Shown here: in pieces, positions 1 through 64,000 of the stretch | Numbering within the stretch: position 1 is the stretch's first letter | Layout: each line of letters opens with the position of its first letter | Source: an uncultured Bacteroidales bacterium | Lineage (GTDB): Bacteria; Bacteroidota; Bacteroidia; Bacteroidales; WCHB1-69 | DNA: 64,000 bases | Assembly (NCBI GenBank): GCA_905235135.1 | Contig: CAJOKR010000013.1 | Span: forward strand, 82-64,081 | Direction: 5' to 3' | Program-made: the position numbers and the translations under genes | Notes under the pieces: model-generated | The model's input: only the letters and a program-made list of their open reading frames with translations | The model's database searches: none | Told to the model about the DNA's origin: nothing

Positions 1-192
1 TTGAATGAAACTATAGCGTTTTTTATTAAAAACAATGTAATTATTTTTGAATCAGACATAATTATAGAAAGATGCAGCGTTGCATTGTATTTTGAGAATA
101 CAGGATGGACGTTCTCTGCAAATCATAGTGAACTATTAAAGTTATTTTCCTCATTTAGTCCGGTTTATATTCCTGTTATCTTTAAAAGGTAA
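1..192 (+). CDS. hypothetical protein, 5'-partial (open from window edge)
   Basis: Frame open from base 1 to TAA 190-192. Strongly AT-rich block unlike the GC-rich phage genes to the right. No recognisable motif. Confidence 0.25.
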   Translation: MNETIAFFIKNNVIIFESDIIIERCSVALYFENTGWTFSANHSELLKLFSSFSPVYIPVIFKR

Positions 193-267
193 ATTATAAA
201 TCACGAGTTTTATAATTCTATCACCGTCCCTATTAATATTAAACCTTTGAAGCACCGCAAACTCAAC

Positions 268-307
268 GTTTATGGCAAAGAGCAGCACCCGCAGGGTAGC
301 CATCTAC
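268..307 (+). repeat. 40-nt direct repeat, copy 1 (tape-measure 5'-end-like, GTTT ATG GCA AAG AGC...)
   Basis: Identical to 615-654 except 2 mismatches (283 c/t, 299 g/a). Followed by a tandem duplication of CCATCTA (300-306, 307-313). Confidence 0.8.
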
Positions 308-525
308 CATCTACGGCAAGGAGATAGAAGCCTCCGTCAAGTAAATACGTTCCGATTGGAAGGGATTATGTCAAATACGTTTTCTCTTCCATTTTTATGT
401 ATGATGTTGGTAATTTTTGAGTCCCATTACTCTCTTCTTTTGGGCGACCGGGCACGCTATCCATTCAAACTTCGCGGCAGACCGCTCGTAACCATTCCTA
501 TCGTTGTCGCGGACATCAAGGAAAC

Positions 526-558
526 AAAACCGCAGTCAATCAGCACGACTGCGGTTTT
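526..558 (+). terminator. stem-loop, rho-independent terminator-like
   Basis: AAAACCGCAGTC (526-537) pairs with GACTGCGGTTTT (547-558), loop AATCAGCAC. A-tract and T-tract flanks allow bidirectional use. Confidence 0.5.
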
Positions 559-614
559 CTTATGCCGTCCCATACCGTGACGGACGTTTGAAGCATCTTT
601 GCCACAAACAACAA

Positions 615-654
615 GTTTATGGCAAAGAGTAGCACCCGCAGGGTAACCATCTAC
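615..654 (+). repeat. 40-nt direct repeat, copy 2 (putative tape-measure start, ATG at 619)
   Basis: Matches 268-307. Reads MAKSSTRRVTIYI, then runs into the heptamer array at 659. Confidence 0.8.
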
Positions 655-658
655 ATCC

Positions 659-773
659 AATTAGGAATTGGGAATGAGGAATTAGGAATGCTGGAAAACC
701 GAAACGTTTTGCGCAAAACGTTTCGATTCCCGAAATAATCACTCATTACTCATTACAAATTGCTAATTGAATT
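659..773. repeat. cargo-less heptamer-array hairpin element with central perfect palindrome
   Basis: Left arm 659-690 is AATTAGG AATTGGG AATGAGG AATTAGG AATG. Right arm 737-771 reverse-complements to AATTAGC AATTTGT AATGAGT AATGAGT. A perfect 26-bp palindrome CGAAACGTTTTGCGCAAAACGTTTCG lies at 700-725. Confidence 0.75.
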
Positions 774-832
774 CCGCCTCCGCATGGTCGGAAATGTACA
801 ACAAGGTGCTACAGTTCGGCACGGGCGTATTC

Positions 833-1301
833 AATTAGGAATTGGGAATGAGGAATTAGGAATTGTCGGGAAGCCGTTTCTGAGTGCCGTCTTTTGTGGA
901 TTTGGTTATGGAAGAAAGCATCCTTATAAGTTCACGGCAGTCGGCAACAATGCTTTCAAAATGTGAAGATTCAATCTTCCCGCTCTCGTGAAGCAGTTCC
1001 AGCCAATACTCCGTTTCAACGGCCTCCTTGAATGCGATGTACATCTTGGCGAGGAAGTCGCTCCGGCTTTGCGCGGCCGTCGCTTCCCGCACATTCGCCC
1101 CGACGCTCGTTCCGCTTCTCGACACCTGATCTGCCAAGGTGAACAGTTTCTTTGTGACGAGATAATCATTCAACTTTATGATTCTCAAAGCAAAAGCCTT
1201 GCTTTTCACTACAATGGGATTGTCTTCGTTCATGGTTCAAAAATTTCCTGCGAAAGTACGATTTTTTTTAATTCCTAATTGCTAACTCCTAATTCCTAAT
1301 T
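833..1301 (-). mobile_element. IVS-like cassette: four-helix-bundle gene bracketed by inverted heptamer arrays
   Basis: Arrays 833-865 and 1270-1301 are inverted and both termini read AATTAGGAATT. 31 nt of 833-863 are identical to 659-689. Deleting these 469 nt joins the flanking ORF pieces in phase. Confidence 0.35.
856..1233 (-). CDS. four-helix-bundle protein (23S rRNA intervening-sequence protein / Avd family)
   Basis: 125 aa. Family-typical motifs QVSRSGTSVGANVREA and SRSDFLAKMYIAFKEAVETEYWLELL. The stop codon lies inside array 833-865. Confidence 0.85.
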   Translation of the reverse strand: MNEDNPIVVKSKAFALRIIKLNDYLVTKKLFTLADQVSRSGTSVGANVREATAAQSRSDFLAKMYIAFKEAVETEYWLELLHESGKIESSHFESIVADCRELIRMLSSITKSTKDGTQKRLPDNS

Positions 1302-1358
1302 GAACTGGGTTCCGCCGTCAACGAGCTGGGCAAGACCAGCACGGCCAACGAGCAGTAC

Positions 1359-4300
1359 ATGGTCAACTTCACGGGGCGGCTGGGCGGCATCGCCGTGCAG
1401 GCCGGACTCGCCGCCGACCAGATACTCGGCTTCGCCTCGGCTTTAGACCAGGATATGCAAAAGGTTGAGATGTCGGCCACGGCGTTCCAAAAGCTCATCC
1501 AAAAGGTCATATCCAAGCCCGCCGAGTTCGCCAAGATTGCCGGAATGGAACTCGGCAAGTTCAAGCAGCTCATGGAGACCGACATGAACGAGGCCCTGAA
1601 GAAAGTCCTCAAGGGCTTCTCCGGCGCGGGCGGCTTTGACAAGCTGCTGCCCATCTTCCAAGACCTTGGGCTTGACGGGGCAAGAGCCGCAGCGGCCATC
1701 TCATCCATGGCCAACAGCCTTGACAAGGTGGAGGCGGCACAGGCCATTGCCAACAAGGCCATGCTGGAGGGCGTGTCCTGCTACGAGGAGTTTTCCGTCA
1801 AGAACAACAACATGCAGGCCAACTTGGAGAAAGCCCGCAAGAAGTTCCAGGACACACGCCTCGAACTGGGGCAAAAGCTGTACCCAATATTGCTGAAGCT
1901 GACCAAGACCAGCACGGCGGGCATCAAGGCCATATCCACTGCCACCTCGTGGATAAGCAAGAACAAGGGCATGGTGCTGGCCATCATCGCGCCGCTCACT
2001 TTGTACATCGCCAAAGTGACGCTGCTGAAGACCCGTCTGTTGCTGCTCACTGCTGCAGAAAAAGCCGGAGTGGTCATCAAAGCCGCCTACAAGACGGCGG
2101 TCTATGCGGTGGCCGCAGTGCAGGCGAAGATGGCTGGCAACACCGAAAGGGCGGCAGCGGCGGTCAGAAAGATGAACGCATCGGCCAACGCCGTGCCGTG
2201 GGTGGCACTGGCCACCGCCATCGTAGCGGCAGGCACGGCCATCTACAAGCTGGCCACCCGCACCACGGCGGCGCAGAAGGCCATGAAGGACTTCCACGAG
2301 CGCACCGCCGAGCAGAAAGCGGAGGCCGACAGACTCTTCGGCGCACTTCGGGAACTGCGCAAGGGCACTGACGAATACAACAAGGTGCAGAAGAAAATCA
2401 TAGAGAACTATCCCACGATACTCCAGGACCAGCTGGACGAGAAGGGGAACATCCTCGACATCGAGCAGGCCTACAACAAGGTCATCACCGCCATGAAGCG
2501 CAAGATAGCCCTTGACATCCAGCAGGAGCAGATAACGGAGATAATGAAAAAGGAGATGGACAGACTGGGCACCTCGCTCAAACACCTATCGCCGGAAATC
2601 GGCGGCAAGGCGGTGGAGCTGGCCGAGAGCGGTCTTACCTCCGAGACCATCATCCGCTCCCTCAACCGCTACCTGCTCAAGGACAGAAAGCTGAACGACA
2701 AGGAGGAGTTTTGGATCCGCAACGTCACCAAGATTGTGCAAGAGGAGCAGGCCAAGATTGAGAAGGTGAAGCAGAACCTCGCCCCGTGGATCGGCGACCA
2801 GCTGGACGCGGTGGTCGCCGACATCGAGCAGGAAACCGCTGGCGGCAACGGCGGTGGCGGCGGAGGCATGGAATCCGCCGAGGATGTCGCCACCAAGAAG
2901 CTGACCGAATGGGAGAACCTCCAAAAGGAGGTCAGGAAGCTGTTCCAAAAGGACGAACTCATCGGGCTGGACAAAGTAGCCGCCGACAAGGAGAAAATCC
3001 GGCAGGAGTACGGCGACCTTGTGGAGCGCATCGAGGCCTTCACCGACAGCAAGGGGCAGGCGGCCAAAGACCTCGCAGACCAGGTGCGGCAGTACATGGC
3101 CAACGCCATAAACGAGATTGACCGCGCCGCCCGTGCCGAACAGATGAAGAAAGTCACGCAGCAGTACGAGAAACTGTGCGAGCAGTTCCAGACCCTCAAG
3201 GAGAAACTCGGGCAGAACCTCACCGACAGCTACTCGGCGGAACTGCTGCAGGTGGAGCAGAGGTGGAAAGCCACCATCGCGGAGATTGACCGCTCCATCG
3301 CCTACTACGAGAACAAGAGCAAGGAGGAGTACAATCCCGAAACGGGGACAGGCCTCAACGAAGACGAGCTGAGACTGCTTGAAGACCTGCTCGAACAGAA
3401 GCGGCAGGCCATAGCCCTCGAAGCGCAGGAGGAACTCTCCATCGTGCAGCGTGCCGAAGCCGACATCACCGAAGCGCTGATGACGGAGACGGAGAAGCGC
3501 ATCGCGGCGGTGAAAAAGGAGTACCAGGCGAAAATCTCCGCCGCCCAGTCCGCCATCGCCAAGCTCAAGGCATTGGGCGAGCAGGAGAAGCAAGACCGCA
3601 TCCGGCAGCTTGAGGAGCAGATAAAAGCCCTCAAGGAGAAGATGAACGAGGAGACCGCCGCGATTGAGAAGTCCTCCCAAAAGGGAAAGGCCACCACGGG
3701 CATCGGCAAGCTTCTCGACATCGATTGGAAGAACTTCAAGAAGGACTGGGAGAAGAACCTGTCGGACATCGCCGACGTGATAAAGGACTTCGCCGACACC
3801 GCCATGCAGCTCTTCGAATCCATCAACCAACTACAGAGCAACAAGGAAAAAGCCGCCCTCAACGAGTACAAGAAAGGCTATGACGAGCGGAAGAAGAAAT
3901 TAGACTGGCAATTAGAGCAGGGCATCATCTCGCAGGAGTACTACAACGCGCAGGTGGAGCAACTGGACAAGGAGCGCGACGCCAAGGAAAAGCAGCTGGA
4001 AATAGAGCAGTTCCGCAGGGAGAAGAAAGCGGCCATCGCGGAGGCCATAATCTCCGGCATCGTAGCCGCCGTGAAGAGCTTCGAGAACGGCGGCGGCTTC
4101 CCGTGGGGTCTCATCTCCATGGCACTCTCCCTCGCCGCCACGGGCGTGCAGGTCGCCGCCATCGCCTCGCAGCCGGAACCCTACGCCAAGGGCGGCTACA
4201 TCGAGCGGGAGAAGAACATCGTGGCAGGGGAGCGCGGCAGGGAGTGGATAGCCTCAAACGAGCTGGTGACAGCCCCCGAGACAAAGCCCGTCATCGAAGC

Positions 4301-4625
4301 CCTTGAGGAATACCGCAAGGGCAACAAAGCCCCGCTGCGGGAGATTGAAATGGCGGTTCCCGACAGCCGCAGCGTGTCCCAGGCGGCCACCGCCATTAGC
4401 CGTACATTTGCCCCCGAAAGAACAGAGAGAGCCGTCACCAGCAACCACTACCACACCGCGCAGGCGGATGACGGGACGATGGGCAGGATGCTGGAGGAGC
4501 TGACCGCGCTGCGCCAGTACATGAGCGACCCGAAGAACAGGCAGGCGGTCATCAGCCGGGAACTCCAGCTTGAGTTCGAGCAGCAGGAGAGCTTCCTCCG
4601 CAGGGCGGCTTCGCTAAAACAGTAG
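1359..4625 (+). CDS. phage tail tape-measure protein, 5'-disrupted
   Basis: 1088-aa ORF. The N-terminal part (FTGRLGGIAVQAGLAADQILGFASALDQ...MSATAFQKLI) resembles the TP901-type tape-measure core. Also has a hydrophobic Ala-rich stretch, a Gly run and long Glu/Lys/Ala coiled coil. Frame is open upstream to 1293 with no credible start. Confidence 0.8.
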   Translation: MVNFTGRLGGIAVQAGLAADQILGFASALDQDMQKVEMSATAFQKLIQKVISKPAEFAKIAGMELGKFKQLMETDMNEALKKVLKGFSGAGGFDKLLPIFQDLGLDGARAAAAISSMANSLDKVEAAQAIANKAMLEGVSCYEEFSVKNNNMQANLEKARKKFQDTRLELGQKLYPILLKLTKTSTAGIKAISTATSWISKNKGMVLAIIAPLTLYIAKVTLLKTRLLLLTAAEKAGVVIKAAYKTAVYAVAAVQAKMAGNTERAAAAVRKMNASANAVPWVALATAIVAAGTAIYKLATRTTAAQKAMKDFHERTAEQKAEADRLFGALRELRKGTDEYNKVQKKIIENYPTILQDQLDEKGNILDIEQAYNKVITAMKRKIALDIQQEQITEIMKKEMDRLGTSLKHLSPEIGGKAVELAESGLTSETIIRSLNRYLLKDRKLNDKEEFWIRNVTKIVQEEQAKIEKVKQNLAPWIGDQLDAVVADIEQETAGGNGGGGGGMESAEDVATKKLTEWENLQKEVRKLFQKDELIGLDKVAADKEKIRQEYGDLVERIEAFTDSKGQAAKDLADQVRQYMANAINEIDRAARAEQMKKVTQQYEKLCEQFQTLKEKLGQNLTDSYSAELLQVEQRWKATIAEIDRSIAYYENKSKEEYNPETGTGLNEDELRLLEDLLEQKRQAIALEAQEELSIVQRAEADITEALMTETEKRIAAVKKEYQAKISAAQSAIAKLKALGEQEKQDRIRQLEEQIKALKEKMNEETAAIEKSSQKGKATTGIGKLLDIDWKNFKKDWEKNLSDIADVIKDFADTAMQLFESINQLQSNKEKAALNEYKKGYDERKKKLDWQLEQGIISQEYYNAQVEQLDKERDAKEKQLEIEQFRREKKAAIAEAIISGIVAAVKSFENGGGFPWGLISMALSLAATGVQVAAIASQPEPYAKGGYIEREKNIVAGERGREWIASNELVTAPETKPVIEALEEYRKGNKAPLREIEMAVPDSRSVSQAATAISRTFAPERTERAVTSNHYHTAQADDGTMGRMLEELTALRQYMSDPKNRQAVISRELQLEFEQQESFLRRAASLKQ

Positions 4626-4628
4626 GCA

Positions 4629-6272
4629 ATGGCAGTAACGATAAGAGAACAACCACACCCCCTTGACTTCGCAGGAAACCGCCCGCGCTTCCTGCTGAAG
4701 GGCACACCCGTCGCCACCGCCGGAAGCAAGAGCCGGAGCGCGTGGCGCGTGACCGCGCTGCCGTCCTCCGTGCTGACAGTCGGCTTCGGCGACACCGTCC
4801 TTGACTTCCAGATCACCTCGCCGTACCAGGCACGCGACAGGGCGGACAGGATAGCGGGCTACACCGACGCTTCCATGCTGAAAAAGGAGCTTCAGAGCAA
4901 GATAGCCGAGCATTACACCATTTCCCGCCACTACGATGTGACGTTGGCGGACGATCTCACCCTCACGTTCCTCTCCAAGGAGTACGGCGGCGAGGTCGTG
5001 ACCGTTGACGGCAACGGCAGCGGCAACATCGAGCAGGTGGGGCAAGTCCTGGGCGTGGCAAGGGTGCAACGTCCCAACTACGGCGTTTTGGCGTGGCTTG
5101 AAGTGACGCGCTACAACAGCGGTGCGGTGCAGGAACTGGCCACACCCGAAATGATCCTGCACCTTGACACGGACAACCTCGTGGAGCTGCCCCTTGAAAT
5201 CCTGCGTTCCTATTTCGCGGCCACTGACGTTCCAAACCTTACGGAGACATTCAACGCCTACCCGCTGCTGTACGCCACTCTCAAATACCGCCTCGCCTAC
5301 ACGGACATATCTGGGGAGGTGCCGCAGGCGGGAGTGGTGAAGCGGTCGCAGGAGTTCATCCTTGCCGCAGGCGGGCTTGATGACCGCCACCACGTCCTCA
5401 ACCTCGCCGACTGGCAGACCGCGATGGGCGCAGGGGCGACCCTTTCCGAACACGTTGCCGTCCGCAACTTCGGTTGTCCCACAGGGCTGACGGTGCGCAC
5501 CTACGCCTCGTTGCCACAATACGCCTACTTCCTGCTCTTCAACATATACCAGGACACCGCCCACACAAGAAGCCTCGTGGTGAAGGTTGACGTGCGGCTG
5601 AAAGACGGCCACACCTTTTCCCTCGACATGGGAACGGTCACGGTGCAGAACTTCAACATTGTGAGAGTGCCTTTGTCCGCCGCCGCCCTCGGAATCCCGT
5701 CAGCAGGGGACGTGCTTTCCTACACCGTCATTGCGGGAAACAACAAGGGCGAGACCTGGACACGCACATTCGTGCTGGAAAGAAAGCCCTACAACGCACA
5801 GGAGTTCCTGCTTCAGAACCGCTACGGGCTTTTGGAGACCCTCTCCACGGACTCTTCAGCCGTGGAGGAGCATACGGACGGCAGCGACACGGTGAAGAAC
5901 GGCGTTGTCGGCGTGGACATCACCGACACGGCCACCGTCCACACGGCACGGACGGGCTACAAGAACGAGCGAGAAATCAGGTTGGTGGCCGAGGCGATGA
6001 GAAACCGATTCAACTTCCGCTATGTTGACGGAAGAGCCGTGCCCATTGCGATACTTCCCGACACGCTCACCGTGACCGACACCGCCGAAGACCTCATTTC
6101 CGCCGAGTTCCAATACCGCTTCAACAAACCTTCCACGGCCAAGGCGGGCAACCTGCCCGTTGATCCGGGAACGGTGGAACGGTGGGACGACGACCTTATA
6201 TGGCGGGATGACCTGCAACGTGCAGGTGTCCGGCAGAACGAGATAGCAAACCAATACAACCTCACAAGATGA
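4629..6272 (+). CDS. phage tail-associated structural protein (function unknown)
   Basis: 547-aa ORF starting 4 nt after the tape-measure stop, with the same codon bias. Position is typical of distal-tail or tail-tip genes. No motif recognised. Confidence 0.6.
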   Translation: MAVTIREQPHPLDFAGNRPRFLLKGTPVATAGSKSRSAWRVTALPSSVLTVGFGDTVLDFQITSPYQARDRADRIAGYTDASMLKKELQSKIAEHYTISRHYDVTLADDLTLTFLSKEYGGEVVTVDGNGSGNIEQVGQVLGVARVQRPNYGVLAWLEVTRYNSGAVQELATPEMILHLDTDNLVELPLEILRSYFAATDVPNLTETFNAYPLLYATLKYRLAYTDISGEVPQAGVVKRSQEFILAAGGLDDRHHVLNLADWQTAMGAGATLSEHVAVRNFGCPTGLTVRTYASLPQYAYFLLFNIYQDTAHTRSLVVKVDVRLKDGHTFSLDMGTVTVQNFNIVRVPLSAAALGIPSAGDVLSYTVIAGNNKGETWTRTFVLERKPYNAQEFLLQNRYGLLETLSTDSSAVEEHTDGSDTVKNGVVGVDITDTATVHTARTGYKNEREIRLVAEAMRNRFNFRYVDGRAVPIAILPDTLTVTDTAEDLISAEFQYRFNKPSTAKAGNLPVDPGTVERWDDDLIWRDDLQRAGVRQNEIANQYNLTR

Positions 6273-6727
6273 TAGAGACAATCAGCAACGGAATGGATCT
6301 CGCCCGCGTGCGCGAAATCCTCAACAGACTCATTGAGCGTGTCAACGAGCTGGAACGTGTCACCAACAGCTATGACGACCTGGAGAACCGTCCTGCCATT
6401 AACGGAGTGACGCTCACCTCGCAGACTTCGGTGCAGGACTTGCAGATTCCCGCATCCTCGCTGGTGGGCTACAGCGACCTCATTGCACAGGCGCAGCAGG
6501 CGGCGGCGCAGACCGCCGAAAGCACGGCGCAGACCACAGCCCGCGCCAAGCTGGACGGCGACCTCACCAAGCTGCAGCCGAGAGAGTACGAGTTGGCCAC
6601 CTCCATGCTCGTTGTCATCGGCGACGACAAGGGCAACGCCTACAAGACCACCTTGGGCGACCTCATAGACTACCTCAAGCACGAGGTGCTGAAGCTCAAC
6701 GACCAATATCTGCGCGTTATCAAGTAA
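6269..6727 (+). CDS. phage hypothetical protein
   Basis: 152-aa ORF with ATGA start/stop overlap to the upstream gene. Lies in the tail module. Confidence 0.55.
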   Translation: MIETISNGMDLARVREILNRLIERVNELERVTNSYDDLENRPAINGVTLTSQTSVQDLQIPASSLVGYSDLIAQAQQAAAQTAESTAQTTARAKLDGDLTKLQPREYELATSMLVVIGDDKGNAYKTTLGDLIDYLKHEVLKLNDQYLRVIK

Positions 6728-6761
6728 TACCAACCAACAACTCACTTAAACTCAAACCACT

Positions 6762-7454
6762 ATGGGACAGATCATCAAATACCAACAGGAGGCCTTCAAC
6801 GGCCAGCTCGTGAACGGCTCGCCCGACTACGACATTCTCTATCCGAAGACCAGCGCCGACCAAGTGGAAGGCCTTGCCGCCCTCATCCAGTCACAGCTTC
6901 CGGCTATGACTGACACCAAGGTGCAGTCCATCACGCTGACGGACGGCACGGATTCCGCAGGTCCGAAAATCACCGTCACGCTCACGGACGGAACATCAGT
7001 GACGAGCACGACAATCAACCTCGCCTCGACCTCCAAACACGGCGTGACCAAGCTGACCAGTGCTGTGAACAGTTCCTCCGAAGTGCTGGCGGCAACCGCC
7101 AAAGCGGTCAAGACCGCCTACGATTTGGCGAACACCGCCAACACGACCGCCAATGGAAACGCCTCAGACCTTGCCGGCCTCCACAGCAACCTTGAGGACA
7201 AGTGCCTCAAAGTGGTGACCTACAACGACCTGAACATTCTCAAGAAAGCTGTTTCCCTCACCCTTGACGATAAAATCAAAGCCAGTAACTTGGTCAATGT
7301 CATCGCATTCAATGTGGCTAAAGACACCAATGCAGTGACTATTGTCAACGAGGGTGTGACGTTCGGCATTATAAGCGGAAAGCTGCAGGTCAACAGCACC
7401 GCCATTACGGTGCATCGCGTGAAAGTCGTTTACGAGTACTCATTCGCAAAATAA
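6762..7454 (+). CDS. phage tail fibre-like protein
   Basis: 230 aa. The motif SKHGVTKLTSAVNSSSEVLAATAKAVKTAYDLAN resembles a segment conserved in many tail fibre proteins. Confidence 0.55.
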   Translation: MGQIIKYQQEAFNGQLVNGSPDYDILYPKTSADQVEGLAALIQSQLPAMTDTKVQSITLTDGTDSAGPKITVTLTDGTSVTSTTINLASTSKHGVTKLTSAVNSSSEVLAATAKAVKTAYDLANTANTTANGNASDLAGLHSNLEDKCLKVVTYNDLNILKKAVSLTLDDKIKASNLVNVIAFNVAKDTNAVTIVNEGVTFGIISGKLQVNSTAITVHRVKVVYEYSFAK

Positions 7455-9937
7455 TGCTCACGATAGAGGTCAACGGTAACGCGCTGCATATCGCAAAGGG
7501 AACGTCCCTGCAGATGGAGGTGAACAGCTGCGTCTTCTCAACGGACGGCGTTGAGGGCGACATCATGTTCACCTTCGACGTGCCCGCCGCCAGCAACGAC
7601 ACGGTGTTCCGCCACGCCCGCTTCGTCTATGTGCAGCGGCTGAAGAAGTACGCTTGCACCGTCAAGGCGGGAGGGATAGAGATTGCACGCGGTGACCTCT
7701 ACATCCAAAAGGCGACACAGACCACGTACTCCTGCGGACTGGTCATCAACCCGTGGCCGGAAGGCTTTGCCGACAAAAAGCTGAAAGAGAACGACTACGG
7801 CGAGGATGTTGTCATCAGCCGCAATGCCACGGAACACAACGCCAAGTGGTTGGAGTTCCTCAAATCAACCCTCACTCCGGATTCCGTGGTCAAGTTCCCG
7901 CTGTTCCTGGACACGGCCTTTTATGGCAGCGGGAACAACGACTTCGGCTGGTTTCTCACGCAGTACGACAACGCGCCGGAGAATGTCAGCGGCATCCAAG
8001 CTTCTCTGAACACCAACGACAATGTGGGGCTTGACCGTTGCTACATCAACCGCCTCTTCTTCAACTCTGGCGGTGATGTGATAGAGGAAAGACCGGGAAA
8101 CCGAGGCGTGCGGGTGTTCAACAACCGCACCGCCGACAACCCCAACAGCTTCGCTTTCTGCCCAGCCCTCCAGCTTACATGGCTGCTGGGCAGGGTGGTG
8201 GCGAACGGGGGCTATCGGGCGGAGGGCGGATTCCTGCATGACACCGACACCGCAAAGATCTATTCGCAGAGTCTTCGCGCCTTGGACGGCCTGCTCACGC
8301 AGTTCGACAACGAGGCCGGATTCAGTGCTGGAATCACGCCGTCCGTGGACTACTACCACACCATGTTTGCCGGAATGCCACACTTCATGCAGCCGTTCAC
8401 CGATTCGGAGGGCAACGAGCAGTATCTTTTCTACCCCAAGGCCGACGGCACACACCATTTCCACGTGGTTGTCAGAACATACCTGCCCGCCAACGTGGTT
8501 CAGAACGGCACGACCGAAGTGGAGGAGAACGGCAACACCGTGACCAGGCACTACGAGGAGGCGCTTGTTTTCATGATGACCGACAGGCTGAACAATCTGT
8601 GGAAAGCCACGGCGTCAAGCCTCTACGGGAATTGGGACGACATGGATTCGCTGTTCGGCCACTGGTACCAGCCGTATTATGTGAAGACGTTCAAGTCCAA
8701 CCAGCTCTCCTCATTCGGCTATGCCGGAGCGGGCTTCTATGAGATAACTTTTGATTTCACCGTCAACGACATGGACAGAAACCAGATGTATATGTTTGCT
8801 TTCGCAAAGTGCAGGGGAATGATGGAAGAAGTCGGCGGATACGGCCAGCGGCTGGTGATCAAAGACTTCGAGAGCGTGCCGATTACCGCCGACGCGACCT
8901 CGTACAGCAAGGTCTATAACTGCTTCGCCGACAGACTGCGCTACGGCGAGCACGTCCCCGACCTTACCAACGCGGACTTCATCGGCACGCTGTGCAAGGC
9001 CTTTGGCCTGGCCATGTTCCTTGACTCCACCACCAAGCGGGCGGAGTTCGCCTTCGTGCGTGACATCCTTGAAAAGTCGGGCTTTCTCGACCTCACGGCA
9101 TACGCCGTGGACGGCGAGACCGCCATAGAGAAGACCGATGAGCGGAAATACGTTTTCAAGCTGGAGGGCGTGACCACGGACGAAACGGACAGCACCAAGA
9201 CGCTGCCCGCTGTGCCTACAGCGGACTGGCTGCCTGATGCAGCGGCCAACTACGGGAAAATCTGTTTCGTGGAGAATGAGAACCGCTACCGAAAGGCGGA
9301 GCGGGAGGGGGACAGCATCGCCAACTGGGTGTTCCGCTGGAACCCGCAGGGCGGTGCAAATCAAACCTTGAAGGCAGGGGAGGGAAGCGAGGAGAGCATG
9401 ACACCCACGCTGAAAGTTCCCGTGATGGAAATCACGGATTCCAAGTCCGAACACCCGGAGTTTGTCATGCGCATCGAGCAGGCGGGCTGCAGCCCTGTCT
9501 TCGACACGGGCAACACGGACTTCCCGATGGTGCTGGAGACCTACCTCGGTAGTCGTCAGCTGGCAATCCCGCAGGCGGGAAGCCCCTTCATAGAGGTGGC
9601 GCAGCCGACACGGCACTCCCGCTACGGCGACCCCCTTGACGGCGTTTCGCTGACCGTCCGTGGGGACAACTCCGTGGGGCAGCTGTGGGTGAGTTCGTGG
9701 CTGGACTTCCTCGCCAACTACGAGAAAGTGCGCTACCGCTTCCTGCTGCCGTTGTCGGAGTTCCTCAACCTTTGGCGGCTGCTGAAGCCGCAGGACGGGC
9801 GGGTGCAGAGTCACACCCGCTGGCTGCTGGTCGCCGGAGTGAAGAGCCTGCCCGTCAAAATTACCTTCCAGTTCACCGAGGGCGGCGAATCCGTCACTGC
9901 CGAAGTGGAGGCCGCGAAACTTAAAGTGACACTTTAA
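7454..9937 (+). CDS. large phage structural protein (baseplate or host-recognition candidate)
   Basis: 827-aa ORF with TAATG overlap to the fibre-like gene. Last gene of the tail module. No motif recognised. Confidence 0.6.
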   Translation: MLTIEVNGNALHIAKGTSLQMEVNSCVFSTDGVEGDIMFTFDVPAASNDTVFRHARFVYVQRLKKYACTVKAGGIEIARGDLYIQKATQTTYSCGLVINPWPEGFADKKLKENDYGEDVVISRNATEHNAKWLEFLKSTLTPDSVVKFPLFLDTAFYGSGNNDFGWFLTQYDNAPENVSGIQASLNTNDNVGLDRCYINRLFFNSGGDVIEERPGNRGVRVFNNRTADNPNSFAFCPALQLTWLLGRVVANGGYRAEGGFLHDTDTAKIYSQSLRALDGLLTQFDNEAGFSAGITPSVDYYHTMFAGMPHFMQPFTDSEGNEQYLFYPKADGTHHFHVVVRTYLPANVVQNGTTEVEENGNTVTRHYEEALVFMMTDRLNNLWKATASSLYGNWDDMDSLFGHWYQPYYVKTFKSNQLSSFGYAGAGFYEITFDFTVNDMDRNQMYMFAFAKCRGMMEEVGGYGQRLVIKDFESVPITADATSYSKVYNCFADRLRYGEHVPDLTNADFIGTLCKAFGLAMFLDSTTKRAEFAFVRDILEKSGFLDLTAYAVDGETAIEKTDERKYVFKLEGVTTDETDSTKTLPAVPTADWLPDAAANYGKICFVENENRYRKAEREGDSIANWVFRWNPQGGANQTLKAGEGSEESMTPTLKVPVMEITDSKSEHPEFVMRIEQAGCSPVFDTGNTDFPMVLETYLGSRQLAIPQAGSPFIEVAQPTRHSRYGDPLDGVSLTVRGDNSVGQLWVSSWLDFLANYEKVRYRFLLPLSEFLNLWRLLKPQDGRVQSHTRWLLVAGVKSLPVKITFQFTEGGESVTAEVEAAKLKVTL

Positions 9938-11127
9938 TTAGGGTCTTTTTCGTATGCAAAACCAGGGGCTTTCTCTCGTATCAATTCACTGAGGTGCGGG
10001 TCTGCATGGTTGGAATAGAGCGTTGTCATAGAGAGTGAGTAGTGGTCAGCCAGCTGCTTGACATCAAGGCCGTGTTTGAGCATTTCCGTGATACCCGTGT
10101 CGCGCAAGGAGTACTGCTGCATCTCCATCGGCAAATCGAACATCTTACGCAACTTGTCCCAGTACTTTCGGTATGGGCGCGGAGAAGCTGGTGTCTTTCC
10201 GGGCTTTTGGTAGGCACTGAACAAGTAATGTTCCGCCGGATGTCTGTCAAGGTTCAGTTTCAAAAGTAACTGTTCAATTTCTTTGGTCATGGGGACAATC
10301 CTCTGTTTGCCGTTTTTGGAGACTTCCGCCCTCACGGTGATGGTCTTGTTTGCCATGGAAACATCCCCGACCAAGAGCATCAGAATCTCTTTCGGACGCA
10401 GCAAAGCCCCGTAAATCAGTTCCAGGAACACGAGATAACCCGGATTGTTTTCCACGAGGTACTTTTGAATCTCCACGCGCTTTTCAACAGGAATAAGGAC
10501 ACGCTTTTTCTGCCCGACCTTCTTTGTCTTGATTTTTTGGAAGTGATTCTCCTTGCAATAGCACTTTTCTATCATCCAAGAAAACAACGCACTTCCGTTC
10601 TTGACATAGTTGTTGTACGTCCGTGGGCTGATGTCGCCGTCCCTGCCACATCTTTCGTTCTGAACATAGTCCATGAACTGCACAATCATACTGTGCGAAA
10701 TCATGGAACTGTAGATTTTCGGTGCTGTTTTTGCGAGCCATTCGCCAAATATTCCGGCGAAGGAGATGTAAGATCGGGCGGTCGTCGAGCGATGCTCTTT
10801 CTGCGCATCCTCCTTGTAGAGTTCCAACACTTCAGACATGGGCGTGTACATGCGCGAATCCTCTCCTTGGAAGTAAGGATTCCAACCCGTAGAGAGCTTC
10901 ATGTTAAGAGCAACAACAATGTTGTTGATATGTTTCTTAGCTTCCGTCTTGGAAGAATATCGGCTTAGAAGCCGCTGGAGTTTGATTCGCTTACGCGCCA
11001 GTTCTTGTGTCTGTGGATTCTCCACATAGTATTCAATCAACCAACCTGACTTGTTGGTTTTCACCGGCAGATAGTTTGTCGCGGCATACGCCGAAGATAC
11101 GGCTAACCTGTTCTGACTATATGACAT
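9934..11127 (-). CDS. tyrosine-type site-specific integrase
   Basis: 397 aa. C-terminal catalytic boxes LLRPKE (Arg), YSLRDTG (H/Y-x-x-R) and HYSLSMTTLY (His...Tyr). Adjacent to the 3' end of tRNA-Gly. Confidence 0.85.
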   Translation of the reverse strand: MSYSQNRLAVSSAYAATNYLPVKTNKSGWLIEYYVENPQTQELARKRIKLQRLLSRYSSKTEAKKHINNIVVALNMKLSTGWNPYFQGEDSRMYTPMSEVLELYKEDAQKEHRSTTARSYISFAGIFGEWLAKTAPKIYSSMISHSMIVQFMDYVQNERCGRDGDISPRTYNNYVKNGSALFSWMIEKCYCKENHFQKIKTKKVGQKKRVLIPVEKRVEIQKYLVENNPGYLVFLELIYGALLRPKEILMLLVGDVSMANKTITVRAEVSKNGKQRIVPMTKEIEQLLLKLNLDRHPAEHYLFSAYQKPGKTPASPRPYRKYWDKLRKMFDLPMEMQQYSLRDTGITEMLKHGLDVKQLADHYSLSMTTLYSNHADPHLSELIREKAPGFAYEKDPN

Positions 11128-11253
11128 TTTTTTTTTGAGTCTTGCTCAGCAAGTCTCAAAATGATGTTTGTCCCGTTTCTGTCCCGATTTTAAAACAGAA
11201 ATCAGCAACCTACCGTTGTAAGTTGCTGACACTGATTAAATTGGAGACGTTTG

Positions 11254-11326
11254 AGCGGTAGACGGGGTTCGAACCCGCGACCTGCGGCTTGGGAAGCCGC
11301 CGCTCTGCCAACTGAGCTACTACCGC
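11254..11326 (-). tRNA. tRNA-Gly (anticodon CCC)
   Basis: The reverse complement GCGGTAGTAGCTCAGTTGGCAGAGCGGCGGCTTCCCAAGCCGCAGGTCGCGGGTTCGAACCCCGTCTACCGCT folds as a cloverleaf. Acceptor GCGGTAG/CTACCGC, anticodon loop TTCCCAA, T-loop GGTTCGAA. Confidence 0.9.
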
Positions 11327-11330
11327 GTTT

Positions 11331-11417
11331 TGGTTTAAGGTTGATGGTTCATGGTTTAAGGATTCTGTCGATTCACGAGGCTATCCTTAAACCCTAAACC
11401 TTAAACATTAAACCTTA
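11331..11417. repeat. heptamer-array hairpin (GTTTAAG / CCTTAAA type)
   Basis: Left arm TGGTTTA AGGTTGA TGGTTCA TGGTTTA AGGAT. Right arm ATCCTTA AACCCTA AACCTTA AACATTA AACCTTA. An 11-bp perfect stem GGTTTAAGGAT/ATCCTTAAACC sits next to the loop. The ychF stop codon is inside the right arm. Confidence 0.75.
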
Positions 11418-12498
11418 TGTGCAAGATGTCGCCGTCCTGCACTTCGTAGTTCTTGCCTTCCACCGACAACTTGCCGGCTTCCTTGCATTTCAGTTCCGAT
11501 CCGTATTGCACCAGATCGTTGTATTTGATGACCTCGGCGCGGATGAAGCCGCGTTCCAGGTCGCTGTGGATGACGCCCGCCGCTTGCGGTGCCAACATGC
11601 CCCGCTTGATGGTCCAAGCGCGGTTTTCTTTGCCGCCGACGGTGAAGAAGGAGATGAGATCCAGCATTTTGTAGGCCGCGCGGATCACCTTGTTGACGCC
11701 CGGCTCGGTCAAGCCCACGTCTTCCAAGAAGGCCTTGCGGTCCTCCTCACTCTCCAACTCAGCAATTTCGGATTCGATCTTGGCACCAATGACCAGCATC
11801 TCTCCGCCGTTCTCTTCAACATATTTCTTCACAGCCTCAGAATAGGCATTTCCGGTGGCCGCGTCGTCATCATTCACGTTGCAGACGAACATCACGGGTT
11901 TCTCGGTGAGCAGCATCATATCGGCGACGACTGCCTTTTCGTCAGCGGTAACCTCCAAGGTGCGCACATTCTGGAAACCTTCGAGATGTTCCTTGTATTT
12001 CTTCAAAACCTCATAGTCGTGCTTGGCGTTCTTGTCACCAATCTTGGCGGCCTTTTCCACCTTGCTGATCTTGCGCTCAACCTGCTCCAGATCCTTGCAC
12101 TGCAACTCGAAATCCACAATCTCAATGTCGCGGACAGGATCCACAGAACCTTCCTCGTGAGGTAAGGCAGGGTTGTCAAAACAGCGCAGCACGTGGATGA
12201 GCGCGTCGCACAGGCGCACGTCCGCGAGGAAGCTATTGCCGATGCCCGCACCAGTGCTGGCACCTTTTGCCAGACCGGGAATATCCACTAAATCCAAATT
12301 GGCGAAGACCAACTTGTCGGCATGGATAAAGGTGTTGATATGCATCAGACGCTCGTCGGGCACTTGGCACACGCCGATATTGGACTTGTTGGTACTGTAC
12401 GCAAAATCCGTCACCTCCGCCTTTGTGTTGGAGATGCAGTTGAACATCGTGGTCTTACCCGAGTTCGTCAGTCCTACTATGCCGCATTTCAATCCCAT
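11401..12498 (-). CDS. ychF: redox-regulated ATPase YchF
   Basis: 365 aa. The start MGLKCGIVGLTNSGKTTMFN carries a G1 P-loop, and the C-terminal TGS-like end matches YchF length and architecture. Confidence 0.9.
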   Translation of the reverse strand: MGLKCGIVGLTNSGKTTMFNCISNTKAEVTDFAYSTNKSNIGVCQVPDERLMHINTFIHADKLVFANLDLVDIPGLAKGASTGAGIGNSFLADVRLCDALIHVLRCFDNPALPHEEGSVDPVRDIEIVDFELQCKDLEQVERKISKVEKAAKIGDKNAKHDYEVLKKYKEHLEGFQNVRTLEVTADEKAVVADMMLLTEKPVMFVCNVNDDDAATGNAYSEAVKKYVEENGGEMLVIGAKIESEIAELESEEDRKAFLEDVGLTEPGVNKVIRAAYKMLDLISFFTVGGKENRAWTIKRGMLAPQAAGVIHSDLERGFIRAEVIKYNDLVQYGSELKCKEAGKLSVEGKNYEVQDGDILHIRFNV

Positions 12499-12509
12499 AA
12501 TGTAACGAA

Positions 12510-12758
12510 TTAGAACCCGAGAACAACGTCTTCGACGTGGTCAATTTCGGGCAAATAGTGTTTGATCGTCTGTTCCACGCCGTTTTTGAGGGTCATCTTG
12601 GCGTGGGGGCAGGTGCCGCACGCGCCTTGCAGACGCACCTTCACGACATTGTCGGGGGTGAGCTCCACAAACTCGATGTTGCCGCCGTCCTGCTCAAGAT
12701 AGGGGCGGATCTGGTCGATGATCGAGATGACCTTTTGTTCTAACGTGGGATTTTCCAT
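12510..12758 (-). CDS. NifU/Nfu-type Fe-S cluster assembly protein
   Basis: About 82 aa from ATG 12758. Motifs DGGNIEFVEL and GACGTCPHAKMTLK (CxxC). A -7 box lies 20 nt upstream. Confidence 0.8.
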   Translation of the reverse strand: MENPTLEQKVISIIDQIRPYLEQDGGNIEFVELTPDNVVKVRLQGACGTCPHAKMTLKNGVEQTIKHYLPEIDHVEDVVLGF

Positions 12759-12777
12759 ATCTTCAAATTTTAGGCTG

Positions 12778-12785
12778 CAAAGATA
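12778..12785 (-). promoter_or_regulatory. Bacteroidota -7 promoter box (TATCTTTG)
   Basis: Reverse complement matches TAnnTTTG, 20 nt upstream of ATG 12758. Confidence 0.55.
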
Positions 12786-12817
12786 CAATTTTTTTTGATG
12801 TGCGGTGCGTATCCGAA

Positions 12818-14683
12818 TTATTCTTGGTCAACGGTCAGCTGTTGCAGCAGGGAGTCGGCGACCATCGCCATGGTGTCATTTTCGGCCCATTGGCGGAAGC
12901 TGGCCTCGTTGCGGTAGAAGGCGACCATGGGCTTCTGCTCGAACGTCATCAGGTGCAGGGTGCTGTCGGGCGGCCAAGTGCCGTTGCGCAGCTGCGTGAC
13001 CGGAATCTGGTTGCAGTAGGCCACATAGTAGTCCCACACGGTGTCCAACCGATCGTAATCCTTGAATATGAGGTTGATATTAGGGTCTTTATCGTAGAAA
13101 AGTCCGCAGGCGGCATTGCCGTTGGTGGCCACCACGACGGGCCGCTCGGTATAATGCCGGCCGATGTCGTGCGCGTAGATGTAATCCCTCATCCACTCGT
13201 TGGCCTCCTTGTTGGCCTCGAAGTTGCTGTCCAAGGCGTATTTCGCGTAGGCATTGTGGATACCGCCCGAAATCTCGTTGAAATAGAGGGTGGTGTAAGG
13301 GCTATTGATCAGGATGTGGCGGATGGGCATGAAACTGAGCAGCGCCATCAGTCCTAAAATCACGAAATTGGTGTAACGGTCGTTGATTTGCCGCAGTGTG
13401 CATTCCACACCGCTGGCCGCCACCAGCATAAACAGCGGATAGATGCAGTAGTGGATGGCCCACAACGTGTCAGGGTTCATGTAGTGCGTCTTCACGCGGT
13501 TGATGCAGAACATGAACGTATATATAAATATGAATATGGAGAACGGCTTCAGCGACTTGATGGCGTTCTTGAAAAAGATGAAGAAGAGCAGGAAGCTGAT
13601 GAGTACGACCGTCGGGGTGGTGATGAACAGATACTTGGTGATGTAGCGTTTCGGGAAGTTGTCCGGGCCGATGAATTGCCCTTCGAAAATCTGGTTTTGG
13701 TCGAACGGGATGTTGGTGACTAAGGAGGCGAATGCCTTGTTGGGGGTGATGAAGGAGGTTTCTAAATACCAAGTGCAGAGGGTGTGGATGACGCCCACCG
13801 TGACCCACATCACGACGACGGAAAGGGCCACAAGACTGAGTGCCCGCAGGTATTCCTGGGTGAACATCTTCTTGATGGGGTTGTAGAGGAAGAAGTTGAG
13901 CAGCGTGAAAACCAGGAAGAAGTGCAGCAGCGAGGCGCCGGCGTTGTGGACCGATAGCGTGAGCAGGATGCCGATGGCGATGCGGATGAGCCGCGAGATT
14001 CGGATTACCGGCAGCTCGCGACTGAAATAGTACATCTGCATGATGCTGTAAATGAAGAAGAAAGCAAAGGTCACATCGACCACGTTGCTCAGCGAATACC
14101 CGAAAAACCTCGGCGAAAGGAATAGGAAGAACGCTGTGAAGAATGCCGCCCGCCAGCTGAACGCTCGTAGTAATATGAACGACAGATAGACTACAATTAA
14201 CCAGCCAAAAACCGTGCTCAATAAGTGCCTGAACCTATATACATCGTTGAAATTCAGTGATTTGGCTAAAGAATAAATCAGCAGGTCGATGGTTTGCGCC
14301 TGCGTGTGCGCGTAAGGGTGCGCACGGTACGCGTCAGGATCGCCGATGTGGTGGAAGTGGTTGTACAACAGCTCGGAATACTCGTTCTGTGCCACTTCTC
14401 GGTCGGAGACACCGATGCGCTGGCACAGCACCAGCATCCATATCAATGCCACCACCAACAGCAGCATCCACAGGTACTTGAATACGTCGTCAGCGGTCTT
14501 GAGTGACAGATTGAACTGGCTTTTCTCAATCTGATACTTGATTTTCTTCTTATTGACTTTCGAAAAACGGACCTGCCAGACGTTATCATCAAAGAGATTG
14601 TCGTAATAGAGGAACTTATCCACAACGTTTTTGATGCGGATAAAGATACGTTCCCATATATTGGTGGTCTCTTTGTTGGGCAT
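12818..14683 (-). CDS. large polytopic membrane protein, possible GT-C/ArnT-like glycosyltransferase
   Basis: About 621 aa from ATG 14683 (TAATATG junction with the WbqC gene). Many hydrophobic segments. The functional guess rests only on size, topology and the WbqC neighbour. Confidence 0.5.
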   Translation of the reverse strand: MPNKETTNIWERIFIRIKNVVDKFLYYDNLFDDNVWQVRFSKVNKKKIKYQIEKSQFNLSLKTADDVFKYLWMLLLVVALIWMLVLCQRIGVSDREVAQNEYSELLYNHFHHIGDPDAYRAHPYAHTQAQTIDLLIYSLAKSLNFNDVYRFRHLLSTVFGWLIVVYLSFILLRAFSWRAAFFTAFFLFLSPRFFGYSLSNVVDVTFAFFFIYSIMQMYYFSRELPVIRISRLIRIAIGILLTLSVHNAGASLLHFFLVFTLLNFFLYNPIKKMFTQEYLRALSLVALSVVVMWVTVGVIHTLCTWYLETSFITPNKAFASLVTNIPFDQNQIFEGQFIGPDNFPKRYITKYLFITTPTVVLISFLLFFIFFKNAIKSLKPFSIFIFIYTFMFCINRVKTHYMNPDTLWAIHYCIYPLFMLVAASGVECTLRQINDRYTNFVILGLMALLSFMPIRHILINSPYTTLYFNEISGGIHNAYAKYALDSNFEANKEANEWMRDYIYAHDIGRHYTERPVVVATNGNAACGLFYDKDPNINLIFKDYDRLDTVWDYYVAYCNQIPVTQLRNGTWPPDSTLHLMTFEQKPMVAFYRNEASFRQWAENDTMAMVADSLLQQLTVDQE

Positions 14684-14684
14684 A

Positions 14685-15320
14685 TTAGCGGGTCTCGAAT
14701 TGGGTAAGAAGCTGTCGGAGGTAGGTGGCGGCCTGCGGTCCCTCGTTAAAAAGCAGGTCAATGACGGAAAGGTTGGGCACGAACCCGAACTTATCCTCAA
14801 AAACTTGATAGTAAGGGGTTTTTAGCCGGAAAGGATAATCCTCTTTGCGCGAATGTTTCGGATGAATGAGCAGTCGCGTATCTTCAGAGGTGTAGGGCGT
14901 AAACGTCGTGGTAGTTTGGATTTCGCGGTCGAGGCGCAGGAGCTGCATCAGCGTTTGGATGAGCTGCAGGTTGAAATCGAAGAGGTATTCGTATTCCCGC
15001 TCGAAAAACGGTTTCAGCGCATCCTTGTAGTAGAGGTAGTAAGGGGTGTTGTTGTAGGCCGACTCGATGGAACGCCAATGCGCACGTTGCCAGGGCGTTA
15101 CATACTCGATGCGGACATCCTTGACAATACCCATCCTGCCGTCATGAATGGTGGGGATGATGAGATTCAGCGCCCCATTGCCGTTCATGATGACTGTCCG
15201 GTTGCGGTAGGACTGCTTCTGGTACCGCTCCTCACGCTCGATGGCGGCGTTTTCGGACAAAAGCAGCGCGAAATACTCTACCGGCGGGAGATAGGCGGTG
15301 GATAGCAGGACCTGGTACAC
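14685..15320 (-). CDS. WbqC-family protein
   Basis: 211 aa. The N-terminus STAYLPPVEYFALLL...ERYQKQSYRNRTVI is typical of WbqC-like proteins. Confidence 0.7.
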   Translation of the reverse strand: MYQVLLSTAYLPPVEYFALLLSENAAIEREERYQKQSYRNRTVIMNGNGALNLIIPTIHDGRMGIVKDVRIEYVTPWQRAHWRSIESAYNNTPYYLYYKDALKPFFEREYEYLFDFNLQLIQTLMQLLRLDREIQTTTTFTPYTSEDTRLLIHPKHSRKEDYPFRLKTPYYQVFEDKFGFVPNLSVIDLLFNEGPQAATYLRQLLTQFETR

Positions 15321-15322
15321 GG

Positions 15323-16996
15323 TTAACGGGCGATGACCAGTTTGGATTTGTAGTTACGCTCGGAACCGACCAGCTCGACGAAATAGACGCCATTTTCGAG
15401 GCTGCTGACGTTCAGCGTGAAGGTGGCGTCCGTGGTGACGGTACGGCTCATAACCAGCTGGCCCATCGTGTTATAGACATTGCAAACGGCCTCTTCGGAC
15501 ATGAATTCGCCTTGGATGGTGACGAAGCCATCTTGAGCCGGGTTGGGGTAGATGTCGAACGTGGTGGCCTTGAGGTTGTGGTCTTGAATGCCCACGACGG
15601 AACCATCATATTTCATGCCGGGAAGATACATCACACCAGTGTTATCGGGATCGAGCCAAGGTTGCAGTTTGCGATTATTGTTGCTGTTGTTGTTGTTTGT
15701 CCAGTGGTAGGACATACGGCCGTAGTTGTCGGTACCTTGCGGGTAGTCACAGTAGCTTGAACCGCTCGTCAACGTTCCGATAATCAGCTGGTTGGCGTTG
15801 AACAACGGGGAACCGGAAGAACCTTGCTCGGTCACACCCTCGTTGGGGTTGGTCTTCCAGTGGACCACGAAATATTTGTTCGCCATCTGACCGGTCGTGG
15901 GTGCGCTGATGCTTTGCGGGAAGCTGATTTTTTTCCAATCGCCACCAGGGTGATGGATGCCGGATCCCACGGATGACGCACCGCTGCGATCCCAGCCGGC
16001 GAAGAAGATGCTGTCGCGGAAGGTGACACTCAGGCTGCCAGTGATTTTCAGCAGAGCAAAGTCGGAAGCGGCCATCGAGTTTGTCGTGTTGGAGCGGGCC
16101 ACAATAGTTCCGCCATTAGTCACCTTGTAGTTACCGGTGTTGCCACCGCAATCGTATGTCTGATAATTGAAATAGAACTTATGGGTCTGATTATCTGATT
16201 CAATGCAGTGGTCTGCGGTGAGCACGTAAGGGGTTTTATCCATGCGGACGTTATTGACCGTGGCACCGGAACAGAGGAATCCGGCATAGCCTCCTTCTGA
16301 CGGAACGTATGCGGTGATACCGATGCAGACCACCGACTTGATGGGGTAGTTCCAGCCTTGCGCGTCGGGACATACCACATCGATGTGGCAGTTGCCATCC
16401 GCAGTGCCGATGGGGCCTTTGCTGTCGTCGCGCACACCTAAGAAGTCGCGGTAAACGTGCATCACAGCAGCAATATTGATTTCACCCTTGAAAGCGGCGT
16501 TGGCGGGCTCGTAGTATTCCAGAATCAGCTCGTCGCCGATGATGTTGTCAGTCTCCATCGCACCCACCTCCTGAATGTCGGCGTTGGTGTACGGACCGTA
16601 AACTTGCTCACGGTCAGGACTATAAACGAAGAGCTTACCCTCTGCGGGGATGTTGAGTTTGTCGAGTACTAAGTAGGTCATGACAGCGCCTTCCGACACG
16701 AATTTGGCGCGCCAGAGCGTACCGCCGTCTTCCGTAATGTCTTTCCGGCCCGCATTATCGAACGTCTTGTCCACCTTGTAGCCGATACCCATACGCAACG
16801 GACGCGACTTCTCCTGAACCGAAGCATCCTCGTTGAGGAGCTTTTCAACGTTCGTGGCAGGCATCATTTGGACATCCACAGACTGTGAAATACCTTTCAT
16901 GCCGAAAGAGTAGGGGAGTTCGCCGGTTTCCGTTTGGGCGAATAACATGCTGGTTAACAAGGCGAAAACTGCCGTAAGGATAAAATATTTTTTCAT
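15323..16996 (-). CDS. secreted trypsin-fold serine endopeptidase (lysyl endopeptidase-like) with T9SS C-terminal sorting domain
   Basis: Signal peptide MKKYFILTAVFALLTSMLFAQ. Catalytic-type motifs TADHC and GSSGSPLF. The C-terminus IYPNPAQDGFVTI...YFVELVG...KLVIAR looks like a Por secretion tail. Confidence 0.75.
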   Translation of the reverse strand: MKKYFILTAVFALLTSMLFAQTETGELPYSFGMKGISQSVDVQMMPATNVEKLLNEDASVQEKSRPLRMGIGYKVDKTFDNAGRKDITEDGGTLWRAKFVSEGAVMTYLVLDKLNIPAEGKLFVYSPDREQVYGPYTNADIQEVGAMETDNIIGDELILEYYEPANAAFKGEINIAAVMHVYRDFLGVRDDSKGPIGTADGNCHIDVVCPDAQGWNYPIKSVVCIGITAYVPSEGGYAGFLCSGATVNNVRMDKTPYVLTADHCIESDNQTHKFYFNYQTYDCGGNTGNYKVTNGGTIVARSNTTNSMAASDFALLKITGSLSVTFRDSIFFAGWDRSGASSVGSGIHHPGGDWKKISFPQSISAPTTGQMANKYFVVHWKTNPNEGVTEQGSSGSPLFNANQLIIGTLTSGSSYCDYPQGTDNYGRMSYHWTNNNNSNNNRKLQPWLDPDNTGVMYLPGMKYDGSVVGIQDHNLKATTFDIYPNPAQDGFVTIQGEFMSEEAVCNVYNTMGQLVMSRTVTTDATFTLNVSSLENGVYFVELVGSERNYKSKLVIAR

Positions 16997-17023
16997 ACTG
17001 TAAAACGATAAAATTCAAGGCCG

Positions 17024-17031
17024 CAAAAGTA
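17024..17031 (-). promoter_or_regulatory. -7 promoter box (TACTTTTG)
   Basis: Reverse complement matches TAnnTTTG, 28 nt upstream of ATG 16996. Confidence 0.5.
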
Positions 17032-17043
17032 AAAAAAAAATCG

Positions 17044-17051
17044 TATTTTTG
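17044..17051 (+). promoter_or_regulatory. -7 promoter box (TATTTTTG)
   Basis: Matches TAnnTTTG, 14 nt upstream of the rsfS start. Confidence 0.5.
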
Positions 17052-17064
17052 CAACCGTTTTAAA

Positions 17065-17454
17065 ATGAGAAGAATGACAGTAAAGAGAAAAGTGAAATTT
17101 GAAGGTGTTCCCTACGAAGGAAACCTGGAAGAGTTAATCATACAAGCCCTGATTGAGAAGCAGGGAGTGGATATCCATTGCGTCAACTTGAAGAAAATCA
17201 ACCACGTTTATTTCGACTATTTTATAGTCTGCACCGGCAACTCCAAGCCGCATGTGGAGACGTTGTGCGACTTTGTGCAGGAGCAGACCCAGCGCGTGGC
17301 CGGCGTCAAACCGCTGCACGTCGAGGGGCTCGAAAACAAAGAGTGGGTGCTGCTCGACTATTTCAATATCCTGGTCCACATTTTCCTCCCCGAGGCCCGC
17401 GAGCACTACCAGCTTGAGTCTCTCTGGGGCGATGCGGATATCCAGAAGTTTTAA
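17065..17454 (+). CDS. rsfS: ribosome silencing factor RsfS
   Basis: 129 aa. The motif FDYFIVCTGNSKPHV...WVLLDYFNILVHIF is typical of RsfS/IojAP. Lies upstream of ftsH. Confidence 0.85.
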   Translation: MRRMTVKRKVKFEGVPYEGNLEELIIQALIEKQGVDIHCVNLKKINHVYFDYFIVCTGNSKPHVETLCDFVQEQTQRVAGVKPLHVEGLENKEWVLLDYFNILVHIFLPEAREHYQLESLWGDADIQKF

Positions 17455-17490
17455 GGCAAAAGGCAATAGGCAATAGTAATTGGAAATTAA
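17454..17490. repeat. heptamer array filling the rsfS-ftsH spacer
   Basis: AGGCAAA AGGCAAT AGGCAAT AGTAATT GGAAATT AATG. It starts at the last base of the rsfS TAA and ends at the ftsH ATG. Confidence 0.7.
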
Positions 17491-19604
17491 TGGGAAACAA
17501 TAGCAACATCAATAATAATAAAGGGAAGAACATTCCGGATTTTCTCGGTGGGAAAAATGGCCAGAACAGGCAGAACAACGGCAAGAAGAAGTTCAATTGG
17601 TCGGTTTTGTACCTTGCGATCACGCTGGGACTGATTGGGATTTATTTCTTTTCCGGCACCGAGGCCATCAAGGAGGTGAACGACATGGAGTTTTACCAGA
17701 TGGTGAAAAATCAGGATATCGAGCATGTGGAGTACGTGAAGAAAAACTCGCACATCAACATCTTCCTGAAGAGGATGGCTTTGGAGCAGAAGGCGGCCTA
17801 CGAGGAGGTGCGCAAGAACACCGAAGGCCCGCAGTATTACTTGGTAGTCACGGACTTGCAGGTATATAACGAAAACCTCCGAGATGCAAAAGCACAGTAC
17901 GTGCAAGAGCGTCTGGCTGATGACAGTACGCTGGTTGCCAGCGAAGTAGCCAAGGAATATGATTTTCCGATGAAGCAGGACAACTCCCAAAGCTGGGGTT
18001 TCGAAATCCTGATTTGGATGTTCCCCTTCTTGCTGATTCTCCTCCTCTATTTCTTCTCCATACGTCAGATGCGCAATGGAAGTGGACCTTTCGGTGGCGG
18101 AGGCAGCAATATTTTCAACATTGGCAAATCGCGGGCGCAGGAGTTCGACGAGAAGACTGGCCAAGTGGTCACGTTCAAGGATGTGGCCGGGCTGGAAGGT
18201 GCGAAGTTCGAGATTGAGGAGGTCGTCGATTTCCTCAAGAATCCCCAGAAATACACGGTGTTGGGCGGCAAGATTCCCAAAGGCGTGCTGTTGGTCGGGC
18301 CTCCGGGCACGGGTAAGACCCTGTTGGCCAAGGCTGTGGCTGGCGAGGCGAAAGTCCCGTTCTTCTCCATGTCGGGTTCCGACTTTGTGGAGATGTTCGT
18401 GGGCGTGGGTGCCTCGCGGGTGCGCGACCTCTTTCGCAACGCCAAGGAGAAGGCCCCCTGTATCATCTTCATCGACGAGATTGATGCCATCGGACGTGCC
18501 CGTGGCAAAGGGGCGTTCTCGAATGCCAACGACGAGCGGGAAAGCACGTTGAATCAGCTGCTTACGGAGATGGACGGCTTCGGCACCAATGCCGGTGTCA
18601 TCATCATGGCGGCCACCAACCGCGCTGACATCCTCGACAGAGCCCTGTTGCGTGCTGGCCGCTTCGACCGCCAAATTCAGGTCGAGCTGCCCAACCTGAA
18701 CGAGCGCAAGGGCATCTTCGGGGTACACGTGCGCAACCTCAAGCTCGGTCCGGATGTGGATTTGGACTTCTTCGCGAAGCAGACTCCCGGATTTTCCGGC
18801 GCCGACATCGCCAATGTCTGTAATGAGGCCGCGCTCATCGCCGCCCGCCAGAGCAAGACACAGATTGAGAAGGAGGACTTCCTCGCCGCTGTTGACCGCA
18901 TCATCGGCGGTTTGGAGCGTCGGGGCAGCGTGATTTCCCCCGAGGAAAAGAAGACCATCGCCTATCACGAATCGGGTCACGCCTGTGTTAGCTGGATGTT
19001 GCGCTATGCCTCCCCGTTGGTGAAGGTTACCATCGTGCCCAGAGGCAAGGCTCTCGGTGCGGCTTGGTATCTCCCTGAGGAACGGCAACTTACCACCTAC
19101 GAGCAGCTCTTCGACGAGATGGCCGCCACATTGGGTGGTCGTGCCGCCGAGGAGGTCTTCTTCGGCAGACTTTCCACCGGTGCCCTCAATGATCTCGAAC
19201 GGGTGAGCAAGCAAGCCTACGCGATGGTCGTCTATTACGGTTTGGATGAGAAAATCGGCAACATAAGTTACTATGACTCAACGGGTCAGCAGGAATACAG
19301 CATGACCAAGCCCTACAGCGAGAAGACTGCAGAGGAGATTGACGAACGCATCCATCAGCTCATCGAGAAGGCATACGCGTGCGCCAAGCAGATTCTGATG
19401 GACAACTACTCGAAGGTGGAGACGCTGGCCGAGCTGCTCCTCGAGCGCGAGGTCATCTTCACTGAAGACGTGCAGCGCATTCTCGGCGACCGTCCTTTCC
19501 AAACGGAAACCCAAAACGACAATCCTGATAGCACTCCCGTAAGCGAACCTGCTTCGACTGACGAGGGCTCCAACCCCACGAATACAGAAGAAAATGAGCA
19601 ATAA
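17490..19604 (+). CDS. ftsH: ATP-dependent zinc metalloprotease FtsH
   Basis: 704 aa. Walker A GPPGTGKT, second region of homology, HESGH zinc site, N-terminal TM segments. Confidence 0.95.
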
Positions 19605-20241
19605 CGAATCCAGTTTCATCACCGACAAAGAGTACATCCGGGGCGTCATTCGCAAGAGCACGCTCTCGCACGAGCACAAAGAGGAGGGGCAGCCGTCGTT
19701 GCAGTACCTCACGCCCATGACCAACGTGCAGGTCGAGTTCTGGCAGAACTTCCAGGCCAACGGCGGCAAGATTTTGCGCTGTCACAACCGCCAGGACCGT
19801 CTCAAATTCCTGAAAATGCTGGCCGAGGACCAGCAGTATAACGTGGTGCTGAACACCCACAACAACCTCTGCCCGGACTTGGAACAGGCGCAGATGAACT
19901 ACGTCAACGCCATCTCCGTGAACATGCCCATAGATGCAGTGGTCGTGCTCTCCACCCTGTTGGTGGCGCGCACTGGCAGCATTGGTTTCACACAGCCCGT
20001 GGCGAGGTTCGTCTCCATGCGCAACATTGCCAAAGACGTGATCGTGATCTCGCGCATGGGCGACATCGTGCCCGATTTCGAAAGTGCGCTGGTCCGGAAC
20101 GAGAAGTTTGCCAAGGAAGCCGGCGTGGAGTTCGTCACCCCGACGGTACTGCCCAAGACGGACGGCAAGGAGGTGCGCACCCCGCAGCAACCGAGATACA
20201 TTCTGCTTTTGTTGGACGAAAATCCCCCGCAACATGCGTAA
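19594..20241 (+). CDS. LUD (DUF162) domain protein
   Basis: 215 aa. The C-terminal part LLVARTGSIGF...VIVISRMGDIVPDFESAL resembles the LUD/YkgG family. Confidence 0.55.
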   Translation: MSNNESSFITDKEYIRGVIRKSTLSHEHKEEGQPSLQYLTPMTNVQVEFWQNFQANGGKILRCHNRQDRLKFLKMLAEDQQYNVVLNTHNNLCPDLEQAQMNYVNAISVNMPIDAVVVLSTLLVARTGSIGFTQPVARFVSMRNIAKDVIVISRMGDIVPDFESALVRNEKFAKEAGVEFVTPTVLPKTDGKEVRTPQQPRYILLLLDENPPQHA

Positions 20242-20863
20242 CGTGCTGATTAGAACGGCATCGGGCATCGTCTATATCGCCCTCATGGTGGCGGCGGTCT
20301 TCACCCTGTGGGTGGCCGTGCCGTTGTTGCTTTTTCTCGCCATCGTTGGTCTTTACGAATTTTACAAACTATGCCAAAACCCGAAGCTCAGATGGCTGGG
20401 ACCGATATGGATTCTGTTGCCGCTATGCTTGCTGTTATTAATCTGGATTCCGAAAAGCCCCGCACAGGTGTTAGGCTTTTTCATTCTGATTTGGATGGCT
20501 GACACAGCCGCCTACGTCTTCGGTTCGCTGTTCGGTAAGCACAAGTTAGCCCCGAGCATCTCGCCGGGCAAGACGTGGGAAGGCTTCCTTTGCAGCTGCG
20601 TGATCACGGTCGGGCTGGCCATCGGTCTTTCCTACATTCCGTTCTTCCAGTCGGCCGGTCTGGAGTTGTGGCAGTGGATCGTCATCGCCCTGTTGACGGA
20701 AGTTTTCGGTTTGATGGGCGACCTCATCGAATCCCTCTTCAAGCGCAAAGCCGGCGTTAAGGACAGCGGCAACATCATCCCGGGTCACGGCGGCGTCCTC
20801 GACAGGGTCGATTCCATTTTGTTCGCGACGTTGCCGGTGTGGTTGTTTTGTTTGATGTGTTAG
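20234..20863 (+). CDS. cdsA: phosphatidate cytidylyltransferase
   Basis: Start chosen at ATG 20234 (MRNVLIRTASG...). Membrane protein with the signature SPGKTWEGF and C-terminal GHGGVLDRVDS. Confidence 0.85.
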   Translation: MRNVLIRTASGIVYIALMVAAVFTLWVAVPLLLFLAIVGLYEFYKLCQNPKLRWLGPIWILLPLCLLLLIWIPKSPAQVLGFFILIWMADTAAYVFGSLFGKHKLAPSISPGKTWEGFLCSCVITVGLAIGLSYIPFFQSAGLELWQWIVIALLTEVFGLMGDLIESLFKRKAGVKDSGNIIPGHGGVLDRVDSILFATLPVWLFCLMC

Positions 20864-20973
20864 GAGCTTTGGCATTCCTGCCGAAGAAAATCACTAAATC
20901 CCACGTCATTCCATTTTTTTTTCTAAAATCCCAACAAAATGCGATTTTTGTGCCCGCCATTTTGAAATTTTAT

Positions 20974-20981
20974 TATTTTTG
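20974..20981 (+). promoter_or_regulatory. -7 promoter box (TATTTTTG)
   Basis: TAnnTTTG, 27 nt upstream of ATG 21008. Confidence 0.5.
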
Positions 20982-21007
20982 CGGCAAAATCTTAATATGT
21001 TGGTATT

Positions 21008-21229
21008 ATGAGTTTGCTTGACATAGGAAATAGAATTCGGATGCGCAGGAAGGAACTGAATGTGAACCAGCGCACTGTGGCCGACCTTTCAGGGGTTGCC
21101 GTGAACACCGTGGTATCTATTGAACGCGGAGAGGGGAATCCGCAAATCTCCTCCCTTCTTGCCATTCTCGACACCCTCGGACTACAGATAGACATCACTA
21201 TAAAACAATTGAACGATGAGACAGTGTAA
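21008..21229 (+). CDS. XRE-family HTH protein, HipB-like
   Basis: 73 aa. HTH segment RRKELNVNQRTVADLSGVAVNTVVSIERGEGNP. Overlaps the next gene by 14 nt. Confidence 0.75.
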   Translation: MSLLDIGNRIRMRRKELNVNQRTVADLSGVAVNTVVSIERGEGNPQISSLLAILDTLGLQIDITIKQLNDETV

Positions 21230-21539
21230 AGTTTTTGTCCACGACATAGAGGCTGGACTGTTGCAGGAAAACAATGACAAGACCTACTGTTTTACATACA
21301 ACAGCGATTATAGCGGAGCTCCGGTCTGCCTGTCCATGCCCGTAAGGGTGTCGCCGTATTTGTCCGAGCACCTTTTCCCTTATTTCTTCAACATTTTGTC
21401 TGAAGGCGAAAACCGTCAGCTCCAGTCGCAATTGCTTCACATTGACGAGAATGACGATTTCGGTATCCTTTTAGCAACTGCGCAAACCGACACTCTCGGT
21501 GCAGTAACCGTAAAACCAATAGGTGATGAAAAAGATTGA
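21216..21539 (+). CDS. HipA N-terminal-subdomain protein (HipS-like)
   Basis: 107 aa. CKVFVHDIEAGLL...YCFTYN...PVCLSMP resembles the HipA N-terminal coupling domain as a stand-alone ORF. Overlaps the kinase gene by 17 nt. Confidence 0.7.
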   Translation: MRQCKVFVHDIEAGLLQENNDKTYCFTYNSDYSGAPVCLSMPVRVSPYLSEHLFPYFFNILSEGENRQLQSQLLHIDENDDFGILLATAQTDTLGAVTVKPIGDEKD

Positions 21540-22530
21540 TGTTTGTCCCTCAACATTGAAAAGCGGTTTTGAAACATACTCGCCCGAAGCCCGGCGCAAA
21601 ATGTTTAATGGCAGGCCTGTTTCGCATATACTCTTGTTTGAGAGCCCTGGAGTAGATGAAGAGGAGAGAGTCGTCTATGCAGAGCATGTGGGTCGGATTT
21701 CCTTGTCAGGGGTGCAGCCGAAAGGCGGTCTTGTGATTGATGACAACGATCAGTTGGTGCGACCAGCCGAAGGATTGCGCAGCCGTTATATTCTGAAGCC
21801 CGCTCCGAGTTCATACGCGCTTCTCGCTCGTGAGTTCTGTCCCGCCAACGAAAACTTCACGATGCAGCTTGCCTCCCAAGTTTATGGCATAGAAACCGCA
21901 GCTAATGCCCTCTGTTTCTTTCGTAGTGGTGAGACCGCTTACCTGACACGCCGTTTCGATGTTGCCCCTGATGGGGGAAAATTCCTTCAGGAGGATTTTG
22001 CCTCGTTGGCCGGGCTGACTAAGGCAAACAGTGGAAGTGATTACAAATACAGCAACCTCAGTTATGAGGAATGTGCCGGCATCATACGTCGCTATGTGAC
22101 TGCCGCTCAAATTGATGTGTTACGGTTTTTCCAAATCGTGGTCTTCAACTACATCACCTTAAACGACGATGCGCATTTGAAGAACTTCACGCTTATCAGC
22201 AGGAATGGGAAGGAATACCGGCTGGCACCGGCATACGATTTGATCAACACCAGCCTTCATTTGCGCCAGCCCCGCATCTTTGCTCTTGACAAGGGACTCT
22301 TCAAGGAAGGAATGTCCTTTTCCGATGTGCACACGGTCGGAAGAAACGACTTCAAGGAATTTGGTCGCAGAATTGGACTGCCTGAGCGGGTTGTGGAGCG
22401 GGAGCTTAACCGTTTTGCAGCCGATAACCCAACCGCCGATGAACTCCTGAACCGGAGTTTTCTGTCCAACGAGTTGAAAGCTTATTACCGGTCGTCGATG
22501 GGCTACCGCCGCACCACACTGCTCAAATAG
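21523..22530 (+). CDS. HipA-family Ser/Thr kinase core (HipT-like toxin)
   Basis: 335 aa. Gly-rich loop ISLSGVQPKG, catalytic NDDAHLKNFTL and APAYDLINT motifs of HipA kinases. Lacks the N-terminal subdomain. Confidence 0.8.
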   Translation: MMKKIDVCPSTLKSGFETYSPEARRKMFNGRPVSHILLFESPGVDEEERVVYAEHVGRISLSGVQPKGGLVIDDNDQLVRPAEGLRSRYILKPAPSSYALLAREFCPANENFTMQLASQVYGIETAANALCFFRSGETAYLTRRFDVAPDGGKFLQEDFASLAGLTKANSGSDYKYSNLSYEECAGIIRRYVTAAQIDVLRFFQIVVFNYITLNDDAHLKNFTLISRNGKEYRLAPAYDLINTSLHLRQPRIFALDKGLFKEGMSFSDVHTVGRNDFKEFGRRIGLPERVVERELNRFAADNPTADELLNRSFLSNELKAYYRSSMGYRRTTLLK

Positions 22531-22961
22531 CTCGTCAACGGCTGATACGCTTGGCCCTTTGTTCCTAAAATATTGATAACTTGTTGATAACTTCCGGCTG
22601 TCGTGGATGGCGAATCTGCGGCGGCGGTGTTTCATGGTTTTAATAAAACAAACAGCCTATAGAATAGAGAATACTTTTTAACATATTGATATAAAGCGTT
22701 TTCGCTTTTCTTTTTGGCGTGGGAATCTGCAAAATTTTCAACGTTATTATCCAAAAGAAAGACGAGAATGCTCACGACTAATCGTGGGCTTTCTTATATT
22801 GGATAATAGGTATTGCAGAACCTCCACGCCTGATAAGATAAAGTTCACGATTCTTTTTATGTTTGTGAATGAATGCGAAAACGGTTTAGAAAAAACTGGA
22901 TTTCAAAAGAATACGAACATAAAAGAATAGGAATAGGAAAAAACTGTTACCCCTTATCGTT

Positions 22962-23423
22962 TTGTTTATCATGACATCAGCGAACGTGTTCGCCCAGTCT
23001 GCTATTGTGCCATTAGGAGGTGATGCGCAGTCCAACTCAGGCAGCGTCAGCTACACCGTCGGGCAAATAGCCGTCCAAACTACAGCCAACAGTAGCGGTT
23101 CCATCGCCGTTACCGAAGGCGTGCAACAACCCTACGAAATCCAAACCGTAGGGGTTGATAACTATCCGCAAATCAGTCTCAATGCCGTGATCTATCCCAA
23201 CCCCACGGAGAATATCGCGCAGCTGCAACTCAATGGCTTCGAGATTCCCGCAAACGGTCTCCGTGCAATCCTCTACGACGGCAACGACAAACAGTTGCAG
23301 TCCGTTACCATCACCGACGACCTCACCCCGTTCCAGATCGGGCAATACGCCACGGGAACGTATTATCTGGAATTGCGGGACGGAAAACAGGTGTTGAAAA
23401 CTTTCAAGGTGGTGCGGAAATAG
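22962..23423 (+). CDS. small secreted protein with T9SS C-terminal sorting domain
   Basis: The C-terminus VIYPNPTENIAQLQL...TYYLELRDGKQVLKTFKVVRK is a Por tail. The start is uncertain: a signal-peptide-like frame is open from 22923 with no ATG/GTG before TTG 22962. Confidence 0.6.
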   Translation: MFIMTSANVFAQSAIVPLGGDAQSNSGSVSYTVGQIAVQTTANSSGSIAVTEGVQQPYEIQTVGVDNYPQISLNAVIYPNPTENIAQLQLNGFEIPANGLRAILYDGNDKQLQSVTITDDLTPFQIGQYATGTYYLELRDGKQVLKTFKVVRK

Positions 23424-23430
23424 AACCGTT

Positions 23431-23458
23431 GTAGAGACGCAAAATTTTGCGTCTCTAC
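23431..23458. repeat. GTAGAGACG palindromic hairpin (copy 1)
   Basis: GTAGAGACGCAAAATTTTGCGTCTCTAC is a perfect 28-nt palindrome, 8 nt after a stop codon. Confidence 0.85.
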
Positions 23459-23505
23459 CCTTGGGATATACAGAACAATAGTACAAAATCAAAAACATAA
23501 AGAGT

Positions 23506-26500
23506 ATGAAAAAATCTACAACCTTAATCACCCTTCTCCTGCTCTGTGTCGTATCCATCTTCGCGCAGGCACCGGAGAAATTCACCTACCAAGCCGTGGT
23601 GCGCAATGCGAGCAACGCACTGGTGGTCAACACGCAGGTGGGCGTGCGTGTGAATATCCTGCAAGGTTCGGCTACAGGCAACGCCGTCTATTCCGAATCC
23701 CACATGGCGACCACCAACGCCAACGGACTGATTACCGTCAACATCGGCGGAGGTAGCGTGCTGCACGGCACATTCGCGGACATCGACTGGTCTGACGGTC
23801 CCTACTTTCTGAAAACGGACCTTGACCCTAATGGTGGAAATGACTACACTATCACGAGTGTGCAGCAGCTGCTGAGCGTGCCATACGCGCTATATGCGAA
23901 AGATGCGGGCAATGGCTTTAGCGGAGATTACAACGACTTGGTTAATGTCCCGCAGAACCCGCAGATTCCCGCAGATATTAGTGCGTTCAACAACGACGCA
24001 GGATATATTACAGGCTACACCGAGACCGACCCGCAGTACAATGCTTGGGATAAGGATTACAATGACTTGATTAACAAGCCTACTATTCCCACGGTTCCTA
24101 CAAATGTCAGCGAGTTCACCAATGATGCGGGATACATCACTACACAAGATATTCCGACGATTCCGACTGTCCCGACAAACGTCAGTGCTTTCACGAATGA
24201 TGCGGGCTATCTAACCACCTACACCGAAACCGACCCTCAATACAATGCTTGGAACAAGGACTATAATGACTTGATTAACAAGCCTGTGATTCCTGTTGTG
24301 CCTACAAATGTGAGCGGTTTTAACAATGATGCAGGGTACATCACGGCGGCGCAGGTTCCAGCTCAGGTGAACGCAGACTGGAATGCAACTTCTGGTGCTG
24401 CGCAGATTCTAAACAAACCCACACTGTTCAGCGGTAATTACAATGATCTGACCAACAAGCCGACGTTATTTGACGGCAATTACAACTCGTTGAGTAACAA
24501 GCCGAATTTGGCAACGGTGGCCTTAAGCGGTAGTTACAATGACCTGATTAACAAGCCAGCCATTCCGACAGCGGTAGGAGAATTAACCAACAATATGGGT
24601 TACATCACGCTTGCTCAAGTGCCTGCACAGATGAACGCTGACTGGAACGCCACAACGGGAGCTGCGCAAATTCTGAACAAACCAACTATCCCGACTGTTC
24701 CTACAAATGTCAGTGCTTTCACGAACGATGCTGGGTACATTACCAGTGCAGCTATTCCCACGGTTCCGACAAATGTCAGTGCTTTTAACAATGACGCGGG
24801 CTACATCACCAGTACAGATATTCCCGCCATACCTACTGTTCCCGCAAACGTTAGCACTTTCGAAAATGATGCCCACTACATCACCGAGGCACAGCTTAAC
24901 GCGCTGCTGGCTGCCATGATTAATACGATTGATAGCTTGCGGGATAGGATTGAGGAGTTGGAAAATAACCCAAGTCAACCGATTCCGGCGCAGACATTGG
25001 GCAGCGTGACCACCTCCACGATGACTTACGTGGGGGTGAATAGTGCTATTGGCGGTGGTAATGTGACTTCTGATGGTAATGGCAGCATCCTTGCTCGCGG
25101 TATTTGCTGGAGCACTTCGAACCCTCCGTACATTACGGATAGCCACACCAATGAGGGGACGGCGGTCGGTGTTTTTTCATCCACAGCCAGTGGTTTGAAT
25201 CCAAGCACCACTTACTATGTCCGTGCTTACGTGACTAACAGTGTGGGAACAGCATACGGTTCTGTGGTGAGTTTTACAACAACTAGCAGCGGTGACCCTG
25301 TACTTCCTATCGTCACTACAGGGAATGTGACGAATATTCTTCCCTATACTGCCACTTTCCATGGTAATGTGGTCTATAAAGGCGGAACGGGGCTGTTGGC
25401 GCGTGGATTTGTTTATGGTCCAGCCCACAATCCTACGTTGGAGGACAGTTTCACTGTTGACGGTATTACAGAAGGATCGTTCTCCGCAACCGTTACTGGG
25501 TTGAGTGCCACCATGACCTACTATGTGCGGGCGTATGCTACGAACAGCGTTGGTACTGTCTATGGTGAAGAAGTCTCGTTTGTATCATCTACAACGCCTC
25601 CGGCTGTCAACACCGCAGAAGTGACCGCCATTTCTTATACTTCGGCTACTTGTGGCGGCGATGTACCCTTTTCCGGCGGTGCGGCGGTGACTGCCAAGGG
25701 CTTGTGCTATGGTTTGAATGAGCATCCCACTATCAGTGACAACGTGGTCAACGGAGGTGCTGGCGTGGGCAGCTTCACGGGCAATCTGACCGGGCTGACT
25801 GCCAATACCGTCTATTATGTGCGTGCTTTTGCGACTAACAGTGTGGGTACCAACTACGGAGAGGAGCGTGTGTTCAGTACGCTGTCATACCTGATTCCGA
25901 CAGTGGAGGCAGTTGCTCCCTCAGAGATATCCTATACTACGTTTACGTGCGGCGGCAATGTGACCGATGAAGGATCTTATCCTGTGACGACAAGAGGTGT
26001 CTGCTATGCCATCACACCTAATCCGACCATCAACGATAACTATATTCCGTTAGGAACGGGAACAGGAACTTTCTCTACGACTATCTTTGGTCTGTCACCG
26101 AGCACCACTTACTATGTCCGTGCGTATGCCATTAACCAAGTCGGCCAGGCCTATAGCGAACAGATGGTTGTGACCACTTTGGCCAATACGAAACCCACGG
26201 TAGCCACTCTTTCTGCGTCTGGACTTGGAAAATGTATTGGAAACATTGTCTCCACCGGCGGACTGGCTATAACAGACAGAGGTTTCTGCTACAGCACTTA
26301 TCCCAATCCCACAATTGTGGAGAGTCACATATCTGCGGGTGCCGGTGATGGCCAGTTCTCATCCATGCTTCCCGATATGGTGGATGGAACCACCTATTTC
26401 GTGCGGGCGTATGCAACCAATATGTTAGGCACTTCATACGGACAGCAAATTTCGTTTACTTACGGATGTGGTAACTCGTTCACGGTGACAGATTACGATG

Positions 26501-26751
26501 GTAACACGTATAACACTGTCCGTTTGGGTAACCAGTGTTGGATGAAAAAAAATTTGCGTTCCACGCACTATTCGGACGGAACGGCGATTGCCTATGGCGG
26601 CACCACAACATCCACAACAGAGGCCTACTATTATGCGCCCAACGGTTCGTTCACCTATGGATACCTCTACAACTGGAAGGCGGTGATGCGCAACTCATCC
26701 AGCAGCCAAGCCAACCCTAGTGGAGTGCAAGGCATCTGTCCTATCGGATGA
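23506..26751 (+). CDS. large repetitive cell-surface protein ending at an in-frame TGA
   Basis: Signal peptide MKKSTTLITLLLLCVVSIFAQ. About 8 copies of (T/A)NVSxFxNDAGYIT plus NKPT motifs, a coiled segment, and 5 repeats of roughly 90 aa ending TTYYVRAYATNSVGT.YG. The start of a Fib_succ-type domain follows (YGYLYNWKA...CPIG). Confidence 0.8.
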   Translation: MKKSTTLITLLLLCVVSIFAQAPEKFTYQAVVRNASNALVVNTQVGVRVNILQGSATGNAVYSESHMATTNANGLITVNIGGGSVLHGTFADIDWSDGPYFLKTDLDPNGGNDYTITSVQQLLSVPYALYAKDAGNGFSGDYNDLVNVPQNPQIPADISAFNNDAGYITGYTETDPQYNAWDKDYNDLINKPTIPTVPTNVSEFTNDAGYITTQDIPTIPTVPTNVSAFTNDAGYLTTYTETDPQYNAWNKDYNDLINKPVIPVVPTNVSGFNNDAGYITAAQVPAQVNADWNATSGAAQILNKPTLFSGNYNDLTNKPTLFDGNYNSLSNKPNLATVALSGSYNDLINKPAIPTAVGELTNNMGYITLAQVPAQMNADWNATTGAAQILNKPTIPTVPTNVSAFTNDAGYITSAAIPTVPTNVSAFNNDAGYITSTDIPAIPTVPANVSTFENDAHYITEAQLNALLAAMINTIDSLRDRIEELENNPSQPIPAQTLGSVTTSTMTYVGVNSAIGGGNVTSDGNGSILARGICWSTSNPPYITDSHTNEGTAVGVFSSTASGLNPSTTYYVRAYVTNSVGTAYGSVVSFTTTSSGDPVLPIVTTGNVTNILPYTATFHGNVVYKGGTGLLARGFVYGPAHNPTLEDSFTVDGITEGSFSATVTGLSATMTYYVRAYATNSVGTVYGEEVSFVSSTTPPAVNTAEVTAISYTSATCGGDVPFSGGAAVTAKGLCYGLNEHPTISDNVVNGGAGVGSFTGNLTGLTANTVYYVRAFATNSVGTNYGEERVFSTLSYLIPTVEAVAPSEISYTTFTCGGNVTDEGSYPVTTRGVCYAITPNPTINDNYIPLGTGTGTFSTTIFGLSPSTTYYVRAYAINQVGQAYSEQMVVTTLANTKPTVATLSASGLGKCIGNIVSTGGLAITDRGFCYSTYPNPTIVESHISAGAGDGQFSSMLPDMVDGTTYFVRAYATNMLGTSYGQQISFTYGCGNSFTVTDYDGNTYNTVRLGNQCWMKKNLRSTHYSDGTAIAYGGTTTSTTEAYYYAPNGSFTYGYLYNWKAVMRNSSSSQANPSGVQGICPIG

Positions 26752-26754
26752 CAT

Positions 26755-27135
26755 ATGCCGAGCGATGCAGAATGGTCTGAGTTGGAGGATTATGTGAGTA
26801 GCCAGGATACATTCTTGTGCAATAACAACTCTACTTATATTGCCAAAGCATTGGCAGCCACTACGGGCTGGACCTCTTATAGCTCCACATGTGCTGTGGG
26901 CTACAATCAGAGTTCCAATGATGCCACTGGCTTCGGTGCGTTGCCTGTGGGCTTCTACGGCATGTACATAAACAATGGCTACCACAACAGTGGCGCCAGC
27001 GCCTGCTTTTGGAGTGCTACGGAGAATTCCAGCTTTGCCGCTTGGTACCGCAGTCTTGACTACGATGATGCCAACTTGAACCGCAGCTCCTACAACATTA
27101 GTATCGAATATTCCGTCCGCTGCCTCCGCGACTAA
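26755..27135 (+). CDS. C-terminal half of a Fibrobacter-succinogenes-major-paralogous-type domain (same frame as 23506..26751)
   Basis: HMPSDAEWSELEDY...GFGALPVG...FWSATE...SVRCLRD. Continues the upstream ORF in the same frame across TGA 26749-26751. Confidence 0.7.
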   Translation: MPSDAEWSELEDYVSSQDTFLCNNNSTYIAKALAATTGWTSYSSTCAVGYNQSSNDATGFGALPVGFYGMYINNGYHNSGASACFWSATENSSFAAWYRSLDYDDANLNRSSYNISIEYSVRCLRD

Positions 27136-27138
27136 CCC

Positions 27139-27166
27139 AATGCAGAATGCAAAATGTAGAATGAAT
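27139..27166. repeat. heptamer array (AATGNAG type)
   Basis: AATGCAG AATGCAA AATGTAG AATGAAT, starting 3 nt after the stop at 27135. Confidence 0.7.
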
Positions 27167-27222
27167 AGGGCGTGGCCATATGGTCGCGCCCGTTTTGTGA
27201 GGTGGGATAACGATTGGCGGGT

Positions 27223-27256
27223 GTTGTAGAGACGCACGGCCGTGCGTCTCTACAAC
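27223..27256. repeat. GTAGAGACG palindromic hairpin (copy 2)
   Basis: GTTGTAGAGACGCACGGCCGTGCGTCTCTACAAC is a perfect 34-nt palindrome. Confidence 0.85.
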
Positions 27257-27411
27257 GTGCCGGGGATGGTACATTTCTCCCTTGCGAGCCCGAGATTCCG
27301 TTTGGCTCGTCATTGCCTCTCTTTTCCAAAAGTGCGATGGTCGTCTCCCAACATCTTACGATTATCCCATTTATCTGCGAGACGCGGATGGCTCCATACC
27401 CAAAAATTTTG

Positions 27412-27419
27412 TACCTTTG
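27412..27419 (+). promoter_or_regulatory. -7 promoter box (TACCTTTG)
   Basis: TAnnTTTG, 32 nt upstream of ATG 27451. Confidence 0.5.
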
Positions 27420-27450
27420 CCGCCTTAAAAATAACATCAAAATTCAAGGT

Positions 27451-29106
27451 ATGAAACGAGAAGGAGAACCCACAAGACATTTCTTCACCTATTATAACCG
27501 GACGATTCCCGAGAACTGGAACGCGCCGGCGCTGACGGACTATAACGGCACCACGAGCTACACCTACGGCGAGATGGCCGCGCAGATGTTCAAACTGCAG
27601 ATCCTGCTGGAACAAGCGGGGCTCGGGCGTGGCGACAAGGTGGTGATTTGCAGCCGCAACTGCGCCAACTGGGCGGTGTCGCTGCTGAGCATCGCCGCCA
27701 ACAGGGGTGTCATCGTCTCCATCATGGACGCTTTCGCACCCGCCGACATCGAGAGTCTCACCAACCACTCCGACGCCAAGGCGATGTTTGTAAGTGAGAA
27801 CGTCTGGAAAAACCTTGACATCCAGCATCTTGAAAATGTCGATTTGGTGCTTGACACCGACGGCTTCCAGTTGCTGTACGCCCGTTCGGAGCGGCAGGAA
27901 AAAGCCTACGAACAGTACGGCAGCCTCTACCGCGAGCGTTATCCGAGGGGATTGCAGCGCGAGAACATCGACCTGCCGACTGACAACCTCGACGAGCTGA
28001 TGATCATCAACTACACTTCGGGCACTACGGGCGCGCCGCGCGGGGCGATGCTGACCTACCGCAACATCTCCGCCAACGTGCAGTACAGCCAGGAGGAAAT
28101 CCCCAACCACGCCGGCTGGACGGAGGTCTGCATGCTGCCGTTAGCGCACATGTTCGGCATGACCATCGAGTTCCTCTATCAGGTGGCGGGCGGCTGTCAC
28201 GTCTATTTCCTCGGCAAAACGCCTTCCCCGGCCACGCTGCTGAAATGCTACGCCGAGACGAAACCCTATATGATCCTCACTGTGCCGTTGGTGATTGAGA
28301 AAATCTTCCATTCGAAGATATTCCCGGCACTCCGCGATCCGAAAGTGAAGGCACTCTGGAACACGCCGATTCTCTGCAAGATTGTTGAGCGGAAGATTTA
28401 CAAGCAGCTGATGAACGCTTTCGGCGGCAACCTGATATGGCTGATTACGGGCGGTGCCGCACTGAACACCAGCGTGGAGAAAGTGCTGCGACGCATCAAA
28501 TTCCCGTTGGTCGTGGGTTACGGCATGACCGAGGCTGGCCCGTTGGTGAGCTACGAGCATTGGTACAAGCAGCCCATCGGCTCCTGCGGTAAGGTGGTGA
28601 CGCGCAACGAGGTAATTGTCAACTCGCCCAACCCGCGTCGCGAGGTCGGCGAAATCCTCTTCCGCGGCGAGCACGTGATGAAGGGCTACTACAAGAACGA
28701 GGAGGCCACGCAGGCCGCCATCGACAGCGAGGGTTGGCTGCACACCGGCGACCTCGGCCTCATGGACAAGCAGGGCAACCTCTACATCAAAGGGCGCAGC
28801 AAGGCGATGATTCTCACCTCCGGCGGACAGAACATCTACCCCGAGGAATTGGAGTCCAAGCTCAGCACGCTGCCTGGGGTGGGGGAGACCGTGGTGGTGG
28901 GCCGCAAGGGCAAGCTCGTCGCGCTCGTCTATCCCGATCCCGCCTTCGACTGGTCCAAGATTACCGTCGAGGAGCAGATGAAACAGAATCTGGAGACCCT
29001 CAACACGATGGTGGCCAAATACGAGCACATCTCCGCCATTGAGACTGTGGAGCAGGAGTTCGCGAAAACGCCGAAGCGGTCGATTCGGAGGTTCCTCTAT
29101 AAATAA
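27451..29106 (+). CDS. AMP-dependent synthetase/ligase (long-chain acyl-CoA ligase-like)
   Basis: Start chosen at ATG 27451, downstream of the hairpin and -7 box. AMP-binding motif YTSGTTGAPRGAML and C-terminal GWLHTGD...GRSK. Confidence 0.8.
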   Translation: MKREGEPTRHFFTYYNRTIPENWNAPALTDYNGTTSYTYGEMAAQMFKLQILLEQAGLGRGDKVVICSRNCANWAVSLLSIAANRGVIVSIMDAFAPADIESLTNHSDAKAMFVSENVWKNLDIQHLENVDLVLDTDGFQLLYARSERQEKAYEQYGSLYRERYPRGLQRENIDLPTDNLDELMIINYTSGTTGAPRGAMLTYRNISANVQYSQEEIPNHAGWTEVCMLPLAHMFGMTIEFLYQVAGGCHVYFLGKTPSPATLLKCYAETKPYMILTVPLVIEKIFHSKIFPALRDPKVKALWNTPILCKIVERKIYKQLMNAFGGNLIWLITGGAALNTSVEKVLRRIKFPLVVGYGMTEAGPLVSYEHWYKQPIGSCGKVVTRNEVIVNSPNPRREVGEILFRGEHVMKGYYKNEEATQAAIDSEGWLHTGDLGLMDKQGNLYIKGRSKAMILTSGGQNIYPEELESKLSTLPGVGETVVVGRKGKLVALVYPDPAFDWSKITVEEQMKQNLETLNTMVAKYEHISAIETVEQEFAKTPKRSIRRFLYK

Positions 29107-29132
29107 TGTAGAATGCAGAATGATGAATATTA
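29105..29132. repeat. heptamer array (AATGNAG type) spanning a stop and the next start
   Basis: AATGTAG AATGCAG AATGATG AATATTA. Overlaps TAA 29104-29106 and contains ATG 29120. Confidence 0.7.
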
Positions 29133-29920
29133 TTAACCGTTTCCTTTTTGTCTTTTTGCTGTTTGGTTCGGCGTTCGCACAGCCCTTGGTGATTATGCAT
29201 ACGAACGACACGCACAGCCAGATCGACCCTTACACGTACAAGGGCGACGTGAATGTTGGCGGTGCGCTGCGGCGGGAGGCGGCCATCCGTGAGATTCGGG
29301 CCGAGAATCCCTACACGCTGCTGCTCGACGCCGGCGATTTCTCGCAGGGAACGCCCTATTTCAATTTTTTCAAGGGCTATGTGGAGGTGCGGCTGATGAA
29401 TGCCATGGGCTATGACGCGGCCACGCTTGGCAACCACGAGTTCGACAACGGCTCCGCAGCCCTCGCCGCGCGGCTCAAAACCGCCGATTTCCCGGTGGTG
29501 TGTGCCAATTACCAGTTCGCCAACAAGAAGTTGGCGAAGGTCATCAAACCGTACGTTATCATCGAGCGCGGTGGTCATAAGATTGGCATCTTCGGACTCG
29601 GGGTGAACTTGGATGGCTACGTGGCACCGCAAATCGCCCGCGAGGTCACCTACCAGAATCCGTTCCAGGTGGCTCGCGATATGGTGGCGGAACTGCAGCG
29701 GCAGCAATGCGACCTGATTGTCTGCCTCTCGCACCTCGGTGTAGATACCACGATGACGGATAACGACTTCGAGATTGCCCGTCAAGTGCCTGGCATTGAC
29801 GTGATTATCGGCGGCCATTCGCATGAGGAAATCAACCCGCCTGTGGTCATCGGCAACACCCGCGTTTGCCAGATGACGAACCGCGGAAAATGCTTCGGGA
29901 AACTAGAAATTAGGAATTAG
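29120..29920 (+). CDS. secreted metallophosphatase (5'-nucleotidase N-terminal domain type)
   Basis: Start at ATG 29120 with a signal peptide. Motifs HTNDTHS, GDFSQGT, GNHEFD and GGHSH. Confidence 0.8.
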   Translation: MMNIINRFLFVFLLFGSAFAQPLVIMHTNDTHSQIDPYTYKGDVNVGGALRREAAIREIRAENPYTLLLDAGDFSQGTPYFNFFKGYVEVRLMNAMGYDAATLGNHEFDNGSAALAARLKTADFPVVCANYQFANKKLAKVIKPYVIIERGGHKIGIFGLGVNLDGYVAPQIAREVTYQNPFQVARDMVAELQRQQCDLIVCLSHLGVDTTMTDNDFEIARQVPGIDVIIGGHSHEEINPPVVIGNTRVCQMTNRGKCFGKLEIRN

Positions 29921-29947
29921 GAATTAGGAATTAGGAATTAGGAATTT
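29908..29947. repeat. perfect heptamer array (AATTAGG x5)
   Basis: AATTAGG repeated 5 times (29908-29942), then AATTT. Contains the phosphatase stop TAG 29918-29920 and ends at ATG 29948. Confidence 0.9.
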
Positions 29948-31675
29948 ATGTCGGAGAATCTGAAATTGGTTGCGGATTTGGCGCTGATATTGACATCGGC
30001 GGGGGTCGTGACCGTGATTTTTAAACTGTTGAAACAACCCCTCGTGTTAGGGTATCTGGTGGCCGGTTTCCTCGTGGGACCGCACCTGCACATTTTCCCC
30101 ACTGTGGCGGACACTGACACGGTGGAGGTCTGGTCGGAAATCGGTATCATCTTCATGATGTTCAGTGTTGGTCTGGAATTCAGCTTCAAGAAACTGATGT
30201 CGGTGGGCAGCAAGGCCTTCATTACCGCGTTTGTGGGCATCATTGGCATGATTGGGGTAGGTACGCTGCTCGGTTTTGTGATGGGCTGGGGCGTGATGGA
30301 GAGCATCTTCCTCGGCGGTATGCTGTCGATGTCCTCCACTGCCATCATCGTCAAAGCTTTCGAAGACATGAACCTCAAGGGGGAGTCGTTTGCGAGCCTC
30401 ACCACCGTGGTGCTGATCATCCAGGACATCGTGGCCGTGGTGATGATGGTGTTGATTTCCACCGTCGCCGCCAGTAAAAACTCCGCGCCCGGCAGGGAGA
30501 TGCTGATGAGCATCGTGAAACTCATCTTCTTCCTGATTCTCTGGTTTGTTATCGGCATTTACTTGATTCCTACGCTGTTACGAAAATTCAAAAAGTACAT
30601 CAACGACGAGAATCTGCTGATTATTTCCATCGGACTCTGTTTCGCCATGGTGATTATCGCCAACAACGTGGGGTTCTCCTCCGCATTGGGTGCGTTCGTC
30701 ATCGGCTCAATTTTGGCGGAAACGGCAGAGAACCAACGTATTGAGCGTCTCACCGAAAGTATCAAAAACCTCTTCTCCGCTATCTTCTTCGTCTCCGTTG
30801 GTATGATGATCGACCCGCAGATTCTGGTACAGTATTGGAAGCTAATCCTCTCATTGGTGGTTATCACGCTGGTGGTCAAGTCGTTTGTCTGTTCTGCATC
30901 GGCGGTGGTGGCGGGTGCCAGTCTGGAGGACTCCATCAAGTCAGGATTCACCTTGTCGCAGATCGGTGAGTTCGCCTTCATCATCGCTTCTGTGGCTGTG
31001 GCTCAGCGCGTGATGCCGTCGTACATCTATCCGGTGATTATCGCTTCGTCGGTAATCACCACATTCACAACGCCTTACTGGATAAAATTGGCCACACCTG
31101 TGTACAACCGATTGGATAATCGGCTGTCGCCCAAAGCCAAGCAGGCGTTAGACGAGTACGCCCTTTTCGGGGCCAGCAAGGAGGGCAAAAAGAACTGGAG
31201 CAGCATCATTAAGAGCACCATTACAAACGTGGTGATTTTCTCGGTACTCTCGTTTGCCACGCTGGTTTTCCTCTTCGAATACCTCATTCCGCTCATTAAG
31301 AAGCTGCCATTCATCGAGGTGATCCCCAAATGGGGCTTCAACACAATCTGCGCCACCCTTTCACTGCTGATTATTTCGCCGTTCCTGTTCGGCATCGTTC
31401 GCAACAGCCCGAAAGTACACGAGCTCTACCGCAACCTGATCAAGGAAAACCGCGCCAACATGCTGGCCGTCATCGTATGGACTTTCATCCGTTTTATGAT
31501 TGTCTTCTACTTTGTCTTCTCCATCCTGGTCAACTTCTTCAAATTCACCAAATGGGTGATTGTGCTGATCGCCGTGACTGTGATTTTCGTTATCGTCCTC
31601 TCACGCCGCAACCTGAACCGCTTTACGAAACTGGAGCGGAACTTTAAGACAAACCTTAATGGGGAAGAGCTATGA
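29948..31675 (+). CDS. monovalent cation:proton antiporter (CPA2 family)
   Basis: 575 aa, polytopic. The N-terminus LALILTSAGVVTVIFKLLKQPLVLGYLVAGFLVGPH is typical of Kef/CPA2 exchangers. Confidence 0.8.
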   Translation: MSENLKLVADLALILTSAGVVTVIFKLLKQPLVLGYLVAGFLVGPHLHIFPTVADTDTVEVWSEIGIIFMMFSVGLEFSFKKLMSVGSKAFITAFVGIIGMIGVGTLLGFVMGWGVMESIFLGGMLSMSSTAIIVKAFEDMNLKGESFASLTTVVLIIQDIVAVVMMVLISTVAASKNSAPGREMLMSIVKLIFFLILWFVIGIYLIPTLLRKFKKYINDENLLIISIGLCFAMVIIANNVGFSSALGAFVIGSILAETAENQRIERLTESIKNLFSAIFFVSVGMMIDPQILVQYWKLILSLVVITLVVKSFVCSASAVVAGASLEDSIKSGFTLSQIGEFAFIIASVAVAQRVMPSYIYPVIIASSVITTFTTPYWIKLATPVYNRLDNRLSPKAKQALDEYALFGASKEGKKNWSSIIKSTITNVVIFSVLSFATLVFLFEYLIPLIKKLPFIEVIPKWGFNTICATLSLLIISPFLFGIVRNSPKVHELYRNLIKENRANMLAVIVWTFIRFMIVFYFVFSILVNFFKFTKWVIVLIAVTVIFVIVLSRRNLNRFTKLERNFKTNLNGEEL

Positions 31676-32217
31676 TGAACACCCTATTCTTAGACCGAGA
31701 CGGCATTATCAATGTGCAGATTGTGGGCGGATACGTGCGCAAGCCGGAGGAGTTTGCGCTGATTCCGGGCGTGCTGACTGCCATGCAGTGGCTGCGACCT
31801 AAGTTTCGTCACATCATCGTCGTCACCAACCAGCAGTGCGTGGCCAAGCGTATCTGCAAGATGGAAGATATCGAAGAGATTCACCGCCAGATGCGGATTA
31901 CCTTTGAGGAGAACTTGACCCCGTTGGATGCCATCTACTGCTGTCCGCACAAGGCGGGCGCGGGCTGTGGATGTCGGAAACCCGAGATTGGGATGGCGCT
32001 GCAGGCCAAAGCCGATTTCCCTGACATCGACTTTGCCGACTCCGTCATGGTCGGTGACAGCCTTTCTGATATCCAATTCGCCGTCAATGCCGGCATCCAA
32101 CCCGTCCACGTCGGCGCCAAACACCCCGGCGAATACGAAGAAATTCAAAAATTGACATCTTTACATTATAATAACCTTTTAGATTTTGCAAAAAATTATG
32201 ATGGGTTTAGAGTTTAA
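31672..32217 (+). CDS. gmhB: D,D-heptose 1,7-bisphosphate phosphatase (HAD-IIIA)
   Basis: 181 aa. Motifs LFLDRDGIIN, VVTNQ, CCPHKAGAGCGCRKP and GDSLSD. ATGA overlap with the antiporter gene. Confidence 0.75.
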   Translation: MMNTLFLDRDGIINVQIVGGYVRKPEEFALIPGVLTAMQWLRPKFRHIIVVTNQQCVAKRICKMEDIEEIHRQMRITFEENLTPLDAIYCCPHKAGAGCGCRKPEIGMALQAKADFPDIDFADSVMVGDSLSDIQFAVNAGIQPVHVGAKHPGEYEEIQKLTSLHYNNLLDFAKNYDGFRV

Positions 32218-32320
32218 TGTTTAAGGTTTAAGGTTTAAGGTTTAAGGTGTCGTTATTAGGCCCTTTCTCCTTAAACCCTCAACCTTAAACTATAAACTAA
32301 TAAACCTTAAACCATTAAAG
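32205..32320. repeat. long heptamer-array hairpin (GTTTAAG / CCTTAAA type) filling an intergenic spacer
   Basis: Left arm GTTTAGA GTTTAAT then GTTTAAG x4. Right arm CCTTAAA CCCTCAA CCTTAAA CTATAAA CTAATAAA CCTTAAA CCATTAAA. Contains the gmhB TAA and ends 1 nt before ATG 32322. Confidence 0.85.
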
Positions 32321-32321
32321 A

Positions 32322-33185
32322 ATGACCTTTTTCTTCATCTTCTTCATCTGTTACCCCCTCGCCGCACTCCCTTTGGCCGTGCTATATCTGCTTCTGCCAT
32401 TGGTTTACGTGATTGTGAACCATATTGTGCGGTATAGACGCAAGGTTGTGGATGATAATCTGTTGCGGTCGTTTCCTGAATTAACGGCTAGAGAGCGGCG
32501 GCGGATTCGTAACCGCTACTACTGGCATCTGTCGCAGATTGCCGTTGAGATGATCAAGATGCTGCTGATTCCGCGATGTGCGCTGCGTTACCGCTACCGT
32601 TGCGTGAATCCGGAGTTAGTGAACCGATTCTATGAAGAGGGTAGGAGTGTGATCCTGATGTCGAGCCACTACAACAACTGGGAATGGATGATTGTGACGT
32701 TAGACGAGATGTTTTTGCACCACGGTATCGGGGTGGGGAAGGCCAACAGCGACAAGGTTTTCGAGAAATGGGTGAACCGCGCACGCACCCGCAGGGGCAC
32801 GGAAGTCTGCTTTGCCGACACTGCCCGCGAGGTCTTCGCGCACTACGAGGAAAACCATATCCCCGCCGCCTACATGATGCTCGCCGATCAATCGCCCAGC
32901 AACAAGAACAAGTGCTATGTCACGCAGTTCCTGAACCAAACAACTGGTGTGATTTACGGTCCCGAATACTTTGCCCGAAAGTATGACATTCCTGTGTTAT
33001 ACTATCAAGTCATCAAGGAGCGGATAGGAAAGTACCGCATTGAGGTACAGGTGATTACTGAGCACCCTAACGACGAGGAACCTTACGCTATCACCCAAAA
33101 ATACACGGAATTACTGGAACAGACCATCCGCCGCAAGCCCGAATATTGGATTTGGAGCCACCGGCGGTGGAAACTGAAATTTTAG
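32322..33185 (+). CDS. lipid A biosynthesis (LpxL/HtrB-type) acyltransferase
   Basis: 287 aa. N-terminal TM segment, a HYNNWEW motif (HX4D/E-like acyltransferase box region), and C-terminal PEYWIWSHRRWK typical of the family. Confidence 0.65.
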   Translation: MTFFFIFFICYPLAALPLAVLYLLLPLVYVIVNHIVRYRRKVVDDNLLRSFPELTARERRRIRNRYYWHLSQIAVEMIKMLLIPRCALRYRYRCVNPELVNRFYEEGRSVILMSSHYNNWEWMIVTLDEMFLHHGIGVGKANSDKVFEKWVNRARTRRGTEVCFADTAREVFAHYEENHIPAAYMMLADQSPSNKNKCYVTQFLNQTTGVIYGPEYFARKYDIPVLYYQVIKERIGKYRIEVQVITEHPNDEEPYAITQKYTELLEQTIRRKPEYWIWSHRRWKLKF

Positions 33186-34545
33186 CGTTTGATTCTTCTG
33201 TAAGATGCTAATCCGTAAATACTTACGATGACGAAGCAGAGCATCGGGAGGGCATAGCTGACATTGACGGCAGGATGTCCGAGGATGGTTCCGCGGTCGA
33301 TAATTGCGCCTTGCAGCGGGGGCATGAGCGCGCCACCGACGATGGCCATCACGAGGAAGGCCGCGCCAAGGGTGGCATCCTGCAGGGAGACGTTTTCGAG
33401 GGCGATGCCATAGATGGTTGGGAACATCAGGCTCATGAAGATGCTGATACCTACGAGGCAGTAAAGTCCAGGCATCCCGACGATGAGGACAGCTCCGAGT
33501 GCGCACAGTCCGGCGCCTGTGCCGAAGATGGCGAGGAGCTTACGGCCGTTCACATACTTCATCAGGAAGGTGGAGATGAAACGACCAGTGAGGAACAGAA
33601 TCATCGCCACGATGTTGTAATTCTGCGCCGTAGCCTTGTTAATTCCCAGATTGTCAGCGTATTGGATGATAAATGTCCAGGTCATGATTTGGGCGGCCAC
33701 GTAGAAAACCTGCGTGAGCACCCCGTAGCGATAGACCTTGTTGTGCCAGAGGTTGGAGAGGGTTTCGCGCACGCTGTTCTGTTTTTCGCCGGAGCCCGTG
33801 GTGTCGGGCATCTTCACTAACGCAATGACAATCAGCATGATGAGCACGACAAGACCGATCGCGACGTACGGATCGCGGATCACGGCCAGATCGTGGAGTC
33901 GGATAGCGGCTTTTTCGGAGTCGGGGAGAGTAGGGAAGAGGATGTTACCGGCAGCGTCGCGGCGGTCGGACCAGAGGTTGGGGAGCACAATGAGGGGGCG
34001 ACAGCCATGCCGCAGAGCGATCCCATCGGGTTGAACGACTGGGCGAGGTTGAGACGGCGGGTGGCGTTCTCCTTGCGACCGAGCGAGAGGATGAAGGGGC
34101 TCGCGGTGGTTTCGAGGAAGGCGAGACCGAAGGTGAGGATGTAGAGCGAGAGGCAGAAGTAGGAGAATTTCTGGTAGGCGGCGGCGGGGATGAAGAGGAA
34201 GGCGCCTACAGCGTAGAGGGCAAGACCGAGAATAATGCCTTTCTTGTAGGAGAATTTCCGGATGAAGAGAGCCGCAGGGATGGCCATTGTCGCATATCCG
34301 CCATAGAAGGCGAACTGCACGAGGGAGGCCTTTGCCGCGCTGAGCTCCATCACCGTCTGGAATGCCGCCACCATAGGGTTGGTGATATCGTTGGCGAACC
34401 CCCACAGCGCAAACAGCGAGGTGATGAGGATGAACGGCAGTAAATACTGGCGTTCCACGAGTTTGAGCCCGTGCGCACCATCCTGCGAGATATATTCTCT
34501 TGTTTCTTCATTATTATAATCAGTGCTTACCATAATTACGGTCAT
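33182..34545 (-). pseudogene. fucP: L-fucose:H+ symporter permease, interrupted by a frameshift
   Basis: Two overlapping ORFs (33880..34560 and 33182..34405) together give an MFS FucP-like protein (LAQSFNPMGSLCGMAVAP | LIVLPNLW...). The frame switches at the G5 run 33994-33998. Confidence 0.75.
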
Positions 34546-34557
34546 TTTTTTAACGCG

Positions 34558-34565
34558 CAAAAATA
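34558..34565 (-). promoter_or_regulatory. -7 promoter box (TATTTTTG)
   Basis: Reverse complement matches TAnnTTTG, 13 nt upstream of ATG 34545. Confidence 0.5.
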
Positions 34566-34726
34566 GTATTTTTCAGCTTTCCATTTAGGTTTTGTTTTCC
34601 GACAAACCCAATAGAGTAGTTTCGAATACCTATATTTAACATAATATAAATTATAGGCAACTCGGAGTTGTTTCAATATCGAGCTGAGAATTGTATATTT
34701 AGGGATATTGCAAAGCAGTATAAAAA

Positions 34727-34808
34727 CTTTGGCTTTTAGCTATTGGCTTTTGGCGATGTTGTTTCGAAAATGAATCTACGTTAACTGCCAATGGCCAAAA
34801 GCTAACAG
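34727..34808. repeat. heptamer-array hairpin (TTGGCTT/TTAGCTA vs AATGGCC/AAAAGCT type)
   Basis: Left arm CTTTGGCTTTTAGCTATTGGCTTTTGGCG. Right arm AACTGCCAATGGCCAAAAGCTAACAG. The next ORF opens right after the TAA in the right arm. Confidence 0.75.
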
Positions 34809-34811
34809 TTT

Positions 34812-35336
34812 GTGCAGGCATTCTATGAGGAAAACAAACAAAGATTCCCGTCCTTCAACGACGACGATTATCTCAGGAAATGGGCGAAAAGGAATGCGAA
34901 TATTTTCGCGCCTGTAAAATCGGATTGGTATGCTTATTCGACGGCGTCAGACGAGTTAGGTCTCAACGGTGTGGCGTATAACGCGACATGGAGAGGAGAC
35001 AAGGTCGTGAAGCAGCTTGACAGCGATCTTAAAAGTAAATTCCATCCAGATGGTTGCAACACAGTCAAATCTGTAATGGACCATGAATTCGGCCATAAAA
35101 TAGACGAGACGCTCGGATTGCGGGATAACGCGGATTTCAAAATCATATACAATAATGCGAGGTTCCAGGGAAATGATTATATACGAGAGAACCTTTCCGG
35201 CTATGCAAATACCAACAGAGCGGAGTTCATCGCCGAATGCTGGAGCGAGTATGTCAACAACGCGAAACCGCGCGAAATTTCAAGGCAAGTAGGCGAGCTT
35301 ATAGAAAAACTCATGAAGAAAAGAAAAACCCCGTAA
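34812..35336 (+). CDS. zincin-like metallopeptidase domain protein, probably a 5'-truncated fragment
   Basis: 174 aa, GTG start only. HEFGH plus a downstream AEFIAECWSEY glutamate segment resembles lethal-factor-like/minor-head-protein-associated zincin domains. The frame is cut upstream by an array stop codon. Confidence 0.5.
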   Translation: MQAFYEENKQRFPSFNDDDYLRKWAKRNANIFAPVKSDWYAYSTASDELGLNGVAYNATWRGDKVVKQLDSDLKSKFHPDGCNTVKSVMDHEFGHKIDETLGLRDNADFKIIYNNARFQGNDYIRENLSGYANTNRAEFIAECWSEYVNNAKPREISRQVGELIEKLMKKRKTP

Positions 35337-35344
35337 AACGGGGT

Positions 35345-35566
35345 TTATCCTATTGTATAAACACGCATATATTGCCTCTTTTCATTTGTCTGGAAAACGA
35401 AGTCGCCTTTTTGTCCTTTGACAACCTTGTTGTGCGCCTCCGCGTCGCAAATGTAGTCTATCGGGATGATTTCAAAGGCCTTGCATTTGACATTCTCGAT
35501 GAAATGTAAGCACTGTTCGCACGAGTAAGGCAATGGATTTTCATTGTGGATCAGGTGTTTTGACAT
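35345..35566 (-). CDS. small hypothetical protein
   Basis: 73 aa from ATG 35566 (MSKHLIHNENPLPYSCEQCLHF...), with a -7 box 19 nt upstream. Cys-containing, no motif recognised. Confidence 0.45.
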   Translation of the reverse strand: MSKHLIHNENPLPYSCEQCLHFIENVKCKAFEIIPIDYICDAEAHNKVVKGQKGDFVFQTNEKRQYMRVYTIG

Positions 35567-35584
35567 AATATTTTTATTTTTTTG

Positions 35585-35592
35585 CAAAGATA
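35585..35592 (-). promoter_or_regulatory. -7 promoter box (TATCTTTG)
   Basis: Reverse complement matches TAnnTTTG upstream of ATG 35566. Confidence 0.5.
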
Positions 35593-35709
35593 CAAAATTA
35601 TCGTATTTCTCACGCGGCATATTAGCGCGCGTCATAATCGGACTTGAGCATCTTGATATCATTGTCGAACGGTTTGTTTTCAATTTCCCGGATTGCAGGT
35701 TTGACGTTT

Positions 35710-36687
35710 TCAGCGGCCTCCTTCCCCTTTCTTCGCCTTGCTCGCATTGACGGGCAGCTCATAGCCGCGTATGGAGGCGACAACCTGGTTGAATTTGTAC
35801 CACGTCTCCTCGTTCTGGAAGGTGAAGTGCATGGTGCCTTTCTTGAAGCCGCGTATCTTGAAGAATGTCCAGTAATGCTCGCTCCCCCACTCCATTTTCA
35901 TTTCCCGGCAGAACCGGTCAAGGCGGCGTGTCTCGTCATACTTCACCCCCATGAGATGGCATAACGCCTTCACGATGTCGTCAATCTCCGCAGCGCGGCC
36001 GTATTCAACGCTCACGAAGTTGTTCCAGCTGTAGGACGATATGCAGACGTAGGGGACGATGAACTTCCGGTTGACCATGTGGGCTGAGTTGGTTTTCCAC
36101 TTCTCGCCATGCCAAGTGACGTTCTCGTCGCTGTACTTGCATATCTTGTCAAAAGCGTCCAACATCACGTTGTTCATCCGATCGGCGTGCGTCTGCAGCA
36201 GCATGTCGATGAGGCGGTACACGTTCCGCATCGTGAATGGCATGTTCTCCATCTTCTCGATTGCCGAGTCGAGCTGCTTGTACACCGACGTTGTCAGGAA
36301 CCTGTGCATGTCGAACTTATTGAACACCCAACGCCACGCCTGTTTCTGCAACTCCTTCTTGAATACCGTGCGGGTGATTTCCACCCCGCGCCTTCCGTTC
36401 TCCGAGGCCCATCGTGCGCCGAAGGTCACGGGGCAGTTGCCAAGAGCCCCGGTCAGCTCGTTGATGGCCCTGTTCTGCGCCATGACGGAGTCGAACATAC
36501 CGACAGCGGCGATGTAACGATGCACGGCCTCCCGCACCTCGTTGTATTGCATGATCCCGTTCCCCCTCACATCCTCGTCAGGCTCGTATGAGAGGAACCC
36601 GGCAAACTCGCTGTCGCCCTCTCCAGGCTTGAACAGATGGAGGCAGGCGACGCGGCAGTCTGTCCTGCGCTCCGCCTCCTTAAACAC
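35710..36687 (-). CDS. DUF4942-like protein, probably 5'-truncated
   Basis: 325-aa ORF with only a GTG start. The coding-looking frame continues upstream to a TAG inside array 36805-36828. The resemblance to DUF4942 (C-terminal module of some methyltransferases) is from memory only. Confidence 0.5.
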   Translation of the reverse strand: MFKEAERRTDCRVACLHLFKPGEGDSEFAGFLSYEPDEDVRGNGIMQYNEVREAVHRYIAAVGMFDSVMAQNRAINELTGALGNCPVTFGARWASENGRRGVEITRTVFKKELQKQAWRWVFNKFDMHRFLTTSVYKQLDSAIEKMENMPFTMRNVYRLIDMLLQTHADRMNNVMLDAFDKICKYSDENVTWHGEKWKTNSAHMVNRKFIVPYVCISSYSWNNFVSVEYGRAAEIDDIVKALCHLMGVKYDETRRLDRFCREMKMEWGSEHYWTFFKIRGFKKGTMHFTFQNEETWYKFNQVVASIRGYELPVNASKAKKGEGGR

Positions 36688-36804
36688 GTCGCCGAGGTTC
36701 TCGCTGTATCCGTACAGGTTGACGATCTCGCATATATTCTTCCTGCCGGACGACCAGCTGTTGTCAATTAGGGAAGCGTTGCACAGCGCGATTATCTCGC
36801 AGCC

Positions 36805-36828
36805 GCCAATAGCTAATAGCTAAAGGCC
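36805..36828. repeat. heptamer array (GCCAATA GCTAATA GCTAAAG)
   Basis: Three units. Supplies the stop that closes the upstream end of the DUF4942-like frame. Confidence 0.65.
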
Positions 36829-36830
36829 GA

Positions 36831-37418
36831 TCATCCGGATATTGCGTTGCGGGCGCTCATTTGGTATTCTGTGTCGTAATCTTCATCAAGCTGGAAATTT
36901 TCCTCGATGAGATTCCAAAGCGCGGATATGTGTTTGAGATTTTCTTTGGGCGTTGAATTCTTGCCCTTTGTCAAATCTGCGAGATGTATCTCCTGGATAC
37001 GATCTTTGAGGCGGAATTTCAGGCAGAACTCCTTCGGCGACGGCTCCCTACCGTTCAACGTCATCATATAGACCAACGGTCCGCGATAATCTTCATATTG
37101 ATAGTCGTTAGATATTATGTTAAATAGACTCGAAGAAATCCTTTTCCGTTTGATGTCCACAATAACAGACCGGAAACCGTCGGACAGGTACCAACCCGCA
37201 GCCGCCAGGATAACGAAACCAATAATCACCGCTTCAACTGTCTGATGCATAACAATATACGACACAACTGCAACCCAAATGGCCATCGTCACCACCGTCT
37301 TCCAAAACTTCGCGCGCCCCACCCTACCAAATGTTATAATATTCTGATTTTCATCTATTTGAATATCTACAACATCCTTCAATGCATCAATATGGGGAAT
37401 TAAATCGTTTTGGTTCAT
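36831..37418 (-). CDS. hypothetical membrane protein
   Basis: About 195 aa from ATG 37418 (MNQNDLIPHIDALK...). Two adjacent hydrophobic helices (TVVTMAIWVAVVSYIVM, AVIIGFVILAAAGWYL). No motif recognised. Confidence 0.5.
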   Translation of the reverse strand: MNQNDLIPHIDALKDVVDIQIDENQNIITFGRVGRAKFWKTVVTMAIWVAVVSYIVMHQTVEAVIIGFVILAAAGWYLSDGFRSVIVDIKRKRISSSLFNIISNDYQYEDYRGPLVYMMTLNGREPSPKEFCLKFRLKDRIQEIHLADLTKGKNSTPKENLKHISALWNLIEENFQLDEDYDTEYQMSARNAISG

Positions 37419-37483
37419 AAATAAGGAAAGTATTTTCTTCGGGCACACCTTCTAAAAAAAGGGGAATTGGGACTCTTCCGGCT

Positions 37484-37518
37484 TCAACTGCTAACTACTA
37501 ACTGCCAACTGCTAACTG
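37484..37518. repeat. heptamer array (CTAACTG type)
   Basis: TCAACTG CTAACTA CTAACTG CCAACTG CTAACTG, ending 8 nt from the 3' end of tRNA-Leu. Confidence 0.8.
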
Positions 37519-37526
37519 AATCGTAG

Positions 37527-37607
37527 TGCGGATGGGGGGACTCGAACCCCCACGGCTTACGCCACCAGATCCTAAGTCTGGCGCGGCTACCATTACGCCA
37601 CATCCGC
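37527..37607 (-). tRNA. tRNA-Leu (anticodon TAG)
   Basis: The reverse complement GCGGATGTGGCGTAATGGTAGCCGCGCCAGACTTAGGATCTGG...GGTTCGAGTCCCCCCATCCGCA folds as a cloverleaf. Acceptor GCGGATG/CATCCGC, anticodon loop CTTAGGA, long variable arm. Confidence 0.9.
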
Positions 37608-37623
37608 AATTTTTTTGAGGGCG

Positions 37624-37631
37624 CAAAAGTA
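37624..37631 (-). promoter_or_regulatory. -7 promoter box (TACTTTTG) for tRNA-Leu
   Basis: Reverse complement matches TAnnTTTG, 17 nt upstream of the tRNA 5' end. Confidence 0.55.
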
Positions 37632-37687
37632 CGATTTTTTTTGATTCTGCGTGATGGCATGTTAATATTTACGTTGACGATTCTGAT

Positions 37688-37760
37688 ATTGGCTATTAGC
37701 CGTTAGCTGTTGGCTTTAGCTATCGTAAAAGCTAATGGCCAAAAGCCAATAGCTAAAAGC
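37688..37760. repeat. heptamer-array hairpin (TTAGCTN / AGCTAAN type)
   Basis: Left arm ATTGGCT ATTAGCC GTTAGCT GTTGGCT TTAGCTA. Right arm AAAAGCT AATGGCC AAAAGCC AATAGCT AAAAGC. Confidence 0.8.
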
Positions 37761-37770
37761 AAAAAATTCG

Positions 37771-37778
37771 TACTTTTG
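37771..37778 (+). promoter_or_regulatory. -7 promoter box (TACTTTTG)
   Basis: TAnnTTTG only 10 nt upstream of ATG 37788, implying a nearly leaderless transcript. Confidence 0.45.
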
Positions 37779-37787
37779 CCGCCGATT

Positions 37788-38888
37788 ATGAATTGGAGAT
37801 TCACACGGAAGAAAGAGGAAGAACGCGCCGTCTCGCTGTCGGCGCTCACCTGGCAGCGTTTCAAGAAAGAACGCCAGGCTATCGTGTCGTTAGCCTACAT
37901 CGGGCTGGTCATCGTCATCGCCATCCTCGGCTATCTCATCACCCCCGACTCCACCCCCTTCTGCAACCACCAACAGCTCGAAATCGCCCTCCAGAAGCCC
38001 GGATTCACCGTGCAGATGCTGGAGCTCAAACCCGAACAAACCGTGCCGCATGTCAACTTCCTCAAGAAGATGCTGTTCGGACAACCCGCTGAATACAAGA
38101 CTGTTCCGATAGACACTTACACCGTTACTGGAGATTCGGTGACGGTGAAACTGTTTCAGCAGGCATATAACGAGACCTACGCCAAAGCCGACCTCTCGCC
38201 GCGGATGGTGAAGCAGCAGCGGTTCCTGCTCGGCACCGACCGATACGGTCGCGATGTGCTCAGCCAGCTGATGATCGGTGCGCGCGTGAGCCTCTCCGTC
38301 GGCTTCCTCTCCATCTTCATCGCCCTGTTTATCGGCACCTTGGTGGGCGCCACCGCCGGTTACTACCGCGGCAAGGTCGATGACATGCTCACATTCCTCA
38401 TCAACGTGGTGTGGTCCATCCCCACCCTACTCCTCGTCATCGCCATCAGCTTCGCCCTCGGCAAGGGGTTCTGGAAGATCTTCATCGCCATCGGTCTGAC
38501 TATGTGGGTCGATATCGCCCGTGTGGTGCGCGGACAGTTCCTGAGTCTGCGCGAACAGGACTTCGTGGAGTCCGCCAGAGCGCTGGGCTACAGTAACTTC
38601 CGCATCATCGTCAAGCACATCCTGCCCAACATCACGGGCACGCTCATCGTGATTGCGGCTTCCAATTTCTCGTCGGCCATCCTGATGGAGGCGGGCTTGA
38701 GCTTCCTCGGACTCGGTGTGCAGCCCCCCACCCCGTCGTGGGGCATGATGATGAAGGAGAACTACGCCTGCATCGTGCTCAACAACGCCTACCTCGCCAT
38801 CATCCCCGGCGTGGCCATCATGCTGTTGGTGCTATCGTTCATGCTGATTGGCAATGCGTTAAGGGACGCGATGGACGTGCGGAGTTAA
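37788..38888 (+). CDS. ABC transporter permease (DppC/OppC-like)
   Basis: Start chosen at ATG 37788. N-terminal extension with one TM segment, then a binding-protein-dependent transport inner-membrane component (EAA-like region SARALGYSNFRIIVKHILPNI). Confidence 0.8.
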   Translation: MNWRFTRKKEEERAVSLSALTWQRFKKERQAIVSLAYIGLVIVIAILGYLITPDSTPFCNHQQLEIALQKPGFTVQMLELKPEQTVPHVNFLKKMLFGQPAEYKTVPIDTYTVTGDSVTVKLFQQAYNETYAKADLSPRMVKQQRFLLGTDRYGRDVLSQLMIGARVSLSVGFLSIFIALFIGTLVGATAGYYRGKVDDMLTFLINVVWSIPTLLLVIAISFALGKGFWKIFIAIGLTMWVDIARVVRGQFLSLREQDFVESARALGYSNFRIIVKHILPNITGTLIVIAASNFSSAILMEAGLSFLGLGVQPPTPSWGMMMKENYACIVLNNAYLAIIPGVAIMLLVLSFMLIGNALRDAMDVRS

Positions 38889-38928
38889 TGTAGAATGAAG
38901 AATGTAGAATGAAGAATGAAGAATAACG
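38887..38928. repeat. heptamer array (AATGTAG/AATGAAG type)
   Basis: AATGTAG AATGAAG AATGTAG AATGAAG AATGAAG AATAACG. Overlaps the permease TAA 38886-38888. Confidence 0.85.
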
Positions 38929-38937
38929 GTGATAATA

Positions 38938-39405
38938 ATGGAAGAGGCTGTTGAGCTTTACCGGTGTTATCCAAATCGTGGATATGGATATTTTTGGATA
39001 TTGGTGTTGCTATTTTTGATAGGAATGCCCCTTAAGTTTGCCATTAGCCTTGGTGATATCTTTGAATTAATTTGGGGATTGTTACTCTGTTCTCCCCTTA
39101 TTGTGTTGAGTGTTGAACAAATGCTATGGCATCTTTTTGGGGAGGAAAGCGCAACAATAGAGGGTGATCTCCTCATTATTCGCCGTACAAATAGGCTTTT
39201 TCGTCGATATTGGTCTTGTTCGTTGTGTGAAATCGAGTCTGTGGATTACTATGAAAAGTCAGGTTGGCAAAAGTTTCTTAAAAGTGCTTGGGGAATATTC
39301 ATGTCTTCACATAACACACTATATATCGAGCTTTCAACTTCACAGTGCAAATACCCCATTGCTCCGAACTCGGTGAAGAAGACTGGTTATACCCGGACAA
39401 AGTGA
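38938..39405 (+). CDS. hypothetical membrane protein
   Basis: About 155 aa from ATG 38938. Two hydrophobic helices (YFWILVLLFLIGMPL, LIWGLLLCSPLIVL). AT-richer than its neighbours. Confidence 0.45.
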   Translation: MEEAVELYRCYPNRGYGYFWILVLLFLIGMPLKFAISLGDIFELIWGLLLCSPLIVLSVEQMLWHLFGEESATIEGDLLIIRRTNRLFRRYWSCSLCEIESVDYYEKSGWQKFLKSAWGIFMSSHNTLYIELSTSQCKYPIAPNSVKKTGYTRTK

Positions 39406-39527
39406 TCGCTCGTTTGAGGAAGGCTGTCGCCGCTGCAAAGGTGCGCGAAGGTATAAAGGCTGAGGAGGAGTACTGGGAGGCGGTTGAGGAGTTTCGTGAA
39501 GATGACGAAGAAATCAGCAATGCATAA
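39345..39527 (+). CDS. possible small acidic protein, or a frameshifted 3' end of the previous gene
   Basis: 60 codons from GTG. GC3-rich, coding-looking (GEEDWLYPDKVIARLRKAVAAAKV...EEFREDDEEISNA). Overlaps 38938..39405 in another frame. Confidence 0.3.
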   Translation: MQIPHCSELGEEDWLYPDKVIARLRKAVAAAKVREGIKAEEEYWEAVEEFREDDEEISNA

Positions 39528-39572
39528 TCTCCGCGTGATATAATCTCCGCGTATCACTCGTATCTTCGCGTA

Positions 39573-39857
39573 TCATATACGTGCAGATACGCGTGATTCG
39601 TGGAGATCAATCCAAGATTCCAACTCTGCCACGCGTTTACGGTAATTCTCAATTTGTCCTTCAATGAAGTCGTCGCTGAACTTGCGATCGCAGAAGCCGT
39701 TGCCCCGCGCCACGTACTCGTCGTCCTCCAGCGAGCCGTACAGTTCCAGATAGTTGTCCAGATACTCCTGATTCTCACGCAGCAGGCGCTTCAAATCCTC
39801 CACATCGGCCTCGATCGTCTCGCCCGACGAAAAGCGGTATTGTCTCTTTTTCTGCAT
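39573..39857 (-). CDS. hypothetical protein
   Basis: 94 aa, predicted helical/acidic. A -7 box lies 26 nt upstream. Confidence 0.5.
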   Translation of the reverse strand: MQKKRQYRFSSGETIEADVEDLKRLLRENQEYLDNYLELYGSLEDDEYVARGNGFCDRKFSDDFIEGQIENYRKRVAELESWIDLHESRVSARI

Positions 39858-39882
39858 TTTGGGTAGGTGTCTTTATTTGCGG

Positions 39883-39890
39883 CAAAAATA
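39883..39890 (-). promoter_or_regulatory. -7 promoter box (TATTTTTG)
   Basis: Lies within a 25-nt block (39881-39905) identical to 59872-59896. Confidence 0.5.
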
Positions 39891-39931
39891 CAATATTTTC
39901 GAAACATTAAGAGAAACTATAATAAGAGGTT

Positions 39932-40030
39932 CGCAAGCAGGTGCTGTCGATGCCCCGCTGGGAACCCGCCACCAAGGAGGAAGTACCTGTCTCCTACTCT
40001 GTTGCGATTGCGGTGAGTGATCCACGATAA
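39932..40030 (+). pseudogene. relic 3' end of a paralog of gene 57332..58060
   Basis: About 90 nt align without gaps to 57962-58048, with roughly 10 mismatches. Reads RKQVLSMPRWEPATKEEVPVSYSVAIAVSDPR then stop. No upstream coding part. Confidence 0.6.
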
Positions 40031-40122
40031 TATAATTTTCAGGTTTCGCATGTTTTGAAGACAACTTGGACAATTTGGACAACACTTTTTTATGGTAGTC
40101 GCCTCCTACCGAGTTTCAATCC

Positions 40123-40569
40123 CTATTGGGGGTTGGCTGCAACCGCACGCTTCATCCGTTCAATCTCTTCCTCAATTCCTTCCTTGCCCCAGCGTTTGGC
40201 CCTGCGGTACCAGCGTAGCGCCTCGCGCGGGTCGGGCTCCACACCTTCGCCGTTCTCGTAACAAATCGCCAAATTGTTGGCCGCTTCCTCATCCATATAA
40301 GTGCTGCGAATGGCCTTTTTGTACATCGCAAATGCTTTGTGGTTGATTTGGGTACCACGTCCTAAAGAATAGCAAACCCCAAGATTGTTGTATGCCATTG
40401 AACATCCATTTTCCACAGCTTTCTGCAACCAGAAGAACTCTTTGTCGAAATCCTTTTCCACATAATCACCATAATGATACCGCAGGGATAGGTCGTATTG
40501 CGCAGGTCCATACCCTTGTTCGGCCGCTTGTTGCATCATCTTGAAGCCCAATGGACGGTTCCGGCGCAC
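40123..40569 (-). CDS. Sel1-repeat protein, downstream half (same frame as 40594..41067)
   Basis: Sel1/TPR-like repeats (AAEQGYGPAQYDLSLRY, AVENGCSMAYNNLGVCY). Only a GTG start. The frame is open up to TGA 40594-40596. Confidence 0.65.
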   Translation of the reverse strand: MRRNRPLGFKMMQQAAEQGYGPAQYDLSLRYHYGDYVEKDFDKEFFWLQKAVENGCSMAYNNLGVCYSLGRGTQINHKAFAMYKKAIRSTYMDEEAANNLAICYENGEGVEPDPREALRWYRRAKRWGKEGIEEEIERMKRAVAANPQ

Positions 40570-40593
40570 CCCATCTCCATCAAAAAAACATCC

Positions 40594-41067
40594 TCATAGC
40601 AGGGATATGGCATTGATTTCTCCTTTTTTTGCCACTTTGCGTAACCAATAGACAGCCAAACGTTTATCTTGTTCCCGATCACGTTTCTCCTTGCTCTCCA
40701 AACCAATCAAACCCTTTCCCAATAATAAAGCAAGATTGAACATGGCGCTTATGTTTCCTCCCTTTGCGGCACACTCGTACCAATGTGCGGCCTTGTCCCA
40801 ATCAATTTCTTCCACGCCCACTCCATCGTCGTAGGCCAGTCCGAGGTCAAATTGGGCCACCGCATCACCCCGTTCCGCAGCAATGGTGAATAACTCCACC
40901 CCTTTCTCCGGGTCACGCTTCACCTTACCACGCTTTCCGTAATAGTAGTCATACCCTAAATCGGTAATCTCCCAAATCTGTTTCTTGCTTAGCGGCTTAC
41001 CCGATTCACGTAGCGCAATGGCCTTTTCGTAGGTCATCTGGTTCGGATTGTTGTTTGGTGTTGCCAT
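40594..41067 (-). CDS. Sel1-repeat protein, upstream half
   Basis: 157 aa. Sel1 repeats (AAERGDAVAQFDLGLAY, AAKGGNISAMFNLALLL). A -7 box lies upstream. Ends at a TGA in the middle of a repeat. Confidence 0.7.
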   Translation of the reverse strand: MATPNNNPNQMTYEKAIALRESGKPLSKKQIWEITDLGYDYYYGKRGKVKRDPEKGVELFTIAAERGDAVAQFDLGLAYDDGVGVEEIDWDKAAHWYECAAKGGNISAMFNLALLLGKGLIGLESKEKRDREQDKRLAVYWLRKVAKKGEINAISLL

Positions 41068-41091
41068 ATCTCTCGTATGTATTTAGTTCGG

Positions 41092-41099
41092 CAAAAATA
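41092..41099 (-). promoter_or_regulatory. -7 promoter box (TATTTTTG)
   Basis: Reverse complement matches TAnnTTTG, 25 nt upstream of ATG 41067. Confidence 0.5.
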
Positions 41100-41169
41100 C
41101 ACTTTTTCCATCAAGTGAAATGCTGTAAAATTATTTTTTGACATACACTTTATGTTATTTATTTTTTTG

Positions 41170-41177
41170 TATCTTTG
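41170..41177 (+). promoter_or_regulatory. -7 promoter box (TATCTTTG)
   Basis: TAnnTTTG, 31 nt upstream of GTG 41208. Confidence 0.5.
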
Positions 41178-41207
41178 CGGTCTGGAATTTAAACTAAATT
41201 TGAACTT

Positions 41208-41540
41208 GTGAAGATATCGTTTGTTGACCATAACCTGAAGAAATATGCATCCAATGAGAAGGTGTGCAAAAAGAAGCTCGGAGAAAAACGGGCGAATCTG
41301 TTTCTGCGCCGTATCAGTGAGTTAACGGCTGCCAACACGCTTGAAGATGTACGCTATCTGCCAGGCCATTATCACGAATTGACAGGAGACAGGAAAGGTC
41401 AATGGGCCTGCGATTTGGACCAGCCATATCGTTTGGTTTTCAGACCTTCTGAGGAGCCTATACCCGAAGATGAACATCATCGATATATTTGGGCTGAGAT
41501 ATTGGAGGTCGATGTTATGAATATTGTTGATTATCATTGA
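41208..41540 (+). CDS. higB: HigB-type toxin (plasmid maintenance system killer family)
   Basis: 110 aa. ISFVDHNLKK...LPGHYHELTGDRKGQWACDLDQPYRLVF...VDYH matches the killer-protein/HigB pattern. Confidence 0.7.
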   Translation: MKISFVDHNLKKYASNEKVCKKKLGEKRANLFLRRISELTAANTLEDVRYLPGHYHELTGDRKGQWACDLDQPYRLVFRPSEEPIPEDEHHRYIWAEILEVDVMNIVDYH

Positions 41541-41559
41541 AAAAGAAAAGACGAGTAAT

Positions 41560-42669
41560 ATGCCTGATAAAGAACATTTTAAATTGGTTTACGCTTATCA
41601 TCCGGGGGAAACGCTCCGGGAGAAACTTCAGGAAATGGAGATGAGCATCAAAGAATTCGCCATTCGGACGACCAAGCCCGAAAAGACCATCAATGCGGTT
41701 TTGATTGGCGAAAGTGCCGTCACACCCGACATGTCCATCGCTTTTGAGCAAGTCACCAGGATTCCCGCTCATTTCTGGTTGAATCTTCAGCGCAATTTCG
41801 ACGAATATGTGGCACGACAGAAACGCGAGGCGATATGCCAAGATGAGCAGACTATCGAATGGGCGAAACAATTCCCTTACGTGGCTATGGCGAATCTGGG
41901 CTGGATTGAGAAAACACGAATAACGTCAGAAAAAATCATGAATTTGCTCTCCTTTTTCAGGATCACGTCCGTCAAAGCCTGGGAAGATTATTTCATAAAC
42001 CAAGCCCTGAAATCCGCTTTTAGAATTTCCCTTTCAGGAGCAAAAGACCCGTACGCAATCTCCGCTTGGTTAAGGCAGGGGGAAATCCAAGCTGCAGAAT
42101 GCAAAACGAAAAATCCTTATTCGGAAGCCGCTTTAAAAGGGATTATACCAAAATTGCTCTTGCTCATCAAAGACCAACCTGATGATTTTGCCGTACAACT
42201 CAGCGATTTGTGTTCGAAAGCTGGTGTGAAAATCCTCTATACTGCACACATTCCCCACGCTCCTATCAATGGTTGCACGCGATGGATCGACAATGTCCCC
42301 TGCATCCAAATGACTGATAAACAAAAGCGGAACGATGTCTTCTGGTTCTCTTTCTTTCACGAAGTAGGTCATATATTGTTACATGGGAAAAGGGATGTTT
42401 TTCTGGAGGATGTTGAGCATCGGGAAGCACTTAAACAAAAAGAGGAGGAAGCGGACCGATTCGCAGCGGAACAACTTCTCAGCCATAATGCCGAAAATGA
42501 GATTATCCAAGAATTGGATGGTGCCCAACCGACAAAACAGTTCATTGTCGATCAAGCAAATCGGTATCAAACCCATCCCGCCATCATTGTCGGTCGTCTG
42601 CAACATAGTGGAATTATACGGCAGGATTCCGCGTTGAACAGTTTCAAAGTACCTGTCAATTTGTTTTGA
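41560..42669 (+). CDS. HigA-like HTH antitoxin fused to an ImmA/IrrE (M78) metallopeptidase domain
   Basis: The N-terminus HPGETLREKLQEMEMSIKEFAIRTTKPEKTINAVLIGESAVTPDMSIAF is a HigA/VapI-type HTH. The C-terminus has HEVGHILLH plus a downstream EEEADRFAAE segment, typical of ImmA/IrrE. Confidence 0.7.
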   Translation: MPDKEHFKLVYAYHPGETLREKLQEMEMSIKEFAIRTTKPEKTINAVLIGESAVTPDMSIAFEQVTRIPAHFWLNLQRNFDEYVARQKREAICQDEQTIEWAKQFPYVAMANLGWIEKTRITSEKIMNLLSFFRITSVKAWEDYFINQALKSAFRISLSGAKDPYAISAWLRQGEIQAAECKTKNPYSEAALKGIIPKLLLLIKDQPDDFAVQLSDLCSKAGVKILYTAHIPHAPINGCTRWIDNVPCIQMTDKQKRNDVFWFSFFHEVGHILLHGKRDVFLEDVEHREALKQKEEEADRFAAEQLLSHNAENEIIQELDGAQPTKQFIVDQANRYQTHPAIIVGRLQHSGIIRQDSALNSFKVPVNLF

Positions 42670-42733
42670 AACAAACATTTCTTTGAAAGTTCAACTTGGA
42701 AAGTTATAAAATCGAAGTTGTTCGATTTTTTTG

Positions 42734-42741
42734 TACTTTTG
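42734..42741 (+). promoter_or_regulatory. -7 promoter box (TACTTTTG)
   Basis: TAnnTTTG upstream of ATG 42803. Confidence 0.45.
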
Positions 42742-42802
42742 CCGTCGAACTACTAACAAGTAGTGTTTTTGAGATTCGCTTTAATAATTTAAGATAGTAA
42801 AA

Positions 42803-43490
42803 ATGAAACAAATCTTACTCACAGTCATATTCGTAGCCATAACCGTCTTTTGCTTTGCTCAAGACATTATTGTCACCACCGATGCTCGAAAGATCGATGC
42901 CAAAATTATGGAAGTTTCGGAAACGGAAGTGAAGTATAAAGAGACTGACAATCTTGACGGTCCCACATTTATTATCTCCACAAACAACATCAGTTCCATT
43001 ATTTATGCCAATGGAAAAGTCTCACTTTATCAGCAATCATCTACGGAAGGGAAGAATCAAGTCGATATGGAGTCTGGGGCAAGTTATATTACTCGTTTAG
43101 GAGATACGTACACCTATAATGGATATGTGATGAAAGGTGATGCTTATGCCAATTTCTTGAGAAACAATTGTTTAAAAGCATACGAAATGTATCACAAAGG
43201 ACATGTTATATCATACGCTGGTGTCTTGTTTCTTTCTGTCGGTGTCGGACTTGAAGTCGGTACTTTGATAGGGGGGAGCCATTGCAGGTGGTTATTTCAA
43301 CATGCCTATCATTTATTGCGGTTTAGGCTGTTTGGCGGTAAGCATTCCTTTAGTTATAATCGGTTATGACAAGATGCATCAAAGTGTGGATATTTTCAAT
43401 CAAGAGTGTGCGCTAAACACCTATCGAACGCAAAGTTTCTGGAGTATCAATACAGGGCGACAAGGTGTTGGTCTCGCATTTAATTTCTGA
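42803..43490 (+). pseudogene. secreted/membrane-anchored hypothetical protein interrupted at a G6 run
   Basis: Signal peptide MKQILLTVIFVAITVFCFAQ. ORFs 42803..43369 and 43302..43490 join into one sensible TM-containing protein (..EVGTLIGGAIAGGYFNMPIIYCGLG..) if G6 at 43271-43276 is read as G5. Confidence 0.6.
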
Positions 43491-43644
43491 ACAGATTGCA
43501 CAATTTCCATACGGCAGACACCACGATATCATGCCTCTTGATGTTGTTAGTCTTTAACAGTTTATCTTCATCGCCTTATCGTGTCATCGGTTTTCGTCGC
43601 GAAAGAAATTTCGCCCCATTCGCACAATTCGCCGACAAAAATCG

Positions 43645-43652
43645 TATCTTTG
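43645..43652 (+). promoter_or_regulatory. -7 promoter box (TATCTTTG)
   Basis: TAnnTTTG, 23 nt upstream of ATG 43675. Confidence 0.5.
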
Positions 43653-43674
43653 CCGCATCAAAAAAAACAACGAT

Positions 43675-45171
43675 ATGCAATTGGAATTCACGTTTGAAGA
43701 TAAAGATTTTATGACCCAGCGCGGGAGTGACCCCGTGCAGGTGGAACAGCAGTTCGCCAACTTTGAGAAAGGCTTCCCCTTCGCCGACATCGACCGGCCC
43801 GCAACCGTGGACGACGGCATCCTGCGCCTCGATGAGGAAGAGACCGCCGCTCTGGAGGCCGAATACCCCTACGCCATCGAGGGCAAGAGGATCGAGAAGT
43901 TCGTGCCCGCGTCCGGCGCAGCTTCCCGCATGTTCAAGGACCTCTACGCTCTGCTCGGCGACAATCTCGACGACAAGCAACAGGAGCTGGCGAAGACCTT
44001 CCTCGCCACCCTACCCCGCTACCCTTTCTATGAGGCGCTCAAGAAGGCGATGGCCGACAAACAGCTCGACCTCGATGCCGAAATCCAGAAGGGAAACTTC
44101 CGCCTCATTATCCAATACCTTCTTGAGAAAGAGGGACTTAACTACGGCAACCTGCCCAAAGGTCTGCTGCTCTTCCATCGCTACAACAACGAAATCCGCA
44201 CCGCTCTGGAGGAACATTTCGTGGAGGCTGCACTTTACGCCACCTCCGGTACTGACGCGTACCTGCACTTCACTGTCTCCGAACACCATTTGGAGCTCTT
44301 CAAGGCGAAAGTGGCGGAAATCCAGCCCATTTACGAGGAACGTTTCGGGGTGAAATACCACGTCACCTTCTCGATGCAGGCTGCCTCCACTGACACGCTC
44401 GCGGCCACGGCTGACAACGAGCCTTTCCGTGACGAAAACGGTAAACTGCTGTTCCGTCCCGGCGGACACGGCGCGCTCATCTACAACGTCAACAACCGCG
44501 ACGCCGACATCCTCTTTGTGAAGAACATCGACAACGTCACCAAAGACCAAAACCTGGCCCCCACCGTCATCTACAAGAAGGTGTTAGCGGCTTATCTGGC
44601 GCAGCTACAAAGCATTCAGTTTCAATACCTTAAAATCTTGGAAGCTGGCGAAGTCGATCCGATGATGCTCTGCGAAATCATGGACTTTGCCGAGTCGAAG
44701 CTGATGATTTCTGTCGGGGAACAGCCCACTGCCGAGGAACTTTATGCGCTGATGAACAGACCGGTGCGTCTCTGCGGCATGGTGAAGAACGAGGGCGAGC
44801 CCGGCGGCGGTCCCTTCTGGGTGCGCGATGCCGAGGGCAACTGCTCACTTCAGATTGTGGAGTCGTCGCAGATCGACAAGAACGACCCTGGGAAGGCTGC
44901 CATCATGGCGAAAGCCACGCACTTCAACCCCGTGGATATGGTGTGCGCCATCAAGAACTACAAGGGCGAGAAGTTCGACCTGCTACAGTACGTCGATCCC
45001 AACACGGGCTTCATCTCTTCGAAATCCTACAACGGCAAGACATTGAAAGCCATGGAGTTGCCCGGTCTTTGGAACGGCGCGATGGCCAACTGGATTACTA
45101 TATTCGTGGAAGTGCCGCTGGCCACGTTCAACCCGGTGAAGACGGTGTTTGATCTGTTGAAACGGAACTAA
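43675..45171 (+). CDS. DUF4301-like protein
   Basis: 498 aa, soluble. The N-terminal FTFEDKDFMTQRGSDPVQVEQQFANFEKGFPF is recalled as typical of Bacteroidota DUF4301 proteins. Function unknown. Confidence 0.55.
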   Translation: MQLEFTFEDKDFMTQRGSDPVQVEQQFANFEKGFPFADIDRPATVDDGILRLDEEETAALEAEYPYAIEGKRIEKFVPASGAASRMFKDLYALLGDNLDDKQQELAKTFLATLPRYPFYEALKKAMADKQLDLDAEIQKGNFRLIIQYLLEKEGLNYGNLPKGLLLFHRYNNEIRTALEEHFVEAALYATSGTDAYLHFTVSEHHLELFKAKVAEIQPIYEERFGVKYHVTFSMQAASTDTLAATADNEPFRDENGKLLFRPGGHGALIYNVNNRDADILFVKNIDNVTKDQNLAPTVIYKKVLAAYLAQLQSIQFQYLKILEAGEVDPMMLCEIMDFAESKLMISVGEQPTAEELYALMNRPVRLCGMVKNEGEPGGGPFWVRDAEGNCSLQIVESSQIDKNDPGKAAIMAKATHFNPVDMVCAIKNYKGEKFDLLQYVDPNTGFISSKSYNGKTLKAMELPGLWNGAMANWITIFVEVPLATFNPVKTVFDLLKRN

Positions 45172-45213
45172 ACAACGAAATACGTACTTTATTTACTTGA
45201 CGGGAGGGTGCGG

Positions 45214-45984
45214 TCAGCGGTTGCAGCATCCTCCCGTCATGCGTTTCCATAGTCGCACTGGAATGGACGAGAACAGCGAGATAATGGTGAGCACGGAATT
45301 GAGCACGGTGATGCGAAAGAAGTCCCAGAACGGGCGGAAATGGCTCACACGCTCACCCTCGGGCGGGTAATATACGCGCACAGGAACAGAGACAACCGGC
45401 ACGCTGCGCCATGCGGAGAAGACCAGCAGTTCCAGCTCGGCTTCGTAACGAGGGGTGATGGGCCAACGGAGGTTGATCCGCCCTAGCGGGTAAAGCCGGA
45501 AGCCGCTTTGCGTGTCCTCCAAGCGGATGCCTGTCTGTAGATGGAACCAGAAGTTGGAGAACTTGTTGGCAAAGGTGTTCCTTGACGGCATATTGTCGGC
45601 GGTGAGATTCCGGGAACCGACCACGAGGGCGTCCGTATTGGTTAGGTGACAGTCGATTACAGCGGGAATATCCTCCGGAAAATGCTGACCGTCGGAATCT
45701 ATCGTGACGGCGTAGCGGTAACCGAGCTCCAAAGCCCGTCGAAAGCCATGCATCAGCGCGTACCCCTTGCCCCGATTGGGTATATAACTCACAATTTCAG
45801 GAAGTTCCGACAAGGTTTTGATGGCAGCCAGCGTCTCGGGCGTGCTCCCGTCGTTGACCACGATGATGTTGCGCGTATAGGCCTGCACGCGCCGCAACAC
45901 GTCCGCGATAGTCCGCTCGTTGTTGTACGTCGGCACGATGACGCACATCCGCTCGTCGTCAAAAACCTTCTGCCAATCCGTCAT
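45214..45984 (-). CDS. family 2 glycosyltransferase
   Basis: 256 aa. CVIVPTYNNERTI..., VVNDGSTP and TIDSDGQH (DxD) motifs. C-terminal TM segment. Confidence 0.8.
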   Translation of the reverse strand: MTDWQKVFDDERMCVIVPTYNNERTIADVLRRVQAYTRNIIVVNDGSTPETLAAIKTLSELPEIVSYIPNRGKGYALMHGFRRALELGYRYAVTIDSDGQHFPEDIPAVIDCHLTNTDALVVGSRNLTADNMPSRNTFANKFSNFWFHLQTGIRLEDTQSGFRLYPLGRINLRWPITPRYEAELELLVFSAWRSVPVVSVPVRVYYPPEGERVSHFRPFWDFFRITVLNSVLTIISLFSSIPVRLWKRMTGGCCNR

Positions 45985-46340
45985 GATTCTATCTCAAATA
46001 CCAATGAAAATTTCGTAACAATCCTCTCCTCTACCGTCAATTTTCCTCTGATTGACAGTTGGTTACCCGCATCCTCCATCTTTTCGAACACAAATGCTGT
46101 ATTCACTGATGGCTCCGGTCGCAGCACCTCGATGAACTTCAAATTCTTGATTTCCCGCAATGTGACTTTCTTACCGAAACATGTTCGCAACAACTCCTCA
46201 ACAATCCCCACCTGGCACACTCCCGGTGTGATGGGATTCCCCGGGAAATGACCCTGGTATATCGCACTCTCCGGCAACAACTTGATTTTTACGGTGTTGC
46301 CGGCTGTTTCGATGATTGTATACAGGTCGTTTTGTAGCAT
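45981..46340 (-). CDS. hotdog-fold 3-hydroxyacyl-ACP dehydratase-like protein
   Basis: 119 aa. The GHFPGNPITPGV motif is typical of FabZ/FabA-like dehydratases. ATGA overlap with the GT2 gene. Confidence 0.65.
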   Translation of the reverse strand: MLQNDLYTIIETAGNTVKIKLLPESAIYQGHFPGNPITPGVCQVGIVEELLRTCFGKKVTLREIKNLKFIEVLRPEPSVNTAFVFEKMEDAGNQLSIRGKLTVEERIVTKFSLVFEIES

Positions 46341-46355
46341 AACGTATGTTCTTGA

Positions 46356-46380
46356 TAGAGACGATAAAGATGCGTCTCTA
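46356..46380. repeat. GTAGAGACG-type hairpin (copy 3, shortened)
   Basis: TAGAGACG ATAAAGATG CGTCTCTA. Overlaps the ansA stop codon. Confidence 0.7.
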
Positions 46381-47424
46381 CTCCTCGAAGACGTCGTCCT
46401 CTAATGTCAGTTCGCCCCTCAACGGCACTTCCATCGCCTGTTTGATCTTTTTCACGTCGTCGAAGCAGCCGAGCAGATACATCAGCTTGGTGAGGGCGGC
46501 CTCGGTAGTCATGTCATGGCCGCTGATGACGCCGATGTCGGACAAGTTCTTGCCCGTGTAGTAACGACCCATCAGCACGCCGCCTCCGCCCTTGCACTGG
46601 GTGACGTTGACGATAACAATGTCCCGATTGACAGCCTTCTGCAAAATGCGGGAGAAGTTGGGGTTCGTGGGAGCGTTGCCGACTCCGAAGGTCTCCATAA
46701 TCACCGCCCGCAAACCTTTGGTCTGGAAGACATTCTCCAAAAAGACGTCGCTGATGCCGGGGAAAATCTTCAACACCGCCACGTTATTGTCCATCTTATC
46801 GTGCACAATGAGCGGTTTCTTGCTATTTGGGATAAAGAGATAACGCTTGTGGTAGTCGATGTAGGTGTTCACGTCGGCCAGTTTCGGGTAGTTGGGTGAA
46901 TAGAAAGCGTTGAACCGCGCCGCATCGTCCTTGTAGGTGCGATTGCCACGGTAGAGGGCGTTCTGGAAATAGACGCACACCTCTCGAACAATCGGATGCC
47001 CGTCCTGATGGGCGGACGCAAACTCAATGGCATTCAATATGTTGCGACGACCATCGGTGCGGATGACGCCTAAGGGAAGTTGCGAGCCGGTGAGGATGAC
47101 GGGCTTGGCGAGGTTCTCCAAAAGGAAACTCAGCGCGGAAGCCGTGTAAGCCATCGTGTCGGTGCCGTGCAGCACCACAAAACCGTCGAAATGGGGGTAG
47201 TTCTCCCCTATCACTTTCGCTAACCGGATCCAGAAGGCCGGATCGGTGTCGGAGGAGTCGATCAGCGGGAGAAGAGACTCGAAAGTCAGCTCCACGTCCA
47301 TCAGCGTCAGCATCGGCAGCTGCTGGTGGATGTCCTTGAATTCGAACGGTTTCAGCGATTTCGTTTCGGGATCCATCATCATGCCGATGGTCCCGCCGGT
47401 ATAGATTACTAGAACTTTGCGCAT
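46378..47424 (-). CDS. ansA: type I L-asparaginase
   Basis: 348 aa. N-terminal VIYTGGTIGM threonine motif and HGTDTM motif. Confidence 0.85.
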   Translation of the reverse strand: MRKVLVIYTGGTIGMMMDPETKSLKPFEFKDIHQQLPMLTLMDVELTFESLLPLIDSSDTDPAFWIRLAKVIGENYPHFDGFVVLHGTDTMAYTASALSFLLENLAKPVILTGSQLPLGVIRTDGRRNILNAIEFASAHQDGHPIVREVCVYFQNALYRGNRTYKDDAARFNAFYSPNYPKLADVNTYIDYHKRYLFIPNSKKPLIVHDKMDNNVAVLKIFPGISDVFLENVFQTKGLRAVIMETFGVGNAPTNPNFSRILQKAVNRDIVIVNVTQCKGGGGVLMGRYYTGKNLSDIGVISGHDMTTEAALTKLMYLLGCFDDVKKIKQAMEVPLRGELTLEDDVFEE

Positions 47425-47453
47425 TCTATGAAATTGTTATCGTTTATCGATGC

Positions 47454-47483
47454 TGTAGAGACGCAAAATCTTGCGTTTCTACA
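47454..47483. repeat. GTAGAGACG-type hairpin (copy 4)
   Basis: TGTAGAGACGCAAAATCTTGCGTTTCTACA (one G-T pair). Confidence 0.8.
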
Positions 47484-47498
47484 AAGGTCACATCGTAT

Positions 47499-49061
47499 CT
47501 ATTTCAATATATTTCCGAGAATGTCCCTTGAAATCTCCCTCGTAATGGTTCTCGTGGCCGCGGAAGTGGAACTCTTGATAACCTTCTCGGCGGTGGAGGT
47601 TTTCGACTTGGTCTTCTTGCCGGTCACCTTGTTGCTGACGGCCGTGCCCAACGCGGAGGCGATGGTGGCGGTGACGGCGGTGATGACGGCCTTGATCACC
47701 TTACCGAAGATGCCCTGCTTCTTGGACGACTTCTTCCCGTCCTCCGCTTCCTGTTTGGCCTCTTCAATCGCTTGTTTTTCAGCTTCTTGGGCGGCGAGTG
47801 CCTCTTCCGCCTCTTTAATCAGAAGTTCGAAGGCACTCTCGTTGTCAACGGGGGTGTCGTACTTGCCATAGACGCGGCTTTGCTTGATGATATCCATCCG
47901 CTGGCCTTCGGTGATTGCTCCGATTTGCGACAGCGGGAAGAGAATCTTGGCCCGTTGCACGATGCCGGGAGCCCCCTTCTCGTCGAGGAAACTCACTAAT
48001 GCCTCGCCGGTTTCCAGGTTCATGATGGCCTCGTCGGTCTTGAACGCCGGATTGGCACGGAAGGTGTCGGCGGCGGCGCGTACGGCCTTCTGATCCTTGG
48101 GCGTGTAGGCGCGCAACGCGTGCTGGATGCGGTTGCCTAACTGCCCGAGGATGTTGTCGGGAATGTCGGTCGGATATTGGGTGATGAAGTAGATGCCCAC
48201 GCCCTTGCTTCGGATTAGGCGAATCACCTGCTCAATCTTGTCTATCAATGCTTTGGAGGTATCTTCGAAGAGCGTGTGCGCCTCGTCGAAGAAGAAGACC
48301 AGTTTCGGTTTGTCGAGGTCACCCACTTCCGGAAGCGTGGAGTAGAGTTCGGAAAGCAGCCACAGCAGGAAGGTGCTGTAGAGTTTGGGTTGCATCATCA
48401 GCTTGTCGGCGGCCAGCACGCTCATCACGCCCTTGCCGTTCTCGGTCTGAATGAGGTCGTAGATGTCGAAACTCGGCTCCCCGAGGAACTTGTCCGCCCC
48501 TTGAGCCTCCAGTTGCAGCAGTGCGCGCTGAATGGCCCCGATGGAGGCTGTGGAGACGTTCCCGTACTTCATCGTGTATTCTTTGGCATGTTTGGAGACG
48601 TACTCCAGCATCGCCCGCAGATCCTTGAGGTCGATGATCATCAGCCCGCGCTCGTCGGCGATGCGGAAGACGATGTTGAGGACGCCGTCCTGCGTCTCGT
48701 TGAGGCCGAGCAGACGGGAGAGCAGCTGCGGACCCATTTGGGAGACGGTGGCGCGAATCGGATGCCCTTGCTCGCCGAACACGTCGTAGAAACGCACCGG
48801 ACAGGCTTGGAATTCGGGGTTCTCCAGTCCAAACTCCGGCAGCCGCTTCTCGATGAAGCCGCTCATTTTGCCGACCTGGCTGATGCCCGAGAGGTCGCCC
48901 TTCATATCGGCCATGAAACACGGCACGCCGATTTGGCTGAAGGTTTCGGCCAAAACTTGCAGGCTGACCGTTTTGCCTGTGCCCGTGGCGCCGGCAATCA
49001 ATCCGTGCCTGTTGGCCATCTTTCCTTGAATTGAGAGCGCCCCATCCTCGCAGTGCGCCAC
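47499..49061 (-). CDS. HerA-like ATPase (DUF853 / YjgR family)
   Basis: [25 protein letters not shown] Walker A region. Lys/Ala-rich C-terminal tail. GTG start, so the true N-terminus is uncertain. Confidence 0.8.
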
Positions 49062-49193
49062 ATAAAGTCTCGTTGGTGTACATATCGTTACAATTTACTA
49101 TTATCTGTTATCATCGGCCCCACACTGCGGCTTCGCCTTGCGTGGGGCTATTTGCACTCTGTGCGTTTTGCCTCTCCGAGGCTACTCAATGAA

Positions 49194-49793
49194 TTATTCA
49201 TCATTCCTAACGACTATCGCCTTCAGTGTCATCAGTATTATCCTTAAATCCGTTCCTACCGATTGTTCGTCAATATACTTCAAGTTCAACTTTAGTTTGT
49301 CTGGCATAATCTCCTCAATGTAAGTCTTTTCCGGGTCGGGAGAGGTGGCGAGGAGTTCGTTCTCGTTCACGTAGCGGATGGAGGCGTAGTCGGTGAGGCC
49401 CGGGCGCACGCTGAGCACGCGCATCTGCTCGGGCGTGTACATGTCCACATACTTTCGCACCTCCGGACGTGGCCCCACGATACTCATCTCGCCCTTCAGG
49501 ATGTTCAGGAATTGCGGGAATTCGTCAATCTTGTATTTGCGCAAGAAACGGCCCACCTTTGTGATGCGTGCGTCATCGCCGCCCACCGTAATCAGACTGC
49601 CCTTGTCGGCGCCGGTGCACATCGTGCGGAACTTATAGAGCTGGAAATCAACATTGTTTCGCCCCACCCTGCTCTGTTTGTACAGCACGCGTCCTTTGGA
49701 GTCTGCCAAAATCAGCAACGCAATAATCAGCGCGAATGGCAGACCGATCGTGAGCACGATAAGCGAGAACAGAATGTCGAAGAGGCGTTTCAT
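49194..49793 (-). CDS. undecaprenyl-phosphate sugar phosphotransferase (bacterial sugar transferase family)
   Basis: 199 aa. [13 protein letters not shown]..., FRTM, DELPQ-like [22 protein letters not shown] motif. Confidence 0.85.
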
Positions 49794-49805
49794 GCTGCAG
49801 ATTGA

Positions 49806-51284
49806 TCAGTGATACTTCCAGTAGTCGTTCATTTCATTGCCCCAATAGTCCACCGGCTCCGTATCGTAGATGTCCGTTTGGGTCTGGATTTTGCGCACCA
49901 GCATCATCTTCCAGCTCGGATTCTGCACTTCGCCGTACATGGTGGAATGGATTAACTCGTAGTCCTTGCCCGTCAGCACGGGGTCGTAAAACACAAACTT
50001 CACATTCGTCTGACCGTTCAGGTAGTAGTAGTGCCAAATTTGGTAAGGTAGCGTCACGGGATCGGACGGCTCATCCTTGATTTCGTCGGGCTTTCCGTAT
50101 TGCAGATAAACGCGGCCGCGGTCAGTGAGGTAACCTTTGACCTGTTTGCTGCCAAAGAGCCGCTGCACCTCATCCACCCGTTTCTTGTAGTTCAGCCAGG
50201 CTTCCTCGGGGTTGCCGGGATTGCGTCGCAGCCAGAAGTTGTAGAAGAACTGCTGCAACTGATCCGTCGGGGTGGTCTTCATCCGGTTCTCATAGAATTC
50301 GCGCTCTGTTAAGCTGCTGATGGGATAGAGACAGTTTACATTGTCAATCAGCACTTTACGGTTGGTGTCGAACTCTACGAAGGTGCCTTGAATGCTCGTC
50401 TGACTGTATTCTTCAAGATTCAGCTGCACAGAGGGGTTACTTTTCTGGAAGAAGACCTTGTCGAGCAGCAGCAGACTGTCGCGGTCGTCCAGCAGCTGCA
50501 CCACAGCGAAATAGTTGCCGGAGGGGAGGTTGAAGGTATTGAACTCGTTGAAAACCAGCACTACCTCCTTAGGCGGGTAAGCCATCGTGATAATGTTGGA
50601 AGCCGTTGCGGCGAGGTGCGACTCGGCCTGCTCCACATAGCATTTGGCCGTCAGAGGGCGGTTGCCAAGGATTTTCGGGGTGTTATAGACCTCTAATGCA
50701 AAAGGCAGCGTATATTGCGATTCCGGCACAAAATTGGAGTACAACGGCGGCAGTTCAAAGCCGTATTTCACGAAAAGTCCGCCGGGTTTGGCCACCGATG
50801 CGGATTTGTAAAGCGAAATCTTTGAGGTGGAGATGCGGTCCTCGGGAAAATTGAGGGTGATTTTGTCGATGTAGGAAAGCTGTTCCACTTTCCCGTTGCT
50901 GTCGGGCAGTGCGTTCACATCTTTCATGTAGAAGTAGAGGAAATATTCGCCCTGCGGAAGCTGAACATTCTGGATGTCAGCGAAATCGGGTTTCCCAGCG
51001 CGGGTGGAATCGGCGAACTTGTCGCTGCCGAGGATGTAGTGCAGATGCTTCACAACAGAGTCGTTTTGCTGCATCTCGACCCGGATTTCAACACCAGCTT
51101 CGAAACCTCCCTTCCCGTCGGGCACATAGCGCACGGTATTACCGCCCACCACAAAGGTGAATTCAATGTAGGGTTGCAAGTTGCTGGTACAGTAGGCCTT
51201 GTGGCTGATGAAGGCCTTCATTCCCTGTGCGTAGGATACGACAGTGGCCAACAATATGACAATCAAAAAGGTATATCTTTTCAT
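49806..51284 (-). CDS. GWxTD-domain protein
   Basis: 492 aa, signal peptide. C-terminal KGYLTDRGRVYLQYGKPD resembles the GWxTD signature. Confidence 0.6.
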   Translation of the reverse strand: MKRYTFLIVILLATVVSYAQGMKAFISHKAYCTSNLQPYIEFTFVVGGNTVRYVPDGKGGFEAGVEIRVEMQQNDSVVKHLHYILGSDKFADSTRAGKPDFADIQNVQLPQGEYFLYFYMKDVNALPDSNGKVEQLSYIDKITLNFPEDRISTSKISLYKSASVAKPGGLFVKYGFELPPLYSNFVPESQYTLPFALEVYNTPKILGNRPLTAKCYVEQAESHLAATASNIITMAYPPKEVVLVFNEFNTFNLPSGNYFAVVQLLDDRDSLLLLDKVFFQKSNPSVQLNLEEYSQTSIQGTFVEFDTNRKVLIDNVNCLYPISSLTEREFYENRMKTTPTDQLQQFFYNFWLRRNPGNPEEAWLNYKKRVDEVQRLFGSKQVKGYLTDRGRVYLQYGKPDEIKDEPSDPVTLPYQIWHYYYLNGQTNVKFVFYDPVLTGKDYELIHSTMYGEVQNPSWKMMLVRKIQTQTDIYDTEPVDYWGNEMNDYWKYH

Positions 51285-51319
51285 CTTTTTACAGATTTTC
51301 CATTTTAATTTTGAACCTG

Positions 51320-51327
51320 CAAAGATA
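51320..51327 (-). promoter_or_regulatory. -7 promoter box (TATCTTTG)
   Basis: Reverse complement matches TAnnTTTG, 36 nt upstream of ATG 51284. Confidence 0.5.
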
Positions 51328-51376
51328 CAATTTTTGCATTATATATTTCTGGCAAAATTGCCCTATTTAAAATAAA

Positions 51377-51406
51377 TGTAGAGACGTGCCTTGGCGCGTC
51401 TCTACA
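51377..51406. repeat. GTAGAGACG palindromic hairpin (copy 5)
   Basis: TGTAGAGACGTGCCTTGGCGCGTCTCTACA. Nearly identical to copy 6. Confidence 0.85.
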
Positions 51407-51425
51407 ATGGGATATTCGATAATAA

Positions 51426-52940
51426 TTACCGTAATTTCTTCATCAGCTCCACCGTCAAATCTGCGATGGGCAGGCGGTATTGCTGCATGGTGTCGCGCTC
51501 GCGCACGGTCACCGTCTGGTCTTCCTTGGTCTGGTTGTCGATGGTGACGCAGAACGGGGTGCCGATGGCGTCCTGACGACGGTAGCGGCGGCCGATGGCG
51601 TCTTTGTCCTCGTACTGCACCATGAAATCCTTCTTCAGCATATCGAAAACCTCCTGACCGATTTCCGGCAGCCCGTCTTTCTTGACCAGCGGCAGCACAG
51701 CCACCTTGTAAGGTGCGAGCTTCGCGGGGATGCGCAACACTGTGCGTGTGGAGCCGTCCTCTAAGGTCTCTTCGGTGTAGGCGTGGCTGAAAACCGCGAG
51801 GAACATACGATCGACGCCGATGGAAGTCTCGATGACGTAGGGCACGTAGCTCTCGTTGGTTTCGGGGTCGAAATAGCGCAGTTTCTTGCCGGAATACTGC
51901 TCATGCTGCGAGAGGTCGAAGTTCGTGCGCGAGTGGATGCCCTCCAGCTCCTTGAAGCCGAACGGGAACTTGAACTCGATGTCGGTGGCGGCATTAGCGT
52001 AATGCGCCAGCTTCTCGTGGTCGTGGAAACGATAGTTATCGGGAGCAATGCCGAGGTCGGTATGCCATTTCAGACGGGTCTGTCTCCAATAGTCGAACCA
52101 TTTCAGCTCCTCACCGGGCTTAACGAAGAACTGCATCTCCATCTGCTCGAACTCGCGCATACGGAAAATGAACTGGCGGGCCACAATTTCGTTACGGAAG
52201 GCCTTGCCTATCTGCGCGATACCGAACGGCAGTTTCATACGGCCGGTCTTCTGCACATTGAGGTAGTTGACGAAGATGCCCTGCGCGGTCTCGGGACGAA
52301 GGTAGATGGTGTCAGCGCCGTCGGCCACAGAACCTAACTTGGTGGCGAACATAAGGTTGAATTGACGCACGTCGGTCCAGTTGCGCGTGCCGGAAATCGG
52401 GCACGCGATGCCTAACTCCTCAATCAGCGCCTTCAAACCCACGAGGTCGTTGGCGTTCATCAGCTCGGCGAAACGATTGCGGATGTCATCGACCTGCGCT
52501 TGGTATTGCACCACGCGGGTGTTGGTCTGGCGGTAAAGCACCTCGTCGAAGTTGTTGAAACGCTTCTTAGCCTTTTCAATCTCCTTATCTATCTTATCCT
52601 CAATCTTTTGGATATGATCCTCAATTAGCACGTCAGCACGGTAACGCTTCTTGGAATCCTTGTTGTCGATGAGCGGGTCGTTGAATGCATCCACGTGGCC
52701 GGAAGCCTTCCAGATGGTGGGGTGCATGAAAATGGCGCTGTCGAGGCCCACGATATTGTCGTGGTATTGCACCATAGCCTTCCACCAGTATTGCTTGATG
52801 TTGTTCTTCAGTTCCACTCCGTTCTGACCGTAGTCATACACTGCGCTCAGTCCGTCGTAAATTTCGCTTGACGGGAAAATGAACCCATACTCCTTGGCAT
52901 GGGATATAATCTGTTTGAAAAGGTCTTCGTTGTTTGCCAT
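51426..52940 (-). CDS. glyQS: glycine--tRNA ligase (homodimeric class II)
   Basis: Start chosen at ATG 52940 (MANNEDLFKQIISHAKEYGFIFPSSEIYDGL...). Class II motifs and a C-terminal anticodon-binding domain. The longer ORF to 53231 overlaps porT and is low-complexity. Confidence 0.9.
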   Translation of the reverse strand: MANNEDLFKQIISHAKEYGFIFPSSEIYDGLSAVYDYGQNGVELKNNIKQYWWKAMVQYHDNIVGLDSAIFMHPTIWKASGHVDAFNDPLIDNKDSKKRYRADVLIEDHIQKIEDKIDKEIEKAKKRFNNFDEVLYRQTNTRVVQYQAQVDDIRNRFAELMNANDLVGLKALIEELGIACPISGTRNWTDVRQFNLMFATKLGSVADGADTIYLRPETAQGIFVNYLNVQKTGRMKLPFGIAQIGKAFRNEIVARQFIFRMREFEQMEMQFFVKPGEELKWFDYWRQTRLKWHTDLGIAPDNYRFHDHEKLAHYANAATDIEFKFPFGFKELEGIHSRTNFDLSQHEQYSGKKLRYFDPETNESYVPYVIETSIGVDRMFLAVFSHAYTEETLEDGSTRTVLRIPAKLAPYKVAVLPLVKKDGLPEIGQEVFDMLKKDFMVQYEDKDAIGRRYRRQDAIGTPFCVTIDNQTKEDQTVTVRERDTMQQYRLPIADLTVELMKKLR

Positions 52941-53031
52941 ATTCTTTTTGTTACTGTTTCTGTTTTTGTTCTGACCACCCCGCCCTTCGGGCACCCCTCC
53001 AAAGGAGGGGAATATCCCTCCGAACCAACAC

Positions 53032-53748
53032 TTACTCAAAGATAAACGATATCTGTAGGTTTTTCGCGTGGAGGCCTGTGACGCTCGTGGCGTACATATT
53101 GTCCTCGGGGACGAGCATGTTAATGAAGCCAAACGACATCTTGAGTTCGGTGGAGAACTTGAAGTAGGTGCAGTAGAAGTCGAAGCCGACGCCCACCTGC
53201 GCTTGCACATCGTGGGGGTTGAGTTTGACAACTATATCGCCATTTGCGGGAGCTTTCCTCTTCTTGGCAGAGATCATGTCGAAGGTGTATTGGCCGCCGG
53301 CGATGACGTAGGCGCGGATGTTGTTGAGCATTCGCGAGGATTTGTATTTGAAGAGGATGGGCAGGTCGAGATAGACGGATTCCACATTTTTCGGGGTGAT
53401 GATTTCGGAGCCGTCGGGGTAGCGGACGGTGTAGTCGATGTAGCGGTCGCCGAACGAGAGTCCGGGGATGAATCGCAGGTCGAAATACTTGCCGAGGCGC
53501 AGGTTGGTGACGATACCGAGGCTGAAACCGCTCATGGGGCGAGTGTGCACGAGCATCAGGGAGTCGTACTCCGCCAAATCCGGTTTGGAGGAGATGCGGT
53601 AGTTGAAGTTGTTGTATCCCAGCGTGAAGCCGAAGTGGAACCTGCGTTTGTCGTATTTCAGCAGGTTGGGCACCCCGAACTGGGCGTACGCGTGCGTGGC
53701 GATGCCGAGGCACACAATAGAGAGGGTGAGGATGCGTTTAAGTCTCAT
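53032..53748 (-). CDS. porT: PorT-family outer-membrane beta-barrel protein
   Basis: 238 aa, signal peptide. Alternating beta-strand pattern ending in F. The N-terminal FHFGFTLGYN motif is recalled as typical of PorT/SprT. Confidence 0.6.
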   Translation of the reverse strand: MRLKRILTLSIVCLGIATHAYAQFGVPNLLKYDKRRFHFGFTLGYNNFNYRISSKPDLAEYDSLMLVHTRPMSGFSLGIVTNLRLGKYFDLRFIPGLSFGDRYIDYTVRYPDGSEIITPKNVESVYLDLPILFKYKSSRMLNNIRAYVIAGGQYTFDMISAKKRKAPANGDIVVKLNPHDVQAQVGVGFDFYCTYFKFSTELKMSFGFINMLVPEDNMYATSVTGLHAKNLQISFIFE

Positions 53749-53811
53749 ATTGTCAAATCAAAGATGCCGTAACGAGATTCTGAGTCGTTTAGTATATGAC
53801 GGGAGGAAAAG

Positions 53812-54822
53812 TTAACGGCCGGGAGCGTATTTTGCCATCTCTGCCTTGAGTTGGGCGCAGTTGATGGGCACCACGCCGACATATTCGCACACGATGCCGC
53901 CGGCCAGGTTCGCGGCCAAGCAGGTCTCCTCCACGGAGTGGCCTTTCAGCAGGAAGAGCGTGGAGACGGAGATCACCGTGTCGCCGGCGCCGGAGACGTC
54001 GCTCACGCGGCGCTGGAAGGCGGGCTGATGCTGGAACGTGTCGTTCTGGCGGTCGTAGAAGGCGATACCCTTTGCCGACATGGTCACCATCACCTTGTCG
54101 ATCTTCTGTCGTTCGGCAAATTCCTTGGCCAGCTCGTGGATTTCTTCCAAAGTGAGTTCGGCGTTATCCTCCACGTGGAAGCCCTTCGACATCTCCTTCA
54201 AGTTGGGTTTGAAGAGGTTGACGTTGGTATAGTTGTTGAAATTCTTTTCCTTGGGATCAACGGCCACGTAGATGTTCTTCTTGTGGGCGAAGTTGATAAT
54301 TTCAGAGATCAAGTCCTTGGAGAACAGACCTTTATCATAATCCTCGAAGATGATGGCATCGATTTCGTTGTGGTCGATGATCTGCTCCACGGTGGTCAGG
54401 AACTGCCGTTTTTCGCGCTCCTTCAGCGACTGCACCTTCTCGTCATCCACACGCACGATGTGGCAGTTGTTGCCGATGATGCGGTATTTGATGGTGGTGC
54501 GGCGGCCGTACATCGGGACTATGGCATCGGAGGTGAGGTCGCAGTCCTCCATGAGGTTGTAGAAGACCGTGGCCTTGGAGTCACTGCCGATGACGGAGCA
54601 GAGGATGGGGTCGGCGCCGAGGCTCTTGAGATTGAGGGCCACGTTGGCAGCGCCGCCGAGGCGGTAGCTGCGGTTTTGCACATTCACGATCGGCACGGGC
54701 GCCTCCGGGCTGATGCGCGTGACCTTGCCAGTGAGGTAGCAGTCGATCATTACATCCCCGATAACCAGTATCTTAGCATTCTTGAATTCCTCAAAAATCA
54801 GATCTACATTTTCCTTTTTCAT
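53812..54822 (-). CDS. D-glycero-beta-D-manno-heptose-7-phosphate kinase (RfaE domain I, PfkB family)
   Basis: Start at ATG 54822. ILVIGDVMIDCYLTGKVTRISPEAPVPIV is typical of RfaE domain I. C-terminal GAGD motif. Confidence 0.75.
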   Translation of the reverse strand: MKKENVDLIFEEFKNAKILVIGDVMIDCYLTGKVTRISPEAPVPIVNVQNRSYRLGGAANVALNLKSLGADPILCSVIGSDSKATVFYNLMEDCDLTSDAIVPMYGRRTTIKYRIIGNNCHIVRVDDEKVQSLKEREKRQFLTTVEQIIDHNEIDAIIFEDYDKGLFSKDLISEIINFAHKKNIYVAVDPKEKNFNNYTNVNLFKPNLKEMSKGFHVEDNAELTLEEIHELAKEFAERQKIDKVMVTMSAKGIAFYDRQNDTFQHQPAFQRRVSDVSGAGDTVISVSTLFLLKGHSVEETCLAANLAGGIVCEYVGVVPINCAQLKAEMAKYAPGR

Positions 54823-54840
54823 GTCCAAAAAATTAGTCGG

Positions 54841-54848
54841 CAAAGATA
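54841..54848 (-). promoter_or_regulatory. -7 promoter box (TATCTTTG)
   Basis: Reverse complement matches TAnnTTTG, 19 nt upstream of ATG 54822. Confidence 0.5.
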
Positions 54849-54915
54849 CATTTTTTTTGGGTCTCCAATCCGAAAAAATCCTATTTTCGCAGCCCTTTTC
54901 AAGAACAAGAAGAAT

Positions 54916-56361
54916 ATGAAGAAAACCTATAGTTTCCTGGTGTGCCTTATCGTGGTGATGTTGGCGACGATGATGAACGTTTTTGCCCAGCAACCGAAAG
55001 TCTATTACTACAAAATCGACGACAATATCTCCAAGCCGGCGCTGCGGCTCACCGAGAAGGCCGTGAAGGAGGCTGAGGATGGCAAGTTCGACTACCTGAT
55101 GCTCGAGCTCAACACCTTTGGCGGGGAGCTCGACGCGGCCGACAAAATCCGCACGTTGCTGCTCAACACCAAGGTGCCGACCGTCGTCTTCATCAACAAT
55201 AACGCGGCATCGGCGGGCGCGCTCATCAGCATCGCCTGCGACAGCATCTACATGATGCCCGGCGCGTCCATCGGGGCGGCTTCGGTGGTGAACGAGACCG
55301 GCGAGATTATGCCCGACAAGTACCAGTCGTACATGCGCTCGCTCATGCGCACCACCGCCCAGCACAACGGCCGCGACCCCAACATCGCGCAGGCCATGGT
55401 CGATCCCGACGTGAAGATTGCCGGCATCAGCGATTCCGGCAAGGTGCTGACCTTCACCTCCGAGGAGGCCGCCAAAAACGGTTTCTGCGAGGGTGTGGTG
55501 AGTAGCCGCGAGGAGGCCCTCTCGCACGTCAGCGAGACACCGCTGGAGATCACCGAGCAGGAGCTTACTACCATCGACAAAATCATCAACTTCTTAGTGA
55601 ATCCGGTGGTGAGCGGCATTCTCATCATGTGCATCGTCGGCGGACTCTACTTCGAGCTGCAGGCCCCCGGTATCGGACTGCCCAGCGTCATCGCCATCAC
55701 CGCTGCCCTACTCTTCTTCGCGCCCCACTATCTTGAAGGCCTCGCCGCACACTGGGAAATTCTCATCTTCCTCGCCGGACTGGTACTGCTGATGTTAGAG
55801 TTTTTCGTCGTGCCAGGTTTCGGCGTGACGGGCATCTCCGGCATCGTGCTTATCCTCGTTTCGCTGGTCCTTACATTAGTATATAATGTAGGCTTCAAAT
55901 TCAACTTCAACCCCGAATTCAACGCCTCCGCCTACGTCAGCAAGATGACGATACTGGTGCTGGTGAGCAGTTTGGCGGGCTTCTTCATCGCCCTGTGGCT
56001 CGGCAAGAAGCTAATCCTTGCGGAGACGCGCTTCGGTTCCCTGGCCCTGCGCACTGGTTTGGAGAGCGACAAAGGCTTCACTTCGCAGGACATGCGCAAC
56101 GAGCAGTACGTCGGCAAGGAGGGCACCGCGCAGACCATCCTTCGCCCCTCCGGCAAAATCAATATCGACGGCGAAATCCTGGACGCCACTGTTGAACACG
56201 GCTATGTGGCCCGGCGAAAAGGTGAAGGTCACGAAATTCGAGAATGCGCAATTGTTTGTGAGGAAGGCGTAATCGGCGACAATAATGTCCCGGTCAGTGA
56301 CAAAAGCCCGATTATTGCCGGTATCGGCAAAAAATGTATCTTTGCGGCTGAATTTTTCTAA
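54916..56361 (+). CDS. nfeD: NfeD-family membrane-bound serine protease (apparent frameshift near the 3' end)
   Basis: Start at ATG 54916 with a signal peptide. ClpP-like N-domain (LNTFGGELDAADKI, NNAASAGALISIACD), 4-5 TM segments, and an OB-fold tail whose expected end (PGEKVKVTKFENAQLFVRKA) lies in the +1 frame (stop 56272). Confidence 0.75.
   Translation: MKKTYSFLVCLIVVMLATMMNVFAQQPKVYYYKIDDNISKPALRLTEKAVKEAEDGKFDYLMLELNTFGGELDAADKIRTLLLNTKVPTVVFINNNAASAGALISIACDSIYMMPGASIGAASVVNETGEIMPDKYQSYMRSLMRTTAQHNGRDPNIAQAMVDPDVKIAGISDSGKVLTFTSEEAAKNGFCEGVVSSREEALSHVSETPLEITEQELTTIDKIINFLVNPVVSGILIMCIVGGLYFELQAPGIGLPSVIAITAALLFFAPHYLEGLAAHWEILIFLAGLVLLMLEFFVVPGFGVTGISGIVLILVSLVLTLVYNVGFKFNFNPEFNASAYVSKMTILVLVSSLAGFFIALWLGKKLILAETRFGSLALRTGLESDKGFTSQDMRNEQYVGKEGTAQTILRPSGKINIDGEILDATVEHGYVARRKGEGHEIRECAIVCEEGVIGDNNVPVSDKSPIIAGIGKKCIFAAEFF
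56337..56344 (+). promoter_or_regulatory. -7 promoter box (TATCTTTG)
   Basis: TAnnTTTG, 33 nt upstream of ATG 56377. Confidence 0.5.
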
Positions 56362-56376
56362 AAGTTTGCCGATAAC

Positions 56377-57258
56377 ATGGAGTACATTTCAGTCAGCCAG
56401 TATGCAGAGAAACACGGGGTTAGCGAACGGACCGTCCGCTATTATTGTGCCACGGGGAAGATTGACGGAGCGTTTTTGACCGGAAAGACCTGGAATATCC
56501 CCAGTGAAGCCACCCTTCCGAAAAAAAAGAAGGGACAGGTTTCGCCGCTGCTGCAACGCCTGCGTGACGAGAAGGAGGCACGGATGAAAGGCGGGGTCTA
56601 TCATCGCGTGCAGATCGACCTCACGTACAATTCCAACCATATCGAAGGCAGCCGCCTGACCAAAGAACAGACGCGCTACATCTTCGAGACCAACACGTTA
56701 GGTGCCACCACGGAAAACACGCGCATTGACGACATTTTGGAAACGGTAAACCACTTCCGCTGCATAGACTACATCATCGACCACGCCACCGACAAAATCA
56801 CGGAATCCCACATCAAACAGCTGCACCTGCTGTTGAAGACGAACACCTCCGACAGCCAGAAGTCGTGGTTTGCGGTGGGTGACTACAAGCGTTTGCCCAA
56901 CGAGGTCGGCGGGGAGGAAACCGTGCCGCCCGACAAGGTACACAAGCAAGTCAAAGTCCTGCTTGACGGCTATAACGCCCTCAAAACCATTGAATTTGAT
57001 GACATCCTTGATTTTCACGTGCAGTTTGAGCGCATCCACCCGTTCCAGGACGGCAACGGCCGCATCGGACGGCTGCTGATGTTCTGGCAGTGTCTGCAAA
57101 GCGGCATCGTCCCCTTCATCATCACCGAGGACCTGCATCTGTTCTACTATCGCGGGATCCAGAACTGGGGTAACATCAATGGCTACCTTCGCGACACCTG
57201 CCTGACGGCGCAGGATCAGTTCAAAGGGGTGCTGAGGTATTTCAAAATTGAGTGCTGA
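56377..57258 (+). CDS. Fic-family protein with N-terminal MerR/excisionase-type HTH
   Basis: 293 aa. HTH YISVSQYAEKHGVSERTVRYYC, inhibitory-helix-like SNHIEGS, and Fic motif HPFQDGNGRIGRLL. Confidence 0.85.
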   Translation: MEYISVSQYAEKHGVSERTVRYYCATGKIDGAFLTGKTWNIPSEATLPKKKKGQVSPLLQRLRDEKEARMKGGVYHRVQIDLTYNSNHIEGSRLTKEQTRYIFETNTLGATTENTRIDDILETVNHFRCIDYIIDHATDKITESHIKQLHLLLKTNTSDSQKSWFAVGDYKRLPNEVGGEETVPPDKVHKQVKVLLDGYNALKTIEFDDILDFHVQFERIHPFQDGNGRIGRLLMFWQCLQSGIVPFIITEDLHLFYYRGIQNWGNINGYLRDTCLTAQDQFKGVLRYFKIEC

Positions 57259-57262
57259 TAAT

Positions 57263-57307
57263 ATTTCGCCCAAACCGCCAAATTCGCCGAAAAAAATGTA
57301 TCTTCGC
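57263..57307 (+). repeat. 45-nt promoter module, copy 1
   Basis: ATTTCGCCCAAACCGCCAAATTCGCCGAAAAAAATGTATCTTCGC matches 59914-59958 with 2 mismatches and 1 indel. Contains a -7-like box TATCTTCG (57299-57306). Confidence 0.75.
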
Positions 57308-57331
57308 CGCATCATTGAAAATCCTATCATT

Positions 57332-58060
57332 ATGAACCCCGGCAAGAACAGATGCGAGTATTTGAAGGAGGTGCGGCGGCGGATCGCCACGGAGAACAAT
57401 ATCCCGTTGGAGCAACGTGAGTGTACATTCAAGGGCGAGTGTTCCGGCACGTGCCCCTTCTGCGAGGCTGAGCTCCGCTACCTCGAAAAGGAGCTTCACA
57501 AACGCAAAGTCCTCGGCAAGGCGGTGACCGTCGCAGGGATCGCGCTGTCGTCCGTCGTGATGAACGCCTGTTACACCCCAGCCTACGTTCCCTCCACGCT
57601 GACAGGGGATGTAGATCCGGCGTGTTTGTATCAAAGGGATTCTTTGCGTTCAAAATACGAAGCGTGTTTCAACCAAATAAGAGGTAATGGTGTTGACGGT
57701 TCGACTGTTATTGTGGACGGGATGAGAGTCCGTTCTGTTTTCTCCGATGTGATGCCGGCCAAATTTCCCGCTGAAATCGGTTCGCCCGTTCTGTGGCTAC
57801 GCCAGCGGCTGCGTTCGTACAGCACGTACATGTCCGACGAGCTGTTCAACGACGCACTGGTTACCTTCGTGGTGAACACCGACGGCACCGTGTCGGACGT
57901 AGATTTCGCCAACTTGCCCGTAACCGGCTCATCCCAGGACTTCGACTTCCAGAACGAGATGCGCAAGCAGGTGCTGTCGATGCCCCGCTGGGAGCCCGCC
58001 ACCAAGGAGAATGTACCGGTCTCCTACCCTGTCGCGATAGCGGTGAGCGACTTGCGGTAG
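57332..58060 (+). CDS. Cys-rich N-terminus / TM / TonB_C-like C-terminal domain protein
   Basis: Start chosen at ATG 57332, after the promoter module. N-terminal CEYL...CTFKGECSGTCPFC, one TM segment, and a C-terminus (VTFVVNTDGTVSDV...MPRWEPATKENVPVSYPVAIAV) resembling a TonB C-terminal fold. Confidence 0.55.
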   Translation: MNPGKNRCEYLKEVRRRIATENNIPLEQRECTFKGECSGTCPFCEAELRYLEKELHKRKVLGKAVTVAGIALSSVVMNACYTPAYVPSTLTGDVDPACLYQRDSLRSKYEACFNQIRGNGVDGSTVIVDGMRVRSVFSDVMPAKFPAEIGSPVLWLRQRLRSYSTYMSDELFNDALVTFVVNTDGTVSDVDFANLPVTGSSQDFDFQNEMRKQVLSMPRWEPATKENVPVSYPVAIAVSDLR

Positions 58061-58069
58061 GGGTAGGAA

Positions 58070-58104
58070 AACTTGAAGTGCAAAAATTACACCTCAAGTT
58101 TTGT
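58070..58104 (+). terminator. stem-loop with T-rich tail between convergent genes
   Basis: AACTTGAAGTG (58070-58080) pairs with CACCTCAAGTT (58090-58100) with one mismatch, followed by TTGTT. Confidence 0.5.
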
Positions 58105-58144
58105 TAGCCAAAAAGAAAGAAACTCTTCTACGATATAACCCTGT

Positions 58145-58489
58145 TTATAATACGACAGATGCTAGAACTCTTTGGATGTAGGAGTTCAATGACACACCAG
58201 CTTCTTGTGCCGACATCGCGATTCTAGCGTGCAGTTCTGAAGGAATTCTGATGTTGAAGCTGCCGCAATAAGATTTATGGAACGGCAGGTTATTTTCTTT
58301 GCAATGCTGGATATAGTCATCCACAGCATTTTCAAAATCTTCCTTAAGTTCCGCAAGCGTCTGCCCCTCGTACGTGATAAGAGTCTGTTTATTTAACCCC
58401 AACACTTTGCCGTAGAGCGTGTTATCTTCCAATTCGGCTTCAATACTACCGATAAAACCTTTATATTTCAACGTTTTCGACAGACTCAT
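58145..58489 (-). CDS. hicB: HicB-family antitoxin (no HicA partner nearby)
   Basis: 114 aa. YKGFIGSIEAELEDNTLYGKVLG...TYEGQTLAELKEDFENAVDDYIQHC...GSFNIRIPSELHARIAMSAQEAGVSLNSYI matches the HicB plus RHH pattern. Confidence 0.75.
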   Translation of the reverse strand: MSLSKTLKYKGFIGSIEAELEDNTLYGKVLGLNKQTLITYEGQTLAELKEDFENAVDDYIQHCKENNLPFHKSYCGSFNIRIPSELHARIAMSAQEAGVSLNSYIQRVLASVVL

Positions 58490-58508
58490 TGCAACTAAAT
58501 TTCAGTTG

Positions 58509-58516
58509 CAAAAATA
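58509..58516 (-). promoter_or_regulatory. -7 promoter box (TATTTTTG)
   Basis: Reverse complement matches TAnnTTTG, 20 nt upstream of ATG 58489. Confidence 0.5.
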
Positions 58517-58555
58517 CACATTTTTTTGAAACAGCAAATATGTTTCTATAAAAAA

Positions 58556-59860
58556 TTACAACCTGAACGTTACCGGCACCTGGTAATAGCAACGGACCGG
58601 CTCTCCCTGGATTATGGCGGGATTCCATTTCGGCATGGATTTGATAATCCGGACAGCCTCCATGTCACATTCGGGGAAAAGCGGGATTTTCACGTGTACA
58701 TGGCTTATGGAGCCGTCTTTCTCTACGATGAACTCCAAAAGGACAGTGCCTTTTATGCCGTTTCGGGAGGCTATTTCGGGATATTGCAGCGAATGTTCAA
58801 TGAAAGACGTCATTGCCACTGTGCCTCCTGGATATTGGGGCATTTTTTCGGTGAACTTATATACCTCCTCCAAGGAATCCGCCAAAAAATTCTCCAAGAC
58901 GACGTCCTCGTCATCTGAAAAATCAGTGCAAATGAGCGGTTGGAGCTCTATATCGAAATCAGTTTCCTTCTTCTTGAAATCATATCTGACCGGATGGGAC
59001 TCAACAATCCGCAGCACCTCCTCAACGCCCAACAGCTCGCCGTAATCAACCGTGTCATATTCCAAATCTGTAACATCGCATCGGTTTCGGATGTCAATCA
59101 AGTCGAAACGATCAATATATTCCTGCGGGGCGACCAAATACCGCCTTCTTTCATCTGAAGTCTCGAAAAATACGGTTGCCACATAAAGTCCCTCTACAGT
59201 CTTGGCGGGCTGCAAAATGATCTGGCAAATGCCGTTACGACTTTCTGTTTCATATAAATAGCCCAAAGTATCCCATATCGTTTGTCGGTAGTAACCATGA
59301 TAAGGTAAAATATAGAGCTCCTGGCCGTAAAACATAAACGTACTGTCCGTAAACTCCATCACGTATGGGTTGTCGGCGGAAAAGTAGTATTTGCCACGAT
59401 ATTGCACAATGGGGAACCATAAGCGAGGATAGTCGTATATTTTGTGATGCACCACGTTGGGATAAGTTTCGAGAAACAGCGGCAAATAAAAATCTTCAAT
59501 GGAGCCGTCCTCCTCAAACCAATGTTTCGAAGCAATCCGCATAACATGTTCCAGATGATTCTCCTGATTCCGAGAAATGGTGTAATAGCTTGTCACACAG
59601 GTGTCTATGCTACCATTATCACGTTTATTCAGGCATAGCAGCCGCCAGATGAAATTCGTGTCATGCTCGGTGAAAGGCTCGCTGATCTCGTAGCAACGGT
59701 AATCTGCCCCCTCATCGAAATAGAGCGTCGCCGCTTTCTCCCCATTTATAACCGTATAGATGACCGAATCCACCGCCCCTTTCCCCACATTGCGCACGAT
59801 TTGCGAGAAACCGAGGTGGGACGTGAGGACAAGTATTATCAATAGCATTCTTTTCATCAT
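58556..59860 (-). CDS. secreted protein with C-terminal TonB_C domain
   Basis: Start at ATG 59860 (MMKRMLLIILVLTSHLGFSQ). C-terminal MPQYPGGTVAMTSFIEHSLQYPEIASRNGIKGTVLLEFIVEKDGSIS is typical of the TonB C-terminal domain. Confidence 0.65.
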   Translation of the reverse strand: MMKRMLLIILVLTSHLGFSQIVRNVGKGAVDSVIYTVINGEKAATLYFDEGADYRCYEISEPFTEHDTNFIWRLLCLNKRDNGSIDTCVTSYYTISRNQENHLEHVMRIASKHWFEEDGSIEDFYLPLFLETYPNVVHHKIYDYPRLWFPIVQYRGKYYFSADNPYVMEFTDSTFMFYGQELYILPYHGYYRQTIWDTLGYLYETESRNGICQIILQPAKTVEGLYVATVFFETSDERRRYLVAPQEYIDRFDLIDIRNRCDVTDLEYDTVDYGELLGVEEVLRIVESHPVRYDFKKKETDFDIELQPLICTDFSDDEDVVLENFLADSLEEVYKFTEKMPQYPGGTVAMTSFIEHSLQYPEIASRNGIKGTVLLEFIVEKDGSISHVHVKIPLFPECDMEAVRIIKSMPKWNPAIIQGEPVRCYYQVPVTFRL

Positions 59861-59873
59861 GATAATTTCCGGC

Positions 59874-59881
59874 AAAAATAC
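59874..59881 (-). promoter_or_regulatory. -7 promoter box (TATTTTTG)
   Basis: Lies within the 25-nt block 59872-59896, identical to 39881-39905. Confidence 0.5.
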
Positions 59882-59913
59882 AATATTTTCGAAACGACAG
59901 AGCGACACAAAAA

Positions 59914-59958
59914 TTTCGCCCAATCCGCCAAATTCGCCGAAAAAAAATGTATCTTTGC
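59914..59958 (+). repeat. 45-nt promoter module, copy 2
   Basis: ATTTCGCCCAATCCGCCAAATTCGCCGAAAAAAAATGTATCTTTGC. Contains the -7 box TATCTTTG (59950-59957) upstream of pepD. Confidence 0.75.
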
Positions 59959-60011
59959 AGCGGAATTATCGAAATACAAATCTTAAACGTAAATCATAAA
60001 TAGTAAAAGCA

Positions 60012-61466
60012 ATGAATCAAGAACTTTTGAACCTCTATCCCAAAGGATTATGGGACATTTTCGGACACATCTGCGACGCTCCGCACCCCTCCAAGCATGA
60101 AACCGCCGTGGTGAAATGGTACAAGGAATGGGCTAAGGAGAACAACATCCCCGTTGTGCAGGACGAGACCGGCAACCTGCTGTTCTCTGTCCCCGCCACC
60201 CCTGGCTTCGAGAACCGCACGCCCGTTGTGTTGCAGGCCCACTGCGACATGGTGCCGCAAGCCGACAGCGACAAGGTCCACGATTTCCTGACCGACCCCA
60301 TCGAGCCGATCATCGACAACGGCTGGGTGCGTGCCAACAAGACCACCCTCGGCGCTGACGACGGCATTGGCGTTGCCGCCGCTTTGGCCGCCATCACCGA
60401 CCCCGCCTGCCAGCACGGACCCATAGAGGTGCTCGTCACCATCGACGAGGAGACCGGCATGACCGGCGCTTTCGGTCTGAAGCCCGGCTTCGTGAAGGGC
60501 AAGATCCTCATCAACCTCGACTCCGAGACGGAAGGCGAGCTCTATGTGGGTTGCGCCGGCGGTATGGACGCCAACTTCAGCCGCACCTACACCACCGTCG
60601 CCACCCCCGCTGACATGAAGGGCTACAAGCTCTTCGTCACGGGTCTGCACGGCGGGCACTCCGGCATGGACATCAACCTGGGCCGTGCCAACGCCAACAA
60701 GATCGCCACGCGCTTCCTGCAGAAGGTTGTCCGCGACTTCGGCGGCTGCGTCGCCTGCATCAATGGCGGCGGTCTGCGCAACGCCATCCCGCGCGAGGCC
60801 ACGGCCATATTGACCGTTCCCGCCGCGAAATCCGCTGAGTTCGAAGCCTTTGCCAAAGAGTTCGAGGCAGTCGTGCAGAAAGAGTTCGCCCTCACCGAGG
60901 AATGTCTCAGCCTCACCGTGACAGCCACCGACACTCCGAAAGAGGTCATTGAACCCAATGCTTTGTGTCAGTTCCTGAACATGATTTTCGCCATCCCGAA
61001 CGGCGTGCAGCGCATGAGCGACTCCATGCCCGGCTTGGTGGAGACCTCCAACAACCTGGCCAATTTCGTTGCCGAGAACGGTGAGATGAGCGCGAAGTGC
61101 CTGATGCGCAGCAGCGTGAATAGCGCGAAGGACGCCCTGGGCGAGAAGATGGTTGCCATCGCCGAGCTCGCCGACTGCGGCATCGAGCTCACCGGCACCT
61201 ATCCCGGCTGGAACCCCAACATGCAGAGCCCGATTATGAACACCTGCATGAGGGTTTACAAGGAGAAATACGGCAACGAGCCCAAGGTGATGGCCATCCA
61301 TGCCGGTCTGGAATGCGGTCTCTTCGGTGTCTGCTATCCGGACTGGGATATGGTCTCTTTCGGCCCGACCATCGAGCACCCGCACTCCCCCGTCGAGCGC
61401 GTCAACATCGAGAGCGTCGGCAAATTCTACGATTTCCTCGTGGAAGTGCTGAAGAACGTGCAATAA
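60012..61466 (+). CDS. pepD: aminoacyl-histidine dipeptidase (M20C, PepD)
   Basis: 484 aa. The N-terminal WDIFGHICDAPHPSKHE, HCDMV and GADDGIG motifs are typical of PepD. Confidence 0.9.
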   Translation: MNQELLNLYPKGLWDIFGHICDAPHPSKHETAVVKWYKEWAKENNIPVVQDETGNLLFSVPATPGFENRTPVVLQAHCDMVPQADSDKVHDFLTDPIEPIIDNGWVRANKTTLGADDGIGVAAALAAITDPACQHGPIEVLVTIDEETGMTGAFGLKPGFVKGKILINLDSETEGELYVGCAGGMDANFSRTYTTVATPADMKGYKLFVTGLHGGHSGMDINLGRANANKIATRFLQKVVRDFGGCVACINGGGLRNAIPREATAILTVPAAKSAEFEAFAKEFEAVVQKEFALTEECLSLTVTATDTPKEVIEPNALCQFLNMIFAIPNGVQRMSDSMPGLVETSNNLANFVAENGEMSAKCLMRSSVNSAKDALGEKMVAIAELADCGIELTGTYPGWNPNMQSPIMNTCMRVYKEKYGNEPKVMAIHAGLECGLFGVCYPDWDMVSFGPTIEHPHSPVERVNIESVGKFYDFLVEVLKNVQ

Positions 61467-61493
61467 GGACGGAACATCCGTCAGCCTATCGTT

Positions 61494-61521
61494 GTAGAGA
61501 CGTGCCATGGCGCGTCTCTAC
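61494..61521. repeat. GTAGAGACG palindromic hairpin (copy 6)
   Basis: GTAGAGACGTGCCATGGCGCGTCTCTAC, 28 nt downstream of the pepD stop. Confidence 0.85.
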
Positions 61522-61582
61522 GGCGTTTTAAAGGGTCTTACATTTTTTTGAAATGGCCTGTTGCGGCATATCGAAAAAATTG

Positions 61583-61590
61583 TATTTTTG
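61583..61590 (+). promoter_or_regulatory. -7 promoter box (TATTTTTG) for tRNA-Ser
   Basis: TAnnTTTG, 18 nt upstream of the tRNA 5' end. Confidence 0.55.
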
Positions 61591-61607
61591 CGCACTCTTT
61601 TGAGAAA

Positions 61608-61692
61608 GGAAAGTTGGCCGAGCGGCTGAAGGCAGCGGTTTCGAAAACCGCCAGGGTGTAAAAGCTCTCAGGTTCGAATCCTGTACTTTCCG
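61608..61692 (+). tRNA. tRNA-Ser (anticodon CGA)
   Basis: GGAAAGTTGGCCGAGCGGCTGAAGGCAGCGGTTTCGAAAACCGCCAGGGTGTAAAAGCTCTCAGGTTCGAATCCTGTACTTTCCG. Acceptor GGAAAGT/ACTTTCC, anticodon loop TTCGAAA, long variable arm. Confidence 0.9.
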
Positions 61693-61695
61693 CTG

Positions 61696-61727
61696 AACCT
61701 CGCAACGCTTTGTTGCGAGGTTTTTTT
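61696..61727 (+). terminator. rho-independent terminator after tRNA-Ser
   Basis: AACCTCGCAAC / GTTGCGAGGTT stem with loop GCTTT, followed by a T7 run. Confidence 0.8.
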
Positions 61728-61750
61728 AGAGACGTTGGGATGACGTCTCT
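61728..61750. repeat. GAGACG-type hairpin (copy 7, shortened)
   Basis: AGAGACGT TGGGATG ACGTCTCT. Confidence 0.65.
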
Positions 61751-61787
61751 GTCATGACATCCAATAACCCTTAACCATTGTGAGATA

Positions 61788-63284
61788 ATGGCAGACAACG
61801 AAGTCAAAAAACTGGCCGGACAGACGGTCATATACGGCGGGAGCACCGTGCTGGCGCGACTCCTCAACTACCTGCTGGTGCCGCTCCACACCTACATCTT
61901 CCAGAACGCGTCGGACTACGGTGTGGTTGGCGAGCTTTACGCCTGGACCAGCCTCTTCATCGTGATTCTCACCTATGGCATGGAGACCGCCTTCTTCAAG
62001 TTCTCGCAGGATGACGGCATCAAGGACCGCGTCTATAGCACCGTGGTGGGGTCGCTGCTCTGCACCTCCACCCTCTTCATCGTGCTCTGCGGAATCTACT
62101 CGCAGCCCATCGCCGAATGGCTGCAATACCCCAATCATCCCGAATATGTGCGCTGGTTCTCTGTAATCATCGGCGTGGATGCGCTCACCTCCATCTTTTT
62201 TGCGCACCTGCGGTTCCAAAATCGGGCGATGACCTTCGCGGCGGTGAAGATCACCAACATCCTCGTCAACGTGCTGCTCAACCTCTTCTTCCTGTTGCTC
62301 TGTCCGTGGCTGCTCACCAAGAACCCCGACTCCGCCTTCGTCAACGCTATTTACAACCCTGAAATCGGGGTCGGCTATATCTTCATCGCCAACCTCGTGG
62401 CCAGCATCGTTACCCTGCTGATGCTCTTCCCGGGCATCTTCAAGCAGAAGTTCGTTTTCGACTGGCAGCTGTGGAAGAAGATGTTCCGCTACGCCTTCCC
62501 GCTGCTGATCTTCGGTTTGGCCGGCATCGTGAACGAGACGATGGACCGCGTGCTGCTCAAGCGGCTTTCGCTCGCCCCCGACCCGCAGGCCTCCGTGGGC
62601 ATCTACAGCGCCTGTTACAAGATCTCCATCATGATGACCATCTTCATCCAGGCCTTCAAATACGCCGCCGAACCCTTCTTCTTCCGCAAGGCGAAGGACA
62701 AGGACGCGAAAGAAACCTACGCCGAAGTGATGACCGCTTTCGTGCTGGTCTGCTCGATCATTTTCGTTGGCATCATGCTCTACATCGACCTCGTGCAATA
62801 TTTCGTGGGACCGGGCTACCGCGTGGGCCTGCCCATCGTCCCTATCTTGCTGATGGCCAACCTCTTCCTCGGCATCTTCTACAACCTTTCAATCTGGTAC
62901 AAGCTTACCAGCCAGACCAAATTCGGAGCCTACATCGCCATCTTCGGGGCGGTCATCACCCTGGTTCTCAACTGGTTGCTGATTCCGCGTTTCGACTACA
63001 TGGGTGCGGCCTGGACCACCTTCGCCTGCTACCTCTCCATGATGGTCGTCTCTTACCTTCTCGGTCAGAAGTACTACCACGTCGATTACGACCTCAAGCG
63101 CATCCTCTTCTACCTTTTCTTCGCGGTGGCCGTGTATGGGTTGAGCCTCGGTATCTACCATCTGTTTGGCATTGAGAAGGTCTGGGTGCGATTGGTGGTG
63201 AATACGGTGATTTTGATCGGGTATTTGGGAGTGCTGGCGTGGATGAACCGGGAAGAACTTAAGAAGTTAGTAGTTAGAAGTTAG
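61788..63284 (+). CDS. polysaccharide biosynthesis protein / oligosaccharide flippase (MOP superfamily)
   Basis: 498 aa with about 12-14 TM segments. The N-terminal LAGQTVIYGGSTVLARLLNYLLVPL is typical of Wzx-like flippases. Confidence 0.65.
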   Translation: MADNEVKKLAGQTVIYGGSTVLARLLNYLLVPLHTYIFQNASDYGVVGELYAWTSLFIVILTYGMETAFFKFSQDDGIKDRVYSTVVGSLLCTSTLFIVLCGIYSQPIAEWLQYPNHPEYVRWFSVIIGVDALTSIFFAHLRFQNRAMTFAAVKITNILVNVLLNLFFLLLCPWLLTKNPDSAFVNAIYNPEIGVGYIFIANLVASIVTLLMLFPGIFKQKFVFDWQLWKKMFRYAFPLLIFGLAGIVNETMDRVLLKRLSLAPDPQASVGIYSACYKISIMMTIFIQAFKYAAEPFFFRKAKDKDAKETYAEVMTAFVLVCSIIFVGIMLYIDLVQYFVGPGYRVGLPIVPILLMANLFLGIFYNLSIWYKLTSQTKFGAYIAIFGAVITLVLNWLLIPRFDYMGAAWTTFACYLSMMVVSYLLGQKYYHVDYDLKRILFYLFFAVAVYGLSLGIYHLFGIEKVWVRLVVNTVILIGYLGVLAWMNREELKKLVVRS

Positions 63285-63300
63285 TAGTTAGCAGTTGTAA
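63266..63300. repeat. heptamer array (GTTAGTA type)
   Basis: GTTAGTA GTTAGAA GTTAGTA GTTAGCA GTTGTAA. Contains the flippase stop TAG 63282-63284. It is the reverse-complement flavour of array 37484-37518. Confidence 0.8.
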
Positions 63301-63549
63301 CGGGAAGTATCAGATAAACTTTCGCGTGCCGGAGGCACGAAAGCTCAATAACCCCATACAAGCGTAACGCAGTGGAGCGCAGTGTGGGGTAGCGGAAGCG
63401 ACGCGGGACAGGCGTGCAGGATGCACGCTACTAACTCGGGAGTTAACAATCGAGCCTCCAAAGTGCAAAATTTGCACTTTGAATTGCACTTTGGAAAGAA
63501 CCGGAGGAGACATAACAAGTTTAGGACAACTACAGGACAAGTATAATCC

Positions 63550-63990
63550 TTACAACTCCGCGTCCGCCGCGATGTAATCCTGCATTTCGTGTAGTTCGGA
63601 AACGCCATCGCGGATGAAATCGGCGATTTTCCATACGCCGTTTTCCTTCACTATCTTCACCTTGACGGGCTTTTTTTGTCCGCAATTGAGAACCACCAAG
63701 CTGACCACTGCTTCATTATCCGAGATGTTGTTCGTCGAAGTTATCTCGTACGAAAGATTCTTCCAATTATTTCCCTGAATCCAATGGTCGTAGTCATGGA
63801 AACCAATTTCTCCGGGATACTTCTTGTCAATCTCACACACGATGGAATCAGTAGTCAAATATTCGACAGACATGAACTTGTGGTCGAAATCGGCAGCAAT
63901 GATCTCTGATTCTGAAAGAGTGTTATATGCCTTAAACACCTCGTCATAAATCTCCCTGACGGCCTGTTCCGCAGAAATCTCCGCCACCAT
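63550..63990 (-). CDS. hypothetical protein (N-terminus may lie beyond the window)
   Basis: 146-aa ORF. The frame is still open at the window end. No motif recognised. Confidence 0.45.
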   Translation of the reverse strand: MVAEISAEQAVREIYDEVFKAYNTLSESEIIAADFDHKFMSVEYLTTDSIVCEIDKKYPGEIGFHDYDHWIQGNNWKNLSYEITSTNNISDNEAVVSLVVLNCGQKKPVKVKIVKENGVWKIADFIRDGVSELHEMQDYIAADAEL

Positions 63991-64000
63991 GGTGGACTCT

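Follow-up and report, generated by a model that had tools for sequence, protein, structure and literature searches.

Intergenic heptanucleotide arrays in a Bacteroidales genome and their association with four-helix-bundle protein genes

What are the degenerate 7-nt tandem arrays that lie between the genes of an uncultured Bacteroidales bacterium, and how do they relate to the small four-helix-bundle (4HB) gene that two of them enclose? Tandem heptamers have been described in bacteria since 1990 and serve as strain-typing markers, but both their origin and their function lack an explanation. An earlier note had listed 15 such loci in a 64,000-nt stretch of contig CAJOKR010000013.1 (hereafter the window), and inspection of the sequence located tandem imperfect units at all of them, of which 29105-29132 and 36805-36828 hold only ~2.5 units each. 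Our own scan of the window found 15 period-7 arrays with a score of at least 9, against 0.2 on average and 2 at most in twenty second-order Markov simulations of the window, and nine with a score of at least 13, against none in the simulations, with 0-5 arrays for each other period between 4 and 15. Tandem Repeats Finder returned 16 period-7 rows and three period-14 rows describing the same arrays, with copy numbers of 3.3-7, and the total in the window comes to 15-20 arrays. In a greedy ORF map, which makes the window 91% coding, all arrays lie in or at the edge of spacers except a weak one at 300-314, so that the proposed dispersed, non-random intergenic family is real. Because the same arrays occur in 13 contigs assembled independently from other samples, an assembly artefact is excluded. 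A typical array has four to five units, with a modal length of 29-33 nt, and its 7-nt unit combines a conserved core with a few free positions, as in the profile ARTKAGG. A pseudogene fragment in the window also holds a 7-nt tandem duplication (300-314, compared with 645-651). An Rfam search of the window returned only three tRNAs and no rRNA.

Two kinds of array can be distinguished, namely convergent pairs, which are predicted to fold into a long imperfect stem around a short loop or around a usually promoter-less 4HB ORF with its start and stop codons at the foot of the stem, and single purine-rich arrays before start codons, which are predicted to be structure-free. The hairpins proposed for five paired loci of the window were recovered in predicted folds with z scores of -4.3 to -7.2, and paired arrays of the window and related strains together span -2.7 to -7.2. 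In the ORF-less hairpin at 659..771, an AATTAGG-type array (659-690) and an inverted array (737-771) enclose a 46-nt loop that itself contains a perfect hairpin; the element folds with a z of -4.96, its left arm is identical to 833-864, and its outer flanks resemble those of the neighbouring 4HB gene cassette. A GGTTTAA-type hairpin at 11327..11417 (z -7.2) fills the spacer from the ychF stop codon to tRNA-Gly, with one arm beginning inside the last ychF codons (TTT AAT GTT TAA), and a GTTTAAG/CTTAAAC hairpin at 32205..32320 (z -6.3) fills the spacer between gmhB and a lipid A acyltransferase gene. The AGCTAAT/GGCCAAA-type hairpin at 34727..34808 (z -6.1) has its right arm broken at 34808 by a 2-kb segment of three ORFs, including a DUF4942 gene (34809..36804), and the rest of that arm, GCCAATA GCTAATA GCTAAAG, continues at 36805..36828. 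The last of the hairpins, of AGCTAAT/AGCCAAT type (37688..37760, z -4.25), lies 5′ of the promoter and start of an ABC permease gene.

Seven arrays of the window are single. On the forward strand, an AGGCAAT array (17453..17490), unstructured as RNA, constitutes the rsfS-ftsH spacer; an AATGNAG array (27139..27166) follows the stop codon of a Fib_succ_major protein gene, with a conventional GC-rich hairpin and T-run just past it (27168-27197); and a short AATGNAG array (29105..29132) takes in the stop codon of the acyl-CoA ligase gene as well as the phosphoesterase start. A near-perfect (AATTAGG)x5.5 array (29899..29946, forward strand), less structured as RNA than its shuffled versions, contains the phosphoesterase stop codon and ends 1 nt short of the antiporter ATG. 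The CAGTTAG array at 37484..37518, on the reverse strand and TAACTGA-like in its unit, lies immediately 3′ of tRNA-Leu. Two further forward-strand arrays are AATGTAG/AATGAAG at 38887..38928, which has a predicted folding energy of 0, includes the stop codon of the permease gene and occupies the spacer as far as the next ORF, and AGTTAGT at 63265..63300, which contains the flippase stop codon and is followed, between convergent genes, by an ordinary hairpin-plus-T-run terminator (63320-63345). In all seven single arrays of the window the purine-rich, ART-phased strand is the sense strand of the flanking genes. The coordinates bear out the nine cases in which a stop codon had been placed in or abutting an array and the five in which the array makes up the whole spacer, and Pfam confirmed the gene names given.

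Two properties that had been read into the units do not distinguish them from chance. Phasing as AAH-N4 fits 20 of 20 arrays, as claimed, but is not significant, since 68% of random heptamers of the same composition also fit. Stop codons in all three frames, proposed as a possible role, are present on the + strand in 8 of 20 arrays, compared with 55% expected for random heptamer arrays of the same composition, and are not supported as a selected property; many unit types elsewhere (CAATTCG, AATCCCC and GGGAATC among them) have no stop triplet at all. On our reading the stop codons would be a by-product of AT-rich units growing until coding sequence is met.

Comparison of orthologous spacers between strains showed that the arrays change by whole units, with one to three gained or lost at 29908, 32205, 37484 and 38887 and at a Bacteroides ara locus, consistent with the suggestion that they are prone to slippage. 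In two related contigs (L082/L083), the 17453..17490 array is shorter, the 29899..29946 array has three units rather than five, the 32205..32320 hairpin has two units fewer, and an extra array precedes ychF; a third (L171) has one unit more at 37484..37518 and two more at 38887..38928. The arrays also lie at the junctions of rearrangements. Strain contig L172 is missing the 2-kb segment 34809..36804, and its two array parts form one continuous in-phase array; no target-site duplication was seen at the 34808/36805 junction. The orthologous ychF/tRNA-Gly spacer holds four unrelated heptamer hairpins, that of the window and three in related strains, between flanks that are 88-99% identical.

The one 4HB gene in the window, at 856-1233, matches PF05635 (E 9.4e-27) and TIGR02436 (E 7.8e-30) and is a homologue of PDB 2RLD (E 5e-28). 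It forms a cassette on the reverse strand (833..1301) in which, in gene sense, a 5′ arm of (AATTAGG)n at 1301-1270 is followed by a leader of 36 nt whose -7 box is close to the Bacteroidetes consensus, a 125-aa ORF (1233-856) and a 3′ arm of (CCTAATT)n at 865-833 that includes the ORF stop codon. When the RNA of 833..1301 is folded in silico (z -4.3), the minimum-energy structure and the centroid structure alike have the two arms paired, with the ORF between them. Given the promoter-like -7 box between arm and ATG, the mRNA made from the window cassette itself may not include the 5′ arm. Most cassettes have an array that reaches the ATG directly: the Bacteroidetes promoter box TAnnTTTG was found between 5′ array and ATG in 0 of 71 metagenome cassettes, and a near-match occurs only in the cassette of the window. 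ARTKAGG units include AGGA/AGGAG adjoining the 4HB start codon. The window has this single 4HB gene for ~20 arrays, of which only those at 659, 833, 1270 and 29908 share its unit.

Within 200 nt of the gene, 86 unique 4HB-homologue loci carry 153 period-7 arrays and at most six of any other period from 4 to 12. A period-7 array lies beside the gene in 76 of the 78 unique loci with adequate flanks, on both sides in 58, and the arrays closest to the gene have inverted orientation at 55 loci and direct orientation at nine. At 54 of 69 loci the units of the two arms differ by no more than one mismatch, with at least 12 unrelated unit families represented. The unit sequence varies between lineages; constant features are the period of 7 and the match between the two arms. 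Cassettes of different 4HB paralogues carry different units, a pattern inseparable from simple co-inheritance. On plasmids of Nostoc, Treponema, Bernardetia and Planktothrix, stretches of 30-40 kb have nearly all their arrays, and all of the long ones, at or close to a 4HB gene, and eight further plasmid loci have the same pattern. The 4HB genes examined from Nostoc, Planktothrix, Dolichospermum, Anabaena and Gloeocapsa are flanked by heptamer arrays, and a close homologue of the 2RLD protein lies between araD and araA of the Bacteroides ara locus with AATTGAC arrays on both sides. According to a published table (PMC4692102), a GGGAATC array lies on the start codon of XCC0516, which encodes the Xanthomonas 4HB protein that PMC3936711 assigns to the family. 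With Xanthomonas added from that table, the module of gene plus arms occurs in at least five phyla, the others including Bacteroidota, Cyanobacteriota, Spirochaetota and Chloroflexota. At two Firmicutes-like 4HB loci, from records classed as phage, no arrays accompany the gene, ruling out a link universal to all 4HB genes. An Rfam search of ten cassette loci gave nothing meaningful, and in the open-access literature we found no paper linking PF05635 with heptamer arrays.

The cassette of the window lies in the remnant of a prophage tape-measure gene, its neighbours being tape-measure fragments, and related contigs carry cassettes inside this gene in several arrangements. The intact homologue P0121 has no repeats at the cassette positions, which shows the arrays arriving together with the cassette. 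We also considered an intervening sequence in a protein-coding gene, which is rejected as removing the cassettes does not restore the tape-measure ORF. Relative to P0121, residues 51-222 and 399-617 are absent in L194 and about 14-68 and 88-221 in the window, and the gene is therefore the decaying remnant of a prophage.

The earlier note knew of no described class with such properties, but Xanthomonas GGGAATC repeats, TAACTGA repeats, and the cyanobacterial STRR and heptanucleotide long simple sequence repeats (LSSR; Mazel 1990; Mrazek 2007, as cited in PMC4679880 and PMC4692102) share them, and the class is not new, having been described in Xanthomonas, cyanobacteria, Beggiatoaceae and some Bacteroidetes. 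The arrays of the window belong to it by their period-7 excess, dispersed intergenic position, degenerate units, convergent pairs and strain-variable copy number. The cyanobacterial repeats are likewise tandem heptamers dispersed in intergenic DNA, with lineage-specific unit families and no known function; hairpin pairing and association with a gene family are not known to be part of their description. STRRs were reportedly described by Mazel in 1990 as direct repeats and used for strain typing. The Xanthomonas GGGAATC repeats have mostly four units, 70-75 convergent pairs, 89-93% intergenic location and a spacing of ~28 nt to the ORF upstream (Rehm et al. 2015, PMC4692102), and share with the arrays here a degenerate 7-nt unit with a conserved core, an array of ~4 units, convergent pairing, ~90% intergenic location, proximity to the end of the upstream ORF and length variation between relatives. 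They differ in being a single G-rich unit family genome-wide, studied as a G-quadruplex former, whereas 64 kb here holds several AT-rich families, none G4-capable; the link to a 4HB gene is not remarked on by Rehm et al. 2015 (PMC4692102). TAACTGA repeats occur in Beggiatoaceae, Cyanobacteria and Bacteroidetes, with long arrays in some Bacteroidetes, as intergenic arrays of two to six units often directly before start codons, and the TAACTGC-like array at 37484-37518 is one mismatch from their unit; that study, by contrast, followed one unit, with almost no inverted sets, and reports no link of the repeats to 4HB genes (MacGregor 2015, PMC4679880).

A different set of systems bears on the 4HB gene itself. 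PF05635 has solved structures and thousands of members, which occur in rRNA genes, at CRISPR-cas loci and in restriction and sugar operons; in Leptospira, Coxiella and others, a protein of this family is encoded by an intervening sequence of the 23S rRNA. To our knowledge, these proteins have no assigned function outside diversity-generating retroelements (DGRs), whose accessory protein Avd is a pentameric four-helix bundle and binds nucleic acid and a partner enzyme, and we know of no DGR locus with heptamer arrays. The family is mentioned in PMC3936711 and bioRxiv 10.1101/2024.02.27.582315, and Avd is homologous to it (PMC10053308). Like the 23S rRNA intervening sequence, the cassettes have an ORF of this family within inverted repeats that pair into a long stem, and they sit in another transcription unit without abolishing it; as modelled, the stem-enclosed 4HB ORF has the architecture of an rRNA intervening sequence. 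Unlike it, they lie between protein-coding genes or in a prophage gene rather than in rRNA helices, and their arms are tandem 7-nt arrays. An actual 23S rRNA insertion is rejected for the window, which has no rRNA and whose cassette lies in the tape-measure remnant. DGRs differ in having a reverse transcriptase and a template/variable repeat pair, neither of which adjoins the cassettes examined; at 14 plasmid loci no gene next to the 4HB gene is annotated as a reverse transcriptase, and the neighbours of the window cassette are tape-measure fragments. A type III toxin-antitoxin system (ToxIN-like) would need ~34-45-nt tandem repeats ahead of a gene for an endoribonuclease toxin, and was rejected, the unit here being 7 nt and the protein of another family.

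Taking these observations together, we lean towards a reading in which the arrays are 4HB-cassette arms or their relatives, forming RNA stems at cistron boundaries, with a pentameric 4HB protein as their likely partner. Replication slippage would add and remove units, and paired arms in a transcript may form processing or 3′-end-protecting stems at cistron boundaries, rather than terminators, perhaps of the kind that RNase III cuts in rRNA intervening sequences. Single purine-rich arrays could serve as structure-free spacers before start codons in a phylum without Shine-Dalgarno pairing; ORF-less hairpins and single arrays would be derivatives or relatives of cassette arms; and the pentameric 4HB protein might recognise the 7-nt register. 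An array of the modal length, ~31 nt, is only a loose fit to a five-site model, and many arrays greatly exceed it. Arrays occur in assembled contigs of RNA libraries; metatranscriptome contigs mapped to 28001-38000 gave no usable transcript ends, the arrays attracting contigs with many unrelated flanks. Among the roles first proposed, footprints of the 833-1301 cassette type give the best lead, because the arrays are signature flanks of PF05635 genes, and the interpretation in the earlier note as a whole is partly supported.

A wider reading, which we rate as less likely than not, makes PF05635 pentamers and 7-nt arrays a two-part cross-phylum system in which the protein reads, and perhaps maintains or spreads, the arrays by register and not by sequence. 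The 4HB gene, placed between two of its own arrays, would then be comparable to a RAYT gene with its REP sequences on either side, the system would have left its genomic footprint in the dispersed heptamer arrays of cyanobacteria (STRR), Xanthomonas, Beggiatoaceae and Bacteroidota, and rRNA intervening sequences would be cassettes that landed in an rRNA helix.

Unlikely, in our judgement, is a neutral origin, in which polymerase slippage favouring 7-nt units yields microsatellite-like products that build up where selection permits, in spacers and at dispensable gene ends, with no function and no specific tie to 4HB genes. Mrazek 2007 (as cited in PMC4679880) is reported to have proposed that bacteria in general favour slippage by 7 nt, and such a preference could explain the period without any protein. 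By the same source, heptanucleotides outnumber the other long simple-sequence-repeat classes in many genomes. This abundance, the whole-unit differences between strains, the filling of spacers exactly to coding sequence with stop and last codons encoded by the array, the tandem duplication in the pseudogene fragment, and the chance-level AAH and all-frame-stop properties all agree with a neutral origin; yet slippage leaves unexplained why convergent pairs have matching units, why lengths peak at 29-33 nt with no decay from short to long, how a hairpin persists at a site where its sequence has been exchanged, and why nearly all arrays on plasmid stretches of four genera lie at or close to a 4HB gene.

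It is distinctly improbable that the arrays are binding sites through which a general single-strand RNA-binding protein tunes downstream translation, with the 4HB gene as one target among others, as in the S1, cold-shock or CsrA binding proposed for TAACTGA repeats (PMC4679880). The many unit sequences per genome would need many binding specificities, the selective two-sided flanking of 4HB genes would go unexplained, half of the loci are convergent pairs that abut the upstream stop codon and not a start, and the Xanthomonas arrays lie nearer the upstream ORF (PMC4692102). What speaks for such a protein is the position of single, unstructured arrays directly before start codons on the sense strand, including the extra one before ychF, together with the TAACTGA-like array of the window, the AGGA/AGGAG within ARTKAGG units by the 4HB start codon, and the finding that most TAACTGA repeats lie a few nucleotides from start codons (MacGregor 2015, PMC4679880).

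We give little credence to MITE- or REPIN-like non-autonomous elements moved by a transposase encoded elsewhere, with the 4HB gene as passenger, although terminal inverted arms surround the gene as REP sequences do RAYT genes, cassettes occur in the tape-measure gene in several arrangements, and presence/absence polymorphisms and different elements at the same site were seen. No transposase adjoins any cassette examined, the 2-kb indel has no target-site duplication, the arms are variable-length tandem arrays rather than fixed termini, and the cargo is nearly always of the same family, which argues against a passenger. The loops of eight hairpins, compared with 2.1 Mb of sequence, matched only their own orthologues and are thus single-copy, and because the ORF-less loops are unique, copy-and-paste mobility is not supported; on these grounds membership of the MITE class was rejected. 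REPIN-RAYT (Bertels & Rainey 2011, PMC3116915) is similar in having short palindromic elements in spacers and a single gene between inverted elements, but the flanked gene here encodes a small four-helix bundle without known catalytic motif rather than an HUH transposase, and membership was rejected because there is no HUH/Y1 (IS200/IS605-like) transposase, the loops are not multi-copy, and the arms are variable tandem arrays of several unit families.

That the hairpins are the lineage's intrinsic transcription terminators, as might be thought from strong predicted stems beginning at or in stop codons, is very improbable, given that no GC-rich stem with a U-run was found at the array hairpins, whose stems are AT-rich and without T-runs, that ordinary terminators lie beside two of the arrays (27168-27197 and 63320-63345), and that equivalent arrays lie inside working operons needing read-through (araD-4HB-araA, RND adaptor-permease, cas2-cas1 and hsdS-hsdR).

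The coupling of arrays and 4HB genes across at least five phyla, with the period kept and the sequence free, joins the origin of the heptamer arrays and the role of the PF05635 proteins in one question, whether the pentamer binds or processes its own arrays. There is a practical side as well: array length differs from strain to strain, short-read assemblies break at the arrays, rearrangements have junctions marked by them, and the final residues of adjacent proteins are array-encoded, all of it relevant to annotation and strain tracking in gut and rumen metagenomes.

Imperfect tandem 7-nt units (arrays) were present at all 15 loci that the earlier note had listed in the window, and Tandem Repeats Finder returned 16 rows with period 7. 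Our own scan, which scored matches between position i and i+p for p = 4 to 15, revealed a clear period-7 excess, with 15 arrays at p = 7 versus a mean of 0.2 in 20 second-order Markov simulations of the window and at most five arrays at each of the other periods; at a stricter threshold, nine period-7 arrays were retained with 0 expected. On a greedy ORF map covering 91% of the window, all arrays except one weak one were located in a spacer or straddled a gene end, and the claim that nine stop codons lie inside or abut arrays holds by coordinates. The gene names given to the neighbours were upheld by Pfam (23S_rRNA_IVP, YchF, RsfS, Fib_succ_major, AMP-binding, Metallophos, Na/H exchanger, HAD, Lip_A_acyltrans, BPD_transp_1, and Polysacc_synt). 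Because 13 contigs of other ruminant-gut assemblies had the same arrays at the same places, the window arrays are genuine and not artefacts. The source organism is a deep-branching member of the Bacteroidota, whose FtsH shares at most 65% identity with any species representative; the nearest FtsH relative belongs to a termite-gut MAG, the 9.6-kb contig of which also contained AGGAATT and TTAAACC arrays. Among assembled contigs of three ruminant-gut RNA libraries (X1, X2, and X6), word depth over the AATTAGG and GTTTAAG arrays was 5-100x that of the flanking genes (raised at window 29671-30004 and 32009-32342), and dozens of contigs with unrelated flanks terminated in these arrays, which therefore occur at many community loci and break assemblies. 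A 66-nt tandem repeat at 24686-24825 (2.1 copies, 81% matches) is an in-frame coding repeat inside a 1081-aa ORF (23506-26751) with no relation to the heptamer arrays.

The array loci of the window are of two kinds. Five are convergent array pairs (659-771, 11327-11417, 32205-32320, 34727-34808, and 37688-37760), all of which are predicted to form long imperfect hairpins, as had been proposed, with z of -4.3 to -7.2 relative to shuffled controls. The remaining loci are single arrays, the purine-rich strand of which is the sense strand in 7/7 cases between co-directional genes, and which are predicted to be essentially unstructured as RNA, several folding worse than their own shuffles. Two properties that the earlier note had regarded as special were at chance level: 68% of random heptamers of like composition can also be phased as AAH-N4, and stops in all three frames were found in 8 of 20 arrays, below the 55% expected. 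The arrays supply the stop codons and last few codons of neighbouring genes, and this is apparently a side effect of AT-rich arrays extending until constrained coding sequence is met. A motif, AAAAAWTTCGTACYTTTGC, recurs upstream of start codons (window 37761-37790, 37620-37650, and 1234-1269; positions 13900-13950 of L082, a contig of a related strain), includes the Bacteroidetes -7 promoter box TAnnTTTG, and probably marks promoters directly adjoining several arrays.

A four-helix-bundle (4HB) gene between inverted 7-nt arrays constitutes a conserved, apparently unreported module. In the window, this cassette (833-1301) contains a minus-strand gene (856-1233), the product of which matches PF05635 (23S rRNA intervening-sequence protein, E 9e-27), TIGR02436 (four helix bundle protein), and the solved structure 2RLD (E 5e-28). 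Read in gene sense, the cassette has the order (AATTAGG)n, ORF, (CCTAATT)n, and the two flanking arrays, or arms, are predicted to pair as a ~36 bp stem closing off the entire ORF. A scan of public metagenomes yielded 80 loci encoding relatives, nearly all with arrays on both sides. A pooled set of 86 unique 4HB loci, including 14 from annotated plasmids, contained 153 period-7 arrays in the 200 nt around the gene versus at most six of any other period. The co-occurrence of arrays with 4HB genes, raised in the earlier note, extends across these homologues, with at least one array at 76 of the 78 loci with enough flank and arrays on both sides at 58. Flanking-array length peaked at 29-33 nt. 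The arms are inverted and matched: the nearest arrays were mutually inverted at 55 loci and direct at 9, the latter usually with an inverted partner further out, and arm units agreed with at most one mismatch at 54 of 69 loci, with at least 12 unrelated unit families represented.

Most Bacteroidales cassettes have a 5′ array that reaches the ATG without a promoter box between. Cassettes are placed between co-directional operon genes, with sites at hsdS-hsdR, cas2-cas1, csx2-cas1, DUF1156-Swt1 HEPN, helicase-methylase, RND adaptor-permease, and araD-araA, and Zhang and Ye had earlier pointed out such 4HB genes in cas loci (PMC3936711). Seven plasmid loci (L177, L179, L184, L187, L188, L190, and L191) have 4HB cassettes between genes of defence operons, the neighbours being DUF1156 and Swt1-HEPN, helicase and methylase, cas2 and cas1, csx2 and cas1, or hsdS and hsdR. 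The DUF1156/Swt1-HEPN site is occupied in both Gloeocapsa and Chlorohelix with a GATTTTA unit in each, and this common unit suggests that the operon was transferred whole between phyla. The L179 locus, filed as a 518-kb Monoglobus pectinilyticus plasmid, has a cassette with Bacteroidales-type AATTAGG/AATGAGG arms and a 4HB protein 55% identical to the window's gene product; a misassigned plasmid or a transfer of the cassette could account for this. In L184, a Dolichospermum plasmid, five long AATTACG arrays at 5376-9453 fall within sequence annotated as coding for a hypothetical protein and for a DNA methyltransferase; either these genes are interrupted or their annotation runs on across the arrays.

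The flanks of the 4HB gene are (CAATTCG)n ... (AATTGCG)n in Nostoc punctiforme, AATCCCC/AATCGTA ... ACGATTT/GGGATTT in Planktothrix, and ~40 GAAAGNG units plus CTCTCCG arrays in Treponema saccharophilum, while Bernardetia has a flank of fifteen ATTAGTG units. Heptamer arrays also accompany 4HB genes in Dolichospermum, Anabaena cylindrica, Gloeocapsa, Euhalothece, Pseudanabaena, Chondrinema, and Calothrix, the protein of which is only 26% identical, and at two loci in Candidatus Chlorohelix. In a control comparison, the surrounding 30-40 kb of four of these 4HB genes contained almost no other arrays and none equally long, the exception being Planktothrix, with short arrays a few kb off, one of them with the unit of the 4HB flank. 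In human-gut Bacteroides contigs, a homologue 98% identical to the 2RLD protein is located between araD and araA, with AATTGAC arrays filling both spacers and a three-unit difference between strains. In Xanthomonas campestris, XCC0516, cited as a 4HB family member (PMC3936711), has a GGGAATC array on its start codon according to a supplementary table of Rehm et al. (PMC4692102). The link is not universal, because no arrays were present at two homologues in Firmicutes-like contigs.

Orthologous spacers turn over fast between strains, with differences of whole units. At 29908, the window has five AATTAGG units versus three in the related contigs L082/L083, the arm at 32205 has six versus four in L082/L083, the array at 37484 has five versus six in L171, and that at 38887 has two extra units in L171. 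The related contig L172 is without the 2-kb segment 34809-36804 (three ORFs, one a DUF4942 gene), and the array pieces bounding it in the window are joined there as one continuous in-phase array. Ahead of ychF, L082/L083 have an additional hairpin and array versus an 11-nt spacer in the window. A 6.5-kb island at 20867-27347, encoding an HTH protein, a HipA-type toxin-antitoxin pair, a 1081-aa surface protein, and a Fib_succ_major protein, is replaced by 62 nt in L082/L083. Across strains, four unrelated hairpins occupy the stretch from the ychF stop codon to tRNA-Gly, with flanks 88-99% identical, units of GGTTTAA, AATTGAT, AATGAAG or GGTTAAC, and a separate loop in each. Against shuffled controls, the gain in stability is clear for three of the four and weaker for the last, and every arm begins within the conserved last ychF codons TTT AAT GTN TAA. 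Since these hairpins are unrelated but all fold, the structure has been retained while the sequence was swapped. The main rival explanation is neutral slippage, biased generally towards 7 nt; it accounts for the copy-number changes but leaves unexplained the convergent matched arms, the modal array length, the hairpin preserved next to ychF, and the selective flanking of one gene family.

In the mechanism we propose, whole-unit changes would arise by slippage, and paired arms in the transcript would form stems at cistron boundaries, by analogy with rRNA intervening-sequence stems. A terminator role, which the earlier note had considered, is unlikely, because the stems are without U-runs and lie within operons needing read-through. 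Bacteroidota initiate translation without Shine-Dalgarno pairing, and single purine-rich arrays may offer a structure-free approach to start codons. As the period is fixed at 7 while the sequence is free, a partner of the arrays might measure register, and the obvious candidate would be the pentameric 4HB protein, the gene of which lies between the arms. XCC0516 is the protein of structure 2GSC, which has been described as an assembly of five four-helix bundles. With four units plus a core, the modal array provides five cores, which would fit one core per subunit; the evidence for this is weak, since the length of many arrays far exceeds the mode.

The host site of the cassette, in the window and related contigs, is a prophage tape-measure gene. 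This locus is a decaying prophage (1-11250), integrated beside tRNA-Gly, with an adjoining integrase (9934-11127) and a tail fibre-like gene. Compared with an intact homologue, P0121, the tape-measure gene (1359-4625) lacks ~200 N-terminal residues, and short leftovers of it remain, with residues 1-13 at 617-658 and about residues 69-87 at 772-832. At the positions of the cassettes, P0121 shows ordinary sequence without repeats, so the arrays were absent at the site before the cassette. The window protein lacks two stretches, and in L194, a related rumen contig, the two cassettes coincide with losses of ~170 and ~220 residues; left cassette boundaries vary from lineage to lineage, and one of the right boundaries is shared. 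A clean insertion, or removable intervening sequence, is ruled out by these missing residues. The ORF-less hairpin at 659-771, which has its left arm and outer flanks in common with the neighbouring cassette, looks by this likeness like a duplicated gene-less derivative. The tape-measure gene start (MAKSSTRRV.IY) is present in two copies, 272-340 and 617-660; the first, with an in-frame TAA, contains a 7-nt tandem duplication, CCATCTA CCATCTA (300-314), versus a single unit in the second, and looks like a fresh duplication caught in a pseudogene. In L194 and further related rumen contigs (L196-L198, L200, and L202), the tape-measure gene is split into three ORFs by two 4HB cassettes, one with a 125-aa paralogue and AATTAGG arms and one with a 117-aa paralogue and AATKGGC arms, and an ATG directly adjoining the cassette arm opens every downstream piece. 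4HB cassettes may land repeatedly in tape-measure genes.

The earlier note knew of no described class, but several heptamer classes have been described (STRR, LSSR, TAACTGA, and GGGAATC). STRR sequences of heterocystous cyanobacteria are one, and long simple sequence repeats (LSSR) include a heptanucleotide class. TAACTGA repeats are described in Beggiatoaceae, cyanobacteria, and Bacteroidetes (PMC4679880). The closest match to the window arrays is the Xanthomonas GGGAATC repeats, which have degenerate units around a conserved core, mostly four to an array; each genome contains 70-75 convergent pairs, ~90% of the repeats are intergenic, and the mean distance to the upstream ORF is 28 nt (PMC4692102). 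The arrays are thus genuine members of a known, unexplained repeat class, although two of the properties first suggested for them were not distinctive. No paper tying heptamer repeats to PF05635 genes was found in the open-access literature searched, and Rfam, which matched only three tRNAs in the window and gave nothing meaningful on ten cassette loci, contains no family for the cassette. The value of the finding is the cassette, a module that joins heptamer repeats with the intervening-sequence protein family and opens both the repeats and the PF05635 family to direct experiment.

Follow-up and report, generated by a model that had tools for sequence, protein, structure and literature searches.

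An inverted-heptamer cassette carrying a four-helix-bundle gene in a truncated tape-measure gene of a Bacteroidales prophage remnant

How a small four-helix-bundle (4HB) gene bracketed by inverted heptamer arrays comes to lie within a phage tape-measure gene (TMP) is the question raised by this locus, found near one end of the window (the whole 64,000-nucleotide stretch of DNA that was analysed). The first-pass annotation regarded the unit as a discrete insertion that splits the phage gene. Its discreteness stands, whereas the evidence goes against a simple insertion that could be taken out to give back an in-phase gene. The unit, designated cassette 'B', is probably a selfish and exchangeable cassette of the rRNA intervening sequence (IVS) type, residing in a truncated gene of a prophage remnant. 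The features concerned are as follows:

255..355, plus strand: diverged second copy of the TMP start with its 30-nt leader (about 88-92% nucleotide identity)
619..657, plus strand: TMP codons 1-13 (MAKSSTRRVTIYI), of which the first, at 619, is the true TMP start
658..772: ORF-less inverted heptamer element 'A', occupying the place of TMP codons 14-69
773..829, plus strand: piece of TMP still in place, about codons 70-88 (ASAWSEMYNKVLQFGTGV)
830..864: heptamer array at the left end of 'B' (3' arm on the gene strand), holding the 4HB stop codon
856..1233, minus strand: 4HB protein gene (125 aa; PF05635/TIGR02436; RxxxSxxxNxxE motif)
1234..1269, minus strand: leader that joins the upstream array to the ATG and holds an imperfect Bacteroidetes-type -7 box
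1270..1304: heptamer array at the right end of 'B' (5' arm on the gene strand)
1305..4625, plus strand: TMP codon 222 to stop (open from 1302; first ATG at 1359, aa 240)
4629..11326: prophage remnant beyond TMP (tail genes, tyrosine integrase, tRNA-Gly)
6762-7454: tail-fibre repeat protein of the remnant
9934-11127, minus strand: tyrosine integrase of the remnant
11253-11326, minus strand: tRNA-Gly of the remnant

Cassette 'B' is a 475-bp unit (830-1304) comprised of the minus-strand 4HB gene, a short leader and two inverted heptamer arrays. The product of 856-1233(-) belongs to the PF05635/TIGR02436 (23S rRNA IVS protein) family, in agreement with its earlier assignment to the 23S-IVS/Avd group. 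In profile searches, it matched PF05635 (E=9.4e-27; 93.8 bits, with 33.8 as the cut-off) and TIGR02436 (E=7.8e-30; 103.3 bits, with 24 as the cut-off), and the nearest solved structure was 2RLD (E=5e-28). The family motif GxxRxxxSxxxNxxE, as defined in PMC3936711, occurs in the protein as RSGTSVGANVRE. The solved structures of the family are pentamers, namely 2RLD (five chains in the entry) and Xcc0516 (cited in PMC4990558). No match for the protein was obtained in PHROGs or PADLOC, and its gene is the sole ORF of the cassette, within which no mobility gene was found.

The two arrays form an inverted repeat (830-864 and 1270-1304) of 35 nt with 89% complementarity, built of AATTAGG-type units (TTCAATTAGG...CCTAATTGAA). 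Period 7 was detected by TRF at 833-864 and 1269-1301, which bears out the inverted arrays of the first-pass annotation, the repeat extending a further 3 nt on either side; the left array does supply the stop codon of the 4HB gene (856-858). The window has 15 occurrences of AATTAGGAATT with one mismatch at most, where 0.9 would be expected, and none of 100 shuffles attained that count. The 35-nt right array is 100% identical in the related locus L002 and recurs in cassette C3 of L083. A long terminal stem had been suggested as worth looking for, and MFE folding of the sense-strand RNA (826-1308) predicts one, about 35 bp long, with the ORF inside it (-152 kcal/mol, z=-4.8). In the leader, TACTTTCG (1251-1258, minus strand) is presumably an imperfect Bacteroidetes-type -7 box, and the box is perfect, TACCTTTG, in the cassettes of L003 and L004. 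A Bacteroidetes promoter of its own as a general cassette feature was ruled out by the counts: of 32 Bacteroidota cassettes only 5, and of 46 others none, have the TAnnTTTG box in the 70 nt upstream. An Rfam search of 380-1320 returned nothing relevant, and one of the whole window detected no rRNA, only three tRNAs.

The identity of the host gene is given by matches to TIGR01760 (from profile position 118), PF10145 and PHROG tape-measure families, as well as by 96%-identical homologues. As the first reading had it, a frame at 773-832 ends at TAG 836-838, that of TMP runs open from 1302, and the two are fused in phase when 833-1301 (469 nt) is removed. This phase agreement merely reflects cuts at codon boundaries. 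The expectation that the flanks are contiguous in an uninterrupted TMP was refuted, on the terms set by the first reading itself, by the 96%-identical homologue P0002 (locus L001), in which 773-829 corresponds to aa 70-88 and the sequence from 1305 onward starts at aa 222. Thus, about 133 codons (402 nt; codons 89-221) are gone, and the 475-nt cassette stands in their place. Codons 14-69 (56 residues), where element 'A' stands, are absent too, while allele L095 has aa 1-236 unbroken and carries neither element. The three TMP pieces occupy three different frames, and the ORF of cassette 'B' runs antisense to TMP. Since both codon stretches have been replaced, the full-length TMP is destroyed and excision could not restore the gene, which has lost its N-terminal third rather than being elegantly split. 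The remaining 1107-codon frame is intact, with dN/dS of 0.06-0.15 between alleles, and is therefore a poor fit to a long-dead gene. No att-site repeat was found between window positions 1-800 and the tRNA-Gly/integrase end of the remnant.

Element 'A' is composed of a left array (659-689, AATTAGG type), a central hairpin (697-728) and a right array (737-772). Two other ORF-less elements, 11332-11417 and 32205-32319, are 75% identical to each other, and about ten further heptamer arrays with various units are present elsewhere in the window without a 4HB gene, so that arrays are not peculiar to 4HB genes or cassettes. Element 658-772, the TMP start at 619 and these ten or so arrays had been overlooked in the first reading.

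The presence, position and content of cassettes are polymorphic among related TMP alleles. Cassette junctions were located at 829/1305, 1573/1914, 2263/2780 and 1834/2488, and an additional form, 1573/2780, is equivalent to the product of recombination between two cassettes. The alleles hold up to three cassettes at different sites, all antisense to TMP, with 300-650 nt of target replaced per cassette. At seven junction pairs compared with uninterrupted references, target DNA had been lost in every case (11 to 653 nt) and no target-site duplication was detected. The cassette ends have no conserved terminal or target motif beyond the array, and microhomology at the junctions is 0-3 nt. As evidence of cassette exchange, dS between the window ORF and the ORF at the same junction in L004 and L089 is 1.3-1.45, compared with 0.31-0.40 for flanking TMP. 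In L003, an ORF 97% identical to that of the window lies between another, non-heptamer inverted repeat, so the protein and the repeat are not tightly coupled. The 4HB ORF is under purifying selection, with dN/dS of 0.12 between cassette types and dN=0 (dS 0.025-0.038) among the P0044 copies.

The cassette type extends far beyond this gene. Genome loci (n=80, mostly MAGs) were chosen by similarity to the single 4HB protein of the window. A period-7 array was present upstream of 59 of 73 relatives (81%) and downstream of 54 (74%), with 47 having both, where 0.04 was expected per flank; arrays are about 20-fold enriched beside 4HB genes in many phyla. Their orientation is specific, the purine-rich unit being upstream and its complement downstream, and they are mostly the sole arrays within the 6-kb locus. 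The inverted-repeat score of the flanks had a median of 44, versus 17 (maximum 28) at control positions, and the own 3' flank was the best partner of the 5' flank in 19 of the 73 cassettes. The heptamer unit varies between cassettes while the complementarity of the two arms is kept; that is, the arms co-vary. The same layout was observed in all eight plasmid homologues, which come from cultured cyanobacteria, a spirochaete, a Cytophagales strain and a Chloroflexota strain. On pNPUN02 of Nostoc punctiforme, 298 nt have given way to the cassette in a gene for 138 aa, which Nostoc sp. C052 carries in intact form.

The single 4HB query had matches in over 6,000 clusters. Relatives numbered one in IMG/VR versus 380 in genomes, so the cassette is not a phage feature. 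None of 20 related loci scanned was located in rRNA, and the 73 relatives lie mostly between unrelated housekeeping genes. The strand is shared with the neighbouring gene upstream of 82% and downstream of 74% of cassettes, figures not clearly above the usual same-strand bias of bacteria. Mismatches in 66 stems (67 G:U versus 47 A:C, p=0.07) give no clear sign of selection for RNA-level pairing of the sense strand. The idea that arrays are selected as all-frame stops, period 7 being coprime with 3, was rejected for want of any excess over random heptamers: stops in all three frames were found in 53% (sense) and 43% (antisense) of cassette arrays, and in 52% and 46% of random heptamers of the same composition.

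The closest known counterpart is the ORF-bearing 23S rRNA IVS of Leptospira, Coxiella burnetii, Xanthomonas and others, which encodes the same PF05635 'S23p' protein on the sense strand. IVS and cassette are similar in size (about 430-480 nt), and in both the ORF is enclosed by a terminal inverted-repeat stem of about 28-35 bp. The Coxiella IVS has its S23p ORF within a 28-bp terminal stem that RNase III cleaves; tandem GACAGAT heptamers, varying in number between strains, make up the 5' part of that stem (PMC4990558). The IVS-like architecture recognized in the first-pass annotation is thereby upheld, down to the heptamers, although the unit is AATTAGG in cassette 'B'. In addition, cassette 'B', unlike an IVS, is not located in an rRNA gene and replaces part of a protein-coding gene in antisense orientation, and related TMP alleles carry several cassettes in tandem. 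IVSs are seen as selfish, and the mechanism of their mobility is not established (PMC4990558). In the open-access literature searched, the Coxiella paper was the only one found to tie heptamer repeats to 4HB/S23p genes, and no general description of a cross-phylum heptamer-flanked 4HB cassette type was found. Cassette 'B' is likely to be one copy of such a cross-phylum class, built like the ORF-bearing 23S rRNA IVSs.

Briefly, the cassette would be a selfish unit that moves horizontally without a transposase of its own, and its landing would cost target DNA. Recombination via its repetitive arrays might later swap or remove it. In longer transcripts, by analogy with rRNA IVSs, the arms could pair and be cut by RNase III, and the 4HB protein may act on the element's own repeats or RNA. 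Since searches revealed neither a mobility enzyme nor a target-site duplication nor a conserved target motif, mobility is deduced only from distribution and polymorphism.

A different view, which we consider unlikely though conceivable, is that the cassette is a domesticated module, in which the 4HB pentamer is a putative nucleic-acid-binding regulator or defence accessory that recognizes cognate arrays (its own flanks and solo arrays), cassettes being kept for regulating or insulating their neighbours. It is consistent with purifying selection on the ORF even within a truncated gene, with the co-variation of the arms, and with the solo AATTAGG array (29898-29949) directly upstream of the ATG at 29948, other arrays also being present in leaders. 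Many homologues are found within R-M or defence-like operons on the strand of their neighbours, and others were reported in cas loci (PMC3936711). A binding protein was also proposed for TAACTGA heptamer repeats (MacGregor 2015, PMC4679880). However, the 97%-identical ORF of L003 has non-heptamer flanks, cassettes accumulate in and destroy a prophage gene, and the PADLOC defence models gave no match.

The TAACTGA repeats belong to the intergenic tandem heptamers of Cyanobacteria (STRR), Beggiatoaceae and Bacteroidetes (PMC4679880). Like the cassette arrays, these arrays consist of 3-7 or more AT-rich heptamers, are intergenic and often abut a start codon; their taxa overlap with those of the cassettes, and horizontal spread has been suspected without an established mechanism. 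On the other hand, MacGregor (2015) dealt with direct repeats, for which translational regulation was proposed, and made no mention of inverted pairs bracketing a 4HB gene; the terms 'intervening', 'S23', 'helix bundle' and 'Avd' have zero occurrences in that text. A bolder and rather doubtful proposal is that 4HB genes with cognate inverted arrays are unrecognised autonomous mobile cassettes. The pentameric 4HB protein, which is no canonical transposase, would then serve as the mobility or maintenance factor, and integration would overwrite a target stretch of similar length. Decay to ORF-less hairpins and solo arrays might give rise to the intergenic heptamers of Cyanobacteria (STRR), Bacteroidota and Beggiatoaceae, and 23S rRNA IVSs would be the special case of cassettes that landed where fragmentation is tolerated.

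Two groups of mobile elements offer partial parallels. Terminal inverted repeats, as in DNA transposons and MITEs, are present in cassette 'B', and the ORF-less elements (658-772, 11332-11417 and 32205-32319), like MITEs and REP/BIME, are short, bounded by inverted repeats, hairpin-forming and dispersed. In contrast to MITEs, the heptamer elements show loss of target DNA instead of target-site duplication, their arms are tandem arrays and not unique terminal repeats, and no cognate transposase has been identified. Integron cassettes likewise have one small ORF per unit and an imperfect inverted-repeat end resembling a recombination site, and are stacked in one orientation at one locus with exchangeable content, whereas the 4HB cassettes have no integron integrase or attI, carry repeats on both sides of the ORF and have remains of the target gene between them.

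It is very improbable that the association is a coincidence, in which simple repeats made by slippage fill non-coding DNA and the 4HB gene is merely there after prophage decay. The ten or so arrays of various units without a 4HB gene in the window and a nascent tandem 7-nt duplication (CCATCTA, 300-314) within the second copy of the TMP start are in line with such slippage, but neither the 20-fold, orientation-specific enrichment at 4HB genes of many phyla, mostly as sole arrays of their loci, nor the identical 35-nt array in three different junction contexts is. Scarcely credible is an intron-, intein- or IVS-like insert in a live TMP whose product is restored by removal at the DNA, RNA or protein level: despite the in-phase junction, the terminal stem and the intact downstream frame under purifying selection, the flanks are 133 residues apart in intact homologues with 56 more missing upstream, the three pieces are in three frames, the ORF is antisense to TMP, and excision of an IVS by RNase III leaves the RNA unreligated (PMC4990558).

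We know of no description of inverted heptamer arrays around avd genes. A remnant of a DGR with the 4HB gene as its Avd accessory gene is likewise extremely unlikely, since, although Avd has a homologous four-helix-bundle fold in the same superfamily (PMC10053308) and phage tail genes, common DGR targets, are nearby, a scan of neighbouring ORFs gave no reverse transcriptase and self-BLAST of the window no template/variable repeat pair near cassette 'B', and the relatives lie mostly between unrelated housekeeping genes.

The selfish IVS-type cassette would bear on two puzzles. PF05635/TIGR02436 proteins are very numerous and are scattered over operons, R-M and CRISPR loci and rRNA genes without a known function, and tandem heptamer arrays have been a puzzle for decades in several phyla. 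The two are tied here by a gene and inverted arrays that travel as a unit across phyla, by arms that co-vary, and by the overwriting of target DNA without target-site duplication, and both are thereby linked to rRNA IVSs. For annotation, such cassettes account for truncated or split genes and for odd C-terminal extensions that run into arrays. Nostoc punctiforme PCC 73102 and Treponema saccharophilum, for instance, are cultured carriers in which experiments would be cheap.

The 125-aa ORF of the cassette encodes a protein of the four-helix-bundle (4HB) family, as the first-pass annotation had recognized from sequence motifs: PF05635 (23S rRNA-intervening sequence protein, E=9.4e-27) and TIGR02436 (four helix bundle protein, E=7.8e-30) were matched in profile searches far beyond both curated cut-offs, and the nearest solved structure, with five chains in its entry, is 2RLD (E=5e-28). 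The ORF is enclosed by inverted arrays of a degenerate 7-mer.

856-1233, minus strand: 4HB ORF, 125 aa (ORF and profile matches)
833-864 and 1269-1301: period-7 arrays bracketing the 4HB ORF (repeat scan)

The terminal inverted repeat (830-864 / 1270-1304; TTCAATTAGG...CCTAATTGAA) comprises 35 nt with 89% complementarity and is 3 nt longer per side than first described, the cassette being 830-1304. The window contains 15 copies of AATTAGGAATT (at most one mismatch), where 0.9 would be expected. The 4HB stop codon lies inside the left array, and the two flanking frames (773-832 and the one open from 1302) agree with the earlier description. In addition, the sense-strand RNA of 826-1308 has a predicted fold of -152 kcal/mol (z=-4.8), in which a terminal stem of ~35 bp surrounds the whole ORF. 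The sequence features noted at first reading are thus real.

It had also been claimed that 833-1301 splits a phage tape-measure protein gene (TMP) in phase, in the manner of an intervening sequence (IVS) of 23S rRNA genes. Deleting this segment does join the two frames in phase, but the flanks are not contiguous in uninterrupted homologues. Such homologues were found with the hypothetical fused protein (cassette removed) as query; the top match, P0002 (96% identical), is the intact TMP of the related locus L001 and has the layout MAKSSTRRVTIYINGKEV...GSAASAWSEMYNKVLQFGTGIGGLTQ...(133 residues)...LLSLGSAVNELGKTSTANEQYMVNF. The two flanks are therefore separated by 133 residues, and the in-phase split-gene reading is wrong. 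The TMP pieces were mapped onto P0002, and the breakpoints were placed by DNA alignment with L001.

619-657: TMP aa 1-13
773-829: TMP ~aa 70-88
1305 onward: TMP aa 222 onward
657/658: breakpoint, L001 6039
773: breakpoint, ~L001 6205-6209
829/830: breakpoint, L001 6261
1304/1305: breakpoint, L001 6663/6664

According to these breakpoints, 402 nt of TMP have been replaced by the 475-nt cassette (830-1304). Another ~165 nt of TMP is replaced by a second element (658-772), overlooked at first reading, which consists of an AATTAGG-type left array, a hairpin in the middle, and an inverted array on the right; its left array is 97% identical to that of the cassette. The three TMP pieces occupy three different reading frames.

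TMP alleles that are ~86-97% identical, on rumen and gut Bacteroidales contigs, differ in cassette load (window positions serve as TMP DNA coordinates).

L001: no cassette
L095: aa 1-236 uninterrupted; cassette between 1573 and 1914
L089 and the window: cassette only at the 1304/1305 junction
L004: cassette at the 1304/1305 junction and a second between 1834 and 2488
L083: three cassettes (right end at 1305; 1573/1914; 2263/2780) and an ORF-less element at aa 15-22
L087: one cassette spanning 1573/2780
L002: right array of the window cassette (35/35 nt identical), here meeting TMP at a point 143 nt further in; DNA on the other side differs

Recombination between two cassettes of an allele like L083 would be expected to give the L087 state. 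Every cassette runs antisense to TMP. Wherever an uninterrupted reference was available, target DNA had been lost and no target-site duplication was seen; the nucleotides removed/inserted are 402/475, 340/455, 516/475, and 653/495 for ORF-bearing cassettes in TMP and 11/133 for the ORF-less element of L083. At the 1305 site, the left junction falls after aa 88 in the window and after aa 50 in L004, L083, L087, and L089, while the right junction is equal to within one base. The remaining TMP frame is intact over 1107 codons, and the alleles differ mainly synonymously (dN/dS 0.06-0.15). Such a frame is at odds with a long-dead gene: either inactivation is recent and the same junction has been repeatedly hit or converted, or a truncated TMP is still used. 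The allele combinations at two cassette sites, of which all four occur (L001, L095, the window, and L083), lead to the same alternatives.

The TMP region is a prophage remnant. Downstream of TMP lie tail genes, including one for a tail-fibre-repeat protein, followed by a tyrosine integrase gene and tRNA-Gly; no phage DNA was found 5′ of the TMP start in the window, L001, or L004.

9934-11127, minus strand: tyrosine integrase
255-355: diverged second copy of the TMP start, with a tandem 7-nt duplication (CCATCTA) at 300-314

The CCATCTA duplication falls within a few bases of the spot at which element 658-772 begins in the main TMP copy and at which L083 has its ORF-less element, so that three different lesions occur at one spot of the TMP start. 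A conserved stretch of ~120 nt (GGGCGACCGGGCACGCTATCC...) precedes the TMP start in the window (441-565), L001 (5824-5940), and L004, and terminates in a strong hairpin with a T-run after it (window 523-561); Rfam gave no match to the stretch, whose fold is unexceptional (z=-1.8). L004 carries two copies (reverse-complement coordinates 70-147 and 2633-2760) flanking a 2.5-kb block.

The architecture is far from confined to this locus. When one genome per species was scanned with the 4HB protein, 380 stretches encoding a relative were obtained, of which the best 80 (45-98% identical to the query) were kept. They come from Bacteroidales, Clostridia, Kiritimatiellia, Fibrobacter, Treponema, Synergistaceae, Anaerolineaceae, Neisseriaceae, and one gammaproteobacterium. 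Among the 73 of these with enough flank, a period-7 array occurred within 250 nt upstream in 59, downstream in 54, and on both sides in 47, the background being 0.04 per flank-sized window of the same loci. Read on the gene strand, upstream arrays are AATTAGG/AATGAGG/AGTTAGG-like and have their complement downstream; a median of 22 nt separates the upstream array from the ATG, and the start of the downstream array reaches or overlaps the stop codon in 30/58 cases. When the 5′ flank was aligned locally with the reverse-complemented 3′ flank, the median score was 44 (75% at ≥36), against a median of 17 and at most 28 for random positions in these loci. The stems range from 24 to 61 bp, with a median of 33 bp.

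Units vary by cassette (AATTAGG, AGGAGTT, AATGCGG, AATTCGG, AAAATTC, AATTGAC, AAAAGAG, and others), and the dominant units of the two arms are at most one mismatch apart in 40/49. Whole arms co-vary: out of 73 candidate partners, a 5′ flank was matched best by the 3′ flank of its own cassette in 19 cases, and this partner ranked within the top five in 37. Most units (L005-L082, L103-L110) fit A-(A/G)-T-(T/G)-N-N-N, with a frequent self-complementary core AATT and three variable last bases.

Finished plasmids of cultured organisms served as an independent sample, in which inverted heptamer arrays were present at 8/8 loci, each with its own unit.

Nostoc punctiforme: AATTCGC
Dolichospermum: AATTCGT
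Gloeocapsa: ATTTTAG
Bernardetia: GATTAGT
Further carriers: Euhalothece, Planktothrix, Treponema saccharophilum, Chlorohelix

Several plasmid cassettes lie within methylase, helicase, or DUF1156-Swt1/HEPN operons. Those of Dolichospermum, Euhalothece, Chlorohelix, and Gloeocapsa (L105, L106, L108, L110) sit between operon genes on the same strand; in Burkholderia sp. PAMC 26561 (L114), the DUF1156 and Swt1 genes are just 5 nt apart, without a cassette. In N. punctiforme pNPUN02, a 452-nt cassette replaces 298 nt amid a 138-aa gene, of which Nostoc sp. C052 pC052_A has the intact form and two other plasmids have no copy; this is the same overwrite-not-duplicate signature as in TMP, in another phylum. 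Lost and gained DNA are of similar size in five ORF-bearing events. The cassette is not a phage feature, since only one relative, likewise with arrays, was found among 2.9 million viral contigs.

With regard to the ORF itself, the window copy and the same-junction ORF of L004/L089 (P0044 type) share 76% aa identity with dS 1.3-1.45 and dN/dS 0.12, whereas the adjacent TMP of the same alleles has a dS of only 0.31-0.40. The window cassette is closer to the third cassette of L083, at a different site (93% nt, identical right array). In L003, an ORF and leader 97% identical to those of the window lie between a different, non-heptameric 18-bp perfect inverted repeat. P0044 copies from different samples show synonymous differences only. 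It follows that the 4HB protein is under purifying selection even within a truncated gene, and that the ORF module moves between repeat frames, the cassette content being exchangeable. The other repeat, TTTCAGGCATTGACA (L003 1-500, L002 1-63), replaces the heptamer arms around the 97%-identical gene in L003 and adjoins a heptamer array in L002.

Other repeats also occur in the window. Two ORF-less inverted heptamer-array hairpins (11332-11417 and 32205-32319; GGTTTAA / CCTTAAA arms) are 75% identical to each other; the former lies between tRNA-Gly and ychF (11401-12498, minus), whose last codons and stop are supplied by the right arm of this hairpin. A solo array of 6-7 AATTAGG units (29898-29949), the unit of the cassette arms, takes up the whole interval from the stop codon of ORF 29039-29920 to the next gene's ATG at 29948. 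Five further solo arrays are intergenic (17451-17479 AGGCAAT, 27139-27163 AATGCAG, 37486-37518 AACTGCT, 38886-38928 AATGAAG, and 63260-63297 AGTTAGT), one of them abutting tRNA-Leu. Short dispersed repeats (39926-40020 / 57956-58050; 43606-43656 / 57260-57310 / 59910-59961), 84-90% identical, are unrelated to the heptamer arrays. ORF 23506-26751 (1081 aa), with internal repeats of ~66 and ~160 nt at 23980-24885, probably encodes a repetitive surface protein.

The IVS analogy drawn at first reading holds, and extends much further than could then be known. In Coxiella burnetii, the 23S IVS spans 428 nt and is described as 'selfish'; its S23p (PF05635) ORF lies in the sense direction, RNase III cleaves its terminal stem of 28 bp, and tandem GACAGAT heptamers occur 5′ of the ORF in strain-variable copy number (PMC4990558). 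The window cassette has the same build, but lies outside rRNA. Genes for 23S_rRNA_IVP have been noted earlier within cas loci (PMC3936711), and also in rRNA insertions of CPR bacteria. Intergenic heptamer direct repeats were described in Beggiatoaceae, Cyanobacteria, and Bacteroidetes, without a mechanism or a link to 4HB genes (PMC4679880). Avd, the accessory protein of DGRs, is a homologue of the 4HB protein; however, neither a reverse transcriptase nor a template/variable repeat pair was found at the window cassette. No statement of a general rule joining 4HB genes to inverted heptamer arrays was found in the open-access literature searched.

The hypothesis that selection maintains the arrays as stops in all six frames was rejected, promoter boxes are not a general property of the cassettes, and a G:U versus A:C test on the stems did not show RNA-level selection. 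The cassette is a discrete gene-plus-inverted-array unit spread across phyla; its presence, position, and content are polymorphic between close alleles, and target DNA is lost at every junction examined. Decay probably gave rise to the ORF-less hairpins and the solo arrays. We infer a selfish, mobile cassette. By analogy with rRNA IVSs, its arrays may act as pairing arms and so make read-through RNA a substrate of RNase III; they may also provide portable homology for recombination. Recombination between arrays, as illustrated by L087 versus L083 and by the near-identical left arrays of the window's two elements, would exchange ORF modules and delete the DNA between neighbouring elements.
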